DNA of 64,000 nt, taken from positions 75,777 through 139,776 of IMG/VR virus record IMGVR_UViG_3300008107_000017; one strand, 5' to 3'. The number at the start of each line of letters is the position of its first letter. Positions within the stretch are counted from its first letter, which is position 1. A model generated the notes under the pieces. That model saw nothing but the letters and a program-made list of their open reading frames with translations, did no database searches and had not been told where the DNA came from. The translations under genes and the position numbers were made by a program. The DNA is from a virus. Below, piece after piece: positions 1-64,000 of the stretch.

Positions 1-2
1 AT

Positions 3-326
3 CTTCTTGATAAATTAGGAAGAGAGCTTCTTATCATATCAAATAAGGCAAGATTCATTAAAGATATTATTGAAGGAAAACTTAAGGTAAATAATGTAGC
101 AAAAGATATCATTGTTAAATACCTGGAAGATAACAAATATGATAAGATTGATGGTTCATATACATACCTATTAAGTATGGCAATCTATTCATTAACTAAG
201 GAGAGATTTGAAGAACTACTTAAACAAAAAACAGAAAAGGAATCTGAGGTAGAAGCCATTAAGAAAACTGATCCTAAGGACATGTATATAACTGATCTTG
301 AACAATTGAAAAAATCATTAGGGTAA
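3..326 (+). CDS. Type IIA DNA topoisomerase, C-terminal end (5'-truncated by window)
   Basis: Manual translation from position 3: NKARFIKDII...YTYLLSMAIYSLTKERFEELLKQK...TDPKDMYITDL*, typical of the topo II C-gate region. Confidence 0.8.
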   Translation, partial: LLDKLGRELLIISNKARFIKDIIEGKLKVNNVAKDIIVKYLEDNKYDKIDGSYTYLLSMAIYSLTKERFEELLKQKTEKESEVEAIKKTDPKDMYITDLEQLKKSLG

Positions 327-328
327 TG

Positions 329-354
329 AAACTTATTAAGATACTTCAATATAA
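329..354 (+). promoter_or_regulatory. Class II promoter AAAC-N16-ATATAA (representative of 14 copies)
   Basis: Same motif with AAAC at 329, 1684, 27926, 33670, 37450, 46916, 49142, 53455, 53876, 60460, 63389 (N16); 25860 (N16, GTATAA); 13601 and 17888 (N17); each just upstream of a start codon. Confidence 0.75.
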
Positions 355-365
355 AAAATAAATCC

Positions 366-527
366 ATGAAAACATTTATTATAGTAGGTTCAGGAGTTAA
401 GTGGACGTGTAAGGCAAATACCGAGGAAGAAGCATGGGAATCCTTATCTAAAATTAAAGTATTACCTATCACAGAACTAAAGAAAATGTTTAAAGTATTA
501 AACGGTGATCAATCAAAAAATCAATAA
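366..527 (+). CDS. Small hypothetical protein (53 aa)
   Basis: Manual ORF MKTFIIVGSG...NQ*, below the ORF-track cutoff, downstream of a class II promoter. Confidence 0.6.
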   Translation: MKTFIIVGSGVKWTCKANTEEEAWESLSKIKVLPITELKKMFKVLNGDQSKNQ

Positions 528-528
528 T

Positions 529-756
529 ATGTTAATAGAACAAACCTCGATGACAGACTCATCAATGATTAAAAAAGCAGTTTATAATTTTTCTGCAAAC
601 ACATTAAAAATTGAATTTAATTCAGGTACTATCTATGAATATTCAAATGTTGACTCTCAAACATATGAAGAATTTTGTAGAGCAGAATCTCAAGGAAAAT
701 TCTTTAATGAAAAAATTAAAAACAATTTTCAAAACTCTAAACTTTTATTAGACTAA
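529..756 (+). CDS. KTSC domain protein
   Basis: SSMIKKAVYN...LKIEFNSGTIYEYSNV...AESQGKFFNEKIK pattern. Confidence 0.85.
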   Translation: MLIEQTSMTDSSMIKKAVYNFSANTLKIEFNSGTIYEYSNVDSQTYEEFCRAESQGKFFNEKIKNNFQNSKLLLD

Positions 757-758
757 TT

Positions 759-995
759 ATGGGACCAACTAATGTAATGTATGATGCTCTCAAAGCACAA
801 TTTGAAGCACAAAAACAAAAGGCTCTTGCCACACTTACTATCTACTTAACAAATCCAGTAGGTATCGGTGAACATCCACAGCATATAGATGAAATGATGA
901 CCTTAACAAGATCTCTTGCTGAGGCCAATGATTGCATTCAAACTTTAGAAAATACCTTTGAGGTAAAAAATGCAGCCAATGAAAACGGTAACTGA
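759..995 (+). CDS. Conserved phage hypothetical protein
   Basis: YLTNPVGIGEHP motif; tight gene packing. Confidence 0.7.
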   Translation: MGPTNVMYDALKAQFEAQKQKALATLTIYLTNPVGIGEHPQHIDEMMTLTRSLAEANDCIQTLENTFEVKNAANENGN

Positions 996-1230
996 GATAG
1001 TACAAAGACTTCTTGATGAAAGACATATTACTGCAGAGGAAGCCATAGTACTTTTACAAGCCGAGGTAAATAGAAATCAGCCTTTTTACATACCTAGCCC
1101 TACGCCAACCATTCAACCTTATTCTCCGCCTTATAAACCAGGCGATCTTTGGTATAGTTTTTCATCAACCTCACCAGGCACAACCGTAAACACTCCTATT
1201 GCAGGTTCAAAATCAGAAGATAATGAATAA
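979..1230 (+). CDS. Hypothetical protein, Pro-rich C-terminus
   Basis: ORF tiling with overlaps to both neighbours. Confidence 0.55.
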   Translation: MKTVTEIVQRLLDERHITAEEAIVLLQAEVNRNQPFYIPSPTPTIQPYSPPYKPGDLWYSFSSTSPGTTVNTPIAGSKSEDNE

Positions 1231-1702
1231 AGTAATCCTAGTAGGTAAAGCCGCTGCAGGTAAAGATCACATGAGAAAGGTAATGGAAGGCCGTGGATTT
1301 ATCTACGGTATTTCTTATACCACTCGACCACCGAGAGAAGGTGAGATTGACGGCCAAGATTATTACTTTATGTCAAAAGAACAATTTGATGATGGTATTA
1401 AGAATAACTTTTGGTATGAATGGGTTGAATTTAATGGTTGGTATTATGGAACAAGTTATAAACAGTTCAAGGAACAGTGTAACTTATTTATAATGACACC
1501 TAAAGGCATTTCTCATATCAATCCAATTGATCGTAAAGAATGTACAATCATTTATCTCAATATGCCAATTGAAGTAAGACGCCAAAGACTTATTAGCCGC
1601 AATATGCCAGGTGATACATTGGAACGTAGAATTCAGGCAGATGAAAATGACTTTGCTAATTTTACAGATTTTGACATTGAGATAAACAATCATAACTTCT
1701 AA
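1223..1702 (+). CDS. gmk: Guanylate kinase-like NMP kinase
   Basis: P-loop GKAAAGKD; SYTTRPPREGEIDGQDYYF; YYGT. Confidence 0.85.
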   Translation: MNKVILVGKAAAGKDHMRKVMEGRGFIYGISYTTRPPREGEIDGQDYYFMSKEQFDDGIKNNFWYEWVEFNGWYYGTSYKQFKEQCNLFIMTPKGISHINPIDRKECTIIYLNMPIEVRRQRLISRNMPGDTLERRIQADENDFANFTDFDIEINNHNF

Positions 1703-1716
1703 CATATAAAAATAAA

Positions 1717-2316
1717 ATGAGTAAGTTCATTATCATTGAAGGCACCGATAATACCGGTAAAGATACACAGCAAAATCTTATTATTAAGAATCTTAAAGAT
1801 ACTGTCTTTCATAAGATTCATTATTCGTCTTTACCCTTTAAAGATGATATTGAAATGCATACTTCATATTCAAAGAAAATGTATGAAGACATGTTTAAGA
1901 TGATGGTTCTCTGTAAAGATCAAGATATTAATATCATCTTTAATCGTTCTCATTTAGGTGAAAGTATTTACTCTCCACTTTACCGTGGATATTCCGGTGA
2001 TTATGTTTTTGATATTGAAAAAGGTTTTGTAAATACATTAAGAGAAAATCTTTATCTTATTACGTTAACAAATGACCCTCATACCATTTGGAGCAGAGAT
2101 GATGGAAAATCATTTTATAAAAATGAAGAAGGTATTAAAGCCGAGGTTGATGGATTCCAACGTGCTCATCGTTTGAGTAAGATTAAAAATAAACTTCTTC
2201 TTAATGTAGGTACTATGGGTGCCGATGAAGTCTCCAAAATTATTATTGAGTTTTTATCCCATGAAAATACAATAACCGGAGATCCTAAACAATTATCTAT
2301 GTTTAGTCATGAGTAA
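1717..2316 (+). CDS. Thymidylate/dNMP kinase-like P-loop protein
   Basis: IIIEGTDNTGKDT P-loop; IFNRSHLGESIY resembles the DR motif. Confidence 0.75.
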   Translation: MSKFIIIEGTDNTGKDTQQNLIIKNLKDTVFHKIHYSSLPFKDDIEMHTSYSKKMYEDMFKMMVLCKDQDINIIFNRSHLGESIYSPLYRGYSGDYVFDIEKGFVNTLRENLYLITLTNDPHTIWSRDDGKSFYKNEEGIKAEVDGFQRAHRLSKIKNKLLLNVGTMGADEVSKIIIEFLSHENTITGDPKQLSMFSHE

Positions 2317-2497
2317 GTGGAGAGAAGAACGCATGTATGAGATAATGAATCATCTCTGGGATAATCCTAAGTTGATGGAATTATATGAACTCGAAATGAA
2401 AAAGGCACAAGCCGAAAAATACGTAGAAGAGTTCTTTCCTAAAATGGAAAAATGTTACGAAAAAGCTTTAAAAGAATATGAGAATTTACAAAGGTGA
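2309..2497 (+). CDS. Hypothetical protein
   Basis: ORF overlapping both neighbours. Confidence 0.6.
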   Translation: MSKWREERMYEIMNHLWDNPKLMELYELEMKKAQAEKYVEEFFPKMEKCYEKALKEYENLQR

Positions 2498-3359
2498 AAC
2501 ATTTGCTGATGTGTATCAAACTGCACTAACTGATGTACTCCAAAATCCTGAATATGTTACCTCTCCAAGAGGTATGAAAATTAATGAAGTTACTAATGCT
2601 GCGTTAGTTATCGAAGATCCTACATTTCCTCTTTATGAAAATAATAGAAGGAGTAGTCAATTCAAATATATTGCAGCCGAATTAGTTTGGTACTTTACTG
2701 GCCGTAGAGATACTAATTTTATTTCAAAATTTGCAAAGTTCTGGGAACAAATTGATAACGGAAACGGTACGGTAAATTCTGCTTACGGTAATCTTATCTT
2801 TACGGATAAGAATCCTCATGGTATTAATCAGTACCAATGGGCATTACAGTCTTTAATTGAAGATAAAGATTCTCGTCAAGCTATTCTTCATTTTAATATG
2901 CCTTCACATCAGTGGAAAGGTAATAAAGATTTTGTATGTACTCTTACAGGCGTATTTCAAATTCGTGATAATCATCTTAACTTTACCATTGATATGAGAT
3001 CAAACGATCTTATTCTAGGTACACCGACTGACATTGCATTTTTCTGTCTTCTTCAACAGCAGATGTATGAGCATCTTAAAAAGTATTACCCAGATCTAGA
3101 ATTAGGTACATATACACATATTGTACATTCTCTTCATATTTATGAAAGGCACTTTGGCTTAATAGATGAAATGTTAGATCATTCTTTTGAACCAATGAGT
3201 TTTCCAGAGATAAGAGAATTCTTAATCGATCCTAATGGTAATCCTTTAGAAGGTATTAAAGAAATTGAATCTGAAATAGAATCAGATTCCGAGGTTATAA
3301 GAGTTAAAGATGATCCTTTACATGTGTGGATATCCGATGCGGTTTTCATGGATATATAA
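2478..3359 (+). CDS. Thymidylate-synthase-fold enzyme, probable dCMP hydroxymethylase/modifier (T4 gp42-like)
   Basis: DFVCT catalytic Cys; MRSNDLILGTPTD has Asp where ThyA has Asn; SLHIYERH. Confidence 0.8.
   Translation: MRIYKGETFADVYQTALTDVLQNPEYVTSPRGMKINEVTNAALVIEDPTFPLYENNRRSSQFKYIAAELVWYFTGRRDTNFISKFAKFWEQIDNGNGTVNSAYGNLIFTDKNPHGINQYQWALQSLIEDKDSRQAILHFNMPSHQWKGNKDFVCTLTGVFQIRDNHLNFTIDMRSNDLILGTPTDIAFFCLLQQQMYEHLKKYYPDLELGTYTHIVHSLHIYERHFGLIDEMLDHSFEPMSFPEIREFLIDPNGNPLEGIKEIESEIESDSEVIRVKDDPLHVWISDAVFMDI
3351..3358 (+). promoter_or_regulatory. Putative late promoter RATAWATA (representative)
   Basis: GATATATA/AATATATA/AATAAATA/GATAAATA also near 6773, 10587, 13932, 19023, 20761, 43501, 45578, 52773; resembles the T4 late TATAAATA. 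Confidence 0.5.
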
Positions 3360-3376
3360 TAAAATCATCTATAACA

Positions 3377-4327
3377 ATGAAGTATGTCAAACTTTTTGAA
3401 GAGTTCTTAAATGAAGCCGTTGAAGATAACGGATTAAAGAAAGTATATTTAGCCACCCGCCGAGATAGTGGACAGAGATGGTGGTCTTATAAAGGTTTTG
3501 CCGGTGATAAGTTTTTTATTCAGGTTACCGAAAATAATATTGATAAGTTAGACATTAATCCTGAGTACCCTGTACTTAATTATCATAGTACTATAGTTGA
3601 TGAATTACTAAAAAGAAAATTGATTAAAGAGGAAAACATCTATAATCATCCTAAGTATATTCCACTATCTGGATCAAAGAAAGAGTTTCATAAACTTGTA
3701 GGTGAAGATGAAAATGTACCTAAGACCGTTTACTCAAAAAACGAGGCTTTAGAGAAATTAAACTTTCCTATCATTGCAAAGCCTGCAAATGGTCATAGCG
3801 GTATTGGAATTCAGGTTATTAAGAAGCCTGAATTAATGGAAGAACTTGATGAAAAGATATTTGACACTTTTTCTGAATATGTAGATAAGGTAGAGGAAAT
3901 GAGATTCTTTAACTTTAAAGGTCAACCTATTTTTTGGATGGAAAGAACACCTGCAAACAGTAAGGCAAAATCTGGTGATGGTAAGACCGATGAGGAAATG
4001 GAATTTAATTATGCTAAGAGAAATGTTGATAATATTCCAGAAGACTATAAAAAGGTTTTAGAAAAATACTGCAAAATATTTGAAAAGTTTCCTTACATCT
4101 GTTTTGATATGATGAAGGATAAAGAAGGTAAGATCTATGTTATTGAGTCAAATGCCCAGCCCGGTGTACCTTTCGATAGCACAGTTGAAATCTATAAGAA
4201 AGTATATGAAGACTTCTATGGTAAACCCCTAGATGAAAAATCTCTTCAAAAACTAGACGAATACTCAAAGGAAATGATTGAAAGAACACTGGAACGCGAT
4301 AAGAAAAGATTTTCTGTAAAAAAGTAG
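3377..4327 (+). CDS. ATP-grasp (RimK-like) ligase with capsid-targeting-like leader
   Basis: Leader MKYVKLFEEFLNE; VPKT...FPIIAKPANGHSGIGI...FDMM...YVIESNAQPG. Confidence 0.75.
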   Translation: MKYVKLFEEFLNEAVEDNGLKKVYLATRRDSGQRWWSYKGFAGDKFFIQVTENNIDKLDINPEYPVLNYHSTIVDELLKRKLIKEENIYNHPKYIPLSGSKKEFHKLVGEDENVPKTVYSKNEALEKLNFPIIAKPANGHSGIGIQVIKKPELMEELDEKIFDTFSEYVDKVEEMRFFNFKGQPIFWMERTPANSKAKSGDGKTDEEMEFNYAKRNVDNIPEDYKKVLEKYCKIFEKFPYICFDMMKDKEGKIYVIESNAQPGVPFDSTVEIYKKVYEDFYGKPLDEKSLQKLDEYSKEMIERTLERDKKRFSVKK

Positions 4328-4346
4328 AAAAAAGTCTACGAAAAAT

Positions 4347-4377
4347 TTTCAAATCTCGTTTTTTTGTTTTATATTTG
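4347..4377 (+). promoter_or_regulatory. Class I (host sigma-A-like, Bacteroidota-type) promoter TTTC-N19-TATATTTG
   Basis: Exact TAnnTTTG -7 box; same 19-nt spacing with TTTC at 36070, 42869, 55359, 58400, 63903 and within the repeated cassettes, where the -7 box is mostly TAWATTTA. Confidence 0.65.
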
Positions 4378-4414
4378 TACTGATGGTATTTTTATACTGT
4401 CTTAAAACAATGAT

Positions 4415-4960
4415 ATGTCTGAAGAACAATTAAGAGAAATCTCTGATTTTTACATTACATCGGATACGTGGTTTGGAAGGCCACAAATCCTTGATATTGC
4501 AAGGCGTACCCAGTTTTCAAGTATTGATGATATGAATGATCAATTCATCAAAAACTGGAATAAGCAGGTCAAATCATCTGACCTCGTTTTTCACTTAGGT
4601 AATTTTGCGTGGGATCCACATACCGCAAGAACTGTTTTGAAAAAGCTTAAAGGCAAAATCTTTTTCATGATTGGAAATTCTGATGAATCTCTACTGGAAG
4701 TAGCCGATGAGTTTGAAAACGTTGAGGTTCTTGATCAACAAATTATTGAACTTCCTCAATTTGATTCTATTCTCTGTCACTATCCGTTGGAAGTATGGAA
4801 TGGAAAATCATCAGGGACTATTCATTTTCATGGACATACCGTCTTTTCACATAAGACAGATCTAAGATCATCCAATCGTGTAAACGTTTGCATTGATTTT
4901 TGGAATTATTCACCAATTAAATTTTCGGCAATTAAAGAATTTACAAATGGCAAAATCTAA
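4415..4960 (+). CDS. Calcineurin-like metallophosphoesterase, degenerate active site
   Basis: ITSDTW, HLGNF, GNSD, CHYP, HGH align to the DxH, GD, GNHD, H and GHxH motifs with substitutions. Confidence 0.7.
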   Translation: MSEEQLREISDFYITSDTWFGRPQILDIARRTQFSSIDDMNDQFIKNWNKQVKSSDLVFHLGNFAWDPHTARTVLKKLKGKIFFMIGNSDESLLEVADEFENVEVLDQQIIELPQFDSILCHYPLEVWNGKSSGTIHFHGHTVFSHKTDLRSSNRVNVCIDFWNYSPIKFSAIKEFTNGKI

Positions 4961-5573
4961 AACCTACAAAGAACTGGCAATTGAGTTTAAGAAAACTCGC
5001 TCAGAAAGAATTTACAATGAACTTTACAAAAAGATGAGACCAGGATTATGGTCTTATGTAAATAACATCGTAAGAGATCCGGCGGTGGCTGATGATATTG
5101 TATCAACCACATTAACAAATGTTTACTTAAAGATTGATCAATATGATGAATCTTACCAAATAACTACATGGGCCTATCGTATTGCATATAATGAATGCAT
5201 TGGATGGATTAGGTTCCGCAATAAAAAGATAAGTATTAATGTATTTACCGATGCAGGTGTTGAACCTCCGGCAAGAGATGGTTTCCTTGAACCAGAAATG
5301 CATGTAAAAACCGAGGATGATTTCTGGGCAGAGGAAGATATCTTAACCGAACAGGTAAGACTAACTAAAGAAGCGATTAATGCATTACCTCCAATGTATA
5401 AGAGATACATGATAGAGAGATTCCTTAATCATAAATCATATAACGATATTCTTGATATCATGGTAGAACATGAAAAAGATATCAATCTACAGACGGTAAA
5501 GAATCGCATTTTCCGAGGTAGAAAAATAATTCAGAAACAGTTAGAGAAAATGAAACTCTTTTCTGAAGCATAA
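4947..5573 (+). CDS. RNA polymerase sigma factor, ECF-type
   Basis: Region 2 DDIVSTTLTNVYLKIDQYD...TTWAYRIAYN; region 4 AINALPP...TVKNRIFRGRK; about 208 aa. Confidence 0.85.
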   Translation: MAKSKTYKELAIEFKKTRSERIYNELYKKMRPGLWSYVNNIVRDPAVADDIVSTTLTNVYLKIDQYDESYQITTWAYRIAYNECIGWIRFRNKKISINVFTDAGVEPPARDGFLEPEMHVKTEDDFWAEEDILTEQVRLTKEAINALPPMYKRYMIERFLNHKSYNDILDIMVEHEKDINLQTVKNRIFRGRKIIQKQLEKMKLFSEA

Positions 5574-5592
5574 ATAGATAAAATAAAGAACT

Positions 5593-6033
5593 ATGTATAT
5601 TTTTAATCTCATCAATGAAATAAACATCTGGCGAAAGGTAAGAGCTATTGCATTGGAAAATGAGGGGCTCCTAAAAGAAAATGGCTTTAGGGTAGATTGG
5701 GTCGGTAGAATTTATACCGTTATTAATCTGCCTGAAGAAGTGGTTAATCAACCATTTTCCAGAGAAGGTTATGTACTTATGAAACTTCGTGAATATGACT
5801 CGATGTTTCTTAATATGGGAATAGCCGATGCTATTGCACCAGAACTAGTTGATTTACAAGATGCTGAAGCATATCTTTTAATCCTATCACCCGATAGAGA
5901 CTATATTAAGCTTTGGCCATTTCTTATATCATTATTTAAGACAGGCGGACTTTTCTTATTATTAAGATTAGTATATCTTTTACTTTCCAGTTATTGGGGC
6001 AGCATTACTTCTGCCTTTAATTGGTTATTCTAA
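5593..6033 (+). CDS. Hypothetical protein with C-terminal TM segment
   Basis: Hydrophobic C-terminus. Confidence 0.65.
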   Translation: MYIFNLINEINIWRKVRAIALENEGLLKENGFRVDWVGRIYTVINLPEEVVNQPFSREGYVLMKLREYDSMFLNMGIADAIAPELVDLQDAEAYLLILSPDRDYIKLWPFLISLFKTGGLFLLLRLVYLLLSSYWGSITSAFNWLF

Positions 6034-6037
6034 AAAC

Positions 6038-6781
6038 ATGGCAACAAAAGAATCTCTTTTACAGACCGAGACAATAAATGGAAAACGATACTATGTTATA
6101 GGTGAACATAAGTACCCATCAGTTACAACCATCTTAGGATCAATGACAGATTCATCTGGACTTGATAAGTGGAGAAAAAACATTGGTGAAGCCGAGGCAG
6201 ATAAGATCTCTAAGTTTTCTGCTAATCGTGGTACAATCATGCATCAAATGATTGAATATTATTTAGGTTCAGAAAAAGAAACTCAAAAAGAAAGGCTTAG
6301 AGAAGCACAGGAAAAAATCATTACTTTTGTTGAAGCAGAAGGTTTTACTGAAGATGAATTAGAGGTTGGCAGAAAATTATTCTATAGTTTTTATAATAAT
6401 GATCTCTTCAGTAAGATTGGTAAGGTTATAAGTATCGAGGAGACGATCTACTCCCACCAGATGGGAGGGTATGCAGGTAGAGTAGATAATATTTACGAGA
6501 ATGTTTTATCTCATCTACTCATTCTAGACTTTAAGACATCTCGTAAGAGAAAGAAAAAAGAATGGATAGAAAACTATTTTATGCAGATTGCTGCATATTT
6601 TCTAGCATATTGGGAAATGACCGGTAAAAAACCGGACGGTGGAGAAATCTGGATAGGTGTAGAAAATGATGAGCCTCAGGTTTTTGAACTTACCTGGGAT
6701 GATATTCAAGAATATGGTAAGAAATTCTTATCCCTAGTAAAGGAGTATCATAAACTCAATCCATTACCTCAGAATATATAA
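6038..6781 (+). CDS. PD-(D/E)XK exonuclease (Cas4/MGME1-like phage family)
   Basis: YPSVTTIL, RGTIMH, YAGRVD, LDFKTS, QIAAY. Confidence 0.85.
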   Translation: MATKESLLQTETINGKRYYVIGEHKYPSVTTILGSMTDSSGLDKWRKNIGEAEADKISKFSANRGTIMHQMIEYYLGSEKETQKERLREAQEKIITFVEAEGFTEDELEVGRKLFYSFYNNDLFSKIGKVISIEETIYSHQMGGYAGRVDNIYENVLSHLLILDFKTSRKRKKKEWIENYFMQIAAYFLAYWEMTGKKPDGGEIWIGVENDEPQVFELTWDDIQEYGKKFLSLVKEYHKLNPLPQNI

Positions 6782-6797
6782 AAAAACAAAATAATGA

Positions 6798-7631
6798 ATG
6801 AAACACATACAAACATTCGAGAGCTTCTTAAATGAAAGCATATTAAATGAAGCAGTGTCTGGAGGACCATACTTCCTTCAGATCAATTTGAGACAACAAT
6901 ACGGAGGAGGCCACAGCCTGGAAGCTGCAGTAGCTCCTTCGGATAAACAAGATTTTGCCGACATTCGCGACAAAGACAGCTTCTTGAGATCTCCCGAAAT
7001 AGACAAAGCAATTCGGAATTTGACTAACTGGAAACGCGGAGATAAGAGCGGAAAGATTGACGCGTCTTTCCTCAAAGAGTTCGAAAGGGCAATGGAAGGT
7101 ATAGGGTTCAAGCTTGTTAAGTTTAGATACTCTCATCCTCTTGTAATGCAAGTATCAAATGAATCTGAAGCAGTTGCAGCAATCAACAAGACAATTGCAT
7201 TGCTAGATAAACTTTACGATTCTTACACACCTGAACTGATACCTGTACAACCAGGTCCTGCTTCTTCTGTAAGAGCTTTTGCTGACCGACTTGTGAATGA
7301 TTATGTAAGTGGGAGAGGTGATGTTGTAAGAGAACTTGCAAGTTTTATTGAATCTGTGGTTGGTGCCAAGGTTACTAAATACCTTAAGCACGGACCCGAT
7401 GACAACACTGCAATTGACGCTGTTAGAGACCAATACAGAAAAGAGAGCCCTGTAAAGGAAGAAACTTGGGGAGTATTGAAAGCATGCGCATATAAAGACG
7501 GTGTGGTAATTGTGTGGATCGAAGATCCTGCTAAAACATCTACTCCAGAATACAACACAGACTATTCAGCCAAAAATCTTAAATATGGTGGTGTAGAACC
7601 TGGAGATGCCGCATTGGTAGTAAAAAAGTAA
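6798..7631 (+). CDS. Putative capsid-internal protein
   Basis: Leader MKHIQTFESFLNESILNE; late-type motif upstream. Confidence 0.6.
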   Translation: MKHIQTFESFLNESILNEAVSGGPYFLQINLRQQYGGGHSLEAAVAPSDKQDFADIRDKDSFLRSPEIDKAIRNLTNWKRGDKSGKIDASFLKEFERAMEGIGFKLVKFRYSHPLVMQVSNESEAVAAINKTIALLDKLYDSYTPELIPVQPGPASSVRAFADRLVNDYVSGRGDVVRELASFIESVVGAKVTKYLKHGPDDNTAIDAVRDQYRKESPVKEETWGVLKACAYKDGVVIVWIEDPAKTSTPEYNTDYSAKNLKYGGVEPGDAALVVKK

Positions 7632-7638
7632 ACGTAAT

Positions 7639-7944
7639 ATGAAACATATTCAGACATTCGAGACTTTTTTTGCTAGATTTCTATCTGAGGAATTAGACCA
7701 AACTAGACATAAGGCAGCTAAGCATATTGAGGACATTGAAACTGATAATGAATCAGATAAAAAGACCGAAAAGGATGCACAAGATTACTTAGACGATAAA
7801 TCTGATTATTGCCCACGATGCAGTGAACATAAAGACGATTGTCAATGTCAGGAAGATGATCCTTGGTCAACTCAAAATTACCATAGAGTACCTCCAGGTA
7901 AAAAAGAGAAGAGTAAAGCAAAACAAGAATTCAAAACAAAGTAA
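7639..7944 (+). CDS. Putative capsid-internal protein with CxxC cluster
   Basis: Leader MKHIQTFETFFARFLSE; CPRC...CQC. Confidence 0.6.
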   Translation: MKHIQTFETFFARFLSEELDQTRHKAAKHIEDIETDNESDKKTEKDAQDYLDDKSDYCPRCSEHKDDCQCQEDDPWSTQNYHRVPPGKKEKSKAKQEFKTK

Positions 7945-7948
7945 AGAT

Positions 7949-8236
7949 ATGGAAAAGATTAATTTATTTTTTGCAAAAAATGGATCAAAAGTTATCACAG
8001 TTCTTTTGATTCTTTTGTACTTTAAATCATGCGGAGTTGATAGCGAATTAGAGAGACTTAAAAAGGAATCTAAAGCAAACACTGAATTGATTAATAAGCT
8101 TCCCTCTGCGGCTGATGTAAAGATTGAAGGCTTAAATGCAGAGAAAAGAATGATCCAAGCAACAGATCGTAAGATGTTGGATGTACAGCGTCAAAACGAA
8201 ATTGAAAAAGAGATCAAAATATTACAAGGTAAATAA
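7949..8236 (+). CDS. Membrane-anchored coiled-coil protein (possible lipoprotein/spanin-like)
   Basis: N-terminal hydrophobic stretch ending FKSC, then a coiled coil. Confidence 0.45.
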
Positions 8237-10512
8237 TGGCAAATATCATACCAGGTGTACCAACGCCAAGTGATCCATCGTGTGCTCTTACCATTTGCGG
8301 TAGAATTATAGCACAAGTAGATTGCATTAAGTATATAATGCAAGGTACATCCGCGTGTATTGATATTCAGTTTTTTGGTGCTGATGGTCAACCTCTTGAC
8401 CTAGATCGTTTTTGCGAAATGCAAATTCAATTAACGAATGAATTTGAATGCGTTGTTGCAAATTTTTGGTATCCTGGTGTTCCTACTGGATCAAAAGGAT
8501 TTGATATTGAGATTTTACAATACACTACAACAGGTGGTCATATTGTAAATAAGGGTCTTGTTAGAATATGCTTATCAACTAACTGTACATTAACTTCACC
8601 TGGTGCTGTTTCTGCAGAGATCATATTAAAGGAATGTTTATTAACAGGTGAGCAAGGAATTTTAACTGGAGTACCTACACCAACCGGAGCGGATGGTGAA
8701 ACGTTTGGCATTCCATGTTTACTAATTGCAAATATTCTTAATTCAAAAATTGCAAAAAACGGTGGAGATAGCGGATGTTTTCCTGGATACATTCCACCTC
8801 AGCCTGGTAGTAGTGGTATAGGATACGCAATAGGATCAACTGGAGCAACAGGTATTCACGGGGCAACTGGTGTGCAAGGTTTGGCTGGAGAAGGCTCAAC
8901 TGGTGCAACAGGAACACAAGGATTTACTGGTTCAACCGGATCGCAAGGTAATCAAGGATTTACTGGTTCAACTGGTGCAACAGGAACTCAAGGATTTACT
9001 GGTTCAACCGGATCGCAAGGTAATCAAGGATTTACTGGTTCAACCGGATCGCAAGGTAATCAAGGATTTATTGGTGCAACCGGTATAGGTGCAACCGGCC
9101 CCCAAGGTGCAGGTGGTACATTAGGTTATTGGGGTAGTTTTTGGAGTACACAAACACAAACCAATCCAACACCTAATGCCGTTAATGTAATGTCATTTAA
9201 TAACACTGACCCAGATTCAAATGGTGTTTCTATTCAAAATAACACGGAACTAACATTTGCATATGAAGGTGTTTATAATATACAATTTTCTGCACAGGTT
9301 AATAGAATACTTGCCGCTCCTTTAGCGGCAGAGGTTGATATTTGGTTTGCAAAAAATGGAGTATCAATCCCTGACTCTAACACCATTTTGTTCATTTCAG
9401 GACCGAGCTCTGGGGCAAAGGATGTTGCTGCATGGAATTATCAACTAAAACTAAATGCAGGAGACTACATTGAACTCTATTGGTCATGTCCTAATACTGA
9501 TATTGAACTTACGTACATACCCGTAACATTTAGTCCTACTCGCCCAGCTGTACCATCTGTAATTTTAACTGCTCAACAAGTAACATATACGCAAAAAGGT
9601 GCAACCGGCGCAACTGGCACACAGGGCGATCCTGGTGCAACTGGAACCCAGGGTGATCCAGGTTTTATTGGAGCAACAGGTTTAGGTTCTACTGGCGCAA
9701 CTGGTGCTCAAGGTGACCCAGGTCTAATTGGAGCAACTGGAATGGGTTTTATTGGAGCAACTGGAATGGGTTCTACTGGGGCCACTGGAACCCAAGGGGA
9801 TCCGGGTCTAATTGGAGCAACTGGAACAGGTTTTACTGGAGCCACTGGAACGGGTTTTACTGGAGCCACCGGTGCAACTGGCACATCCGGTTTAAACGGA
9901 ATACCTGGCCCAACTGGTCCGCAAGGTTTTACTGGAGCAACTGGACTAATAGGATCAACTGGATTTATTGGATCAACTGGCCCACAGGCAAGTTCCAGCG
10001 CAGGCCTATTTTCACAGATAGCAAACTCAACTCCAGTTACAGCCACTACAACGGAGTTGAGTATTTTAGGCAGTGGGGTTGGAACTTTATCTGTTCCTGC
10101 TAATGGATTTGCAGTAGGTGATAGTTTTACCGCAAATATGAGTGGTATTATGTCTGCCCAAAATGGTAATACACTTAGACTTAGAATTAAAAGTGGAAGT
10201 GTGGTTCTTGCAGATAGCGGGCCATTAACTATGCCTGGTAGCGGTATAACTAACCAGGTGTGGAATCTAACAATAGATTTTACAATTAGAGCTATAGGTG
10301 GTGCTGGTACTGCTGGAATAGCAACATTAGGTCAAATGCATATTCTTAAACTTGCAAGCGGTTCACAAGAAGGTTTTGGTTTTAATACAATTAATACTAC
10401 AACATTTGATACCACAACATCTAATACTCTGGATGTAACCGCACAGTGGTCTAGCAACAATGCAAATAATAGTATTTACACCGATATATTCGTGCTAACT
10501 AAAATTTATTAA
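8236..10512 (+). CDS. Collagen-like fibre/tail-associated structural protein
   Basis: Two long G-X-Y tracts rich in GAT/GST/GFT separated by a beta-rich C1q-like domain. Confidence 0.8.
8830..9120 (+). repeat. Coding collagen repeats (36-bp units CAAGGATTTACTGGTTCAACCGGATCGCAAGGTAAT)
   Basis: Near-identical tandem units; a second collagen tract lies at about 9598-9990. Confidence 0.85.
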
Positions 10513-10607
10513 TATAGATGAATAATTTTGAATGGAAAGGTGGTTGGTTAAATAGTATATTACGGATACACACAGATTTAATCTGAAATAAATATTAAAA
10601 CTAAGTC

Positions 10608-11273
10608 ATGAAAAATAAACTCGTTCATTATTTTATCATAGGTATCTTTTGTAGTCTTTATTTCTTAGTAGCTACAATCTCTATGATTAACTCTGTTGCA
10701 TTTTTTGACCTAGCTCATAATGGCATTATGAACTGGGCTCTTGCTATTGGATTTGAATTGGGTGCAGCTGCTTCTCTTGCTGCTATTATTATCTTGGATA
10801 AGACAAATAAAACAATGGTATGGACTCTATTCCTACTTTTAACCGGATTCCAAATGATGGCAAATTCATTTCATGCATTTGTAAATCTTGAAAACTATAT
10901 GCCTTGGATAGAACTGTTTGGTCTTGAAGAGGAAGAGCCTATATTCCAAAAAAGAATTCTCTCAATTGTGAGTGGAGCCGTATTACCTATTGTGGCTCTA
11001 GGATTCATTAAATCATTGGTTGATTATATTAGACCTGAAAAAACTGAGGAACCTCTACAGGCGGCAATTGAAAATAAACCGGCCGAGGTACCTACAGAAC
11101 CACAAATAGAAGCCCTTACTGTAGTGGAAGAAAAAGTGGAAGCCTCATCTATCATAGGTGATTCAAAGGTAGGTCATGTTACCATAACACCTGAAGTCAC
11201 TGAAACTAAAGAAGATGTAGTGGCGTCCAAACAAGAAATCTCCCCAGTTAAACATTACAATCCTAAGCCATAA
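10608..11273 (+). CDS. Multi-pass membrane protein (possible holin-like)
   Basis: About 4 hydrophobic helices; close to the endolysin. Confidence 0.5.
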   Translation: MKNKLVHYFIIGIFCSLYFLVATISMINSVAFFDLAHNGIMNWALAIGFELGAAASLAAIIILDKTNKTMVWTLFLLLTGFQMMANSFHAFVNLENYMPWIELFGLEEEEPIFQKRILSIVSGAVLPIVALGFIKSLVDYIRPEKTEEPLQAAIENKPAEVPTEPQIEALTVVEEKVEASSIIGDSKVGHVTITPEVTETKEDVVASKQEISPVKHYNPKP

Positions 11274-11315
11274 GTATATACTTATGAACTTATTAACTCA
11301 AAAAAATAAAAAGGT

Positions 11316-12029
11316 ATGCCAGCTAGAACCTATGATGATGAAGTGTTTCGTGAAAAACGAACTATAAAAAACCCAATAAAATTTAAGATACCTCTAAACG
11401 AAGAACAAAAATCTGCAAAAGATATAATCTTAGCAAATACTATAACACTCCTTGCTGGTAAAGCAGGTAGTGGTAAAACGCTATTAGCATGTCAAATTGC
11501 CCTTGACGGTTTATTCCGTAGGCATTTTGAAAAAGTAATTATTACAAGACCTACTGTATCAAAAGAAGAAATAGGATTCCTACCAGGTGATCTTCACCAA
11601 AAGATGGATCCATGGGTACAACCAATTTATCAAAACATGTATCTTTTGTACGGTAAGGATAAAATAGATCCCTTTATTCAAAGTGGTCAAATTGAAATTG
11701 TGCCAGTTTCATTTATGAGAGGCCGAACATTTCTTGACTCGTGTGTTATTGTTGACGAAGCACAAAACGTTACCAATGAACAAATGGAAATGATTGTTAC
11801 TAGGGTAGGTCTTCGTTCCAAAATGATTATCTGTGGAGATGATGGCCAGGTTGACTTAAAGAATAAGAGTGACTCCGGCTTTAGATTTTTGTACAATTGC
11901 GCAAAGAAAATAAAGCATCTTGCTGCAATTACTCTATTTCAAAATCACAGAGATCCTATTGTTGATACTCTTATTGATATTTATGAAGAAGAGAATTTAA
12001 GAAGAAATGGCGGAAAGCCTAATAAATAG
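11316..12029 (+). CDS. phoH: PhoH-like ATPase
   Basis: GKAGSGKT, IGFLPGDL, FMRGRTF, VDEAQN, GDDGQVD. Confidence 0.95.
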   Translation: MPARTYDDEVFREKRTIKNPIKFKIPLNEEQKSAKDIILANTITLLAGKAGSGKTLLACQIALDGLFRRHFEKVIITRPTVSKEEIGFLPGDLHQKMDPWVQPIYQNMYLLYGKDKIDPFIQSGQIEIVPVSFMRGRTFLDSCVIVDEAQNVTNEQMEMIVTRVGLRSKMIICGDDGQVDLKNKSDSGFRFLYNCAKKIKHLAAITLFQNHRDPIVDTLIDIYEEENLRRNGGKPNK

Positions 12030-12044
12030 AAAAAATGAACCATT

Positions 12045-12926
12045 ATGATATTAAAGAAAGGCTCCAAGGGAAATGATGTTAAAGAATTACAAAGATTCCT
12101 TGGTATTAAAGATGACGGGAATTTTGGACCAGGAACTGAAGCCGCTGTTAAAAAATGGCAAGCCGCAAATGGTCTTACCGCTGATGGTATTGTGGGTCCT
12201 GCCACTTGGAACGCTATGGGTGTTGCTACTACTGATGCTTCGGAAAAAGTTTATACGACATCAAATGGATTAATAGTTAATCGCTATTATATGCCTACTG
12301 ATGAATACCTGCCAGGTCCTATTAAACCTGAATGGGTATTCCTTCACCATACCGCAGGATGGCATAATCCTTATAACACTATTGATAGCTGGGCAAAGGA
12401 TACTCGTGGAAAAATCGCAACTGAATTTGTTCTAGGAGGCCCTTCGGTTAGAGGTAATGACGATAAGTACGATGGTGTAATGGTCCAAGCATTTCCTGAA
12501 GGAAATTATGGATGGCACTTAGGTCAATGTGGATCTCAAAAAATGCATAAGAATTCAGTAGGAATTGAGGTATGTAATTTTGGGTATGTAGTAAATGGTA
12601 AAACATATGCAGGTACTCAAGTTACACAATCACAAACTGTTGAATTAGCAAAGCCGTTCCGTGGTCATAAAATATGGCATCGCTATTCAGACGCTCAAAT
12701 TGAATCATTAAGACTTTGGATTCTTTGGATTGCTGAAAGAGACAACATTGATGTTAGATCAGGATTACCTGCTTTAATTAAGGAGAATGGTGCTGCCGCA
12801 TTTGAATGGAATGAAGATGCTTATTATGGTAAAGCCAAAGGACTTTGGACTCATACCAATACAAGAAAAGATAAAGTTGATATGTTCCCTCAGCAAGAAT
12901 TGATGGATATGTTAACAAGCCTCTAA
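12045..12926 (+). CDS. Endolysin: PG-binding domain + N-acetylmuramoyl-L-alanine amidase
   Basis: LKKGSKGNDVKELQ...DGIVGPATW; LHHTAG...SVGIEVCN...HT...KVD. Confidence 0.9.
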   Translation: MILKKGSKGNDVKELQRFLGIKDDGNFGPGTEAAVKKWQAANGLTADGIVGPATWNAMGVATTDASEKVYTTSNGLIVNRYYMPTDEYLPGPIKPEWVFLHHTAGWHNPYNTIDSWAKDTRGKIATEFVLGGPSVRGNDDKYDGVMVQAFPEGNYGWHLGQCGSQKMHKNSVGIEVCNFGYVVNGKTYAGTQVTQSQTVELAKPFRGHKIWHRYSDAQIESLRLWILWIAERDNIDVRSGLPALIKENGAAAFEWNEDAYYGKAKGLWTHTNTRKDKVDMFPQQELMDMLTSL

Positions 12927-12943
12927 AAAATAGAAAATATGAA

Positions 12944-13087
12944 ATGGCAAAAGCTAAAGCCGGTGTAACAAATTCTTTCAAAAGTAAACCTAAGGTATGT
13001 AGACCTGGGGTTCAGGCTAAGACTAAACAGTCTAAGAATAAGAAATCAAAGAATTACGTTAAGCCATATAGAGGTCAAGGTCGCTGA
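12944..13087 (+). CDS. Small basic protein (47 aa)
   Basis: Manual ORF MAKAKAG...KSKNYVKPYRGQGR*. Confidence 0.7.
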   Translation: MAKAKAGVTNSFKSKPKVCRPGVQAKTKQSKNKKSKNYVKPYRGQGR

Positions 13088-13238
13088 CTTATTGTCATAG
13101 ACACTTTTGAGTTTTCATGAAATCCATGACATTTTTTGTAGTGTTTTCTTAAAAATATAGTTTTGCATGGTTTTTATAGTTATAATAAACAAATAGGGGA
13201 AACTCTATTATAATAAAAAACTAAAAAAAAATTAAGCT

Positions 13239-13601
13239 ATGTTTTATTACAATTCAAATCATTTTGATGATCTGCTAAAGGACACATTTAAAGATTGGCC
13301 TACATGGTCAACAACAGTAACTTCATTAGGTAATCACTATTCAGAAAAAACTGATGATGGTTATAAGTTGGAAATTGCAGTACCTGGTTTAACTAAAGAA
13401 GACCTAAAGGTTAAGATCATCAAAGGCCGTCTTAATGTTATCTGTGAAAAAGAAAATCATTGGACTTCTGCTTTTGACAAAACATTTACTCTACCAGAAG
13501 ATGCTGATGTTAAAAAAGTAAAGGCATCTGTTGAGAATGGTATCTTATCAATTGTAGTTCCTATTGGTAAAGATCCTGAAAACATTATTGAAATTATTTG
13601 A
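13239..13601 (+). CDS. Small heat shock protein (Hsp20)
   Basis: LEIAVPGLTKEDLKV...FTLPEDAD...ASVENGILSI. Confidence 0.9.
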   Translation: MFYYNSNHFDDLLKDTFKDWPTWSTTVTSLGNHYSEKTDDGYKLEIAVPGLTKEDLKVKIIKGRLNVICEKENHWTSAFDKTFTLPEDADVKKVKASVENGILSIVVPIGKDPENIIEII

Positions 13602-13643
13602 AACAAGATAAGTAAACTTGTATATAAATAAAAAACAATAGAT

Positions 13644-13868
13644 ATGGAAAATCAAAATCCTCAGGAATTAACCCAAGCACAGGCAGTCAATGTTTTAATC
13701 CAGGCCGCTCGTATTGCACAGTCAAAAGGAGCATTCACGCTTGAAGATGCAGAATTAGTTTCTAAAGCAATTAAAGCGTTTGTACCGGTTAACCAAGAAA
13801 ATGGCCAGGATCCTGTTATTAATGAAACTCAAGAAGAGACTATTCAACCGGTAGTAGAAAAAGCATAA
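13644..13868 (+). CDS. Hypothetical protein
   Basis: Bounded by a class II promoter and a terminator. Confidence 0.7.
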   Translation: MENQNPQELTQAQAVNVLIQAARIAQSKGAFTLEDAELVSKAIKAFVPVNQENGQDPVINETQEETIQPVVEKA

Positions 13869-13893
13869 GGTGGTTAAGATCTTAGTTTTGATC

Positions 13894-13924
13894 GAGGATC
13901 TGAGTAATCAGATCCTCTTTTTTT
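13894..13924 (+). terminator. Rho-independent terminator
   Basis: GAGGATCTGA-GTAA-TCAGATCCTC + T7. Confidence 0.9.
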
Positions 13925-13959
13925 GCTTACAGATAAATAATAAAATTAAGAACCTGCAG

Positions 13960-15349
13960 ATGAAAAGGAGAATTCCTAAAATAATTGTTAACCCAACTAG
14001 AGTACAACCCAATAGGCCAATACAGGTTACAAACCAGGTACAACCACAAAGGCAAGTACCACAAATAAATAATGGACCTAGTGTACCTATAAATAAGAGA
14101 ACAAGTTTTTCTGCAAAGAGTTCTACAAGAGTTTTTATTCTAGGCGGTGGTCCTTCAATTAAAGATGTAAATCTTTCATTTCTAAATGGTGAAGATGTTA
14201 TTTGTGTAAATAAGTCAATCGATCTGGTAAGAAATCCTACATTCTTTATCACAATGGATTATAGCTTTTTTGGCAAGGTTGGTGCACCTGTACAAAATAT
14301 TACATCCAAGGCAAAGAGTAGCCATTTTATAATTAATAAGGGACATAAGTATATCCAGGAGATAAATGGATCTTATGTTGATGTTAGGAATAACCTTAGG
14401 TATGCTGGGCTTGAACACTTTACATCTTTGTGCAATTCAATTTGCAATCCTGGCGGGATATCGTGAAATCTACTTATTAGGATTTGATTTAGGAAATACT
14501 AATATTCATGCAGAAACTCATTTTCATGGAGCATATCCTAAAGTTCCATCAGAAACATTTAGACAAAGATTAGGTACATATACAGCAAATCTTGTAGCCT
14601 CTATCTCTAAATTATCTTCAAAGAGTTCAACCAAGATAATGACAATGACACCTACTCCATTAGAGGCGGTGATACCTTTGGTAAAAACTGTGAGTGGTGT
14701 TGATAAAGTAGAACTACAAGAACCGCCTAAAGAAGTCATTAACACAACATCTTCTCTATCTGATCTGGTAATTGTTGCATACTATACACTTAACACTCCG
14801 TATGAAGATGAAGCCAAAAAATTAATCAGATCTCTTAGTAGATTAGGTCTTAATCACGACGTAGTAGGTGTTAAGAATCTTGGTGATTGGCAGGCAAACA
14901 CCAGATTTAAGGCTAAGTTTATGGAAGACATGTTAAATAAGCATCAAGGAAAAAATCTTTTATATGTTGACTCTGATGCCATAGTACACAGTAAACCGGT
15001 TCTTTTTGAAAACTATAACTATGATATTGCAGTTAGGTGGCAAGACTTTAGATGGAGAAAGGATGAATGCCTAAGCGGTACTATTTTTATGGCAAATAAT
15101 AATAAGACCAGAGAACTCTGTAAAAGATGGCAGAGAATTAACATAAGCGAAGGACCTAATGCAAAAACATTTGAACAATGGAACTTAGGCGCAGTGATTA
15201 AAGAAATGGAAAGTGAAGGAAAGATTAAGACTGATAATCTACCTGCCGAATACACATTTATATTTGATAGTATGAGAGCATTATATCCTAATGCAGTACC
15301 TATTATTGAACATTTTCAGGCTAGTAGAAAATTAAGAAATAAGATATAA
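13960..15349 (+). pseudogene. Frameshifted two-domain glycosyltransferase (Maf/GT42-like domain + DxD GT-A domain)
   Basis: Frame 1 has ILGGGPS...VN...TMD; frame 2 continues CAIQFAILAGYREIYLLGFD, then YVDSDA; junction near 14428. Confidence 0.7.
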
Positions 15350-15355
15350 TTATTT

Positions 15356-16030
15356 ATGAAAATTAATGAATACTTCGATAAAGTAATCTGTATCAATCTC
15401 GCTAAGCGTAATGATAGATGGGAAGAAATGCAGAAACAATTTAAGAAACATAACATTAAGGTAAGTAGATTTAATGCGATTGATGGAAATCCTATGGGAT
15501 GGAAAAGTGATAACTTTGAAGGTAAAGAAACATCGTTTGCCGGCGCTATGGGTTGTATTGCAAGTCATGTTAATGTTTATAGTTTAGCAAAACAAAACGG
15601 TTGGAAAAATGTTTTAATCATCGAAGATGATTGCGATTTTATAGACGATTTGAATAAAATGTTTGAAGAGTCTATAAAAACATTACCTAATAAATGGGAT
15701 CTTTTATACTTTGGTGGTGTTCATGAAACACGTGGTGGTAAATTTGTTCCTGAAAAATTTAATAAGTTTTTTGTTAAGGCAAAAAGAATTATAACAACTA
15801 CATGTTATGCAGTGAATCATACTGCGTATGATTTGATTTTAGATACTGTATTGGAAAAGAAGCCGTATTTTGATTGTCCTATTGATACATATCTAGGTGC
15901 ATATATTCAACCTAATCTAGAAACATACGCATATCATCCTCCGATTGCTTGGCAAAGACCAAGTCATAGCGATATCCAAAATGCACATCGTGATTATTCT
16001 GAAATGATGAAAAATAATAATGTAAAGTAG
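15356..16030 (+). CDS. Glycosyltransferase family 25
   Basis: INLAKRNDR, FNAIDG, GCIASH, LIIEDD. Confidence 0.9.
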   Translation: MKINEYFDKVICINLAKRNDRWEEMQKQFKKHNIKVSRFNAIDGNPMGWKSDNFEGKETSFAGAMGCIASHVNVYSLAKQNGWKNVLIIEDDCDFIDDLNKMFEESIKTLPNKWDLLYFGGVHETRGGKFVPEKFNKFFVKAKRIITTTCYAVNHTAYDLILDTVLEKKPYFDCPIDTYLGAYIQPNLETYAYHPPIAWQRPSHSDIQNAHRDYSEMMKNNNVK

Positions 16031-16034
16031 TAAT

Positions 16035-16598
16035 ATGAAGATTGATTATATTATTCCAACTTTACATAGAGATACGTTAGATAGAGCTATAAAATCTATA
16101 ACAGATGAAGGCACAAATCATAATATTTTTGCCATTAGTCATGTTAAGGATGGTAGAGGTTGTGGTAATAGAAATGCAGGATTATCTCAAGTTAAAGATA
16201 GTGATTGGATTATTTTTCTAGATGACGACGACTATTTAGTTAAAGGATTTAGTAAACAGCTTGATAATAATTTCGATGTTGTTGTTTTTAGAATGTCACA
16301 GGATGCGTCTAACCCATATTATCCACCTAAGGTGATTCCTAGGGTATGTAATAAATGTTCTGAAACTACATCAAAGGGGTGCTGTTTACATAGCGGAAAT
16401 GTTGGTTGTAATTTTGCAATAAAGACTTCATTTTATCTTCAATATAAATGGTTATTTGACTGTTCTGTTAAAACACCTGATTGGCATTTCTTAGAAAGAG
16501 TAATTAATAAAACCGATAGAATAAAGGTTACAAAAGATATTTTTTATGTTGCTCCAATGGGAGGATATAATAAAGTAAAACCTAATGGAAAAAAATAA
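16035..16598 (+). CDS. Glycosyltransferase family 2
   Basis: IIPT...RNAGL...FLDDDD. Confidence 0.8.
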   Translation: MKIDYIIPTLHRDTLDRAIKSITDEGTNHNIFAISHVKDGRGCGNRNAGLSQVKDSDWIIFLDDDDYLVKGFSKQLDNNFDVVVFRMSQDASNPYYPPKVIPRVCNKCSETTSKGCCLHSGNVGCNFAIKTSFYLQYKWLFDCSVKTPDWHFLERVINKTDRIKVTKDIFYVAPMGGYNKVKPNGKK

Positions 16599-16604
16599 AA
16601 GAAT

Positions 16605-17198
16605 ATGATAATAACTGTTTATAATGATGTTATTCCACATGAAGTTGTAGAAAACCAAAGAAAGGTATTCGAAAAATTTGGAGAAAAGATTATACAAATT
16701 AAACCTAAAGTATGGGAGGGTCATGCCCATACGGTAGATTCTCATTTAAGAAATAGTAATTGGGAATATGCAATAGTATTTGATATTGATTGCATTCCTC
16801 TAAATAAAGATGTGATTAAAGAAGCACGAGACTGGGCATTAAAGAATATGGGATTATATTCAGTAGCACAAAATCCTAATCATATACCAGGTGCGCCTGA
16901 TTATGCAAGCCCGGCCTTTATTGCTTTTTCAAAAAAGACATATGAAGAGTTAGGAAGACCTAGTTTTCAAGGAACTAAAATTTGGGATGTTGGTGGAGAA
17001 TTAACCTATAGAGCAAGAGAAAAGAATATGCCAGTAGTGTTAATGTACCCAAGCCACGTTGAAATTCCTAAATGGAAATTTAAAGATGGTAAAATGTTTG
17101 GTATAGGAACTACTTATGCAAATAAAATATATCATCATTTTGAAGGAAGAAGAGTAACAAAAAGTTTTTTAGATAAATGTAAACAAATTTTATTATGA
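16605..17198 (+). CDS. Putative GT-A glycosyltransferase
   Basis: FDIDCIPL DxD motif; operon context. Confidence 0.55.
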   Translation: MIITVYNDVIPHEVVENQRKVFEKFGEKIIQIKPKVWEGHAHTVDSHLRNSNWEYAIVFDIDCIPLNKDVIKEARDWALKNMGLYSVAQNPNHIPGAPDYASPAFIAFSKKTYEELGRPSFQGTKIWDVGGELTYRAREKNMPVVLMYPSHVEIPKWKFKDGKMFGIGTTYANKIYHHFEGRRVTKSFLDKCKQILL

Positions 17199-17914
17199 AA
17201 AAGACAATTATAATTATCCCTGCAAGATGGGGATCAACTAGACTACCTGCAAAACCACTTGTTAAGATCTTAGATAAAATAATGATCCAATGGGTTTATG
17301 AAGAATGTAAAAAATCATTGGCAGATGAAGTCTATGTGGCAACAGACGATGAAAGAATCCGCACTAAGGTTAATGAATTTGGTGGTAAATGTATAATGAC
17401 AGGTGAATGTAAAACCGGCACAGATCGCGTATTAGAAGCTGCTAAAGATCTATCATATGATATTCTTATAAACATACAAGGCGATGAACCTGGTATATCA
17501 TTTAGAGATATTAACTCTCTTATTAATCTGGCAAATAGAAACACACAATCAGTTTCTACATTATCATCTCTTTTATCCAAAGAAGAACTAACCAATAGAA
17601 ATGTAGTAAAACTCATTAAGTCTGGTAAAAAGGTTGTAATGTTTACCAGGAGCAGTTCTTATCTTTTTAGTCCTGATGTAGAAAAGCATATTGGGGCATA
17701 TGCATTTCCTAAGGAGATTGTAGAAAAGATAGTAAAGCTTAAAACACAAACAGAAAATGAGATTGCAGAATCTTTAGAACAGTTAAGATGGGCAGATTCT
17801 GGAATATCATTTGTATGTAATACAGTTCTTCATGCTGCTAAAGGTGTTGATACACCAGAAGACTTAAAAATGATTGAAACATATCTTAAACAAAATAGAA
17901 AACAATCAATATAA
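17195..17914 (+). CDS. kdsB: CMP-Kdo synthetase (3-deoxy-manno-octulosonate cytidylyltransferase)
   Basis: IPARWGSTRLPAKPL, VATDD, GTDR, NIQGDEP, HIGAY, ESLEQLR, VDTPEDL. Confidence 0.92.
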   Translation: MKKTIIIIPARWGSTRLPAKPLVKILDKIMIQWVYEECKKSLADEVYVATDDERIRTKVNEFGGKCIMTGECKTGTDRVLEAAKDLSYDILINIQGDEPGISFRDINSLINLANRNTQSVSTLSSLLSKEELTNRNVVKLIKSGKKVVMFTRSSSYLFSPDVEKHIGAYAFPKEIVEKIVKLKTQTENEIAESLEQLRWADSGISFVCNTVLHAAKGVDTPEDLKMIETYLKQNRKQSI

Positions 17915-17930
17915 AACTAAATACTGTATT

Positions 17931-18158
17931 ATGCAACAGCAAATGAACTTAGATATTAATAACACAACGGAAGTTGTTTGTGAAAGCTGTGGTAACAATA
18001 CATTTAGACCAATCTTCTTTTTAAGAAGATTAAGTCCACTTATTTCACCTGATGGCAACGCTCGTTTAATTCCGATGGATACACTTGCATGTTTAAAATG
18101 CGATCATGTAAATAAAGACTTTAACCCAATTCCTCCACAAATTCAAACAGAAAAATAA
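17931..18158 (+). CDS. Zn-ribbon protein
   Basis: CESC...CLKC. Confidence 0.7.
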   Translation: MQQQMNLDINNTTEVVCESCGNNTFRPIFFLRRLSPLISPDGNARLIPMDTLACLKCDHVNKDFNPIPPQIQTEK

Positions 18159-18160
18159 AC

Positions 18161-18736
18161 ATGGAAAACAACGAAGAAACAGTAGTACAAGAGCCTTTAA
18201 AGAAAAGCGAATTAATTGCTAAACAAAAGGAACTTATGGAGCTTAATGAAAAGCTTCTTAAAGAAATGCAGGAAAGAGAGTATACCATTGATCTTAACAA
18301 CAAAAAGATTTTTGATCGTCTTGTTAAATTTCTTGAAAAGGATGCTCCTTGGGGTCATACCACTGCAACTGGCTTGGTTATGTTATATCATAATCTTCGC
18401 GAGCAGAAAGATATCATTATTAAGACAAAGGATTGGGATGGTAAGATCCAATTAAGATCTGCCAATGTAACTATTCTTTGGTCAATGGTTACTAAAATGA
18501 CCGGAAATGGATTCCATGAAGCCAAAGCCTTTATTGAATTAATGGCTGTATGTGGAGAAACTTTGGCCGGTGCTGTACAACGTGCCCACCAAGATAATCA
18601 ACAACTTCGTGAAAATCATGCTAAGCTATCTCAAATTGATGATCAATTAGCAGATCCTAATATCATCAATGATATTGAAGAATCTACAGAGACTGTATCT
18701 ATTGCTAATGAAGTAGACCCAGTAACTGAAGCATAA
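18161..18736 (+). CDS. Hypothetical protein
   Basis: 191-aa ORF, operon tiling. Confidence 0.7.
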   Translation: MENNEETVVQEPLKKSELIAKQKELMELNEKLLKEMQEREYTIDLNNKKIFDRLVKFLEKDAPWGHTTATGLVMLYHNLREQKDIIIKTKDWDGKIQLRSANVTILWSMVTKMTGNGFHEAKAFIELMAVCGETLAGAVQRAHQDNQQLRENHAKLSQIDDQLADPNIINDIEESTETVSIANEVDPVTEA

Positions 18737-18984
18737 TGGGATTCCATAAAAGATACATAGATAATCAACAGGTTATTCGCCTATTTAATGAAGGCGGGTC
18801 TGACCGGGTTATTAAATGGTATACCGGTAAGGTTGACTCTTTAATCCTAGAAACCGGACTAGCATCTGACATTAATAAGATTTTATCAGATGGTGAATGG
18901 ACAATGTTTGGTCAGGCAAAAATTGCCGAAGAAGTTACCAAACGGATTCATCAAGAATTAGGAATAGAAGAAATTAAAAAATAA
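18736..18984 (+). CDS. Hypothetical protein
   Basis: TAATG coupling; followed by a terminator. Confidence 0.7.
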   Translation: MGFHKRYIDNQQVIRLFNEGGSDRVIKWYTGKVDSLILETGLASDINKILSDGEWTMFGQAKIAEEVTKRIHQELGIEEIKK

Positions 18985-19003
18985 GGGACTTCGGTCCCTT
19001 TTT
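18983..19003 (+). terminator. Rho-independent terminator
   Basis: AAGGGAC-TTCG-GTCCCTT + T run. Confidence 0.9.
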
Positions 19004-19047
19004 ATTTCTCTATGTTATGATGAATAAATAAAAAAAGATATCCTAAC

Positions 19048-19770
19048 ATGAAATTTATTAAAACGTTTGTTAACTTCTTAACTGAAAAGAAAGAAGAAAA
19101 AGACTTCGAGGATAAAATAAAAGGCCACGGATACTTTAAAGGTATATCAACCTCAACTGCCCGCAAGAAAGTGGATCAAATGAAAGACCAGGCTGCTAAA
19201 CCTGATAATGATCCTTCTGCTTATAAAGAATTACCAGGCGACACCAAAGGAAAGAAACTCCTAAAACCTTCTAAACATACTAAGAATTATCAGGATATCT
19301 ATGCTGATGATGAAAAGGACACTAAAAATGAATCTATCATTAATTGGGAACTCTATCAAAAGCTTAAAGAAAATGATCTTAAAATAGAAAAAGAGATCAA
19401 GGATTTTAGTATTCTTCCATTTATGATTAATGAGGATGACGCAGGTGGGGATCGTTCGCCGATTGATAATGATGCTATTGAAACTGGGTTAAAGAAAAAG
19501 AGCGAGGAAACAGGTGTTCCTTTACCGCTTCTTAGAATAGTAATGCGTCGTGGAATGGCTGCATGGAAAAGTGGTCATAGACCTGGTGCAGGACAAGAAC
19601 AGTGGGGTTATGCTAGAGTTAATTCATTTTTAACTCAAGCACCAGGAACATGGGGTCGTCCTATTAAAGATCCTCAAAAGAATGGACCTAAAGGCGCTTA
19701 TGGTGCCGATGCTGATGTAGCACAAGAAGTAATTAAAGGTGGTCATGATAAAAATCTAAAAAAAGGATAA
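19048..19770 (+). CDS. Putative capsid-internal protein (DUF5824-like C-domain)
   Basis: Leader MKFIKTFVNFLTE; RGMAAWKSGHRPG...QWGYARVNSF. Confidence 0.6.
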   Translation: MKFIKTFVNFLTEKKEEKDFEDKIKGHGYFKGISTSTARKKVDQMKDQAAKPDNDPSAYKELPGDTKGKKLLKPSKHTKNYQDIYADDEKDTKNESIINWELYQKLKENDLKIEKEIKDFSILPFMINEDDAGGDRSPIDNDAIETGLKKKSEETGVPLPLLRIVMRRGMAAWKSGHRPGAGQEQWGYARVNSFLTQAPGTWGRPIKDPQKNGPKGAYGADADVAQEVIKGGHDKNLKKG

Positions 19771-20216
19771 TGAAAACAATAAAACTATTTGAAGAATTTA
19801 AAGAAGCTACTTCATGTCCTGTACCAACTAAAGATTTAGAAGTTAATACCAAAAATCGTGATAGAGCAATTCATGCAGATTTTATTGATTATGGACCTCT
19901 TAATGTAGATGAACCTGCAGGTTATTGGGAACATTTAGCAGATCATTGGAATACCAGTGTTGATGCAGCTAAAGCATCTACATGTGGAAATTGTGTGGCT
20001 TTTGACATATCTCCTCGTATGTTAGAATGTATGCCAGGTGAAATTAGTGATGGCGATGGAAGATTAGGTTATTGTTGGATGCATCACTTTAAATGCCATT
20101 CTGCCCGCTCTTGTTATACATGGGCAAAGGGTGGTCCTATAACCGATGATAAGATATCTTACGGATGGCAAGAAAAAAATCTGGATGCTGCAAACAATCC
20201 AAACCCTATTAAGTAA
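19770..20216 (+). CDS. Cys-rich putative capsid-internal protein
   Basis: Leader MKTIKLFEEFKE; CGNC...GYCWMHHFKCHSARSC. Confidence 0.6.
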   Translation: MKTIKLFEEFKEATSCPVPTKDLEVNTKNRDRAIHADFIDYGPLNVDEPAGYWEHLADHWNTSVDAAKASTCGNCVAFDISPRMLECMPGEISDGDGRLGYCWMHHFKCHSARSCYTWAKGGPITDDKISYGWQEKNLDAANNPNPIK

Positions 20217-20218
20217 TT

Positions 20219-20761
20219 ATGAAATTTGTAAAAAACTTTAATGATTATCATAAAGTCTCCGAGGGACTTAAATATCATATAGAAAATGGTTTGGATTTAA
20301 CAAACAGTGTTTATCGCTTAGGTTCAGATTCATATGCCAATCTATTTGAAGAAGTAAAACAATATTGGGATAAAGGAAATATCATCCTAAACGGAAAGAG
20401 CGGTTGGATGGCAAAAAATCTCGAGGTTGGAAAACCCGCTGTTTATACTGACCGTAAAACCGGAAGAACTACTAAGGTAAAACTCGATTCACCAGAAAGA
20501 GGTGGAAATAAAAAGTTTATCGTTTATCGTAATACTGGTAGAACTAATGAAAATGGCGATGTGGTTGCAAGAAAGATTGAATGGGGTGATCCTAATCTTA
20601 CTGTAAAGAATGATGATCCAGGTCGGGCTGCATCTTTTTGGGCAAGGCATGGTTGCGATAAAGCAGAAAAGATGGATCCTAATAAGGCAGGTTTCTGGGC
20701 ATGTTATGGTCCAAGCTTGTTTGGAAAACAGTTAGGTTTAAGTAGCACTGAACCTTGGTAA
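20219..20761 (+). CDS. Putative capsid-internal protein
   Basis: Leader MKFVKNFNDYHKVSE; SFWARHGC...FWAC. Confidence 0.55.
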   Translation: MKFVKNFNDYHKVSEGLKYHIENGLDLTNSVYRLGSDSYANLFEEVKQYWDKGNIILNGKSGWMAKNLEVGKPAVYTDRKTGRTTKVKLDSPERGGNKKFIVYRNTGRTNENGDVVARKIEWGDPNLTVKNDDPGRAASFWARHGCDKAEKMDPNKAGFWACYGPSLFGKQLGLSSTEPW

Positions 20762-20788
20762 ATAAATAAACAAATAATAAAAAAAGAT

Positions 20789-22144
20789 ATGAGACATATT
20801 CCTAATTATTCGGAATTTAAGAAAATTAATGAAGCTTTTGCTACTTCAATGACAACAGTTCAAAATGATGCCAAATTGAATCAGGCCGCTGATATTATTA
20901 CAAACTTCTTAAATAAGAAAACCGGTAAGGCATTTAAGAAATTCCCGTTCCTGGTATATTCAAATGGAACCCCGGGCATTATGCTTTATAGTGATAAAGA
21001 TAGTTCTGCGGTTAGAATTAGCGGCGGGGCTGGTCGTTTTCCTGGTGTAGTTGGTCAATTGGACTATTTTTCTGATGCTGCTTCACAAACGGCTGATTTT
21101 TCTGTTAGTAGTGAAACATTCCCAATTGTTGCATTACTTAATGAATTTGTTAAATTAGTCAATGAACCTTCATATGCAACAGAAGTAGAATCATTAACTG
21201 AATCTACTCTTAATGAAGCAACTAAATCTTTCTCACCAGCTGAGCAGAAAACAATCTTAAGCAGATTGGATAAAGGCGAAAGCGGCGCTGCTATTGCAAG
21301 AGATATGGGAGTATCATACGGTATGATCCTACAACTTAAGAGAAATGTAAATGTTCCTCAAGATGAGAATCCTGCAGTAAAGGCAAACGAATTAACTTTG
21401 CAAGATAAGGTTAAACTATTGGATGAAACATTAGATGACCTTTATGAAATTACTAGAAGACTTGCTGCTGGTGCATTTACTTCCCTAATGGTTTCAGGTA
21501 GAGCAGGTACTGGTAAAACATTCTCTGTTACTAAAGCATTAAAAGATGAAGGTCTTATTGAGGATGATGACTTTATCGTTGTGTCCGGAGCAGTATCAGT
21601 TATTATGATGTATAAGAAAATGTATCAATACAGAAATCAAGTTCTTGTATTTGATGACTGTGATGCTGTATTCCGTGATGAAAATGGTCGTAACATCTTA
21701 AAGGCCGCTCTTGATACTAAAAAGACCAGAAGAATTTCTTATCTTAAGAAGAGTGGATTAGTATTTGACCCTAAAGATTTTGAAAATAATCCAGAAGGTG
21801 AATTTAATGCAATTGAAAATGGATTAGTTCCTGCATATTTTGATTTTGCCGGTAGAGTGGTATTTATCTCAAACCTTCCTAAAGATAAAGCTGACCCTGA
21901 TGGAGCTATTCGTTCAAGATCAATCTTAATTGACGTTAATCCTGATGATATGACTCTAATGGAAAGAATTAAGATTCTTTTACCAGATCTTGAACCAAGA
22001 GATATGCCTCTCAAAGATAAAGAAGAAATTTTTGAATTTATGAAACGCGCAAAAGACGTCTCAATGAGAACCTTTGTTAAGGCTGCAGGTTTCAAACAGG
22101 CAGGTCTAAACAATTGGGAAAGAATGGCACAAAGATATCTATAA
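20789..22144 (+). CDS. AAA+ ATPase with central HTH and capsid-targeting-like leader
   Basis: Leader MRHIPNYSEFKKINE; HTH SGAAIARDMGVSY; Walker A GRAGTGKT; Walker B LVFDDCD; FISN; AIRSR. Confidence 0.75.
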   Translation: MRHIPNYSEFKKINEAFATSMTTVQNDAKLNQAADIITNFLNKKTGKAFKKFPFLVYSNGTPGIMLYSDKDSSAVRISGGAGRFPGVVGQLDYFSDAASQTADFSVSSETFPIVALLNEFVKLVNEPSYATEVESLTESTLNEATKSFSPAEQKTILSRLDKGESGAAIARDMGVSYGMILQLKRNVNVPQDENPAVKANELTLQDKVKLLDETLDDLYEITRRLAAGAFTSLMVSGRAGTGKTFSVTKALKDEGLIEDDDFIVVSGAVSVIMMYKKMYQYRNQVLVFDDCDAVFRDENGRNILKAALDTKKTRRISYLKKSGLVFDPKDFENNPEGEFNAIENGLVPAYFDFAGRVVFISNLPKDKADPDGAIRSRSILIDVNPDDMTLMERIKILLPDLEPRDMPLKDKEEIFEFMKRAKDVSMRTFVKAAGFKQAGLNNWERMAQRYL

Positions 22145-22147
22145 TAT

Positions 22148-23626
22148 ATGAAACATTTTAGATCATACAGTGAGTTTAAACTCCAGGAAAAATACGAAGG
22201 TGTAGAGGTTAGTACTAGACGCTACGAAAGAGTACATGGTAAAAAACCGCGTGGAAATGGAATGTGGGCATTTTACCTTGATCCAATTGGTGATGAACCT
22301 ATTTTTACTCCTTCTGCAATGAACTATACCGATGCTGTTAAATGGGCATCTCTTAAAGCCAGAAACATGGGTAAGAAAGTTATCTATGTTGGTGAATCGG
22401 TTAATGAAGAAGTAAATCCTAAAATTAAAGATGAAGTTATTTCAAGACTATCTGACTTCTTTAGAGTTTCCCCTAATGCCTTAAAGAAATTTAATTTTGA
22501 TGGAAACGATAACATTAAAGAACTTACAAAGGCTCTTAATTCAACTAGTGATCAAGGCACTAAGCTTTATTATGATACTGCAATTAAACTTGCAAAAGAA
22601 GATCTTGGTATCAGAGAATCGGTTAATGAAGCCTATAACGGTAATATGTCAGACTTCAAATATGATTTGGAAATGGCAGTTGAAGAACTGGGTATATCTG
22701 GTAATGCAATAAAAAAGGTTTCAAAATCTGGTAAAGGATATGAAGTTAGAATGTCCAGTTATATGAGTCAACGTGGTACTTGGGAAAAGATTGGGGAACT
22801 TATTGGGGCTACTCTTGTAGATTTTAAAGCAGATAAATCAATCAATGTTGGAATTTATGAAAGGGAAACATCCATCACTGAAGGTGAAGCTCTTATCTTT
22901 GATATAGTAGAACCTGAGTTTAATGATCTTAAGAATAAGATATCTGATCTTAATAAAAAGACAGTTGACCTAAAATGGAGAAAGGCATTAGATCAAATTC
23001 AAAGAGAGGTTGAAAAACTTGAGTTCTTTATATCTAAATACGATAAACAATTAGGTGCGATTGAAACTAATGAATCTCTTAACGAACGTGAATACTCTGA
23101 TGAAGAAAGAAAAGATATGGCTGATAAAGGCTTAGCCTTACCTGATGGTTCATTTCCAATTAAAGACTTAGAGGATCTTAAAAATGCTATTCAGGCATAC
23201 GGCCGCTCAAAGGATCAATCCGCTACTGCTAAATTTATTGTTAAGAGAGCAAAGGCACTAAGTGCCGAGGATCTTATTCCTGATACTGAAGATTTTCAAA
23301 AGGCTTTAAAGGAAACTATTACTGAAGGTAATGCATTCCTTGCTGCCCGTGCAAAAGCAATTGATGAAGATGCCGAGGAGTTTGAATTTAATGGTAAAAA
23401 ATATCCAGTATTAAATAGACCTAAGAAACTTAATGAAGAGCTTTCTGATAATGATGCATATAAGATTATAGATATAGGTTCAAAGTTTTCTAAGGAAGTA
23501 GGCGGACATTTACTTGCAACCCAGACATTTGATACAGCCAATGATTTTGTTGATTACCTTCTTTCTGAATTTATTCCAAAGAAAGATCATCCAAAATTCT
23601 TAAAGTCTGTTAAATCATTAATGTAA
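22148..23626 (+). CDS. Modular putative internal polyprotein (includes a DUF6582-like module)
   Basis: Leader MKHFRSYSEFKLQE; linkers ESVNE, ESVNE, ETSITE, ESLNE, ETITE, KLNE; ALPDGSFPI...NAIQAYGR. Confidence 0.65.
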   Translation: MKHFRSYSEFKLQEKYEGVEVSTRRYERVHGKKPRGNGMWAFYLDPIGDEPIFTPSAMNYTDAVKWASLKARNMGKKVIYVGESVNEEVNPKIKDEVISRLSDFFRVSPNALKKFNFDGNDNIKELTKALNSTSDQGTKLYYDTAIKLAKEDLGIRESVNEAYNGNMSDFKYDLEMAVEELGISGNAIKKVSKSGKGYEVRMSSYMSQRGTWEKIGELIGATLVDFKADKSINVGIYERETSITEGEALIFDIVEPEFNDLKNKISDLNKKTVDLKWRKALDQIQREVEKLEFFISKYDKQLGAIETNESLNEREYSDEERKDMADKGLALPDGSFPIKDLEDLKNAIQAYGRSKDQSATAKFIVKRAKALSAEDLIPDTEDFQKALKETITEGNAFLAARAKAIDEDAEEFEFNGKKYPVLNRPKKLNEELSDNDAYKIIDIGSKFSKEVGGHLLATQTFDTANDFVDYLLSEFIPKKDHPKFLKSVKSLM

Positions 23627-23627
23627 T

Positions 23628-24221
23628 ATGAAATACTTTAAAAAATATAATGAATTTATCACTGAAAAGATTGCATATCCTGATGGAGACAAAACTACCG
23701 GTGATAAGATTCTTGATAAGTTTGCTAAATTAATTAATAGTCCATCAAGTACTGTTAATATTATGTCATGGGCAGTTCAGGGTAGAAGTATACCTTTTAT
23801 GACTGGTGCCGAATCTTTTTCTGTAAATGCTAATCCATCACAAGACTATTTTTGGATTAATACATCAAAGGGAAAATTTAGACTACCTAAGAAGGATATT
23901 AAAAAGGCCGAGGAATTATATGATGAGGTAGAATCTATTATACAAACTGGAAAGCCTAAAAGAAGTGTTGAAGAATCTCTTAATGAATCTACTTCATTAA
24001 AGAATGCAATTGCTATTCTTAAGAAAGAAAACATTATGGCATATCCTAACCCAGAAGATTTGGCAAAAGCAATTCACAAACACTATAAAGAAATTACAGG
24101 AGATAAGTACGAAGATGCTGTTGAAATGTCAATGAACGATAAGGTAGCTGATATCGTATCATATTTCAAAATCGACGGTTCAGACTTTATGTCAGCCTGG
24201 GATAAAACAATAAAAGACTAA
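23628..24221 (+). CDS. Putative capsid-internal two-module protein
   Basis: Leader MKYFKKYNEFITE; internal EESLNE. Confidence 0.6.
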   Translation: MKYFKKYNEFITEKIAYPDGDKTTGDKILDKFAKLINSPSSTVNIMSWAVQGRSIPFMTGAESFSVNANPSQDYFWINTSKGKFRLPKKDIKKAEELYDEVESIIQTGKPKRSVEESLNESTSLKNAIAILKKENIMAYPNPEDLAKAIHKHYKEITGDKYEDAVEMSMNDKVADIVSYFKIDGSDFMSAWDKTIKD

Positions 24222-24224
24222 ACT

Positions 24225-24641
24225 ATGATTACATCATTTAATAATTTCTTAAACGAAAACTTCGGAGAAGCACAAGACATTTATGGCTCATTCTTTGTTG
24301 CTATGTTAGGACTTAGAGATCAGGCCCATATATTTCATTGGCAAACAGAATCATTTGCACAACATAGCGCATTTGGTGGATTTTATGATACCTATCTTAC
24401 ATTAGTTGATAAGTTATCAGAATCTTTAATTGGTATTCATGGAAGACCTTCTTTTATGGAAGCTGAAATTGAATTATCTGGTTATAGTGAAGAAAACATT
24501 GCGATATTTTTAGAAAAAGCATATGCTTTATTCTTAGGGCAAGGAACTGAATTGGCTGGCGGTAATACCGAAATTAAGAATATCATCGATGAGATTATTG
24601 CTGAACTTGATAAGTTAAAGTATCTTCTTACTCTTAAATAA
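24225..24641 (+). CDS. Dps/ferritin-like protein (DUF5856-like) with leader
   Basis: Leader MITSFNNFLNE; HIFHWQT..FAQHSAFG.FYD...DKLSE; DEI...KYLL. Confidence 0.75.
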   Translation: MITSFNNFLNENFGEAQDIYGSFFVAMLGLRDQAHIFHWQTESFAQHSAFGGFYDTYLTLVDKLSESLIGIHGRPSFMEAEIELSGYSEENIAIFLEKAYALFLGQGTELAGGNTEIKNIIDEIIAELDKLKYLLTLK

Positions 24642-24943
24642 TGAAATTCATTAAGGCATACGAATCGTTCCTATTTGAAGGAAAACCTAAAGGTGCTCCT
24701 GATTGGCATGATTCAGATGCTCCTGATGCAGAAGGTCGTTTTAAAGATCTTTCACCAAAGGACCTCGCCGCTTGGCTTATTAAGTCAAGAAAAGGCGATC
24801 TAAAAAGAATAAGCGGTTCACTCACACAGCAGGTTGTTTTTAATCGTAATGATGATCCTGCATATGCGGAAAAGATGGAAAAGACTCGTAAAGAAGTTTA
24901 TAAACAATTAGGGAGAGAAGACCTATTAAATAAAAAGGATTAG
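24641..24943 (+). CDS. Putative capsid-internal protein
   Basis: Leader MKFIKAYESFLFE. Confidence 0.6.
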   Translation: MKFIKAYESFLFEGKPKGAPDWHDSDAPDAEGRFKDLSPKDLAAWLIKSRKGDLKRISGSLTQQVVFNRNDDPAYAEKMEKTRKEVYKQLGREDLLNKKD

Positions 24944-25495
24944 ATGAAAAACATTATCTTAGATAATTTACAAACAAATTTTTGGTTTAACTATCCTAAT
25001 TTTTATACCGAGGTTTCACAAAAAGATTATAAGATATTTGTGGAGGTTGGGGTTTGGAAAGGTCATTCAATTTCTTATCTTGCAAAAAAGCTAAAAGAAT
25101 CTAAAAAAGATTTTAAAGTTTATGCAGTTGATTTATTTGAAAATACCTCAAAAGAAGATTGGGGTTATCTAAAAGAAGTTCCTTATATTTATGAAATCTA
25201 TAATGAAGTTCTGAAGAGAGAAGGCGTTAGAGATGTCATAACAGATATTAAAGGTTGTTCTTGGGATATGGCATCTAAATTCGAAGATCATAGCATAGAC
25301 TTTGTTTTTATAGATGCAGGTCATGATTATGAATCTGTTAGTAAAGATATTAAAAATTGGCTACCAAAGATCAAACCGGGTGGTATGATATCTGGTCATG
25401 ATTTTTATAATTCTTCTGGTGTAGCTCAAGCAGTTAAGGAGTTAGTTCCAGACTTTAAGATTAGTTCAGAAAAAATTTGGTTTAAGCAAATCTAA
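24944..25495 (+). CDS. Class I SAM-dependent methyltransferase (Methyltransf_24-like)
   Basis: VEVGVWKGHS, FIDAGHDYE, KPGGMISGHDF. Confidence 0.9.
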   Translation: MKNIILDNLQTNFWFNYPNFYTEVSQKDYKIFVEVGVWKGHSISYLAKKLKESKKDFKVYAVDLFENTSKEDWGYLKEVPYIYEIYNEVLKREGVRDVITDIKGCSWDMASKFEDHSIDFVFIDAGHDYESVSKDIKNWLPKIKPGGMISGHDFYNSSGVAQAVKELVPDFKISSEKIWFKQI

Positions 25496-25506
25496 AAAAG
25501 TATTAA

Positions 25507-25848
25507 ATGTGTTGTAAAAATTGTAAATGTAAAGATCTAACTGCGTCCAGAATTATTGAGCAGATGGATGATACAAGAAAACCTTTCGTTGATACGAAAG
25601 TTGATAAGAACACAAGAATACGAAATTTCCACCCACAATATGAAGACCACTTATTTAAGTGGCATTGGGATGATGAAGATCGTTGGATTGAAGCAACTGG
25701 CGAAAATGATTGGCAGTTTCAATTTGATGATGAGTTACCCCAATCATTGGAGCCAAATAAAATAATTATGATTCCAAAAGGAATTTATCATAGATTAATC
25801 AAAGGTTCAAATATCCTGACTATCAAAATATCAGCTGTTCCTAATTAA
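25507..25848 (+). CDS. Cupin-fold protein
   Basis: WHWDDEDR...IPKGIYHRLIKG. Confidence 0.7.
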   Translation: MCCKNCKCKDLTASRIIEQMDDTRKPFVDTKVDKNTRIRNFHPQYEDHLFKWHWDDEDRWIEATGENDWQFQFDDELPQSLEPNKIIMIPKGIYHRLIKGSNILTIKISAVPN

Positions 25849-25902
25849 AAGTCTTTCTTAAACCATTTTCAATCCATGGGTATAATTAATATACATTGAA
25901 AC

Positions 25903-27927
25903 ATGGGCGAAATATATCCAGAAGATAATACGGAAAGAGAACCTATTAAACAACAAAAGTTTAAGAGATCTTCTCTACAGGTTCTAGAGGCATACGGAAC
26001 CAATATTACTAAGCTTGCCACAGAAGGTAAGTTAGATCCAGTTATTGGTAGAGAAGATGAAATTCTTAGAGTTATCCAAATACTTGGTAGACGTAGAAAA
26101 AATAACCCGGTCCTGGTTGGAGAACCTGGTGTTGGTAAAACTGCAATTGTTGAAGGCTTGGCAATGAGAATGATTGAAGGTAATGTTCCTGCTTCTCTCC
26201 AAGGAAAAATCATTTATACATTAGAGTTAACAACTATAGTTGCTGGTACTAAATACCGTGGTCAGTTTGAAGAAAGAATGAAGGCCATCGTTGATGAATT
26301 AGTTGCTAATCCTCATGTAATTATTTTCATAGATGAACTTCATACCCTCGTAGGGGCAGGTGGAACTTCAGGATCCTTGGATGCATCAAACATTATTAAA
26401 CCGGCATTGGCTCGTGGAGAAATCCGCTGTATTGGTGCAACCACATTTGATGAGTTTAGAGAAAATATCGAAAAGGATGGTGCATTGGATCGTAGGTTTC
26501 AAAAGGTCGTTATAGAACCTGCATCAACAGACGAAACGGTTACTATCTTAACTAATATTAAGCATAAATATGAATCATTTCATAATGTTTCATATTCAGA
26601 GGAAATCATTTCTTTAATTGTTAAATTAGCCGACCAATATATCATGGAAAGATTTTTACCTGATAAAGCGGTGGATATTCTTGATGAAGTTGGTTCCTTT
26701 AAGCACTTAAATAATATGAAGATTCCTAAAAAGATTAAGAGTCTTGAGGAAAAACTTCATAAAAAAGAAGCAGATAAAAATGAAGCAGTAGGGCGGCAAG
26801 ATTATGAAGCCGCGGCTCGTGAAAGAGATGTCTGTATACAACTTAAAGACCAGATTCAAAAAGAATACACAATCTGGAAAAAAGAAATCTCTGAAAGTAA
26901 ACTTGAAATTACAACCGATGATGTTCTTAAGGTGGTTTCAAAAGGCACAGGAATTCCTTTAGAAAAAATTAATGATAAGGAAAATAAAAATCTGATTGGT
27001 CTTAATGATCATCTTTCTTCCAGAGTCATTGGACAAAAAGAAGCCATTGATAAAATTTCAATAACAATTCAAAGAAATCGCGTAGGTATTAGAAAGAGAG
27101 ATCGTACCGTAGGTAACTTTATCTTTTTAGGACCAACTGGGGTTGGTAAAACTCAATTGGCAAAAGAGATCGCAAATTACATGTACGGTTCAGAAGACAG
27201 TCTTATTAGAGTAGATATGTCAGAGTATATGGAACCTCATTCTATCTCCAAGTTAATTGGATCCCCTCCTGGATATGTTGGACACGAGTCTGGTGGGTTT
27301 CTAACGGAGCAGGTAAAGAGAAAACCACACTCTGTTATATTATTTGATGAAGTAGAAAAAGCTCATCCAGAAGTGTTTAATGTGCTCTTGCAAATGTTAG
27401 ATGATGGGAGGCTTACCGATTCTCTTGGTAGGACTATTGATTTTAGAAACTGTTTAGTTATCTTAACATCAAATACAGGAAGTAGAAAACTTGAAGAGTT
27501 TGGTGAAGGCATTGGTTTTAGACCATCTACGACTATTGCTGAAAAGTCTCATGCTGAAAAGGAAGTTTTAAAGAAAGCACTTAATCATAAATTTTCGCCA
27601 GAGTTCTTAAATCGTATAGATGAAATCATTATCTTTAATAAGTTAAGTAAGGAAGATGTATTTTACATTCTAAATAATGAATGTAATGATCTTAAAGATA
27701 ACCTATTTGAAGTAGGTGAATATGATTTTAAGATAAGTAAAGCAGCCAAGGAGATCATTATCAATGAAGGATACGATCCTAAGTTTGGAGCCCGTCCACT
27801 GAAAAGAACCTTAGAAAGACTGATTGAAAATCCTATTGCAGAAATGATTCTAAAAGGAGAATTAAAACCTGGAGATACTATCAAGGCTGGAGTCTCCAAA
27901 GAATCAATAAAGATTGAAAAGGGTTAA
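25903..27927 (+). CDS. clpC: ClpC-like Hsp100 ATPase lacking the N-terminal domain
   Basis: Two AAA+ modules (GEPGVGKT, GPTGVGKT), UVR-type middle domain QDYEAAARERD, IGF loop. Confidence 0.9.
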   Translation: MGEIYPEDNTEREPIKQQKFKRSSLQVLEAYGTNITKLATEGKLDPVIGREDEILRVIQILGRRRKNNPVLVGEPGVGKTAIVEGLAMRMIEGNVPASLQGKIIYTLELTTIVAGTKYRGQFEERMKAIVDELVANPHVIIFIDELHTLVGAGGTSGSLDASNIIKPALARGEIRCIGATTFDEFRENIEKDGALDRRFQKVVIEPASTDETVTILTNIKHKYESFHNVSYSEEIISLIVKLADQYIMERFLPDKAVDILDEVGSFKHLNNMKIPKKIKSLEEKLHKKEADKNEAVGRQDYEAAARERDVCIQLKDQIQKEYTIWKKEISESKLEITTDDVLKVVSKGTGIPLEKINDKENKNLIGLNDHLSSRVIGQKEAIDKISITIQRNRVGIRKRDRTVGNFIFLGPTGVGKTQLAKEIANYMYGSEDSLIRVDMSEYMEPHSISKLIGSPPGYVGHESGGFLTEQVKRKPHSVILFDEVEKAHPEVFNVLLQMLDDGRLTDSLGRTIDFRNCLVILTSNTGSRKLEEFGEGIGFRPSTTIAEKSHAEKEVLKKALNHKFSPEFLNRIDEIIIFNKLSKEDVFYILNNECNDLKDNLFEVGEYDFKISKAAKEIIINEGYDPKFGARPLKRTLERLIENPIAEMILKGELKPGDTIKAGVSKESIKIEKG

Positions 27928-27980
27928 ACCTTTTGCTTATTTTGCATATAAAAATAAATGACAATTTTACCTTTTAATTA

Positions 27981-29033
27981 ATGAATCCTACTTACCTTAC
28001 TTACGATGACATTCAACTTGTACCAAAGTTTTCAAACATTAGGTCAAGAAATCAAATATCATTAAGAACCAAACTAAGTAAAAGATATGACCTACTTATT
28101 CCTATTGTAGCATCACCTATGGATACTGTTTGTGAAGTTGATATGGCGGTGAAAATGTTTCGTATGGGTGGCGTTGGATGTATTCATCGCTTTAACTCCA
28201 TAGATGAACAAGTTATGATGGTTAGAAAAACTGTTTATCAATGTTTTGGGGAAAATGGTGAAGGGCACTTAATGACAGATTGGGACAATGAAGATAATAT
28301 CCCAATCATGGCTGCAATTGGTGTTAGCGAAAATGATAAGGAAAGAGCCTTAAAACTTACTGATGCAGGAGCAAACGTATTACTTATTGATGTTGCTCAT
28401 GGAGATCATCAGAATGTAATTGATATGATTAAGTGGTGTAAAGCTAACTTACATTATAGTATTGATATTATTGCAGGTAACATCGCAACAGTTGAAGCCG
28501 CTGAAAGACTACAAGATGCTGGTGCAGATGGGTTAAGAGTAGGTATTGGTGGAGGGTCACTTTGCACTACAAGAATTAAGACAGGGTTTGGAATTCCTAA
28601 TGTAACCTGCATTGAAGATATCGCAGCAGTTTCATCGGTACCAATTATGGCAGATGGAGGTATTCGTGAGAGCGGTGATATTGCAAAAGCATTGGCCGTA
28701 GGTGCAGATAATGTTATGCTAGGATCTCTTATTGCCGGTACTGATGAATCACCTGGTAATATTATTGAAAGCAGAAAAGGATTGTATAAAAGATATAGAG
28801 GATCTGCATCATTGGAAACAAAATCGGCACACGGCCAAGAACAAAGAAATGTTGAAGGTGAATCAACAGTTATTCCTTATAAAGGTGGTGTTAAGTTTAT
28901 TGTTAAGGGATTACTTGAAGGTATTCGTTCTGCCTTTTCATATGCAGGTGCTGATTCAATTAAAACATACCACCCAGATTATGTTGTTGTAACTAACTCT
29001 GGTATTAACGAAGCAAAACCACATCTATTATGA
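27981..29033 (+). CDS. guaB: IMP dehydrogenase/GMP reductase family, no CBS domains
   Basis: ASPMDTV, IDVAHG, AGNIAT, VGIGGGSLCTTR, ADGGI. Confidence 0.85.
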   Translation: MNPTYLTYDDIQLVPKFSNIRSRNQISLRTKLSKRYDLLIPIVASPMDTVCEVDMAVKMFRMGGVGCIHRFNSIDEQVMMVRKTVYQCFGENGEGHLMTDWDNEDNIPIMAAIGVSENDKERALKLTDAGANVLLIDVAHGDHQNVIDMIKWCKANLHYSIDIIAGNIATVEAAERLQDAGADGLRVGIGGGSLCTTRIKTGFGIPNVTCIEDIAAVSSVPIMADGGIRESGDIAKALAVGADNVMLGSLIAGTDESPGNIIESRKGLYKRYRGSASLETKSAHGQEQRNVEGESTVIPYKGGVKFIVKGLLEGIRSAFSYAGADSIKTYHPDYVVVTNSGINEAKPHLL

Positions 29034-29311
29034 ATTTAATTCAACGTATTACTTCAACTAAAGAAAATACTCTAAGTATTAATCTTGATGATCAATTTAT
29101 TGCTGTTCATCACTTAGGATTATATGAAGACCAAAGATGGTACTCATGGTCAAGCTGGGGTCCAACTGAAGGACTTATTCCAGATTATGATAGTCACATT
29201 GTAACAGAAAAAGAAATCATAGAAAGAATTGAATTACTCTTAGGTGATGACGAACCAGATTCTGTACAAAAACATGCAATTAATGTATTTTTTGGAAAGT
29301 CTATTTTATGA
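29030..29311 (+). CDS. Hypothetical protein
   Basis: ATGA overlap tiling. Confidence 0.6.
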   Translation: MNLIQRITSTKENTLSINLDDQFIAVHHLGLYEDQRWYSWSSWGPTEGLIPDYDSHIVTEKEIIERIELLLGDDEPDSVQKHAINVFFGKSIL

Positions 29312-29538
29312 GTAGCTTTAAAGAAAAATTAGATGCATTTCATTATCATGAAGCATTAGATAGATCCGCCATGATATGTGATATGATAGATACCTTTTTA
29401 ATACATCACCCTGTGACTAAGGCAGAAAAAGAATTTGCAGAAAAATTAGAAGAAGCAAATATGAAATTATATGAAGCATACCAAATAATTGGAAGTATTT
29501 GCCACAATAAAGAAAACAGATATGAAAACAAACCCTAG
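29308..29538 (+). CDS. Hypothetical protein
   Basis: ATGA overlap tiling. Confidence 0.6.
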   Translation: MSSFKEKLDAFHYHEALDRSAMICDMIDTFLIHHPVTKAEKEFAEKLEEANMKLYEAYQIIGSICHNKENRYENKP

Positions 29539-31390
29539 ACCTAATAAGATTACTAAAATGACAGAGGAAGAATTTTTAGCAGCTGCAATGAAAACCCCAA
29601 GAGATCCAATGAAACCTGGTATTGCATTAGGTTTTTCCGTTGGGCATGATAAAGGAGCAGTACTTATCATCAATGGAAGTATTTCGGTTGGTATCTCCGA
29701 GGAAAGATTATCACGACTTAAACATGATAAGCCTTGGGATCATTCAATTCCGTTGGCATCAATTAATTACTGTCTTGATTATGCAGGACTAAGCTACGAC
29801 GATGTTGATATGTATGCATATAACACAGCCGAGGTTGGAGCACAACCTATTGCAGACATTGAAAATGAATTTCAATACTTATTAAGACAGCCATTAAGTA
29901 AACTAAAATTCTTAAATCATCATGAAGCTCATGCATATTCAACTTTCTTTAGTTCAGGATTGGATGAAGCTGCAGTGGTTGTTGCTGATGCAAACGGAAA
30001 TGGAATTATACCAGGTACACCTGCATATGAAGGGTTTGTAAAAAATAACCCAGAGTATTTAAGTAATGCTCCTAAAGATAGATTTTGGGCAGAAGGAACT
30101 TCTATATATCATTTTACCTTAAATGGGTTTAAGGAATTAGAAAAAGACTTTGTTCTTCAGCCACATCCACCACTTAATGACTTTAAGAATAAAGAAAGAT
30201 TTAATATTGGCCATGTTTATGCATATGCCACTATGAAACTTGTTTATAAGTACAATGAAAAAGATCCTAATAATAACTGGCCTGCATCAAGTGCAGGAAA
30301 GCTAATGGGATTGGCTTCATTTGGTAATAAAGACTGGGTTGAAACTCAACCATACTTATGTAAATATGATGATCTTAATCATACATTTACCAACGAGGCC
30401 GGTGAAATCTATAAAGTATATCCTGGAGTAAGTACAGATTCAAATTTTGCAGAAAAAGCAAATATTGCAGCAGTATTTCAACGTGAACAGGAAAGGATGT
30501 GTTTAACTGTTGCAAAAAGAGCCAAAAAATTATCAGGATCAAAAAACATCTGCCTGTCTGGTGGCTCATTCCTAAACTGTAATTCAAATGAACTTATCAT
30601 TAACAGTGGAGAATTTGATAATTGTTATTTTGTACCACCTGCTGATGATAGCGGTATTCCATTAGGATGCGCATGGTATGCATATCAACAGGTTATGGAG
30701 ATAACAAACAACTATTTTCTTTCCCCTTATTTAGGAAAGACATATACCCAACTTGAAATAGAAAGAGACTTCCAAAGGTTTGTTAAAGAAGATCATACTA
30801 GAATTAATCATTTTACTGTTTTTGATCATACTGATGAAAATGTATTAATTACTCATATCACAGATTTATTAAATGCTAATAAAGTAATTGGTATGCACAG
30901 AGAAGGATCTGAAATTGGCCCTCGTGCATTAGGTAATCGTTCTATTTTGGCATCTCCAATTAAACCTTGGATGCAGAATTATGTAAATATGCATATTAAG
31001 AGCAGGGAATGGTTTAGACCTTTTGCACCATCTGTTTTAGCAGAAAGAGTATCTTCTATATTTGATATAACTGCATTCTCTCCCTACATGTTAGTCACCT
31101 GTAATGTTAAAGAAGAGTGGAGGGAAAAGATTCCTGCTGTAGTTCATATTGATAATACTTCAAGAATACAAGCAGTAAGAGAAGACATTAATCCTTTCTA
31201 TCATAAGCTTATAACTAAATTTGAAGAGTGGACTGGAGTCCCTGTGATTCTGAATACATCATTTAATGGTGCACATGAACCTGTGGTTGAAACACCATAC
31301 GATGCGTTAAAAACTTTTTGGACATGTAATCTTGATGCTGTATGTATTGGTAATAAATTAATAATTAGAAATTCATACTTTAATAGGTAA
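29522..31390 (+). CDS. Carbamoyltransferase (NodU/CmcH family)
   Basis: GHDKGA, EERLSRLKH, HHEAHA, GKLMGLA, GPRALGNRSILA, REWFRPFAP, LNTSFN. Confidence 0.93.
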   Translation: MKTNPRPNKITKMTEEEFLAAAMKTPRDPMKPGIALGFSVGHDKGAVLIINGSISVGISEERLSRLKHDKPWDHSIPLASINYCLDYAGLSYDDVDMYAYNTAEVGAQPIADIENEFQYLLRQPLSKLKFLNHHEAHAYSTFFSSGLDEAAVVVADANGNGIIPGTPAYEGFVKNNPEYLSNAPKDRFWAEGTSIYHFTLNGFKELEKDFVLQPHPPLNDFKNKERFNIGHVYAYATMKLVYKYNEKDPNNNWPASSAGKLMGLASFGNKDWVETQPYLCKYDDLNHTFTNEAGEIYKVYPGVSTDSNFAEKANIAAVFQREQERMCLTVAKRAKKLSGSKNICLSGGSFLNCNSNELIINSGEFDNCYFVPPADDSGIPLGCAWYAYQQVMEITNNYFLSPYLGKTYTQLEIERDFQRFVKEDHTRINHFTVFDHTDENVLITHITDLLNANKVIGMHREGSEIGPRALGNRSILASPIKPWMQNYVNMHIKSREWFRPFAPSVLAERVSSIFDITAFSPYMLVTCNVKEEWREKIPAVVHIDNTSRIQAVREDINPFYHKLITKFEEWTGVPVILNTSFNGAHEPVVETPYDALKTFWTCNLDAVCIGNKLIIRNSYFNR

Positions 31391-31581
31391 TGAAAAGATT
31401 TGTTGAATTCACTCTTATCTGGATAAGTCAAAACATGGCCATACCGTTTTGGATGGTTGGTCACATTCACCTTATGACATCCATTTATGAAGACATTCAT
31501 GAAATCATTATGAGCATAGGTATGAATATTATTGTAGGTATAGGATTTTACTTAGATTGGAAAAAGAACAAAAATGAATAA
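31390..31581 (+). CDS. Small membrane protein
   Basis: Two hydrophobic segments. Confidence 0.6.
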   Translation: MKRFVEFTLIWISQNMAIPFWMVGHIHLMTSIYEDIHEIIMSIGMNIIVGIGFYLDWKKNKNE

Positions 31582-32692
31582 TTTAGATAAACAATATCAG
31601 GATCTTCTTAAAACGATTTTGGAACATGGTGTTACAAAAGAAGACCGGACCGGCGTAGGAACCAAGTCAATTTTTGGTTATACTATTCGTCATAATATGG
31701 CGGATGGGTTTCCTCTTTTAACTACAAAGAAAATGTATTGGAAAGGAATTGTAACTGAGCTCATCTGGTTTCTTCGTGGTGATACTAATATTAAGTTCTT
31801 AATTGATAATGACTGTAATATTTGGAACGGCGATGCATATAAAGGATATGAAAAGGAATGTATTGCACATGGCGTAGATCCAATGTCGATGGAACAATTT
31901 ATCCAAGGAATTAAGAACTATAAAGATGATCGAGATTGGATTGAGAAGATTAAAAATCCCGCTACTCATTTTATTCCAGATTTAACAGGTTACCAACTCG
32001 GAGATTTAGGTCCAGTTTATGGTAAACAATGGAGACAATGGCAAGGTTGGATGAAATATAAAAATGATGATGGTAAAACTGGACATGGTTCCCTTTGGTA
32101 TGATCAGATTCGTCGTCTTCTTAATGATCTTGAACGTAATCCAGATTCTAGACGATTAATGGTTAACTCATGGAATGTTGCAGAAATTGATCAAATGGTT
32201 CTTCCACCTTGTCATTATGGGTTTCAAGTTTATACAAGACCAACTACACGTGAAGAAAAGATTGTTAATCCTGGAAAATACAGAGCAATCTCTCTTATGT
32301 GGAATCAACGTTCAGTAGATACATTCTTAGGTTTACCGTTTAATATTGCTTCTTATGGTCTTTTATTAGAGATCATTGCAAAATTAATGAACATGGTACC
32401 TGACCAATTAATAGGCAATCTTGGAGATACACATCTCTATCTAAATCATATTGAAGCAGCAGAAAAACAAATCACCAGAGAATCATTTGAATTACCTAAA
32501 CTAAATATTAACACGGAATGGTGGCCTACTGTTGGCGGTGAATGTGGGGAAGGCCCAATTAGTTGGCAATCATTCATGGATGGATTAAATAAATTCAACA
32601 GTAATTCATTCTGTAAGTGTCTTATTGAAGAAGATATTCAACTAGGTAAATATGAATCGCAGCCTGGTATTAAGGCACCGTTAAATAATTAA
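31574..32692 (+). CDS. thyA: Thymidylate synthase
   Basis: DRTGVGT, FPLLTTKK, LPPCH, QRSVDTFLGLPFNIASY, GDTHLYLNH. Confidence 0.96.
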   Translation: MNNLDKQYQDLLKTILEHGVTKEDRTGVGTKSIFGYTIRHNMADGFPLLTTKKMYWKGIVTELIWFLRGDTNIKFLIDNDCNIWNGDAYKGYEKECIAHGVDPMSMEQFIQGIKNYKDDRDWIEKIKNPATHFIPDLTGYQLGDLGPVYGKQWRQWQGWMKYKNDDGKTGHGSLWYDQIRRLLNDLERNPDSRRLMVNSWNVAEIDQMVLPPCHYGFQVYTRPTTREEKIVNPGKYRAISLMWNQRSVDTFLGLPFNIASYGLLLEIIAKLMNMVPDQLIGNLGDTHLYLNHIEAAEKQITRESFELPKLNINTEWWPTVGGECGEGPISWQSFMDGLNKFNSNSFCKCLIEEDIQLGKYESQPGIKAPLNN

Positions 32693-32693
32693 T

Positions 32694-33671
32694 ATGACCC
32701 AAAATACATTAGGCATACATACCGTTTATACTCCAACTAATAGGCGAGGTACTACTAAGATTCATGATATGATGAGATTTGAATCAATTACAATGATTCT
32801 ATCTTGTCTTTATTGGAAAAAGTTTCAAGGACCTATAAAGTTATATTGTGACAGTAATTTTTATGACTACATAAAGAAGTTAGGATTACTTGGTCTGTGG
32901 GATGAAATTGATACAAAGACAGTCACTGAAGGTTTTGCAAAAGATATAAATCATGATACCTTCTGGGCATATGCAAAAATGTATGTTAACTCATTGCAGA
33001 AAACTCCATTTGTTAGTGTTGATCTTGACCTGTTTCAAAATGAACCGTATGATTACACAACCCATGATATTATATGCTCTCATATTGAACATTCTGATTT
33101 TATAAATGATAATGTACAAAATCGAACCACACCTGTCTATTATCCTAACTATTTTAATTGGGATATGTTTAAGGATAGGTTTGTAAAGTATCCTGATTTA
33201 AGATTCTTAAATCATTCATTGAATGTGGCAGTACTTGCTGTTAATAAACCTGAATTTTGTAAAGAAGTTTTTGATATTGCAACTTCATTTGCTAGGAATA
33301 ATAACTTTGATCCACAGAATGTTAGTACACATGGTTTTGAAAGATATGCATATACGATTCATTCATCTTCATTAATAACATTTATTGAACAAAGGGTTGC
33401 TGCAGCTGTTGCAAATACTAGAGGTTATTCCGTAAAGTCCATAATGGATTTAGAATATGACGCAGGCTTGCAAGGATGGATTGGTGATTCATCAAAAATG
33501 AAAAATCCTGGTATTACTCATCTTTGGGGATGGAAGGCTACTATGAAGCTTCCAGAAAACGAAAAAAGCAGAATCGATTTAACGAAAGAATTAGACGCGC
33601 AGTTTGCTGAAAATTTTCCAAAAGAATATGAAAGATATATGCCAACTATTCTAAAATATTGTAATGAATAA
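32694..33671 (+). CDS. Putative GT-A-fold protein (DUF6734-like)
   Basis: LYCD...FWAYAK...PFVSVDLDLF; ITHLWG. Confidence 0.5.
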   Translation: MTQNTLGIHTVYTPTNRRGTTKIHDMMRFESITMILSCLYWKKFQGPIKLYCDSNFYDYIKKLGLLGLWDEIDTKTVTEGFAKDINHDTFWAYAKMYVNSLQKTPFVSVDLDLFQNEPYDYTTHDIICSHIEHSDFINDNVQNRTTPVYYPNYFNWDMFKDRFVKYPDLRFLNHSLNVAVLAVNKPEFCKEVFDIATSFARNNNFDPQNVSTHGFERYAYTIHSSSLITFIEQRVAAAVANTRGYSVKSIMDLEYDAGLQGWIGDSSKMKNPGITHLWGWKATMKLPENEKSRIDLTKELDAQFAENFPKEYERYMPTILKYCNE

Positions 33672-33709
33672 ACAAATTAGAAAAACTACATATAAAAATA
33701 AAATAAAGT

Positions 33710-34690
33710 ATGCATTCGTGTTCAATTGAAAAGGTAAAGTTTTATTTAGATGAAAATGAATACATTTCGTATGAATCTTACCTCTTAAGAGGATGGATTT
33801 TTGGTGAAGAAACAAAAATTGATGATTTAAGATTGGTATCATTAGATAGAAAAACTGTTTATGACGCCTCTATCAAATATCCTATCTTAAGATCAGATGT
33901 CGGTTCTGTGTATTCGGACTTTACTCCTAACTCAAGTAATTCAGGTTTTAGTATAACATTTAAATCTGATATAGAAGGAGAGGTTATTCTTGAGGCAAAG
34001 ATTAAAGGTAAATGGGTATTAGTTGAAAAAATACCTATTGCAGATTATCGGATCGTAACTAAAGGACCTTTAACTAAAGTAAATGATAATGCTCACCCTG
34101 CTATAGTTGCAATAGATAACTTTTATGAAAATCCTGATATCATTCGTGAGTTGGCGTTAACTCTTGATTTTAATCCTAGTGGTTATCATAAAGGAAAGAG
34201 AACAGAATTAAAATACATAGTAGAAGGCACTCGTGAAAAAATAGAACAAGTTTTAGGAAAGAAGATTCGTAATTGGACAAGCCAACCTCATAATGGTGTA
34301 TTTCAATATTGCACCCCAACCGATCCTATTGTTTATCATTATGACTCACAAAGATTTGCAGGTGTAGTTTTCTTAACACCTGATGCACCACCTGAAGCAG
34401 GTACATCTTTTTATCGCCACAGAAAAGAAACTTGGTTGGATAAGAATCCTGCAAAATATGGTGGGTGGAAGAGCGAAGAAGAAATGAGAGACTTCGATAA
34501 AAGAGTTGTAGGTGGAGAACATGATGACTTTTTAGATCCTTCTAAATGGGAAGAAATTGATAGAATCGGTAATAAGTACAATCGATTTGCTATGTGGGAT
34601 GCAAGCCTAATACATGCAGCCACATCATACTTTGGAAAATCAAAAGAATCAGGAAGACTATTTCATATGTTCTTCTTTGACGCATATTAA
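33710..34690 (+). CDS. 2OG-Fe(II) oxygenase (DUF6445-like) with an N-terminal beta domain
   Basis: IDNFYENPD, HYD, GTSFY, IHAA, RL..MFF. Confidence 0.8.
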   Translation: MHSCSIEKVKFYLDENEYISYESYLLRGWIFGEETKIDDLRLVSLDRKTVYDASIKYPILRSDVGSVYSDFTPNSSNSGFSITFKSDIEGEVILEAKIKGKWVLVEKIPIADYRIVTKGPLTKVNDNAHPAIVAIDNFYENPDIIRELALTLDFNPSGYHKGKRTELKYIVEGTREKIEQVLGKKIRNWTSQPHNGVFQYCTPTDPIVYHYDSQRFAGVVFLTPDAPPEAGTSFYRHRKETWLDKNPAKYGGWKSEEEMRDFDKRVVGGEHDDFLDPSKWEEIDRIGNKYNRFAMWDASLIHAATSYFGKSKESGRLFHMFFFDAY

Positions 34691-34702
34691 TAAAATAAAT
34701 TT

Positions 34703-35962
34703 ATGAAATTTAGTATAATAACACCTACACACAGACCTACTTTTATTAAAGAGCTGTATGATTCAATAAAAGAGCAGACCTATAAAGATTGGGAGTGGAT
34801 TCTTTATCTTAATGGTTCTGTTTCTAAATCTGATTTACCTGAAGAAATTACTTCTGATGGTAAAGTAAAAATCTACATTGATAAGAAATGTGACCTTAGT
34901 CCTAATGTAGGTTATCAAAAGAATAAAGCATTTCATTTAGGTACAGGCGATGTATTAGTTGAAGTTGATCATGACGATATTCTATTACCTAATTGCCTAG
35001 ATGAATTGGCCAAAGCATATAAAGAAAATCCTGATGTAGGATTTGTTTATAGCGATGATGCAATCTTAGGAGATAACACTATTCCCTTTAATCAGGCAAT
35101 GGGTTGGACTTACCGTGAATTTGATTGGAAGGGTAAAAAGTTAATTGCACATGATGGGTTCCCCGCGGACGGCGGTGCAATATCAATGATCTTTTTTGCA
35201 CCAGATCATGTAAGAACATGGAAAGCCGATGTTTATCGTCAGATCGGCGGCCATGATGTAAATCTTTCTATTCTTGATGACCAGGACTTAATGATTAGAA
35301 CATACCTAGTTACTAAGTTTAAACATATCCCAAAGGTTCTCTACATCTATAGGGTTCATGGAGATAATACTTGGTTAGAAAGAAATAAAGCTATCCAAGA
35401 TGGTACCTGGCAAATGTTTAATCAATGGCAACAAAGATTAGCAGAAAGAGATGCCGATCTAAAAGGACTTAGAAAAATTGATATTGGCGGCGGTCTTTAT
35501 CCTCGTCCAGGTTATGAATCTGTTGATATTACAAACGGTGACATTACGGCTGACTTAAATAAAAAATGGCCATTTAAAGATGGTGAGATTGGGGTAATTA
35601 ATGCGTCCCATGTAATTGAACATCTTGTAGACAAGCATCATACAATGTCAGAAATTCATAGAGTACTTGCTGATGGTGCATGGGCATTTATTGAGGTACC
35701 TTCAACTGATGGCCGAGGTGCATGGCAGGATCCTACACATGTTAGTTATTGGAATCAAAATAGTTTTTGGTATTACACAAGACAGCAACAAATGGACTAT
35801 ATCTATAATAAAGATATAAAGTTTCAAGCTAGGGATTTGCAAACTGCATATCCTACTCAATTTTTTGCAGATAATAACATTTATGTAACGAGAGCCTGGT
35901 TAAGAGCAATTAAGAGTTCAAATAGAAAGAACTATCCAGGCGAACTATTATGTGACTTATGA
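34703..35962 (+). CDS. GT2 glycosyltransferase fused to a methyltransferase domain
   Basis: SIITPT...EVDHDD...DDQDL; IDIGGG...SHVIEHL...DPTH. Confidence 0.85.
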   Translation: MKFSIITPTHRPTFIKELYDSIKEQTYKDWEWILYLNGSVSKSDLPEEITSDGKVKIYIDKKCDLSPNVGYQKNKAFHLGTGDVLVEVDHDDILLPNCLDELAKAYKENPDVGFVYSDDAILGDNTIPFNQAMGWTYREFDWKGKKLIAHDGFPADGGAISMIFFAPDHVRTWKADVYRQIGGHDVNLSILDDQDLMIRTYLVTKFKHIPKVLYIYRVHGDNTWLERNKAIQDGTWQMFNQWQQRLAERDADLKGLRKIDIGGGLYPRPGYESVDITNGDITADLNKKWPFKDGEIGVINASHVIEHLVDKHHTMSEIHRVLADGAWAFIEVPSTDGRGAWQDPTHVSYWNQNSFWYYTRQQQMDYIYNKDIKFQARDLQTAYPTQFFADNNIYVTRAWLRAIKSSNRKNYPGELLCDL

Positions 35963-36066
35963 AAAAAGGAGGCTTCTTAGGAATATCCTGGGTGGGTTGG
36001 TTTTGGATTGCGGCATTTATAACCGGCATATCTTTTTGGGTTTGGGTAATAAGATTGTTTATCTAA
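35959..36066 (+). CDS. Small TM peptide (35 aa)
   Basis: Manual ORF MKKGGFLGISWVGW...RLFI*. Confidence 0.5.
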   Translation: MKKGGFLGISWVGWFWIAAFITGISFWVWVIRLFI

Positions 36067-36115
36067 AACTTTCAGATATGCCAAACCTTGTTTATATTTA
36101 ATTAAACAAAGAGTA

Positions 36116-37054
36116 ATGGCAACAAATTTAGGATATTGCTGTATCAACCTAAACCTTCGACCTAAAAGGGTTTCGGTCAATAACAGCTGCATACGTCGCA
36201 CGTATGATGAGAAGGGATTGGAACATGTAAGTCAATTGGCTTTACTTAATGCTCGCAACCTAGTAGAGATCATCAAATGGAATGATCAAAACGGTTTCAA
36301 GGTTTATCGCATGTCTTCTGATATGTTTCCTTGGATGTCAGAGTACGAAATCAAAGACCTTCCAGATTATCGTAAAATTTCAATTCTTCTTCGTGGAGCA
36401 GGTAATCTTGCTCTTAAGTATGGCCAAAGGCTATCCTTTCATCCAGGCCCATTCAATGTTTTAGGTTCTCCTAATCCAACACTTGTACGGAAAACAATCA
36501 AAGAACTTAACCAACATGCGGAGATCATGGATCTAATGGGTCTCCCTCAATCTCACCTGTATCCCATCAACATCCACTGTAATGGTGTATATAACAGTAA
36601 GATAGATACACTGTCTAGATGGGCGAGTAATTATCTACTACTCTCGGATTCGGCACAATCCCGCCTGGTTGTGGAGAATGACGATAAGGGAAGTATGTAT
36701 TCAGTAAAAGATCTTTATGACGGCATCTTTCAGGCGGTAAAGGTACCTATTACATTTGACTACCACCATCACCGTTTCAATGACGGTGGTCTTTCAGAAA
36801 GAGAAGCCTTTGAATTGGCAATGTCTACATGGCATCATCATGGTATCAAACCGCTCTTTCACTATTCTTCATGCCGACGTACCTTTGAGAACAATGAGGC
36901 TAAAGCACAGGCACATGCTGACTTTATCTATGAACAGATCAATGACTACGGTCATGATGTTGATATCGAGGTAGAGGCAAAAGCCAAAGAAGTGGCTGTC
37001 TTACGATACAAAGAAACACATCATCAATTACTAACCGAATACTTACCATTCTAA
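36116..37054 (+). CDS. uvsE: UV-damage endonuclease
   Basis: LGYCC, YRMSSDMFP, RLSFHPGPF, VENDD, FDYHHH, HYS, HAD, EAKAKE. Confidence 0.92.
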   Translation: MATNLGYCCINLNLRPKRVSVNNSCIRRTYDEKGLEHVSQLALLNARNLVEIIKWNDQNGFKVYRMSSDMFPWMSEYEIKDLPDYRKISILLRGAGNLALKYGQRLSFHPGPFNVLGSPNPTLVRKTIKELNQHAEIMDLMGLPQSHLYPINIHCNGVYNSKIDTLSRWASNYLLLSDSAQSRLVVENDDKGSMYSVKDLYDGIFQAVKVPITFDYHHHRFNDGGLSEREAFELAMSTWHHHGIKPLFHYSSCRRTFENNEAKAQAHADFIYEQINDYGHDVDIEVEAKAKEVAVLRYKETHHQLLTEYLPF

Positions 37055-37062
37055 ATTCATTT

Positions 37063-37494
37063 ATGAAAACACTATCACCTTATTACTATCACACTAGTAA
37101 AAGAGTTTTACAAAAACTTGCAATAAAAGTTATTAAAGCCCTTGATCCTAGTAAGAATCAGCCTAAGCATGGAGAATATGAATCTGAGGCAGTTTCAATT
37201 TGTAGAAAACTAATATCAAAAGAAGATACAGTTCTTCTCATATCTCCAATCTCAGGAAAAAGATATATTAAGAGTGATGATAATCAACTCTTTATCATTA
37301 TAGAGGATCTTCGAATGACTATTGTAAATCATTCATATAGTTATAACATACCTCTTGAAGCCAAGGCATTTGGTAGAGTTTCAAAAATATTTGATAATGA
37401 AGTTGAAAAACGCAGAATGCAAATGGAAACTGAAATCCGCTCAAATGTGAAACATTCACTATCAAACATATATAAAAATATCGTAAATGAATAA
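37063..37494 (+). CDS. Hypothetical protein
   Basis: ORF tiling. Confidence 0.65.
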   Translation: MKTLSPYYYHTSKRVLQKLAIKVIKALDPSKNQPKHGEYESEAVSICRKLISKEDTVLLISPISGKRYIKSDDNQLFIIIEDLRMTIVNHSYSYNIPLEAKAFGRVSKIFDNEVEKRRMQMETEIRSNVKHSLSNIYKNIVNE

Positions 37495-37756
37495 GTTTAG
37501 AGTCCTATTTATCTTTGGTTTAGGCATGATTACATTGCCTATAACTATGGTCATTTTTGCATACATTTGGCATATAGGATCAAATCGCGTAGAGAAGAGT
37601 TTTTTACAGAAAGATGATAAAGTTATTTATGATACTATTGAGGTAAAGAAAACTGTGGTTGATACGATAAAAATTAAAGTCTATGAAAAAGTGCCTCAGA
37701 TAGATACAAAAAGAGTAGAAACCCAGTCTTTACCTATAAAAGATACCTTAAAATAA
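37487..37756 (+). CDS. Single-TM membrane protein
   Basis: N-terminal hydrophobic helix; class II promoter at 37450. Confidence 0.6.
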   Translation: MNKFRVLFIFGLGMITLPITMVIFAYIWHIGSNRVEKSFLQKDDKVIYDTIEVKKTVVDTIKIKVYEKVPQIDTKRVETQSLPIKDTLK

Positions 37757-37761
37757 AAGAC

Positions 37762-38397
37762 ATGGAAGTCAAATTTGCAGATAGTTTTAGTAAATCAATA
37801 GAAAAGATAATTAGAGCCAATAGGTGGTATAATAAAGCATGGTCTTGGATTTGCTATGATGTTCCTCATTTTTGGAAAAATGTTTGGAAATTCAGAGCAG
37901 CTCTTTCTAAGCATTATTGGTGGGATTATAGTGGAACTTTAAAGTTCATGGAAATTGCAATTAATGACATTGTAACTAATGTTGAATTAAAGGGGCTCGA
38001 GATTGATGAATCTCGACTAAAGAAGGTTACAGCAATGAAACGAGTTGTTGAAATCTTAAAACATATTAGTGAAGACAGTTATATTGAAATGTCTGAGGCT
38101 AAACACGGTAAAGTAATATTTCATGGATTTGAATTTGAAGATGCCAAAGATCACCCAGGATATTACCAATTAGTTGATAATGAAACCCCGAAAGAAAGGA
38201 ATCATAACAGCAAGGTTTATGAGTATGCTAGAAAACTTGAAGAACAAGAATGGAAAGAACTTTGGAAACTTTTAGAAGGTCAATATTATAAAGATTACGA
38301 AAAAACAGTAAAACATTTAACACCAGAAGAAAGACGAAAGGATGATCACTATTATAAGTGGTTTGACGGTAGCGGCCTTAAAGGATGGTGGGACTAA
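37762..38397 (+). CDS. Conserved phage hypothetical protein
   Basis: Trp-rich, ends GWWD. Confidence 0.65.
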   Translation: MEVKFADSFSKSIEKIIRANRWYNKAWSWICYDVPHFWKNVWKFRAALSKHYWWDYSGTLKFMEIAINDIVTNVELKGLEIDESRLKKVTAMKRVVEILKHISEDSYIEMSEAKHGKVIFHGFEFEDAKDHPGYYQLVDNETPKERNHNSKVYEYARKLEEQEWKELWKLLEGQYYKDYEKTVKHLTPEERRKDDHYYKWFDGSGLKGWWD

Positions 38398-38410
38398 ATA
38401 AATACTATAT

Positions 38411-38998
38411 ATGATTAAATTTCAAAAACCCGTTTCTCCTGATCCTACCAATTGGTATTGGTTTGATGGAGGATTTACTGATGAAGAGATCACTCGTATA
38501 GAGAGAATGTCGTCTTCATTCAATTTGGAAAATGCAACTGTTAGTGATAGCGGTATCATTAATGAGGCAATGCGAAAGAGTGCAGTTGGATGGATCCCTT
38601 TTGATGATAAGTATAGGTGGATCTACGAAAAACTTGCCCACATGGTTTCTGAAGCCAATGATGTACTTTGGCATTTTGAATTAGGTGAGTTAAAGGAGCA
38701 AATCCAATACACGGAATACTATGAAGACGGTGGCCATTACGATTTTCACCTTGATGTAGGTGGTGGTGATCCTCTTAATCAAAGAAAGATAAGTATTACA
38801 GTTCAATTGTCAGATGGTTCTGAATATGAAGGTGGAGATTTTCAAATGTTAAGAGGTGGTATTGAACCAGAAACTCTTCCTAAGAAGAAAGGTGCTGTAA
38901 TCATTTTTCCATCCTACATTTTACATAGGGTTACTCCAGTTACTGCCGGTACGAGAAAATCTCTCGTTTTATGGATAGGTGGTGGGAGTTATAAGTAA
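38411..38998 (+). CDS. 2OG-Fe(II) oxygenase (prolyl-4-hydroxylase/PKHD type)
   Basis: YDFHLD, RKISITVQLS..EYEGG, FPSYILHRVTPVTAGTRKSLV. Confidence 0.9.
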   Translation: MIKFQKPVSPDPTNWYWFDGGFTDEEITRIERMSSSFNLENATVSDSGIINEAMRKSAVGWIPFDDKYRWIYEKLAHMVSEANDVLWHFELGELKEQIQYTEYYEDGGHYDFHLDVGGGDPLNQRKISITVQLSDGSEYEGGDFQMLRGGIEPETLPKKKGAVIIFPSYILHRVTPVTAGTRKSLVLWIGGGSYK

Positions 38999-39026
38999 GA
39001 GGTGTACCCGGTGTGGGTGATTTTCA

Positions 39027-39137
39027 AATTGTTAATAACTTTTTTCAGTTTTTTTCACTCTAGAGAGAAAAAAGTTTCCTAAAAATTTTTTTATCCCAAT
39101 TATTTGTATTATATTTATATAAAATAAAACGGATATG
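39027..39137 (+). repeat. Early regulatory cassette, copy 1
   Basis: AATTGTTAATAACTTTT...GAAAAAAGT...ATCCCAATTATTTGTATTATATTTATA...AAACGGATATG. Confidence 0.85.
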
Positions 39138-39338
39138 GAAAACAAAATCAAAATCAACCGCAACCCTCTAATTCTGAGTATCGTATCATTTACTGTGGCC
39201 TATATGACTGCAACTGGTAAGATTCTATCCTACATCGAATTTGCCGATGTACTTAATGAAATTGCATTCTTCGGTATAGCTGTAATGCTTGGTACCATAG
39301 GATTATTCGCATCTTTTGAAAAATCTCAATCTAAATAA
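39135..39338 (+). CDS. Small two-TM membrane protein
   Basis: Hydrophobic; starts inside the cassette. Confidence 0.65.
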   Translation: MENKIKINRNPLILSIVSFTVAYMTATGKILSYIEFADVLNEIAFFGIAVMLGTIGLFASFEKSQSK

Positions 39339-39339
39339 T

Positions 39340-39558
39340 ATGACACCTCTTGTAATCCGGGCATGGGCCCAACAACGCACTGCGGCCGATTTTATTCAAC
39401 TAATTGAAGACTATAACATTGACCTAGAGTTGATAACCATTGACAACTTATTAGACTATAACGAAGGTATGGCCTTAGTAAGAGTCAATGATCTTCTGAT
39501 TGAATTCTGTGATGGTAATCTTTTTGAAATCTCTGAATATAACTTTGACTGCATATGA
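39340..39558 (+). CDS. Hypothetical protein
   Basis: ORF tiling. Confidence 0.6.
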   Translation: MTPLVIRAWAQQRTAADFIQLIEDYNIDLELITIDNLLDYNEGMALVRVNDLLIEFCDGNLFEISEYNFDCI

Positions 39559-39653
39559 CAAATACAAAGTACATAACTAAAGATTCTTTGGATGCATTCC
39601 TAATTGGAATGAGTAAAAATGTTAATTAAAAACTGGCCTCAACTCCGAAAATA

Positions 39654-39899
39654 ATGCAAGTATACCACGCAACTCAAGCAGCTGCTCTGATAGAAGCCGA
39701 ACAGTATGCAAAGAAAAAAGGTTACTCTGTAATCTATGAAGACCGCCTATGGACTGAACATGTTGGATATGGGCACACGGTGAAGTATTCATTCCCACTT
39801 ACTTTAGACCGCACTGGCAATGAAGCAAAATTTTGGTTACACATTCAACTCTACCGCATGGGAAACGGTGGGTATGAACTTAATTGTTACTTATCATGA
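39654..39899 (+). CDS. Hypothetical protein
   Basis: Ends QLYRM..GGYELNCY, a recurrent phage motif. Confidence 0.6.
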   Translation: MQVYHATQAAALIEAEQYAKKKGYSVIYEDRLWTEHVGYGHTVKYSFPLTLDRTGNEAKFWLHIQLYRMGNGGYELNCYLS

Positions 39900-40072
39900 A
39901 TCTAGCACAACTTAAAGAAAAGACAAAAGAATTAATCACAAAGAATCCCGAACTTAAGGATGACCTTATGGAGTTTTATTACTTGGCAGTATCAGAGATT
40001 GAGGAAGGTGGATCTGAAAGCCATGAATGTGAACTTGCATATAGTGATATGATGGACCTTATAGAAAAGTAA
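39896..40072 (+). CDS. Hypothetical protein
   Basis: ATGA overlap. Confidence 0.6.
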   Translation: MNLAQLKEKTKELITKNPELKDDLMEFYYLAVSEIEEGGSESHECELAYSDMMDLIEK

Positions 40073-40074
40073 TT

Positions 40075-40647
40075 ATGGGAGCAGATATTCATATGTACGT
40101 TGAGTACAGAAACAAAAAACAAGCTAAAGAGCGAGATGCTCGAGGTGAAAAGCCTTATTGGTTGGCTTATGGTAACCGAGTAAATCCTGGTCGTAACTAT
40201 ATCATGTTTGCCATCTTGGCAGGCGTCCGCGGTGAGTATGACGAATCGTTTCATCCCAAAGGTAAATTACCTAAAGACATGATGAGTTGGACTACAGCCA
40301 GTGATGCATTTATGCACATCTATCCTAAGAAGCATGAAGACAAAGAATGGGAAGGTTTCGTAACTCTTGAAAAGGCAACTAAATGGGAAACCTGGGGTAG
40401 ACAAATCATCATTAATGAAAATGGTGAACCTACGCATATTGAACATCCAGATTGGCACTCACACACATGGATGAGTATAGAAGAGCTTAAGAAGGCTTAT
40501 AAGATCTATGCTAAAAAAGCATCTAAAGAATGGGATCAAAAGATCACCAAACCACCAGTTGAATGGATGGCTTTATTGGCTTCAATGAAAGCCTTAGAGG
40601 ATGAAGGTGAAAACGAGGTTCGTGTAGTATTTTGGTTTGATAATTAA
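40075..40647 (+). CDS. Conserved phage hypothetical protein
   Basis: MGADIH...RNY..FAILAGVR...HSHTW...RVVFWFDN. Confidence 0.75.
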   Translation: MGADIHMYVEYRNKKQAKERDARGEKPYWLAYGNRVNPGRNYIMFAILAGVRGEYDESFHPKGKLPKDMMSWTTASDAFMHIYPKKHEDKEWEGFVTLEKATKWETWGRQIIINENGEPTHIEHPDWHSHTWMSIEELKKAYKIYAKKASKEWDQKITKPPVEWMALLASMKALEDEGENEVRVVFWFDN

Positions 40648-40653
40648 AAGAGC

Positions 40654-40854
40654 ATGAACTTCTCTGACTTACAAAACTCCAATGCATTTAAGTATGCAAA
40701 GAATGTGGTTATTCCAACTGAAAGGGCTATTAAAGAAGTTACCGAAATCGAGAAGTATGACTCTGATTATGTGCTCTATATGACAGATAAGACATCTTAT
40801 GGAATATCACAATGCCAATCAATAGAAGAAACTTTTCGTCAAGAATTTTATTAA
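40654..40854 (+). CDS. Hypothetical protein
   Basis: Stop codon abuts cassette copy 2. Confidence 0.6.
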   Translation: MNFSDLQNSNAFKYAKNVVIPTERAIKEVTEIEKYDSDYVLYMTDKTSYGISQCQSIEETFRQEFY

Positions 40855-40947
40855 ATTGTTAATAACTTTTTGAAAAAAGTCACTAAAATATTTTTTTATC
40901 CCAATTATTTGTATTAAATTTATACTATAATTAAATAAACGGATATG
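40854..40947 (+). repeat. Early regulatory cassette, copy 2
   Basis: Same elements as 39027. Confidence 0.85.
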
Positions 40948-41163
40948 GTACACAGAGAATACAAGTTAAAAGTCGTAGAGGATATAGTAATCCACTCAGT
41001 AGACCAGGATACATGGGAAAGACTAAAAAAGGGGGAGACTATAGAAAAACCGGTCTATGATGGTTTTATCCGCTACAACAAAAAGAACTTCGCTAATGAA
41101 GTACAATGGACCGAGGTGGCGGTAAGCTATGGAATCGCTAAACTGGGTTTACGAAATTGTTAA
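40945..41163 (+). CDS. Hypothetical protein flanked by cassettes
   Basis: Start lies in copy 2; the last codons AAT TGT TAA are supplied by copy 3. Confidence 0.65.
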   Translation: MVHREYKLKVVEDIVIHSVDQDTWERLKKGETIEKPVYDGFIRYNKKNFANEVQWTEVAVSYGIAKLGLRNC

Positions 41164-41246
41164 TAACTTTTTGAAAAAAGTTCCCAAACTATTTTCAAAT
41201 CCCAATTATTTGTATTATATTTATATAAATTAAAAACGGAAATATG
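41155..41246 (+). repeat. Early regulatory cassette, copy 3
   Basis: Same elements as 39027. Confidence 0.85.
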
Positions 41247-41540
41247 GATACAACCATTCGCATCACAACCCAGTATTACGAGAACTACGGTGATTCTACT
41301 AGTCCTCATTGGAAACCTAAAGGCGGTTTTGAATTTATGATCAAGGCCGACGCTGACCTTGTTATGTATGTGCCTAATCTTAAGGCGGTTCTCGCTGACA
41401 TGGTGGCTAATGAATCAAACGGCCACGAGAAGTTTGAATACATCGACCACGAAGTCCTCTTTACTGAACCTTTTCAACTATCCACCGAGGATTTTGAAAA
41501 TCGTGTACGTGCTCAATATGAACAAACCCAATATGCATAA
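41244..41540 (+). CDS. Hypothetical protein
   Basis: TQYYENYG...HWKPKGG. Confidence 0.65.
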   Translation: MDTTIRITTQYYENYGDSTSPHWKPKGGFEFMIKADADLVMYVPNLKAVLADMVANESNGHEKFEYIDHEVLFTEPFQLSTEDFENRVRAQYEQTQYA

Positions 41541-41541
41541 T

Positions 41542-41880
41542 ATGAATACTTTCACTCACCAATTCCGCGAAGCGGTAGAATCTGTGGCCGAAGAGATTGG
41601 CCTTCTTAATGCAACCAACTCTCGCCATGAGAAGAATGGTACAATTGCATATATTGACCCGGTAACATCTGCCATGTACACACTACACACAAATGGTTAC
41701 ATTCGTCGTACTCATCGTCGTAGAATGTGGTACAGGGGTACAATGCAGAATGTAACATATCAACTAAATCCAGTGAAAAGAACCCAAGGCCGTAATGAAC
41801 GAGTTATGATGAGTCATTGGGAACAGCTTGGAAAGTTAACAACTTCTGTAATTTCTTATCGTAAGAACAATGGGAACTAA
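41542..41880 (+). CDS. Hypothetical protein
   Basis: ATG immediately after the previous stop. Confidence 0.6.
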   Translation: MNTFTHQFREAVESVAEEIGLLNATNSRHEKNGTIAYIDPVTSAMYTLHTNGYIRRTHRRRMWYRGTMQNVTYQLNPVKRTQGRNERVMMSHWEQLGKLTTSVISYRKNNGN

Positions 41881-42373
41881 TTACTATCGTATACCTCTTG
41901 CCTCTGAAGTGGAGGAGAGAAAAGCCCTTCTTATGAAAAGAGTAGCAGAGATGGAAATGACACCAGGTAACATTGAACGAGGATTTAATACAATACCAAC
42001 TCATGACTCTGATTATTCATGGGAATATGACAGTCCTTGGTCAGAGTTTACAGAAGGTATGAGTGTCCATTTAGGCAAGAGATCATGTGGATGGAAGTTC
42101 TGTTGGAATTTTCATAAGAACCGCCATTATCATCATAAAGAATCTCTATTGGAATTTATTCGCGCAGGCCGTGTTGTTAATGAGTACGGCGAAGAGATTC
42201 CCACTGAAGAGTTTATTCAAATGGCTCTTGATTGGGGACAACCTGACGGTTGGGTACATAATGCAGAATATGAAAAACACCAACGAGAATTAGGACATAA
42301 AACATGGGGACCTTCATATTATGATACAATTATAGATGGTCTCCGAGTATCAACTTCAACTGAATTTTCTTAA
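41870..42373 (+). CDS. Conserved phage hypothetical protein
   Basis: MGTNYY...HLGKRSCGWKF...EFS. Confidence 0.7.
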   Translation: MGTNYYRIPLASEVEERKALLMKRVAEMEMTPGNIERGFNTIPTHDSDYSWEYDSPWSEFTEGMSVHLGKRSCGWKFCWNFHKNRHYHHKESLLEFIRAGRVVNEYGEEIPTEEFIQMALDWGQPDGWVHNAEYEKHQRELGHKTWGPSYYDTIIDGLRVSTSTEFS

Positions 42374-42392
42374 ACAGCTAAAAATAGAAACT

Positions 42393-42866
42393 ATGGGATT
42401 AGACATGTATCTTACCAAAAAACATTACGTTAAAAACTGGGATCATACTCCAGAAGAAAAACAACACACAGTGACCGTCACGCAGGGTGGAGAAACCCCT
42501 TCATACATTGACACGACCAAAATCAAATACCTTGAGGAAGAGGCTGGTTATTGGCGTAAAGCAAATCATATTCATAATTGGTTTGTCGATAATGTACAAG
42601 AAGGTAAGGATGAATGCCAAAAGGCATGGGTTTCACCTAGACAGTTAGAAGAGTTATCCACGGCCTGTAAAGAAGTCTTGGCAGATAATTCTAAAGCAGG
42701 AGAACTTTTACCTACCGCTGATGGATTCTTTTTTGGTGGGACTGAATATGATGAGTATTACTTTAGAGATATTGAAGATACTCTCAAATTCATTGAACCT
42801 ATCCTAGCCGATATGGATCAAGGTGGTAATCTACCTTATGATGTTTATTACCAATCTTCTTGGTAA
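42393..42866 (+). CDS. Conserved phage hypothetical protein
   Basis: MGLDMYL...YWRKANHIHNWF...GFFFG...YYQSSW. Confidence 0.75.
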   Translation: MGLDMYLTKKHYVKNWDHTPEEKQHTVTVTQGGETPSYIDTTKIKYLEEEAGYWRKANHIHNWFVDNVQEGKDECQKAWVSPRQLEELSTACKEVLADNSKAGELLPTADGFFFGGTEYDEYYFRDIEDTLKFIEPILADMDQGGNLPYDVYYQSSW

Positions 42867-42915
42867 TCTTTCAGAACATAAAGAAACTTGTTATTATTTT
42901 ATAAATTAAAACAAA

Positions 42916-43203
42916 ATGAAATTCTCTGATATTATCTTTACACCCCACCCACACGGAGGAGTGAAGTCTCGTACATTCTTTCCTAACGGATATGAACTAT
43001 CTGTTGTGGCAGGTCAATTCGCATATTCAACTCCTAGAACCGATTTTGATTCTGCTGATGATTATGAAGCATTTGAAATTGCTGTTTTTGACCAGGACGG
43101 TGAATTCGTTACTAATCAATTTGGATTCGGTGATGATGTCCAAGGTTGGTTAAGCAGAAAAGAGATTGAAGAATTGATGAAAACCATATCCGAACATGCC
43201 TAA
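42916..43203 (+). CDS. Hypothetical protein
   Basis: FPNGYELSVV...FEIAV...DVQGWL; class I promoter upstream. Confidence 0.65.
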   Translation: MKFSDIIFTPHPHGGVKSRTFFPNGYELSVVAGQFAYSTPRTDFDSADDYEAFEIAVFDQDGEFVTNQFGFGDDVQGWLSRKEIEELMKTISEHA

Positions 43204-43501
43204 GAAATACAGATACCGCATTGAACACATTTATCCACCGGCATTTGCAGTGGTAGGTGGTCAGCGGTATCTGTTTCCTGGCTGGATTCCTGTCGAAGAT
43301 GATGTTACATTCGAAGATGTGGAACATATTAATCCTTATGCAAATCTAAAAAAGGAAACCTTCACGGTGACAGGATCCACTGGAAATACATACACGGTGA
43401 CACGGCGAGAAAACGCACTCACTTGTGACTGCCCAGCCGGAAAATTCCGCGGTCAATGTAAACATATAACCCAAATTAAAACCGAACTGTCATTGTCCTA
43501 A
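43196..43501 (+). CDS. SWIM zinc-finger protein
   Basis: GSTGNTYTV...CDCP...CKHI. Confidence 0.8.
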   Translation: MPKKYRYRIEHIYPPAFAVVGGQRYLFPGWIPVEDDVTFEDVEHINPYANLKKETFTVTGSTGNTYTVTRRENALTCDCPAGKFRGQCKHITQIKTELSLS

Positions 43502-43523
43502 TATATAAAATAAATTAGTACAA

Positions 43524-43826
43524 ATGAATACAGTTCTTATTATTTTATTGATTGCAGCTGTTATTGCAACAATATATACTACGTTTAGTGGTAAAAAGAG
43601 TTCAACATTAGTAGGATATTCCGAACCACATAAACCAAGCGGTATCTCTGGGTTTAAACCGAGCGGTACATCTGGTATCTCTGGAACTAAACCGAGCGGT
43701 ACATCTGGTATCTCTGGAACTAAACCAAAGCCAAAACCGAGCGGTACATCTGGTATTAAAGGTGTTAAAAAACCTGGAAGACCAAAGAAGACGAGTGGCA
43801 ATAGCGGAATTAAAGGAATTAAATAA
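43524..43826 (+). CDS. Membrane-anchored Lys/Ser/Gly repeat protein
   Basis: N-terminal TM helix; KPSGTSGISGT tandem repeats (33-bp DNA unit). Confidence 0.65.
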   Translation: MNTVLIILLIAAVIATIYTTFSGKKSSTLVGYSEPHKPSGISGFKPSGTSGISGTKPSGTSGISGTKPKPKPSGTSGIKGVKKPGRPKKTSGNSGIKGIK

Positions 43827-44212
43827 TGAAAAGCTATAAAGACTTCATATCAGAATCATTTGTACAAAATGTAGTACAAAACGATAAGGATCCAAACTTT
43901 GATGGTGCAGATCCTTCCTCTATTGAAATTCATAATAGGGGTATTGGTGGAGTAAATTCTCTACAAGGTCATCGTGATCAAATTGTAAGACTTTTGGAAC
44001 AAATGCTTGCTGATGCTAAAATGGCTCAAAAGAACCATAAATTAGCTCATTACTCTATTGCAAAGATTTTATCTTTGGCTGATCCTGATCGTATAACAGG
44101 TGTGTTACTCACTTACCTAAAGAACCATCAGACTGCAATTGAAGAATTAGAAGCAATTCGTAGAAAAGGTGGAAGTGGAGCCGGAAAATCAATTCCTAAA
44201 GGATTGATCTAA
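43826..44212 (+). CDS. Putative capsid-internal protein
   Basis: Leader MKSYKDFISE, a close parallel of T4 IP MKTYQEFIAE. Confidence 0.65.
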   Translation: MKSYKDFISESFVQNVVQNDKDPNFDGADPSSIEIHNRGIGGVNSLQGHRDQIVRLLEQMLADAKMAQKNHKLAHYSIAKILSLADPDRITGVLLTYLKNHQTAIEELEAIRRKGGSGAGKSIPKGLI

Positions 44213-44227
44213 AAATAAAATTACATA

Positions 44228-44998
44228 ATGGCATTAAGATTTAACAGCATTCAAGAATACGGTGAGTATATCTATAATGAATGTATTAAGCAAAACAAGC
44301 AAAAAGATGTTTGTAATAGTGGAAAAGGTGGTACAAAAACAAAAGTAACTGACTCCGATCCTGATGGTTTTAGTTTAACTTATTCTTCAAGTAACCTAGA
44401 TGCTAAATCACAGGAATATCTAAACACCCACACGGTGATAAGTAAGGCACCACCGCAAAATGCCCCAGCCCATATAGAAATTGTTGAAGGTGAAATCTGG
44501 AAGCAAACTATTCACAAGTATGATAAAAATGTTTATGCAAACAAAACTGTAGTTGATAATTCAACTGACTTTTCTGTTTCTGCTGATGCATCTTATAAAG
44601 AAGCTAATGTAAGTGCCAATTACGAACAGGTTTATTCTGAAGAAGATACTAATGTAAGTGAAGAAGTTTCAAAAGATGCATCACAATATGATTTGGAATT
44701 TCACGGCATTCAAGGAAAGCATTATGCTGTAGATTTTTATACAAATAAGTATACGTGCTCTGACCGCCCAACTTTAGAAATTACTTATACTTTTAAGTCA
44801 ATAACATTTAGAGCGGTATGCGATTATTCAGACGGAGCTGCATTACATTGGAATAATGAACATTATCATAAAACATATGATATAGTATCTTTAGGTCTTG
44901 ACCCTATTGTTACAATTCCACAAACTGTGGTATTTGATGTTAATTATGATAACCCATGGCCTAGTTACACAATAACAAACATAATTGATAACATATGA
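44228..44998 (+). CDS. Ser/Thr-rich beta protein, possibly aerolysin/ETX-MTX2-like
   Basis: Alternating amphipathic segment STDFSVSADASYKEANVSANYEQVYS. Confidence 0.35.
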   Translation: MALRFNSIQEYGEYIYNECIKQNKQKDVCNSGKGGTKTKVTDSDPDGFSLTYSSSNLDAKSQEYLNTHTVISKAPPQNAPAHIEIVEGEIWKQTIHKYDKNVYANKTVVDNSTDFSVSADASYKEANVSANYEQVYSEEDTNVSEEVSKDASQYDLEFHGIQGKHYAVDFYTNKYTCSDRPTLEITYTFKSITFRAVCDYSDGAALHWNNEHYHKTYDIVSLGLDPIVTIPQTVVFDVNYDNPWPSYTITNIIDNI

Positions 44999-45582
44999 AA
45001 CATATTAGAGAATACGAAGAATTTCTAAACGAAAACACAAACGCAAGGCGATTCCAAAATAAAGGAAAACTGCGCTATAGTGATCAATTTAGTGGTAATA
45101 TTAGTCTTTCTAAAACAATTGGTACTGAACTAGGATTTGATCCAAAAAAAGGATCATCGGGTGTTGGATTTGATAATGTATCTATGTATGATAATGAATC
45201 GAGTAAAACTATCGTAGGTGATGCACTTACCGGTAAATACACATACGATGAACTGGTTAAACTTGCCAAAGAATGGTACGATAAAAATGAATCTATGATT
45301 GGTGAAGCCGCAAGTGTACCTTCAAATATCATGGATTTTGCAAAGAGAAAGGGTTCTTATGCAGTTAGTCTTGTAAAGAAAGCTGCAACCTGGGCAGAGA
45401 AAGCCGGTAAAAGAATCTCGGGTGGTACTGCAATTGGAAAGAATTATGATACAATTATTCTTGATATGAAACACCAAGGATCTGAGATTTATATCAATCT
45501 TAATGATGAAACAATTGAACTATTTGGAGAAGAGGTAACTGATGCTAAATCGTTTGCCAAGGTACTTCAGGATAACGAATAA
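44995..45582 (+). CDS. Putative capsid-internal two-module protein
   Basis: Leader MKHIREYEEFLNE; internal NESMIGE. Confidence 0.6.
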   Translation: MKHIREYEEFLNENTNARRFQNKGKLRYSDQFSGNISLSKTIGTELGFDPKKGSSGVGFDNVSMYDNESSKTIVGDALTGKYTYDELVKLAKEWYDKNESMIGEAASVPSNIMDFAKRKGSYAVSLVKKAATWAEKAGKRISGGTAIGKNYDTIILDMKHQGSEIYINLNDETIELFGEEVTDAKSFAKVLQDNE

Positions 45583-45592
45583 ATATTTTACC

Positions 45593-46042
45593 ATGAAGCA
45601 CATACAAACATTTGAAAGTTTCTTAAATGAAGCCGTTAAATTAAAAATTGCATATACTCCGATTGATAAGAAAGCGTATACTACGCAAAGGCAAGGTATT
45701 AAGTTTTCTGTAAAAATTAACAATCAAACGGCAACCGGAATTTGGGTTCCGAAGTATGGTGATATAAGTAACGGTGTTGATGTAAATGAATTAGAAGGAT
45801 CTGACAGAAAAAGATTCTACATATTTTCTTCTGGCGGATCTTCTAGATCTTTTCCTATTAGTGTTCAACTCGAGGAATTGGATAAACAGCCAAAAGATCT
45901 AAGTTTCACTGGGCCGTATCTTGATATTAGCAAACTAAAAAGTGCGTTTATTGATAAGATAACACAAGCTATAGAAAAACCTACAAAAGAAGAACAACTT
46001 TCACCAGAGTTTTTGGAGTACTTTGGTATAAATCAAATTTAA
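45593..46042 (+). CDS. Putative capsid-internal protein
   Basis: Leader MKHIQTFESFLNE, identical to that of 6798. Confidence 0.6.
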   Translation: MKHIQTFESFLNEAVKLKIAYTPIDKKAYTTQRQGIKFSVKINNQTATGIWVPKYGDISNGVDVNELEGSDRKRFYIFSSGGSSRSFPISVQLEELDKQPKDLSFTGPYLDISKLKSAFIDKITQAIEKPTKEEQLSPEFLEYFGINQI

Positions 46043-46058
46043 GAATAAGTAATTTACT

Positions 46059-46907
46059 ATGAAACATATTAAACACATTGATTCATTTATTAATGAAGCA
46101 AAAGACCTATCAATTAAAGACTATAAAGTTGGTGATGTTATTTCCTTTAAAGACGGTGAAGACTGGAAGGTAACAAAGATTAAGTATGATAAACTCATGG
46201 TTAAGCCTCATAATGAAAAAGCCAAAAAAGCAAATACGAGTATAGAGATTGATATTGACTTAGACTATCTTAAAAATAATTTAGCAGAATCTACTGTTAA
46301 TGAAGGTCGTACAATTGAAAAGATTGAAAAAGACAGAACCAAGATCATAAATGATATGGCTGAAATTGTTACTAATTGGAAAGCCGCTAAAGAATCTGGT
46401 GATAAAAAAGCCGAGGCATCATTTTTACAAAGACTTAAGGACCTCACCGCTCAAAAGAAAGGCCTAGAGAAAGAACTTAATGTGGCAATTGCTGGTAAAG
46501 ACCGTGATGTCGAATTAGTTATCTCAGAAGGTGTTATGTCCGAGATTGACCTATTAGCTCAAGAAGCCAAAAACTTTAAAGATTTTCTTAAAGCATTTAA
46601 GACCGATAATCGTTATAAAGGTTTAGATACCGCAGGTGATGTTAAGGAATTTGAATCTTGGTTAAAATCTATATATGATAACGCTAAGAATGAAAGTATG
46701 AATGAAGGTGAAGATGTTAAGAAAGGCATTCATGATCATTGGAAAGAACTGTATAATGAAGACTTTGTTTCTGCTTATCCTAAAGTAGCAAAGATTCTTA
46801 AGAATCGTCAAAACGTTGATCGTCGCGAATTGGCAAGAATCTGGGATGAAACCTATGGCGAAGACTTTAAAGAAAAGTACGCTAAGATCTGGGATGTTTT
46901 AGATTAA
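46059..46907 (+). CDS. Putative internal polyprotein (4 modules)
   Basis: Leader MKHIKHIDSFINE; linkers ESTVNE, LVISE, ESMNE. Confidence 0.6.
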   Translation: MKHIKHIDSFINEAKDLSIKDYKVGDVISFKDGEDWKVTKIKYDKLMVKPHNEKAKKANTSIEIDIDLDYLKNNLAESTVNEGRTIEKIEKDRTKIINDMAEIVTNWKAAKESGDKKAEASFLQRLKDLTAQKKGLEKELNVAIAGKDRDVELVISEGVMSEIDLLAQEAKNFKDFLKAFKTDNRYKGLDTAGDVKEFESWLKSIYDNAKNESMNEGEDVKKGIHDHWKELYNEDFVSAYPKVAKILKNRQNVDRRELARIWDETYGEDFKEKYAKIWDVLD

Positions 46908-46990
46908 CATTCATTAAACTTTTTACATTTTTTTCATATAATAATAGAGGGACCGTTTCAAAAACCTGGTCCCTTTGTTATTATTGTTAT

Positions 46991-47416
46991 ATGGAAACTT
47001 TATTATGGTTAGATGATATCAGAGATCCAAAGGATAGCATTTGGTGGAATTGGATTGCGGTATCTGGTGTTAACCCAACCCATTATGATATTGTATGGGT
47101 AAAGAATTATAACGATTTTACTAAGTGGATCAAATTCAATGGTTTACCAACGGTAATCTGTTTTGATCATGATCTGGGTGAAGATCTTGCCAAAGACCGC
47201 GTATCTAGCGGTATGAGTAAGAGAAAGGCCCGGTCATTAAAGAGAGAAACTTTAAGCGGTTTTGATTGTGCCAAATGGTTGGTTGAATTCTGCTTGGATG
47301 GTAAACATTCAATGCCAGAGTATAGAATTCAATCTGCTAACCCAGTAGGCGCAGAGAACATAAAGGGTTTAATTGAAAACTTTAAAAAGAATGTAGAAAA
47401 TGTTAGGACTGTATGA
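46991..47416 (+). CDS. Cyclic-phosphate-processing receiver-like domain protein
   Basis: LWLDDIRDP...FDHDLG...GFDCAKWL...QSANPVGAENI. Confidence 0.75.
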   Translation: METLLWLDDIRDPKDSIWWNWIAVSGVNPTHYDIVWVKNYNDFTKWIKFNGLPTVICFDHDLGEDLAKDRVSSGMSKRKARSLKRETLSGFDCAKWLVEFCLDGKHSMPEYRIQSANPVGAENIKGLIENFKKNVENVRTV

Positions 47417-47594
47417 TATAATGGATGACATGTTTGCAACTGGTTTAGGTGTTGATGTTGAAACATATATTGATGTTATTGAGAACCGCTGTAATACAGA
47501 AGAAGCCATGTTTATTATTGATAATCTTTGGGATGAAGATGGTAACCCGGACAAAGCAAAAGAACTGTTTAATCAAAAACTAAAAGGAGAGTAA
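47400..47594 (+). CDS. Hypothetical protein
   Basis: ORF tiling. Confidence 0.55.
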   Translation: MLGLYDIMDDMFATGLGVDVETYIDVIENRCNTEEAMFIIDNLWDEDGNPDKAKELFNQKLKGE

Positions 47595-47595
47595 T

Positions 47596-48273
47596 ATGAT
47601 TGCTAATATTAAGAGATATGCTATGAGAAATGCAAAATCAAAAGAGAGTAAGTTTTATGTAAAGGATAAGAGATCCTTTAAGGAAAAGGCTAAAGACTTT
47701 GGACAGAGTCTTTTATTTTGGAGAGGCCGTAAGAAAGGAATGATTCATACTCGTAACCTTGAATGGTCAGACTTAAGATACATTTTCTTTCCAAAGAAAT
47801 TGGAAAAATACGGATACTTAAATATCACATTCTATAAAGAGGATAGTGAATACTACAGAGCACTTTATCCGCTGGTTCTTGCTATGGATTATGAAGCTAA
47901 ACCTACTTGGTGTCCACGTTGGTTCTTACGATTCTTACATGTTTTTGGTAATGATAAGTCATTAGTGAGAGTACGTAATAGGGCTTTGCACGACCTACAC
48001 AGGTACTTAACCAAAGGTATCTTATTCTGGGATTGGAAAACTAAATGGGCTTCTTATGATCTGCGGATTAGTATTTCAGGACCTACCCACCTACAAAATT
48101 TAGCCGATGATATTGAACGTGGCTTCTATTCTAGAGGTAGAGAAAAAGAACTTGTTGAGCAGATCTTAAAATTGGATCCTAATGCATCAATCATTTGGGG
48201 AAGCATTAAACGATTTGAAGAACAATTAGAAGAATTAGAAAATCAAAAAGAAAATGACAATACGGGAGTTTAA
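47596..48273 (+). CDS. Hypothetical protein
   Basis: 225-aa ORF. Confidence 0.65.
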   Translation: MIANIKRYAMRNAKSKESKFYVKDKRSFKEKAKDFGQSLLFWRGRKKGMIHTRNLEWSDLRYIFFPKKLEKYGYLNITFYKEDSEYYRALYPLVLAMDYEAKPTWCPRWFLRFLHVFGNDKSLVRVRNRALHDLHRYLTKGILFWDWKTKWASYDLRISISGPTHLQNLADDIERGFYSRGREKELVEQILKLDPNASIIWGSIKRFEEQLEELENQKENDNTGV

Positions 48274-48493
48274 CGAAAAGTATAAGCAATACTTAGAAGA
48301 AGGGCATTATGGCCTTGCTGTTGGAGATGCCGAATTTATTCAATGGCTTGATAAAAGATTCCAAGAATTCATACAAAAGCCTGGGTTTAGTTATAGTCAA
48401 ATTAAATCAAAATTTGGTATGGGCCGCTTCTATTGCGAAGGACTTACTCGTGAAGAAACATCAGAAATAGAACTTAAAATATCACAACTATGA
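48254..48493 (+). CDS. Hypothetical protein
   Basis: QIKSKFGMGRFY motif. Confidence 0.6.
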   Translation: MTIREFNEKYKQYLEEGHYGLAVGDAEFIQWLDKRFQEFIQKPGFSYSQIKSKFGMGRFYCEGLTREETSEIELKISQL

Positions 48494-49167
48494 AAAGAAT
48501 AACATTTATAAGCGATACACATACGAAACATAGAATGTTGGATCTTCCAGGTGGAGATATTCTTATTCATAGTGGAGATCTTATGAATAGCGGATATAAC
48601 CTAAATGATGTCCATGACTTTCTTATGTGGTTTGAAAAACAGGATTATAAAGAGCTTATCTTTATTGCAGGTAATCATGATCGTATGTTTGAAAACCATC
48701 CAATAAGAATGGATGAAATACTTGAAGGATTCCCTTCTATTACATATCTTGAAGACGACTGGGTTGATGTAGATGGAATTAAGATTTATGGAAGTCCTTG
48801 GCAGCCAGAGTTTTATAATTGGGCATTTAATCTACCAAGAGGAGGCGAAGATATTGAAGAAAAATGGTCAATGATTCCTCCAGATACTGACATTCTCATC
48901 ACACACGGTCCACCACAAGGTCACCTAGATATAAGCGGTGCACCTTATAATGAACCTAACTTAGGCTGCGAAATGCTTCGTATCTATGTTGATAACATTA
49001 TACCAAAGATTCATGTATTTGGTCATATTCATGGAAGTGGAGGATATAAGAAAGATAATGGAATACATTTTGTTAATGCCGCTGTTCTTAATGAAAGATA
49101 TGAACAGGTAACGAATGGTATTACTGTTGACTGGGATCCAGAAACAAATTCAATAGACTTTATATAA
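48490..49167 (+). CDS. Metallophosphoesterase (MPPED/239FB-like)
   Basis: SDTH, HSGD, AGNHD, THGPP, FGHIH all intact. Confidence 0.9.
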   Translation: MKRITFISDTHTKHRMLDLPGGDILIHSGDLMNSGYNLNDVHDFLMWFEKQDYKELIFIAGNHDRMFENHPIRMDEILEGFPSITYLEDDWVDVDGIKIYGSPWQPEFYNWAFNLPRGGEDIEEKWSMIPPDTDILITHGPPQGHLDISGAPYNEPNLGCEMLRIYVDNIIPKIHVFGHIHGSGGYKKDNGIHFVNAAVLNERYEQVTNGITVDWDPETNSIDFI

Positions 49168-49178
49168 AAATAAAAATT

Positions 49179-49337
49179 ATGAAAATTGAATATGTACCTT
49201 ATTGGGATAGACTTTATCTTATTCCTACAATTGCAATCGTTTTAGATCCAATGTTTGCGGGTTATAAGTATTTAAGCCTATCATGGCTTAGGGGGTCAAT
49301 TGAGATAAGTTGGGGTCGCATTAAAGAAAATGAGTAA
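49179..49337 (+). CDS. Small hypothetical protein (52 aa)
   Basis: Manual ORF after the class II promoter at 49142. Confidence 0.5.
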   Translation: MKIEYVPYWDRLYLIPTIAIVLDPMFAGYKYLSLSWLRGSIEISWGRIKENE

Positions 49338-49340
49338 ATA

Positions 49341-49622
49341 ATGGCAAAAAGGATAGTGATGCAAATAAATAAAACAAAAAACCGCCTCATGAGATTTTTG
49401 AGATCACTATTTGTTAAGAAACCTAAAGAAGTATTCCCTTATTCTGTAAAAGGATTTAGAGATGCTAAGAGATGGGCATTATCCCAACCTCACCCATTTG
49501 CTCCTGAACTTTGCCTATGGGATTATGTTAAAGCTATGGCTTATCATGAAACTGAACTCCAATTACATATTATTAATCAATTCGTTAAAGGTAAGCTTGA
49601 CGATAAACATATGTTTATATGA
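49341..49622 (+). CDS. Hypothetical protein
   Basis: ORF tiling. Confidence 0.55.
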   Translation: MAKRIVMQINKTKNRLMRFLRSLFVKKPKEVFPYSVKGFRDAKRWALSQPHPFAPELCLWDYVKAMAYHETELQLHIINQFVKGKLDDKHMFI

Positions 49623-50056
49623 AGATAGGAATTACATGTTCTGCATTTGACCTATTTCATGCAGGGCATGTTAAAATGTTAGAGGAGGCAAAAGGTCATT
49701 GCGACTATCTTATTATTGCTCTTCAAACAAATCCTACTATAGATAGGCCTAATAAGAATAAGCCTATACAGTCAGTAGTTGAAAGATACATTCAACTTGC
49801 CGCATGTAAATGGGTTGACCAAATAGTACCATACGAAACTGAAAAGGATCTTGAAGATATCTTCCTAACATTTGATATTCATGTTAGGATTATAGGCGAT
49901 GAATATCAAAGTAAACAATTTACCGCTAGAGAGATATGCAGTAATCGTGGCATAGAGATCATTTATAATAAACGTGATCACTCTTTCTCTAGCACTGAAC
50001 TTAGAAAACGAATTTATAATGAAGAACTTAAAAATCAAGTCAAAGTACCTTCTTAA
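49619..50056 (+). CDS. Cytidylyltransferase (TagD/glycerol-3-phosphate CT-like)
   Basis: FDLFHAGH (HxGH), NKPIQSVVER, FSSTELR. Confidence 0.88.
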   Translation: MKIGITCSAFDLFHAGHVKMLEEAKGHCDYLIIALQTNPTIDRPNKNKPIQSVVERYIQLAACKWVDQIVPYETEKDLEDIFLTFDIHVRIIGDEYQSKQFTAREICSNRGIEIIYNKRDHSFSSTELRKRIYNEELKNQVKVPS

Positions 50057-50124
50057 TGTTGAAGGTAAAAAAATTAAGGCAAACAGTCTTATTGAATTAA
50101 TTTGGAAGGTATTGAGAGGAAGCC

Positions 50125-50868
50125 ATGAGTAAACTTTACCTAGACTTTCTTGAGGTAGGTAGTAGTGATTTTAACACTATCATGGAATCCTGTAAAGAAT
50201 CAGAGGTAGGCATGGTCATTGAACCAATTAAGACCTACCTCGATAATTTACCCAATAAAGAAAATGTAATAAAAGTTAATGCAGCACTCTTATTTGGAGA
50301 CAGTGAACCTGTTCCAATTTATTACATTAAACCTGAGGTAATAAAGAAACATGGGTTATTTGAATGGATGAGAGGGTGTAATTCTATAGGTCATCCTCAT
50401 GATCATCATTTAGATTATTTTGAGACAATAGAAGAGTTTGATAAATGGCATTCTGCTTGGAAAGGACCTGATACTCCTAAAGGTAGAAACCTTCTTGAAG
50501 AAGGATTAGTTTCTATAGAACATGTACCTAGCATATCATTCTATAATCTTGTAAAAGAATTTAATATAGGTGGTATTAAGTACATTAAGCTTGATACTGA
50601 AGGAATAGATGCCGATCTTTTAGAATCAATATTGGATGATCTATGGGAACTTGACTCTGTTAAATTACCAGAAAAGATTATGTTTGAAACCAATGCACAT
50701 AATGATACTACGAAATCATTTCAGATAATTGAAAGATTAGGTAGAATGGGATATGAAATCTTGGTAGGTCAAGCCGACCCAGAATATTGGACTAAATTTG
50801 AGGGAACTATCTATAGAGACTGTAAAGCAACCTTAACACCTAAATGGGATGAGCATAAAAAAGATTAA
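50125..50868 (+). CDS. FkbM-like methyltransferase
   Basis: LEVGSSDF, IEP, IKLDTEGID, FE. Confidence 0.7.
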   Translation: MSKLYLDFLEVGSSDFNTIMESCKESEVGMVIEPIKTYLDNLPNKENVIKVNAALLFGDSEPVPIYYIKPEVIKKHGLFEWMRGCNSIGHPHDHHLDYFETIEEFDKWHSAWKGPDTPKGRNLLEEGLVSIEHVPSISFYNLVKEFNIGGIKYIKLDTEGIDADLLESILDDLWELDSVKLPEKIMFETNAHNDTTKSFQIIERLGRMGYEILVGQADPEYWTKFEGTIYRDCKATLTPKWDEHKKD

Positions 50869-51148
50869 GAAAGAGTATAAAGAAACTCCGAAAAAAGAAA
50901 TAGGTGGAGCAGTAATTGAAAACTTTACATACGGTTTCATAGGATCCGTTATTGTAGTATTCATTTCAAATAAAGTTGATATCGCTGTGCTTTTAAGTTA
51001 TCTGGCATATTACTTTTTTGTTGGTCGTGTTGTCAATCGACCAAAATATGTAACATCATTAGGTAAATTTATTGTATTTCCTGTTTCTGCTGCATTAGGA
51101 GCATTTACTGGATATAAGCTTGCACAATTTGTAACACCGTACTTATGA
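50849..51148 (+). CDS. Small multi-TM membrane protein
   Basis: Three hydrophobic segments. Confidence 0.6.
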   Translation: MSIKKIKKEYKETPKKEIGGAVIENFTYGFIGSVIVVFISNKVDIAVLLSYLAYYFFVGRVVNRPKYVTSLGKFIVFPVSAALGAFTGYKLAQFVTPYL

Positions 51149-51519
51149 AAATTGCATTAATAGCCCATGATGGTAAAAAGGCCGATATGGTTGCCTTCGT
51201 TATGAAAAGACTAGATTTCTTTAACAGAAGTAATGTTAACATTGTTGCAACCGGTACAACCGGTACAATGATCACACATGCCGGTGTTGATAAAGTAGAA
51301 AGAGTAAACAGCGGCCCTCTTGGTGGAGACGCCGAAATAGGTGCAATGGTGACAAGAGGGGAAATTACAGGTGTAATCTTTTTTAGAGATCCTCTTGATA
51401 AACACCCACATGAACCTGACATCCAAATGTTAATGAGAGTATGTGATGTACATGACATACCACTTGCAACCAATTACAAATCAGCACATATAATGATTAA
51501 ATATTTTCAAAAAAAATAA
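51145..51519 (+). CDS. mgsA: Methylglyoxal synthase
   Basis: IALIAHDGKK, ATGTTG, SGPLGGD, FFRDPL..HPHEPD, IPLATN. Confidence 0.95.
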   Translation: MKIALIAHDGKKADMVAFVMKRLDFFNRSNVNIVATGTTGTMITHAGVDKVERVNSGPLGGDAEIGAMVTRGEITGVIFFRDPLDKHPHEPDIQMLMRVCDVHDIPLATNYKSAHIMIKYFQKK

Positions 51520-51523
51520 TAAA

Positions 51524-52771
51524 ATGAAAACAGAATTATGTAATTTATTTGAAAAGTATAAAGCGGATAAATGCCCTACCGTTTTACATACATACTCACC
51601 GGCTTATTTTAACATTCTAAAAGATATTAGAAAATCTGCGAAGAATGTATTAGAAATTGGAATTGGTACAGTTCCTATCATGGAAGGTGGTGTTGGTATA
51701 AAAGGTTATGTACCAGGCGCAAGTATTAAAGGGTGGCGAGACTTTTTTCCTAATGCAACCATATATGCAGTTGATATAGAGGAATCCGTTATGTTCTCTG
51801 ACGATAGAATTATTACAGATGTAGTAGACCAATCCTCCGTTGATAGTATTAGAAAGTTTACAAAAAAAGTAAATAAACAATTTGATTTTATTATTGATGA
51901 TGGTTCTCATCTAATTGATCATCAAATTATATCTGCATATGAATTAGTAAATAATCTTGCTGATGATGGCATATACATTATTGAAGATGTTCATATAAAC
52001 TATATGCCTATTTACGAAGAGATAGAGTTTCCAGGTTTAACTAAGATACATACCCATCTTGGAACTGGTGATGTCTGGGATAATTTTATAGCATATAAGA
52101 AAACTAAATCTATAACTAAAGATATCCCTAAAATACTTCATATGATATGGGTTGGTAAACAAGAGCCGCCACAGTATTTTATTGATAATGTTAATAAGTG
52201 GAAGTCTCTTATGCCGGATTGGGAATATATGATATGGACTAATGATAAGATGACAGAAAAGTATTTTGATAAAGATTATTTAGAAGTCATAAATAAAGTA
52301 GTTAATCCATCACAGGCTTCTGATTTTATTAGATTCTATGTAATGAATAAGTGGGGTGGATATTACCTAGATGCTGATGTAACACCTATTCGCACTCTTA
52401 ATGAATTATCAATAAACCATCCTATTGTTTTATGTAATGATTTACCTGACAATGGCCCTTTCTATATGATGTCTGCATTTATGGGAGGTGTTCCAAACCA
52501 TCCTTTATGGATAAAATGTATGGAAGAATGCAAAAAGGTAGATCTTAGTATTACATACGGTGAAGGAGTAATGCCAACAGGGCCTTTTGTATTAGGTCTT
52601 GTTAGTCAACAACTCATTAATTGGAATGATGTAGGTGGATATACGCAATTACCTTACTGGTCATTTTATCGTAATCGTGTTGGCGATCCAAGTCCTTACA
52701 TGCCGGATCGTATTATGCAAGACCACCCTGAAGCATTCGGTAATCACTTTTATGCAGGTACCTGGCTCTAA
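51524..52771 (+). CDS. Methyltransferase fused to a GT32 (DxD sugar-binding) glycosyltransferase
   Basis: LEIGI...IIDDGSH...IIED; IPKILHMIW...SDFIR...GGYYLDAD. Confidence 0.85.
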   Translation: MKTELCNLFEKYKADKCPTVLHTYSPAYFNILKDIRKSAKNVLEIGIGTVPIMEGGVGIKGYVPGASIKGWRDFFPNATIYAVDIEESVMFSDDRIITDVVDQSSVDSIRKFTKKVNKQFDFIIDDGSHLIDHQIISAYELVNNLADDGIYIIEDVHINYMPIYEEIEFPGLTKIHTHLGTGDVWDNFIAYKKTKSITKDIPKILHMIWVGKQEPPQYFIDNVNKWKSLMPDWEYMIWTNDKMTEKYFDKDYLEVINKVVNPSQASDFIRFYVMNKWGGYYLDADVTPIRTLNELSINHPIVLCNDLPDNGPFYMMSAFMGGVPNHPLWIKCMEECKKVDLSITYGEGVMPTGPFVLGLVSQQLINWNDVGGYTQLPYWSFYRNRVGDPSPYMPDRIMQDHPEAFGNHFYAGTWL

Positions 52772-52889
52772 GAATATATAAACAAATGATAAGTACTCTA
52801 GGTAATATTGCTGCTGCCTTATTTGTTTTACAAGGAACTATAATGATGTTACCTCTTATTATACTTGGTAAAATTATTAGAGCTTTTAA

Positions 52890-53456
52890 GTGAAACATAT
52901 AAAGACATACGAAAAATTCCAATTAGTGGAAGAAACCTACCAGATCCTAGAGGGTAAGGTTTCTCATGAAGAACTTTCTGGAATTATTAACGAAGGTTTC
53001 TTTGGATTTATTCGTAATCTCTTTGTTGATAATAAAACCAAACGTGCTCTTGATAAACTCGCCGATGATCTATTTAAGACAAAGGTGGAGTTAATGAAAC
53101 TTGAGATCCAGGAAGACCAGGTAGATGCCTTTAAGGATGAACTTAAAGCAGCGGAACAAGGACAGGACTATTCATCTCAACAGGGAGACCTTGATACAAC
53201 TGACCTAGACAGGATTAAGGAAATGAAGATCAAATCTCTACAAGACCGCGAAACTGCAATATCTGATGAAATGGACAATCTTGGTCAGATATCGGATAAA
53301 CTACAGAGGTATGTAGAAAAGATTAAACTAGATGTCCGCATGAAGGCAACCGATGCTACAATCAGGATAGCTGACGATGAAATTGCCCGTATTCTACAGA
53401 AACTAAAGCGCGAGGATCAAAAACAATCCCAGCAAATTGACCGCGAATTACGTTAA
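52890..53456 (+). CDS. Coiled-coil putative capsid-internal protein (GTG start)
   Basis: Leader MKHIKTYEKFQLVEE; IINE. Confidence 0.55.
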   Translation: MKHIKTYEKFQLVEETYQILEGKVSHEELSGIINEGFFGFIRNLFVDNKTKRALDKLADDLFKTKVELMKLEIQEDQVDAFKDELKAAEQGQDYSSQQGDLDTTDLDRIKEMKIKSLQDRETAISDEMDNLGQISDKLQRYVEKIKLDVRMKATDATIRIADDEIARILQKLKREDQKQSQQIDRELR

Positions 53457-53487
53457 ACCTTTTTAGGTTAATGCATATAATATTCAA

Positions 53488-53877
53488 ATGAAAAACCTAT
53501 TATTTGCAATATTATTAGCAATTCCTTCACTGGTATCAGCCCAGTATGTTAACATTCCCCGTTACGATTCTGAAACTACCGCAAACCACATTATGATGGG
53601 TCATGTAAAATCCTTCTGTAGTGATACAGTAGAATTTGTAGTTGAAAAGAAAAATAACAGATGGGTAACTTCTTACTTGTCACCAGATGCAGTGAGTAAA
53701 AGAGTTTGGAAGATTTTACAAAAAGGGAAATCTCGTTTTACAGGAAGTACCACCAAGGGCTATACCTTTTACATAGCTGTTGAAGATATTAACGATGATC
53801 TTAAGCTTTATGAAAGCCTAACATTTCATATAGATCAAAGAACCCAAAAGATCTATATGATAGAGGTAAAGCTGTAA
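53488..53877 (+). CDS. Secreted protein (signal peptide)
   Basis: MKNLLFAILLAIPSLVSA-Q. Confidence 0.65.
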   Translation: MKNLLFAILLAIPSLVSAQYVNIPRYDSETTANHIMMGHVKSFCSDTVEFVVEKKNNRWVTSYLSPDAVSKRVWKILQKGKSRFTGSTTKGYTFYIAVEDINDDLKLYESLTFHIDQRTQKIYMIEVKL

Positions 53878-53915
53878 ACCTTTTCCGGTCTAAGCATATA
53901 ATACTAAACAACCAT

Positions 53916-54182
53916 ATGAATACCCGTATAGGAGTTCTGATTGCTGCAATGGTTGGAGCCATTGCAGGTCTTTCATTTGAACTCTATCAAACAGAAGAAA
54001 AGCTGGTACAAACCAGGCAAGAACTTCAAATACAAACAAACCGTGCCGATTCCCTAGATGCAGCCATTTGGCCTATTGAGGTGGAGCTGTTTAGATTTAA
54101 TCGTGCATATGTAATCTTCTCTAAAAGAAACCCTGAAGCTGCCGCCGAGTACGGAACTATTATCTCAGACGAAACTGAATAG
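53916..54182 (+). CDS. Membrane-anchored coiled-coil protein
   Basis: N-terminal TM helix. Confidence 0.6.
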   Translation: MNTRIGVLIAAMVGAIAGLSFELYQTEEKLVQTRQELQIQTNRADSLDAAIWPIEVELFRFNRAYVIFSKRNPEAAAEYGTIISDETE

Positions 54183-54183
54183 T

Positions 54184-54798
54184 ATGACAGTTGCCAACAA
54201 ACTCAACCATCCTAAATGGAAAGCCTTTATTGCTCATGTAAAAGCAGAATGTAAACGCGCTGGTATAAAGGTAGAGTTAAGACCTGTAGGATACCTAAGG
54301 CTAGGGCAAGGTATGAAATGTTCTGGATACTTTGATGAAGAGAACCGGAAACTGGCAGTAGCCATGCTCAATCCAGTAGCAGATGGAGTCCTGGTACATG
54401 AATTTGGTCACTTTACCCAATGGGACGAAAAGATTCCTATTTGGTCTAAAGCTGGGTTGTCAATGGCTCATATTGAAGAGTGGTTAAATGGAAAGTCTAA
54501 GAAGAACATTGAAAAGTGGATGGCCGTTTCTAGAGATCTGGAACTGGACAATGAAAAGAGGACAGTACAGTTAATTAAGGATTGGGGTTTGCCAATTAAC
54601 ACAGAGAGATACACACAAGGTGCCAATGCATACATCCTATTCTATAATTGGATGTTGACCTCGAGACGGTGGTGTAAGCCAGGTAACACTCCCTATTCAA
54701 ACAAGCGGGTTCTAAATGCATGTTCCTCTAAGTTCAATATGCGATACGACCAGCTATCTGCTAGAATGCGTCAAGCATTCGAAGAGTCTGGTATCTAG
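54184..54798 (+). CDS. Zincin-like (HExxH) protein
   Basis: LVHEFGHFTQW...ELDNE. Confidence 0.6.
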   Translation: MTVANKLNHPKWKAFIAHVKAECKRAGIKVELRPVGYLRLGQGMKCSGYFDEENRKLAVAMLNPVADGVLVHEFGHFTQWDEKIPIWSKAGLSMAHIEEWLNGKSKKNIEKWMAVSRDLELDNEKRTVQLIKDWGLPINTERYTQGANAYILFYNWMLTSRRWCKPGNTPYSNKRVLNACSSKFNMRYDQLSARMRQAFEESGI

Positions 54799-54799
54799 T

Positions 54800-55358
54800 C
54801 AATTCAAAGTCTTCAAAAGGCAGCACATGGAGCACACCCGCTCTCTCAAGCAAGCCGCTCTTCCCAAAAACCCCCTAAATCCCCTTATACTACTAGTAGA
54901 GCTCAAACGGCTCAAACCACCCTATCCACTACCTCTAGATCCCAAACATCCACACCATCTGTAATACTAAAAGGATCCCGTTACTCTAACCCTATATAGA
55001 CTCAGTATGCTCATTCCCGTGGTCCACTAGGGATTACCAGTCGTCGCGGTTGCGAATCCGGTAGTCTCTAATCTGGCTCTCTGGTCCACCTTCCAGATCT
55101 AGTAGATATATAGGGACTACCAGGGACTCTAGATCTATCTAGATACCGCTTTTCCACTCAAAGTACTCAACTACTTCAACTGACAAGATCACCGGTAGCC
55201 CATGTCTCTTGGGTCAATCCAAATCCGGCCGAGCAACAAGACACACCATCTACTCCCCTGAAATACGAGACCCTCAGGTACAACGAGTACTATGAGTACA
55301 GATCCACTCCCTCAGGCACACTTGACACCCAAATCCCTGTAGTGGCGAAGCAAGAGTC
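54800..55358 (+). other. C-rich non-coding region with clustered palindromic hexamers
   Basis: No credible ORF; contains ACTAGT, GAGCTC, TCTAGA, GGATCC, AGATCT, AGTACT, ACCGGT, CGGCCG. Confidence 0.55.
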
Positions 55359-55406
55359 TTTCAGAATCCCTACTGGCTTGTTATATTTACTATAAATACT
55401 ACCACT

Positions 55407-55757
55407 ATGGGAAAAGGATACATCGGAGAAAGCCGCGGCGAACGCGCAATGAACAAAATTATTAGCCACATAGAACGCAGTGACCGGGCAAAGGCTGGCA
55501 GAGAACCTGAGAAGTACGCAGGTAATTCGCTAGTAGATCAACTAAAGGCCGCCTATGGCAAGGACTGGGAAAGTGAACTGGAAGAGATCCGCCGCGAACA
55601 TCGCGATCCCCAGTACAAGGCTGCCAAGGAACTAACCCGCACAGAAGCAAAACGAAGATACTGGGCCCAACCTCGCAGTGAACGCGACTCTAGTGGAATC
55701 ACAGAAGGACAATACGTGGCTCGCGCCCTCAACCAGTGGCGTAAGGACTACAAGTAG
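55407..55757 (+). CDS. Hypothetical early protein
   Basis: Class I promoter at 55359; stop abuts cassette copy 4. Confidence 0.65.
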   Translation: MGKGYIGESRGERAMNKIISHIERSDRAKAGREPEKYAGNSLVDQLKAAYGKDWESELEEIRREHRDPQYKAAKELTRTEAKRRYWAQPRSERDSSGITEGQYVARALNQWRKDYK

Positions 55758-55864
55758 ATTGTTAATAACTTTTTCTCTCTAGAGAGAAAAAAGTCTATGC
55801 TAGATTTTTTTATCCCAATTATTTGTATTAAATTTATACTATACAAATAAAATAAACGGATATG
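55758..55864 (+). repeat. Early regulatory cassette, copy 4
   Basis: Includes the near-perfect palindrome ACTTTTTCTCTCTAGAGAGAAAAAAGT. Confidence 0.85.
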
Positions 55865-56326
55865 GTAAACTACACTGATCAACCCCAACTAGCAAAAGAC
55901 CTAAAAGAAACTAACGACTGTTTCGTACGTGCCCTGGCAATGGCCGCAGGGATCTCCTATAATGAAGCCCACCAGATCGCTTCCGCCGAATTTGGCCGTA
56001 AGGAACGCAAAGGTACTAAAGGGGTACAGGGAACCATCCACCAGTTAAACCAGAGAAACCGCCTGGCTCACTTAGGCCTGGAGATTCAAGGAGTTAACCA
56101 TACCTATGTTAACCGCCGCGGTCAGGTTCGTGGCCTTAATATCCGTGGATTCTACAACCGCTACGGTAAAGGACACTACCTGGTACTGGTAAGCGGCCAT
56201 GCCCTCGCAATCATTGACGGTCAAATCCAGGATTGGACCACAAAGGCAAAACATATTGGCCGTACTGTCCAGGCTGCCTACCGCGTGGCTAACCTCCGCC
56301 AATTGGATCTATTCGCAAATTGTTAA
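55862..56326 (+). CDS. Hypothetical protein, possible papain/C39-like Cys-His-Asp fold
   Basis: DCFVRALA...GHALAIIDG...D; ends N-C-stop inside copy 5. Confidence 0.5.
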   Translation: MVNYTDQPQLAKDLKETNDCFVRALAMAAGISYNEAHQIASAEFGRKERKGTKGVQGTIHQLNQRNRLAHLGLEIQGVNHTYVNRRGQVRGLNIRGFYNRYGKGHYLVLVSGHALAIIDGQIQDWTTKAKHIGRTVQAAYRVANLRQLDLFANC

Positions 56327-56413
56327 TAACTTCTCTAAAAAAAGTCTCCCAAAAATTTTCAAATCCCAATTTTTTGTATTAAATTTATACTATAATTAAA
56401 TAAACGGAATATG
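56318..56413 (+). repeat. Early regulatory cassette, copy 5
   Basis: Same elements as 39027. Confidence 0.85.
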
Positions 56414-56584
56414 ATACAAACCACTAAAAACTACCAGATCGAATTAAAAAATGATCTACTAATGGTTAAGGACTCTAACGGTCAATTACTAAAAGCATTC
56501 TGCGTACCTGTATGGAACGCTGTTGAAAAGTTCCAGGAGATGGTAAAACGCTGTAAGGAAATGGAAACTAAATCTGGTAAGTAA
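56411..56584 (+). CDS. Small hypothetical protein (57 aa)
   Basis: Manual ORF MIQTTKNYQI...KSGK*. Confidence 0.65.
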   Translation: MIQTTKNYQIELKNDLLMVKDSNGQLLKAFCVPVWNAVEKFQEMVKRCKEMETKSGK

Positions 56585-56585
56585 T

Positions 56586-56810
56586 ATGAACCCATTCGCA
56601 GAGAAACATCCACAAGGGTATCTACCTAAAATCCAATACTGGGCCACTGCATTGGCAGAAGCCGCCTATCTGGGAGAAGCCGACCGGATCCCATACATCA
56701 AATCCAAACTGGACTACTTCACTGGCCGCCAAATGGAGATTACGAAAAAGGACATCCCTGGATTTGAAGGTACCTCATCAATGTTAAACAACTTAACTAT
56801 ATACAAATAA
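56586..56810 (+). CDS. Hypothetical protein
   Basis: ORF tiling. Confidence 0.6.
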   Translation: MNPFAEKHPQGYLPKIQYWATALAEAAYLGEADRIPYIKSKLDYFTGRQMEITKKDIPGFEGTSSMLNNLTIYK

Positions 56811-56811
56811 T

Positions 56812-57687
56812 ATGGCAAAAACGGAAACTTTGCAAAATCGCTTAACGCAGATCAAGGATGTCAAATATGCTGAAGGCCTATTCGACGCCCACAAAACAGG
56901 AACCCCCTTGGATGGACTATTTAGTATCGATGGCGGTGTTCCTAAGGCAACCAACTGGATGGTGGTTGGAGACCCTGGAGTCGGTAAGAGTACAGTTACT
57001 CTGGATATTATCGCAAATGCTCAAAAGCATGGCTCAAAGGTACTCTTCATCTCGGCTGAGATGAACCAGGTGGATCTTTACCTATATGTACAACGTTATC
57101 CTAAATTTGGTAACCTGGATATCTTCTTTCCACAGGAACTCGAGGATGGAGAAGATCCTCGCCGTGTACTACGAGAAATCCTTGATGAAGGATATGACCT
57201 GGTACTGATTGACTCCTTCATTGAACTGCAACAGACAATCCGTGAACATGCACACATGACGAGTAATGGTTCAGAGAAGTGGTTATTGGATTTAATGTAT
57301 GGCCACAACCTCGGCGGTAACAAAGCCGGTAAATTTACCTCATTCCTCAATATCCAACAGGTTAACAAAGGTGGTACATTCGTTGGAAGTAATAAACTAA
57401 AACATATGACCACTGGTATGATGGAGATCCGATTCGTGGATGAACGCAGTCAGGATGAAAGGTATGTAGTATTCTCTAAGAATCGCCGAGGTCATGTAGG
57501 AAAACAAATGTTCTTTGATCTCAGTGCTGCCGGTGATGTGAACTACGACACGGAACGATTCAAAAAATCAGAATCCTTGAAGGAACTGAAAAAGAAGGAA
57601 AAGGAATTGGTAAAAGCCCAAGGCCTTGAATTTGATAAACTATTCGGCCTTGGTTCTGAAACCACTGAAACTGAAACTGAAGCCTAA
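56812..57687 (+). CDS. RecA-superfamily ATPase (RadA/Sms-like core)
   Basis: TGTPLD..F..DGG, GDPGVGKST, FISAEM, LIDS, LKHM, SKNR. Confidence 0.8.
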   Translation: MAKTETLQNRLTQIKDVKYAEGLFDAHKTGTPLDGLFSIDGGVPKATNWMVVGDPGVGKSTVTLDIIANAQKHGSKVLFISAEMNQVDLYLYVQRYPKFGNLDIFFPQELEDGEDPRRVLREILDEGYDLVLIDSFIELQQTIREHAHMTSNGSEKWLLDLMYGHNLGGNKAGKFTSFLNIQQVNKGGTFVGSNKLKHMTTGMMEIRFVDERSQDERYVVFSKNRRGHVGKQMFFDLSAAGDVNYDTERFKKSESLKELKKKEKELVKAQGLEFDKLFGLGSETTETETEA

Positions 57688-57706
57688 ACATTTAAACTAA
57701 ACGGAT

Positions 57707-57964
57707 ATGATACAAGAATTTTCAAACAAAGACATGCAGCTGATCCGCTCATCACTCCTCACACGGATTGATCGCTGCAAAGATATGATCAAACTATACA
57801 AGGATGATCTAGAGCGGATGGATAGTGGTAAGTATAATTTCTATTTAGAGGAAGGAGAAACCATTGATGAGGTTGCTGATAAACGCCGTGCAGCCACCGT
57901 CAATGTAATCAGGATCTATACTGAAGAGTTGGATTATCTAAAAGGTATGTTGGAGCGGATCTAG
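57707..57964 (+). CDS. Hypothetical protein
   Basis: Preceded by AAACGGATATG; stop abuts copy 6. Confidence 0.6.
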   Translation: MIQEFSNKDMQLIRSSLLTRIDRCKDMIKLYKDDLERMDSGKYNFYLEEGETIDEVADKRRAATVNVIRIYTEELDYLKGMLERI

Positions 57965-58070
57965 AATTGTTAATAACTTTTTTCACACCAGAGAGAAAAA
58001 AGTCTCTAAAATATTTTTTTATCCCAAAAAATTGTTTTATATTTATACTATAATTAAATAAACGGATATG
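57965..58070 (+). repeat. Early regulatory cassette, copy 6
   Basis: Same elements as 39027. Confidence 0.85.
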
Positions 58071-58358
58071 GAAATTACAAAACAATTTATCGAACAAATC
58101 TCAACAATGTCAACCGAAGAACTTCGTAAGGTACACTCTGCCATTGTAGGACAAATCAACTACCGCAAATCAATGGATATGCAACGTGCAAAAAGCCAAC
58201 TTTATGTAGGTGCCAATTGCAAAGTTAACCATCCTAAAGCATACGGTAAGACCTTCATTGTACAGAAGATCAATCCAAAGAATGTTATTTGTGCCGAGGC
58301 TGGCAAACCAGGATCGAAATGGACAATCACCGCTTCAATGTTGGAGGTAATCGGATAA
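58068..58358 (+). CDS. Hypothetical protein (SH3-like C-terminus)
   Basis: LYVGANCKV...VQKINPKNV...WTITASML. Confidence 0.6.
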   Translation: MEITKQFIEQISTMSTEELRKVHSAIVGQINYRKSMDMQRAKSQLYVGANCKVNHPKAYGKTFIVQKINPKNVICAEAGKPGSKWTITASMLEVIG

Positions 58359-58452
58359 ATACAGTAGGTGAGAAAAACCTCATCCTAGAGAAAAAACTCT
58401 TTCAGAAACTGAAACAACTTGTTATAATTAAAGTATAAAAATAAATCGCAAT

Positions 58453-59610
58453 ATGGCATCAATTACAACTCTCTCAACCGAAATGTTTAACCAGGCTAAA
58501 TCGGAAGCCATCGGTAAGGAACTCATCCGTAAAGAAATCACACTAAGTGAATTCAACGTGGTTGACAACAACCACATTCAAATCGATGGTATTACCATTG
58601 AAGTTACCGATAAGGCATTCTCCAAACTACTTGGCCGCCTTCGTATTCCAAAGGCCTTCGCTAAACGCTTCTCTGAAGGGTTCGGTAATGATGGACTTCG
58701 TCAATTGGTAACAATGATGAAAACGGCAAAGTCCACTGCCAATGATCAAACGGTAACCTTATTGGTGGATCCATCCACTCGTAAGATTACTGATATTCTA
58801 CCTGCAGGGTATGCCTCAATCTCGCAAGAATCTTTCTTCGATTTTGCATCCCGCTATATTGACCAATACAATCTGGGAGTAACTCACGTTGGTTCCTCTG
58901 CGTATGGTGGATCTCAAATCAACTGTGTATCACCGCATGGTATTCTACGTGTACCTGGTATGGATAAGGAAATCTTCCAAACTGGAGTAACCTTCCGCAA
59001 TACACCTACCCGTGGTCTCGAGGTTAGTCCATATCTGAATCGTCTGATTTGTACCAATGGTATGACATCAACTGCATTCGCAGAGAACTATGGTTTACAC
59101 AGTCTAAACGATAAGAGTATCCATGAGTTCAACGAACATATGATCCAAATGGCATCTACCGGGTTCCAACCAGTTGGCCTCGCTGATAACATCCGCAAAG
59201 CTGTTAATACCGATGCCTCTCTGGCCGAAATGCAAAAAGCCGTATCGGCAATCCTTTCCACAGGCGAACAGGTTGACTACGACTATATCCAAAGGTATAT
59301 TCCTATCGACCGCGCAATGAAAGCCTATGAAATGGCAGGTACAGAACCTTCTACCTTTACTCAAATGCAATTGAAAAATGCTAAGAGTGGAATGAGTGTC
59401 TGGGATGTCGTAAATGGTATGACCAATTTTGCATCTAACGATACAAGGTATAACCTGGATCCAAGCCGTACAGGGAATCTAATGGTAACCGCCGGTAATA
59501 TCCTAACTAAAAAGCAATACGATACTGAAGGTCTCCTTAAGGTGGATCCATTCGCTACTCGCGAACTCCTTACTGCTGCTGAAGCCGCTCGTGTACGCGG
59601 AGACCGTTAA
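58453..59610 (+). CDS. DUF932-like protein
   Basis: FRN...LNRLICTNGM; WDVVNGMT. Confidence 0.6.
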   Translation: MASITTLSTEMFNQAKSEAIGKELIRKEITLSEFNVVDNNHIQIDGITIEVTDKAFSKLLGRLRIPKAFAKRFSEGFGNDGLRQLVTMMKTAKSTANDQTVTLLVDPSTRKITDILPAGYASISQESFFDFASRYIDQYNLGVTHVGSSAYGGSQINCVSPHGILRVPGMDKEIFQTGVTFRNTPTRGLEVSPYLNRLICTNGMTSTAFAENYGLHSLNDKSIHEFNEHMIQMASTGFQPVGLADNIRKAVNTDASLAEMQKAVSAILSTGEQVDYDYIQRYIPIDRAMKAYEMAGTEPSTFTQMQLKNAKSGMSVWDVVNGMTNFASNDTRYNLDPSRTGNLMVTAGNILTKKQYDTEGLLKVDPFATRELLTAAEAARVRGDR

Positions 59611-59645
59611 TATACTAAGTCCTGGTTTATCCGTTTACCCCAGGC

Positions 59646-59671
59646 AGGGACCCCAAAAGGGTCCCTTTTTT
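59646..59671 (+). terminator. Rho-independent terminator
   Basis: AGGGACCC-CAAAA-GGGTCCCT + T run. Confidence 0.9.
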
Positions 59672-59689
59672 GTGCTCTAAAAACCCTTG

Positions 59690-60455
59690 ATAAGAAATCT
59701 GCTGTATTGGCGAAGCAAGGGTTCCCTGGATAAGCCCAAAATACACACATTTTTAGGCACTTCTAGACACACTCTAGAGCGGCCTCTAGCAGGACTAGGT
59801 CTAGAAGTGCCTAAAAACACACATATTTTCACACTCTAGAGGGCTTCTAGTGGGTAGTGGCGCTAGATTCCGTCTAGATTCACATCTAGAAGGGTGCTAG
59901 AAGGCCCAATTCAAGGTAATTAGGGTAATATAGGCGCTACAAGCCACAGAGGGTCTAGCCTCAGCTAACACCACCACCCGGCAGCTTAGCCAAAAAACAC
60001 CCTAGAGAGCATAATCACTGTCTACCAGGTCTACAGGCCCTACTGCCACCCTAGGGTCTACTACCGCCCTACAGGCCACTACAGGCCCTAGACTGCTTGC
60101 TACAGGCTCTAGACATGGATCCACCTGTATATAGTAATCTAAGCTATAGTGGACCTGATCATGGAGCGGTGGCCCTATTATAGCTAGAGTGTGGACCGGT
60201 CCCTAGGGACCTGTATGGCCGGTGTGGAGGGCTGACTAGTGGATCTCTTGGGATTTCTCTCGAGGGTCCCAAAGAGAACGGTTCTCTTAGAGTGTAAAAT
60301 ATGCTTGCCAGCCAGATGTGGGTCCAGGCCCATGGGCAGGTCTAGTCTAGAAAAATTTCCGGCCGGAATCCAGAACCCGGTCTGGAACTAGGTCTATTCC
60401 GGACACTTTTAGTCCAGAAAAATTTCGGGTCCGGTAGAACCGCCCTAGTGGAAAC
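59690..60455. other. Structured non-coding region, candidate replication origin
   Basis: About 23 CTAG in about 690 bp; 19-bp perfect inverted repeat (59750-59768/59799-59817); CTACAGGC x4; C-rich to G-rich flip near 60130. Confidence 0.5.
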
Positions 60456-60521
60456 CGTGAAACCTTTTTCATGCTAAGCATATAATTACTATAAATTCGT
60501 TAACAACAAAACCATAACAAA

Positions 60522-60758
60522 ATGGCAAACAACATGAACAGACCAAGTGTCTACCAGAAGTTAAGCTACATGCAAAAGCTGGCTAACTACAATCAACGCA
60601 AACGCAACGGTGATGTGACTACCCTTGCAGGAAGAACCGGTTACAGTACCACTCATGTCAGTGATGTACTCAACGGCAAGTACTCAAACGAGCGTATCAT
60701 GAACGCGGCATATGACCGTGGTCGTGGTCGCCAGATTAATGTCCAACTGGTTGGTTAA
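60522..60758 (+). CDS. Small HTH DNA-binding protein
   Basis: VTTLAGRTGYSTTHVSDVLNG (LacI/Cro-like HTH); class II promoter at 60460. Confidence 0.7.
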   Translation: MANNMNRPSVYQKLSYMQKLANYNQRKRNGDVTTLAGRTGYSTTHVSDVLNGKYSNERIMNAAYDRGRGRQINVQLVG

Positions 60759-60767
60759 TCCGCCAGC

Positions 60768-60826
60768 GGAGGCAGTGTGCTGGGGTTACCAGGCGGTTTT
60801 CCCTGGTACGCTGCTCTCCTTTTTTG
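60768..60826 (+). terminator. Terminator-like hairpin
   Basis: GGAGGCAG...TACCAGG-N8-CCTGGTA...CTGCTCTCC + T6. Confidence 0.55.
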
Positions 60827-60839
60827 CAACTTTAAAGAT

Positions 60840-61538
60840 ATGAGTAACGATTGGCAAGGAAGAAGCCCCGAGAGGGTACGGAGAAATGAACTGGTTGCCT
60901 ACTGGTCTGTAATAGGTCTGGTGGTAACTGCATGTTTGGTATTAATTAGTAAATGTGGATCATGAGTAAAAATAAGTGGATAAGTGGATCTGTTAGTGGC
61001 CTGAGTGGACTACTGGCAGTATCGTATGGCGGGATGGCTTTGGTTGACGCACAATGTGGTGTTACCGGTCTACCGTTTTGGTTACACCTAGTCTGTTCCC
61101 TGGGATGGACTGCAAACAGTATTTTATGGATGGGAATCTGGAAAAGAGAAGGTTAAGCCTTGGGGAAAAGGTTCTTACTGGGGTTATGTACGCCTGGTTA
61201 GGAGCCATCGCAATTGCTCTGCTTGGCGGAGTGGCCCTAATGGTGGTTAACTTGGTGGGTATTAATCTTGGATGGTCATGGCTTGGATAACCTGGGCTGG
61301 ATCTCTGCTGCTGCTATGTCTGGTAACAGGGATAGCATTTGCTTTAGCAGTTGCGGTAATGGGGTACCTGTGGTTTAAGAGAAAGAGAAGGGCTGGAGGG
61401 ACCGGTTCAACCGGTCAGACTGGATCATGGGGCGACTCATTTGACAACTGGTACCCAGACTATCCCTTTACCGATTCCAAGGCCAAGGGCGAGAAAACTA
61501 TTAGACAAGAACCAGACAAGCATGAGGAAGAAGAGTAG
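60840..61538 (+). CDS. Cluster of four overlapping small TM proteins (60840-60965, 60953-61156, 61126-61290, 61272-61538)
   Basis: Each ORF has 1-2 hydrophobic helices. Confidence 0.5.
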
Positions 61539-61638
61539 AGTGGTCTATGTGCTGCAGATGTGCGACCGCCAGGGGAATGCTAAAAATGTGCTACAGACTG
61601 GGAAGACCACTAACGGACTAATCAAAAACTAAAAGAAA

Positions 61639-61926
61639 ATGAGAAAGAGGAAATCAGATAGGAAATTTAGGATCTGCAGAGCAACCTATACCAATGACAT
61701 GGGATTGGACTGCGAAACACACTACTACATCCAGAGACAGCAAAAGCTACTGGGTATTAGGTTATGGTGGTCTCCAGTACGACATTATGCTCTAGGTACA
61801 GAAGATCTAAACCGGATCACAATTACCTTTGATACTTATGAAGAGGCATATGCCTTTGCCGCTGCTCTTGAAAGCGGAATAAGACCTAACTCATGGAGAA
61901 CCGAGATCGTATCATACATTAACTAA
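61639..61926 (+). CDS. Hypothetical protein
   Basis: 95-aa ORF with A-rich leader. Confidence 0.6.
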   Translation: MRKRKSDRKFRICRATYTNDMGLDCETHYYIQRQQKLLGIRLWWSPVRHYALGTEDLNRITITFDTYEEAYAFAAALESGIRPNSWRTEIVSYIN

Positions 61927-61948
61927 TTAACCTTAACAAATTGCAATA

Positions 61949-62173
61949 ATGGAAACCAATCCTTATTTTGTTAGTTCACCGGTAGCCGGTAAAACTTACA
62001 AACTTTGGTCCCTTCCTACTGGAAGTTCTGTTGTTCGCCAAGGACTCTCAATTAAAAGCCGTGAATGCGGTCCTTTTCAAATTGAGAAGCAACACGGTAC
62101 CTATACCGTTTGCAAAACTTCTTGGGGATATCACTTCCACCTGGATGCATCGCTTGATGTAGTGGCGGCCTAA
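61949..62173 (+). CDS. Hypothetical protein
   Basis: 74-aa ORF. Confidence 0.55.
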   Translation: METNPYFVSSPVAGKTYKLWSLPTGSSVVRQGLSIKSRECGPFQIEKQHGTYTVCKTSWGYHFHLDASLDVVAA

Positions 62174-62180
62174 TCGGACC

Positions 62181-62253
62181 ACTCCTATAGCTCAATGGTT
62201 AGAGCAGGATCCTTATACGATCAAGGTTATGGGTTCGAGTCCCGTTAGGAGTA
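62181..62253 (+). tRNA. tRNA-Ile(UAU), CCA not encoded
   Basis: Acceptor ACTCCTA/TAGGAGT; D arm GCTC/GAGC; anticodon loop CT-TAT-AC; T arm ATGGG-TTCGAGT-CCCGT; discriminator A. Confidence 0.85.
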
Positions 62254-62273
62254 CTTAATAAAATAATAAAAGT

Positions 62274-62756
62274 ATGAACATATTTGATCACCCGGCATTT
62301 TCACAAGACAGTATTAGTTATAAGGTTGAAAATACTAGAATTGATTCACTAATACCTAATGCAATAAGTATTGGTGAAAACTTTATATCTGCGCCAGGTT
62401 CCTGGGTCTTGGCTCATGACTCTTCAATGATTAATCATATAGGAAAGGTTGCTGTTAAGAAAACAGTTATAGGTGATAATGTATTTGTTGGACTAAATGC
62501 AATTATTATGCCAGGCGTTACTGTTGGTGATGGTGCTATCATTGGTGCAGGTTCTGTTGTGACAAGAGATGTTGAACCAAATACAATAGTTGTTGGAAAT
62601 CCTGCAAAACTGGTATGTACCGTTAATGAATATGTTGAAAAAGTAAAACTAACAAGTGTTCTAGTTAATCCAATTAGTGGTGGAATTGAAGAATTTGTGA
62701 AATTTAGAAATGAATGGGAAGAATTGGCAGCGGCTAAAGACACCAATGATATATAA
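62274..62756 (+). CDS. Hexapeptide-repeat (left-handed beta-helix) acyltransferase
   Basis: IGDNVFVGLNAIIMPGVTVGDGAIIGAGSVVTRDV...GNPAK. Confidence 0.9.
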   Translation: MNIFDHPAFSQDSISYKVENTRIDSLIPNAISIGENFISAPGSWVLAHDSSMINHIGKVAVKKTVIGDNVFVGLNAIIMPGVTVGDGAIIGAGSVVTRDVEPNTIVVGNPAKLVCTVNEYVEKVKLTSVLVNPISGGIEEFVKFRNEWEELAAAKDTNDI

Positions 62757-62761
62757 ACTAT

Positions 62762-63385
62762 ATGTTAGATCAATACAAAGATATCGTCACCAAAGAAGCT
62801 GCCGCAGTCTCTAACATTCCAATTACTGAAAACTATAACAAAGCCATCTCACTCATTGTTGAAAGAGTACATAGAAGAGGTGGTAAACTTGTTTGTAGTG
62901 GAATGGGAAAGGCTGGACAGATTGCACTAAACATTGCAACTACATTTAGTTCCACAGGAACCCCTGCCGTGTATCTTCATCCAAGCGAAGCACAACACGG
63001 TGATCTAGGTATTCTACAGAAGAATGATATAATGTTACTCATTTCAAATAGCGGTAAGACTCGTGAGATTGTTGAATTAGTTAGTCTTTCAAAAAATCTC
63101 TATCAGGATATTCCTATTATTGCCATAACAAGAAATGAACATTCTCATCTTGGTAAATATGCAGATGTAACTCTACTTACTGGAGAAACTGAAGAAATAT
63201 GTCCTCTTGGATTAACTCCTACTGTGTCAACTACAGTTATGTCGGTTATTGGTGATTGTCTTGTATATGGTACTATGAAAGAGATTGATTTTACTAATGA
63301 TGAATATGCCAAAAGACATCATAGTGGATACTTAGGTTATAAAAGCAGAAGAGGCAATGGAATTGATAATCACCTATGGGAATAA
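62762..63385 (+). CDS. kdsD: Arabinose-5-phosphate isomerase (KdsD/GutQ SIS domain, no CBS)
   Basis: SGMGKAG, STGTP, HPSEAQHGDLG, SNSGKT, PTVSTT, RHHSGYLG. Confidence 0.9.
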   Translation: MLDQYKDIVTKEAAAVSNIPITENYNKAISLIVERVHRRGGKLVCSGMGKAGQIALNIATTFSSTGTPAVYLHPSEAQHGDLGILQKNDIMLLISNSGKTREIVELVSLSKNLYQDIPIIAITRNEHSHLGKYADVTLLTGETEEICPLGLTPTVSTTVMSVIGDCLVYGTMKEIDFTNDEYAKRHHSGYLGYKSRRGNGIDNHLWE

Positions 63386-63429
63386 AGTAAACCAAATGTT
63401 GAACAATCATATAAAAATAAATTGAAGTT

Positions 63430-63720
63430 ATGATCACTGAAGATAAAGCAGAGTTAAAGAGCGGAAAGGTACTTATAGACTTTTATGCAGATTGGTGTGG
63501 ACCTTGTAAGGTTTCAAAACCAAGAATTGAAAATCTTGGAAATACTAATGAAGAAGTTAAAGTCTATTTTTGTAACGTAGATGAAGATGGTGAAATGGCT
63601 AGCGCATTTGGTGTAAGAAGCATTCCTACACTAGTTTATCTTGAAGAAGGTGAAGTAAAAAATCGTAGTGTTGGAGTTTTAAGTGATCAACAACTTACTG
63701 ACCTAATCAATCCAAACTAA
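63430..63720 (+). CDS. trxA: Thioredoxin
   Basis: DFYADWCGPCK, VRSIPTL. Confidence 0.95.
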   Translation: MITEDKAELKSGKVLIDFYADWCGPCKVSKPRIENLGNTNEEVKVYFCNVDEDGEMASAFGVRSIPTLVYLEEGEVKNRSVGVLSDQQLTDLINPN

Positions 63721-63899
63721 TGCCGTTTTCAACAATCCTATTATATTATCTTACAATAGGCACCGTGTGTGCTATGTGCTTTGAGGTCTTAATGAAAAAG
63801 TTTGATATGACAGAAGAAACTGGCATATTTGAAAGACTTACCTGGATAGCAATGTGGCCGTACTATGTTTTAGTATTTTTTTGGGGCATGAGAAAATAA
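63720..63899 (+). CDS. Small membrane protein (59 aa)
   Basis: Manual ORF MPFSTILLYY...WGMRK*, TAATG coupled. Confidence 0.55.
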   Translation: MPFSTILLYYLTIGTVCAMCFEVLMKKFDMTEETGIFERLTWIAMWPYYVLVFFWGMRK

Positions 63900-64000
63900 A
63901 TCTTTCAGAACCTTTCTGGACCTGTTATATTTTTTCTGTAACAAATAAAAATAAAATGTACAACACTACAACTAAGGTAAACGACTTCGAAATGTTTACA

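Follow-up and report, generated by a model that had tools for sequence, protein, structure and literature searches.

A portable N-terminal tag shared by unrelated proteins of a large uncultured T4-like phage most likely directs them into the capsid

Why do at least 16 proteins with unrelated bodies, encoded by a large uncultured T4-like phage, start with the same 13-residue N-terminal tag? The window, i.e. the whole stretch of DNA analyzed here, is the final 64 kb of a 140-kb contig of this T4-like jumbo phage, and the contig covers ~45 % of the genome. The most likely answer is that the tagged proteins are packed into the capsid, because the tag reads as a longer form of the T4 loading signal and copies both the scaffold repeat and the protease cut site of the phage. 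The usual leader has the form MKHIxxFExFLNE, with a core of [FY]xx[FY][LIV]xE followed by a small residue. All 16 N-termini listed in an earlier sequence-only reading of this DNA are present at the coordinates given there (Table 1). An aromatic residue occupies the first position in 15 of the 16 leaders and the second position, three residues on, in every one of them, and the leaders end in L/I-x-E (14), V-S-E (one) or F-K-E (one). Fifteen of the genes start with ATG. The GTG start at 52890 overlaps the stop codon of the upstream 35-codon ORF, and an orthologue with 81 % identity has an ATG start. Longer frames are possible at 3377 (GTG at 3326) and 45593 (ATG at 45542); the leader ATG is favoured in both cases, since an extended frame would run into the upstream gene or a promoter motif. 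A leader HMM was made from 48 leaders of other phages, none of them from the window, and scanned over both strands, which offer 2,200 candidate starts. All 16 outranked every other called gene start, with E < 0.01 for fourteen and 0.035, 0.11 and 0.29 for the rest. Few other matches scored in that range, and these were either upstream alternatives to the start of 45593 or internal starts. The leader at 3377 scored E = 9e-9 and is kept in an orthologue with 70 % identity. The shared leader is not due to chance.

Table 1 Tagged genes and late-type motifs in the window (a slash follows the Glu that ends a leader or junction motif)
Feature	Position	Strand	Leader or motif	Remarks
Late-type promoter motif	3350..3359	+	GGATATATAA	27 nt 5' of the ATG at 3377
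Tagged gene	3377..4327	+	MKYVKLFEEFLNE/A	316 aa; body is an ATP-grasp ligase (RimK/YheCD-like)
Late-type promoter motif	6772..6781	+	GAATATATAA	precedes 6798
Tagged gene	6798..7631	+	MKHIQTFESFLNESILNE/A	277 aa; two tandem cut motifs; orthologue 70 % identical
Tagged gene	7639..7944	+	MKHIQTFETFFARFLSE/E	101 aa; small, highly charged body
Late-type motif variant	19022..19030	+	GAATAAATA	3' of terminator hairpin; heads eight-gene tagged operon
Tagged gene	19048..19770	+	MKFIKTFVNFLTE/K	240 aa; module A then DUF5824, joined at FMINE/DD
Tagged gene	19770..20216	+	MKTIKLFEEFKE/A	148 aa; Cys-rich body
Tagged gene	20219..20761	+	MKFVKNFNDYHKVSE/G	180 aa; very conserved family
Tagged gene	20789..22144	+	MRHIPNYSEFKKINE/A	451 aa; N-terminal module, ESLTESTLNE/A, then P-loop ATPase
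Tagged gene	22148..23626	+	MKHFRSYSEFKLQE/K	492 aa; ~six chained modules of 62-117 aa
Tagged gene	23628..24221	+	MKYFKKYNEFITE/K	197 aa; EESLNE/S inside
Tagged gene	24225..24641	+	MITSFNNFLNE/N	138 aa; short leader; DUF5856 / Dps-like body
Tagged gene	24641..24943	+	MKFIKAYESFLFE/G	100 aa; basic body
Late-type motif	43499..43508	+	TAATATATAA	heads operon 43524-46907
Tagged gene	43826..44212	+	MKSYKDFISE/S	128 aa; 10-residue leader, exact T4 register
Tagged gene	44995..45582	+	MKHIREYEEFLNE/N	195 aa
Tagged gene	45593..46042	+	MKHIQTFESFLNE/A	149 aa; GAATAAATA 16 nt upstream
Tagged gene	46059..46907	+	MKHIKHIDSFINE/A	282 aa; extra 69-aa module, ESTVNE/G, conserved body
Late-type motif	52772..52781	+	GAATATATAA	before 35-codon hydrophobic ORF 52786-52893, coupled to tagged 52890
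Tagged gene	52890..53456	+	(M)KHIKTYEKFQLVE/E	188 aa; GTG start; acidic coiled-coil-like body

Genes for a T4-type portal, a gp23-type capsid protein and a gp55-type late sigma factor are located ~35 kb upstream of the window, as is one for a gp21-type (S77) protease-scaffold fusion. Profile scores were 249 bits for Portal_T4, 99 bits for Gp23 and 54-56 bits for Peptidase_S77 (PF03420; above its cut-off), the last match sitting in the 576-aa frame of the protease-scaffold protein. The prohead protease gene, which the sequence-only reading had left to be located, is of the gp21 type, with catalytic His and Ser present. The protease shares 30 % identity with T4 gp21, and its GELDHP and ISSR align with GELNHP and VSSR of T4; both catalytic positions are Ala in the solved structure 5JBL. 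Within 42,057 aa, the pattern [FY]xx[FYH][LIVMF]xE has 28 occurrences, of which ten are in the scaffold, ten in leaders and eight elsewhere. Nine of the ten scaffold copies are at an exact 14-residue period, and 5-13 such repeats were found per scaffold in eight tag-bearing relatives. The tag core is identical to the scaffold's own 14-residue repeat, and the tag may have affinity for the scaffolding core. The N-terminus of the capsid protein has LINE/A and NLNE/S, the former also being found in a 462-kb relative. Among 303 tagged ORFs of relatives, 65 % have Ala, Ser or Gly following the Glu of the tag.

Late-type motifs had been claimed to precede the tagged clusters. Four of the five clusters indeed follow a 10-mer, now with the sharper consensus [AGT][AG]ATATATAA. 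This AT-rich 10-mer occurs five times in the window, four of these 13-27 nt 5' of a tagged unit, and also precedes the portal, protease and sheath genes, i.e. head and tail genes. The fifth tagged cluster has the variant GAATAAATA, which precedes the tail-tube gene as well (genome position 60540). By analogy with T4, these motifs would act late.

The reading that best accounts for these data, given a probability of roughly three in four, is that the tag is a T4-type capsid-targeting propeptide equal to one copy of the scaffold repeat, providing late entry into the core, gp21-type cleavage, retention in the head and probable ejection. The tagged proteins would be made late, alongside the head proteins, and the tag would admit them to the scaffolding core as the shell closes round it. 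A gp21-type serine protease would subsequently cut past the Glu of the hydrophobic-x-Glu motif, and the same cut would remove the tag, dismantle the scaffold and trim the capsid protein. Cargo consisting of several modules would also be cut apart at internal junctions of the ES-x-NE type. Once freed, the proteins would stay with the DNA inside the head and most probably exit with it at the next infection. The head-loading interpretation of the sequence-only reading is supported, every computational test able to refute it having turned out in its favour, although packaging, core binding, cleavage, virion retention and ejection are all steps that we infer from sequence comparison. Some of the tagged proteins may belong to the head core instead of being injected as effectors. 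A few observations count against the reading. Many homologues of 20219 have VSPE for VSE, placing Pro next to the Glu, and in the AlphaFold model of 20219 residues 1-20 are packed into the fold with high confidence, so that this tag may be neither removed nor free. A T4-like homologue of the 20789 ATPase is without leader and is not known to be a virion protein.

The tag is not confined to this phage. Strict tag matches number 5-24 per related contig and zero in reversed-pattern controls, and an S77 protease is present in 13 of the 16 large tagged contigs. In ~1.1 Mb of relatives, 185 unrelated families of bodies stand behind the tag, with NMNAT-like proteins among them. The tag marks a clade of phages of 130-480 kb. 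The sequence-only reading had called the tagged set unusually large and diverse; it is large beside the three internal proteins of T4, but typical for the clade. The protease-scaffold has a homologue in Tenacibaculum phage PTm1, yet no such tag family was found there. Neither a description of like systems nor a virion proteome was found in the papers searched.

It can alternatively be hypothesized that the tag does target the prohead core, but that most of the proteins are assembly parts, such as extra scaffold, inner body or DNA organisers, which are degraded or expelled at maturation or kept without a role in the host. This is unlikely, but it survives better than the other alternatives. The equality of tag and scaffold repeat fits such parts, a number of bodies are small, charged or similar to coiled coils, one is Dps-like and could bind DNA, and the T4 core proteins gp67 and gp68 are cut likewise. 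The 20219 family comprises 348 clusters at E <= 0.001, and with identities of 70-86 % among the 120 matches listed it is as conserved as a core structural gene; it had no match to a known fold. However, enzymes such as the ATP-grasp ligase, the P-loop ATPase and, in relatives, the NMNAT-like proteins are poor candidates for scaffold, and the fast turnover of the set evident from the number of body families follows an accessory or arms-race pattern comparable to that of the T4 internal proteins (PMC12373910).

Far less probable is an N-terminus unrelated to the capsid, functioning in RiPP-like enzyme recognition, as a degradation or sorting signal, or as a 5' translation booster in a host without Shine-Dalgarno sites. 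The genes all lack a Shine-Dalgarno sequence and mostly have AAA as second codon, as a booster would have it; the top structural matches of the 20219 N-terminal domain are RiPP-recognition-like, but weak, with Z below 5, which is noise level. A RiPP-like leader with a radical-SAM maturase was rejected, since no radical-SAM gene (PF04055, E <= 0.01) was found in the 140 kb searched, ~45 % of the genome. Synonymous codons in the leaders are free to vary (e.g. His CAC 15, CAT 21; Phe TTC 26, TTT 33), which indicates that selection is on the leader peptide and not on the DNA, and that the leader is not an RNA or DNA element. Its charged residues and the lack of a hydrophobic stretch show that the tag is not a secretion signal. 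Moreover, any function outside the capsid leaves unexplained the invariant Glu with its small residue, the motif at internal junctions and the identity with the scaffold repeat.

The bodies behind the tag had been described as non-homologous and their genes as clustered, and both observations hold. All-vs-all BLASTP with residues 19 to end gave no significant similarity, the best pair having E = 0.002 across 53 residues. Pfam and PHROGs assigned differing domains (ATP-grasp, DUF5824, DUF5856/Dps-like, P-loop ATPase), while a protein atlas search with the 6798 body returned no match. Eight consecutive tagged genes (19048-24943) follow each other without another ORF between them. An orthologue of 46059 has the same body (74 % identity) immediately behind a leader ending in FMNE/G. 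The two modules of 19048, fused as A-B here, are fused as B-A in one relative and form separate ORFs, each tagged, in another. Homology of 20789 to a stand-alone ATPase of T4-like phages starts at residue 144, just past ESTLNE. One module of 22148, in which the modules meet at ESVNE, ESVNE, SITE, ESLNE and KLNE, reappears in the polyprotein of another phage between MNE/G and VSE/A. Relatives thus fuse, swap or split the same modules exactly at internal hydrophobic-x-Glu junctions, and the tag is portable. In the loci of relatives, [LIVMF]NE[ASG] is only mildly denser inside tagged than inside untagged ORFs (1.03 vs 0.78 per 1000 aa), both being above the reversed control. It is hardly credible that the 16 genes are old paralogues with bodies diverged past recognition and the N-terminus as last conserved remnant, since the clustering expected of tandem duplicates and the one weak body-body match are set against different established domains, sizes ranging from 100 to 492 aa, bodies tagged either directly or behind another module, module orders that swap among phages, and untagged stand-alone homologues in T4-like phages.

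A more specific form of the capsid-loading reading is tentative, with slightly less than an even chance: the tag would work as a single scaffold-repeat copy, so that its bearers co-assemble into the core and are freed by the cut that dismantles the scaffold. This would constitute a plug-in system loading dozens of exchangeable modules (ATP-grasp ligases, P-loop ATPases, NMNAT-like enzymes), either from separate tagged genes or as chains that are cut apart within the head.

Proteins injected with phage DNA act ahead of any phage gene readout. In T4, injected proteins disarm restriction enzymes that attack its modified DNA (PMC12373910). If capsid loading is true, a sequence rule lists which proteins are packaged, and probably injected, by a widespread, ungrown clade of 130-480 kb phages, yielding hundreds of candidate counter-defence and take-over proteins. 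If the scaffold-repeat reading is true as well, the full set of injected proteins of an uncultured clade could be read from its genomes, and mimicry of the repeat would explain the action of the tag in simple physical terms. Natural modular cargo chains cut inside the capsid would, furthermore, be useful for engineering phage heads as protein carriers.

The capsid targeting sequence (CTS) of T4 is carried by the internal proteins IPI, IPII, IPIII and Alt and removed by the prohead protease gp21 (Mullaney and Black 1996; reviewed in PMC3012670 and PMC9026906; Repoila et al. 1994, via PMC12373910). Residues 4 and 7 of the CTS serve targeting and residues 8 and 10 processing (PMC9026906); the two aromatics, the aliphatic and the Glu of the present tag correspond to these four residues. 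The T4 leader as read off the T4 genome, MKTYQEFIAE, is nearly the same as that of 43826. Both systems have a short N-terminal peptide on unrelated proteins, with aromatic-x-x-aromatic, aliphatic, x, Glu and a small residue, encoded by clustered genes that vary between relatives, and the genome studied here has the gp21-type S77 protease, T4-type portal, capsid protein and late sigma factor. In contrast to T4, however, the usual leader is three residues longer, at least 16 tagged genes are found in ~45 % of the genome instead of three or four, and the cargo includes enzymes and multi-module chains bearing internal cut motifs. Furthermore, the 14-residue repeat that the tag copies belongs to a protease-fused scaffold, whereas gp22 of T4 is separate and without the repeat. 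Unlike that of T4, the present system is known from sequence only.

The phiKZ-like giant phages encode gp21-related proteases as well (phiKZ gp175, SPN3US gp245), which cut many head-internal or ejected proteins, some of them enzymes, past Glu, and their propeptides hold several cut sites (PMC5694885). The protease of the present phage also matches Peptidase_S80, at 32 bits. However, most phiKZ-like propeptides exceed 100 residues and have no short tag in common, the cut motif there is S/A/G-x-E instead of hydrophobic-x-E (PMC5694885), and the head genes here are of T4 type. Assignment to the phiKZ-type class of processed inner-body proteins was rejected in view of the short, shared tag, the hydrophobic residue two before Glu and the S77 score of 54 bits vs 32 bits for S80. 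Viral polyproteins resemble the chained cargo in having unrelated modules in one frame with a fixed joint motif that fits the virus's own protease, and relatives encode the same modules separately. Unlike in polyproteins, the predicted cuts would be made within the capsid during its assembly, on accessory cargo and not on replication machinery.

The sequence-only reading had held that 16 unrelated proteins of the window share one N-terminal leader, and 16/16 of these N-termini were found where it placed them. This tag is a peptide of ~13 residues (MKHIxxFExFLNE type); eight of the tagged genes, named here by their window start, lie in a row (19048-24943). The bodies (the proteins minus the leader) are indeed non-homologous, since no significantly similar pair remained once the first 18 residues were cut off. 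Family searches gave differing identities and no assignment for most bodies (see the table). Pfam searches with single modules of 22148, 20789 and 46059 gave nothing above noise, 6798 had no usable match in the protein atlas, and cultured phages had no megablast match to the tagged cluster. A radical-SAM partner of the tag was not found on the contig. The leader scan was done with a profile of 48 leaders taken from other phages only. It covered 2,200 candidate starts, taken from both contig strands, and all 16 outranked every other called gene start (E < 0.01 for 14); the few unclaimed matches in the same score range are internal starts or, in 45593, alternative starts further upstream. Outside the window, 30 kb upstream and adjoining the head genes, lies a 17th candidate, whose leader is looser (MKELVNFEHFRIIKE/A; the slash marks the putative cut after Glu). 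Its product of 385 aa is rich in Ala, Lys and Glu, its gene has a late-type motif, and it is likely a further core or internal head protein.

Coordinates of features on the contig (window or genome numbering) and on loci of two cultured phages
Feature	Position	Assignment or remark
Late sigma factor	genome 37576-37941	gp55-type, phrog_234
Portal	genome 39024-40673	Portal_T4, 249 bits
Protease-scaffold, 576 aa	genome 40719-42449	N-terminal third Peptidase_S77 (T4 gp21), 54-56 bits
Major capsid protein	genome 42533-44248	Gp23, 99 bits
17th leader candidate	genome 45843-47000	
Tail sheath	genome 57284-60499	Phage_sheath_1C, 42 bits
Tagged gene 3377	window 3377 (start)	body ATP-grasp ligase (family search)
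Tagged gene 19048	window 19048 (start)	body DUF5824 (family search)
Tagged gene 20789	window 20789 (start)	body P-loop ATPase (family search)
Tagged gene 24225	window 24225 (start)	body DUF5856 / Dps-like (family search)
ESVNE junctions of 22148	window 22388-22410, 22610-22632	
Hydrophobic ORF, 35 codons	window 52786-52893	
Block of raised G+C	window 52000-64000	
Late-type 10-mers ahead of tagged units	window 3350, 6772, 43499, 52772	
Copies of ~50-nt cassette	window 39060-39135, 40870-40945, 55790-55862, 57990-58068	
Third promoter-like class	upstream of window 27981, 33710, 63430; genome 8480, 25411, 28632, 48365, 72882	
Melnitz 650-aa protein	L163:2519-4471	MZ577097.1
Leader-like genes of vB_FspM_immuto_2-6A	L161:4989-7049	

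The IMG/VR virus contig measures 139,776 bp (~45% complete according to CheckV), of which the window forms bases 75,777-139,776. Its G+C content is 32-42%, nearly all genes are on the + strand and Shine-Dalgarno sequences are not visible. In the window, G+C rises from ~0.34 to 0.40-0.42 in the last 12 kb, with a GC skew near zero at 52-60 kb; this block may be of different origin. The same contig harbours a head module of T4 type ~35 kb upstream of the window. The prohead protease gene that the sequence-only reading had proposed to locate was found here, in one frame with the scaffold; the protease domain takes up residues 1 to ~200 and the scaffold repeat region residues ~230-360. The protease shares 30% identity with T4 gp21, its GELDHP and ISSR aligning to GELNHP and VSSR of T4; in the solved structure 5JBL Ala is substituted at the same two positions within these motifs. 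Its closest public relatives (36-44% identity) are encoded by LR756500-LR756504 and LR745206, "uncultured phage" genomes of 462-735 kb, followed by those of Prevotella Lak phages.

Comparison of 59 canonical leaders, drawn from this contig and its relatives, revealed fixed amino acids and variable synonymous sites: His is encoded by CAC in 15 and CAT in 21 cases, Ile by ATA, ATT and ATC in 27, 21 and 4 cases, and the second Phe by TTC in 26 and TTT in 33 cases. The tag is selected as a peptide and not as a DNA element. The leader logo reads M-K-[HY]-I-[KQ]-[TL]-[FY]-E-[SED]-F-[LIV]-N-E, in which positions [FY]7, F10, [LIV]11 and E13 were imposed by the regular expression that gathered the set. 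The 16 window leaders were gathered without this expression and have the first aromatic residue in 15/16 and the second in 16/16 cases. In T4 itself, the leader MKTYQEFIAE was read in two genes. Its residues 4 and 7 serve in targeting and 8 and 10 in processing (PMC9026906, section 2.6); the respective Y, F, I and E align with four conserved positions of the tag, and the 43826 leader is even of T4 length (MKSYKDFISE). In T4, replacing the Glu by Asp prevents the cut. Of 303 tagged ORFs of relatives, 65% have Ala, Ser or Gly directly after Glu, and the cut site of the T4 capsid protein, SFLTE/A, resembles SFLNE/A of the tag.

The called genes of the contig encode 42,057 residues, among which the core of the tag, [FY]xx[FYH][LIVMF]xE, appears 28 times. 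Ten copies are at the N-termini of tagged proteins and 10 are in the protease-scaffold, nine of these at an exact 14-residue period from residue 238 to 350 (YSEHIGE, YAEYLSE, YSDYLAE and so on); the other 8 are scattered. Such repeats number 5-13 per protease-scaffold in eight other contigs with the tag, and in the complete 482-kb contig 13 repeats follow each other in a row. These patterns suggest that the tag mimics a scaffold repeat, joins the core and is cut there: it would enter the core like one extra scaffold repeat and would be cut at the same site. Hydrophobic-x-Glu sites are numerous in T4 gp22, gp67 and gp68, but the 14-residue repeat is absent. Tenacibaculum phage PTm1 has a different scaffold repeat and no tag family, its 451 ORFs having no N-terminal word in common; this phage is therefore neutral evidence on scaffold mimicry by the tag.

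The cut motif also recurs within tagged proteins, and in four independent cases module boundaries coincide with it. A related contig encodes a 217-aa protein that shares 74% identity with residues 83-282 of 46059 and has the leader (FMNE/GRS) joined straight to the body; in 46059 this spot holds an extra module of 69 residues and ESTVNE/GRT. The two modules of 19048 (module A and module B, DUF5824) occur in three arrangements: tag-A-FMINE/DD-B in the window, tag-B-A in the contig G002, and two genes, each with its own tag, in the contig G005. T4-like phages have stand-alone P-loop proteins to which 20789 is homologous from residue 144 on, directly after ESLTESTLNE. Finally, G005 encodes a 331-aa protein that is unrelated to 22148, a 492-aa chain, except for a shared 34-residue module, which lies there between MNE/G and VSE/A. 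Both ESVNE junctions of the 22148 chain are encoded by an identical stretch of 16 bases (GAATCGGTTAATGAAG), which may also be a recombination site for module swapping. Eight proteins of this genome, among them six tagged ones and the protease-scaffold, contain ES-x-[LIVMF]NE (or TE/SE/QE). As a discriminator between tagged and untagged proteins the internal cut motif is clean in this genome but weak in the loci of relatives, likely because some cargo with other leaders was counted as "untagged" there. The capsid protein begins with MYANHLINE/AE, a site also present in a 462-kb relative, and has NLNE/S at residue 47.

Methylophilales phage Melnitz, a cultured marine T4-like phage, encodes a 650-aa protein with the T4-like leader MKKFSEIIE/A, in which an NMNAT-like domain, module A, DUF5824 and a 20219-like module are fused. 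The window cluster 19048-20761 thus is a split version of a chain that is fused elsewhere. The neighbours of the Melnitz protein also begin with leader-like peptides. The 20219 family, the most conserved of the cargo, calls for caution in reading the tag as removable: many members have VSPE in place of VSE, and in a fold model of fair quality (pLDDT 78.5) the N-terminus is packed into the fold. No Foldseek match to the 20219 model reached E <= 0.001, and the top VIA-align hit (Z 4.9, first 60 residues) is at noise level.

The 10-mer [AGT][AG]ATATATAA is located 20-36 nt ahead of the start codons of portal, protease, sheath and other structural genes. The tagged clusters had been said to follow such late-type motifs and this was borne out, 4/5 window copies preceding tagged units. 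A variant, GAATAAATA, lies ahead of the tail-tube gene, and another copy of it, preceded by a terminator hairpin, heads the tagged operon of eight genes. TATATAA is 12.6-fold enriched in intergenic DNA. Because a gp55-type sigma factor is present, the natural reading of these motifs is that the tagged genes would be expressed late, together with the head genes. Two further motif classes precede other genes. A conserved cassette of ~50 nt (TTTTTTTATCCCAA(T/A)TATTTGTATTA(T/A)ATTTATA...AAACGGAT) ahead of several small ORFs resembles early promoters of a host type (Bacteroidota-like) and is distinct from the late-type motif. Genes for replication and nucleotide metabolism have a third promoter-like class, (AAACC...)GCATATAAAAATAAA, ahead of them. 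Between a late-type motif and the GTG-start tagged gene 52890 lies a small hydrophobic ORF (MISTLGNIAAALFVLQGTIMMLPLIILGKIIRAFK), its stop overlapping the GTG; in a related contig the orthologue of 52890 likewise follows a small ORF of this kind.

The exact leader MKHIQTFESFLNE was found in six other IMG/VR contigs and the looser MKHIxxFExF[LIVM]NE in at least 118 stretches. A strict DNA pattern had 5-24 matches per related contig (47-482 kb), with 20 in LR756500.1 and zero for reversed-pattern controls. An S77 protease is encoded in a frame of 578-747 aa in 13/16 large tagged contigs; the other three are 49-67% complete. Freshwater samples are the source of these contigs. In 1.14 Mb of relatives' loci the tag is carried by 303 distinct ORFs of 55-650 aa, forming 185 unrelated body clusters. 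The densest array seen is that of IMGVR_UViG_3300042691_038651, with six tagged ORFs of ~100 aa each, head to tail in 2.4 kb. The cultured Flavobacterium phage vB_FspM_immuto_2-6A has several small genes with leader-like N-termini (MKKSELVKLIKE/E, MENTFDLKKFLVE/N) that end in hydrophobic-x-Glu, making it a possible bench system for the tag.

For T4-like phages that are uncultured or jumbo, no paper describing this tag family was found in a search that covered few subscription journals. T-even phages have long been known for diverse, unrelated internal proteins with the capsid-targeting leader alone in common, as stated in later papers (PMC3012670, PMC9026906, PMC12373910) that cite Repoila et al. 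1994 and Mullaney & Black 1996. Part of the tagged set may serve in the core or in DNA organisation and not be effectors. To judge from sequence, the tag system is the T-even capsid-targeting system in a distant uncultured clade. It differs from the T-even system in its longer tag, in a much larger and partly enzymatic tagged set, in module chains joined by cut motifs and in the visible relation between tag and scaffold repeat.
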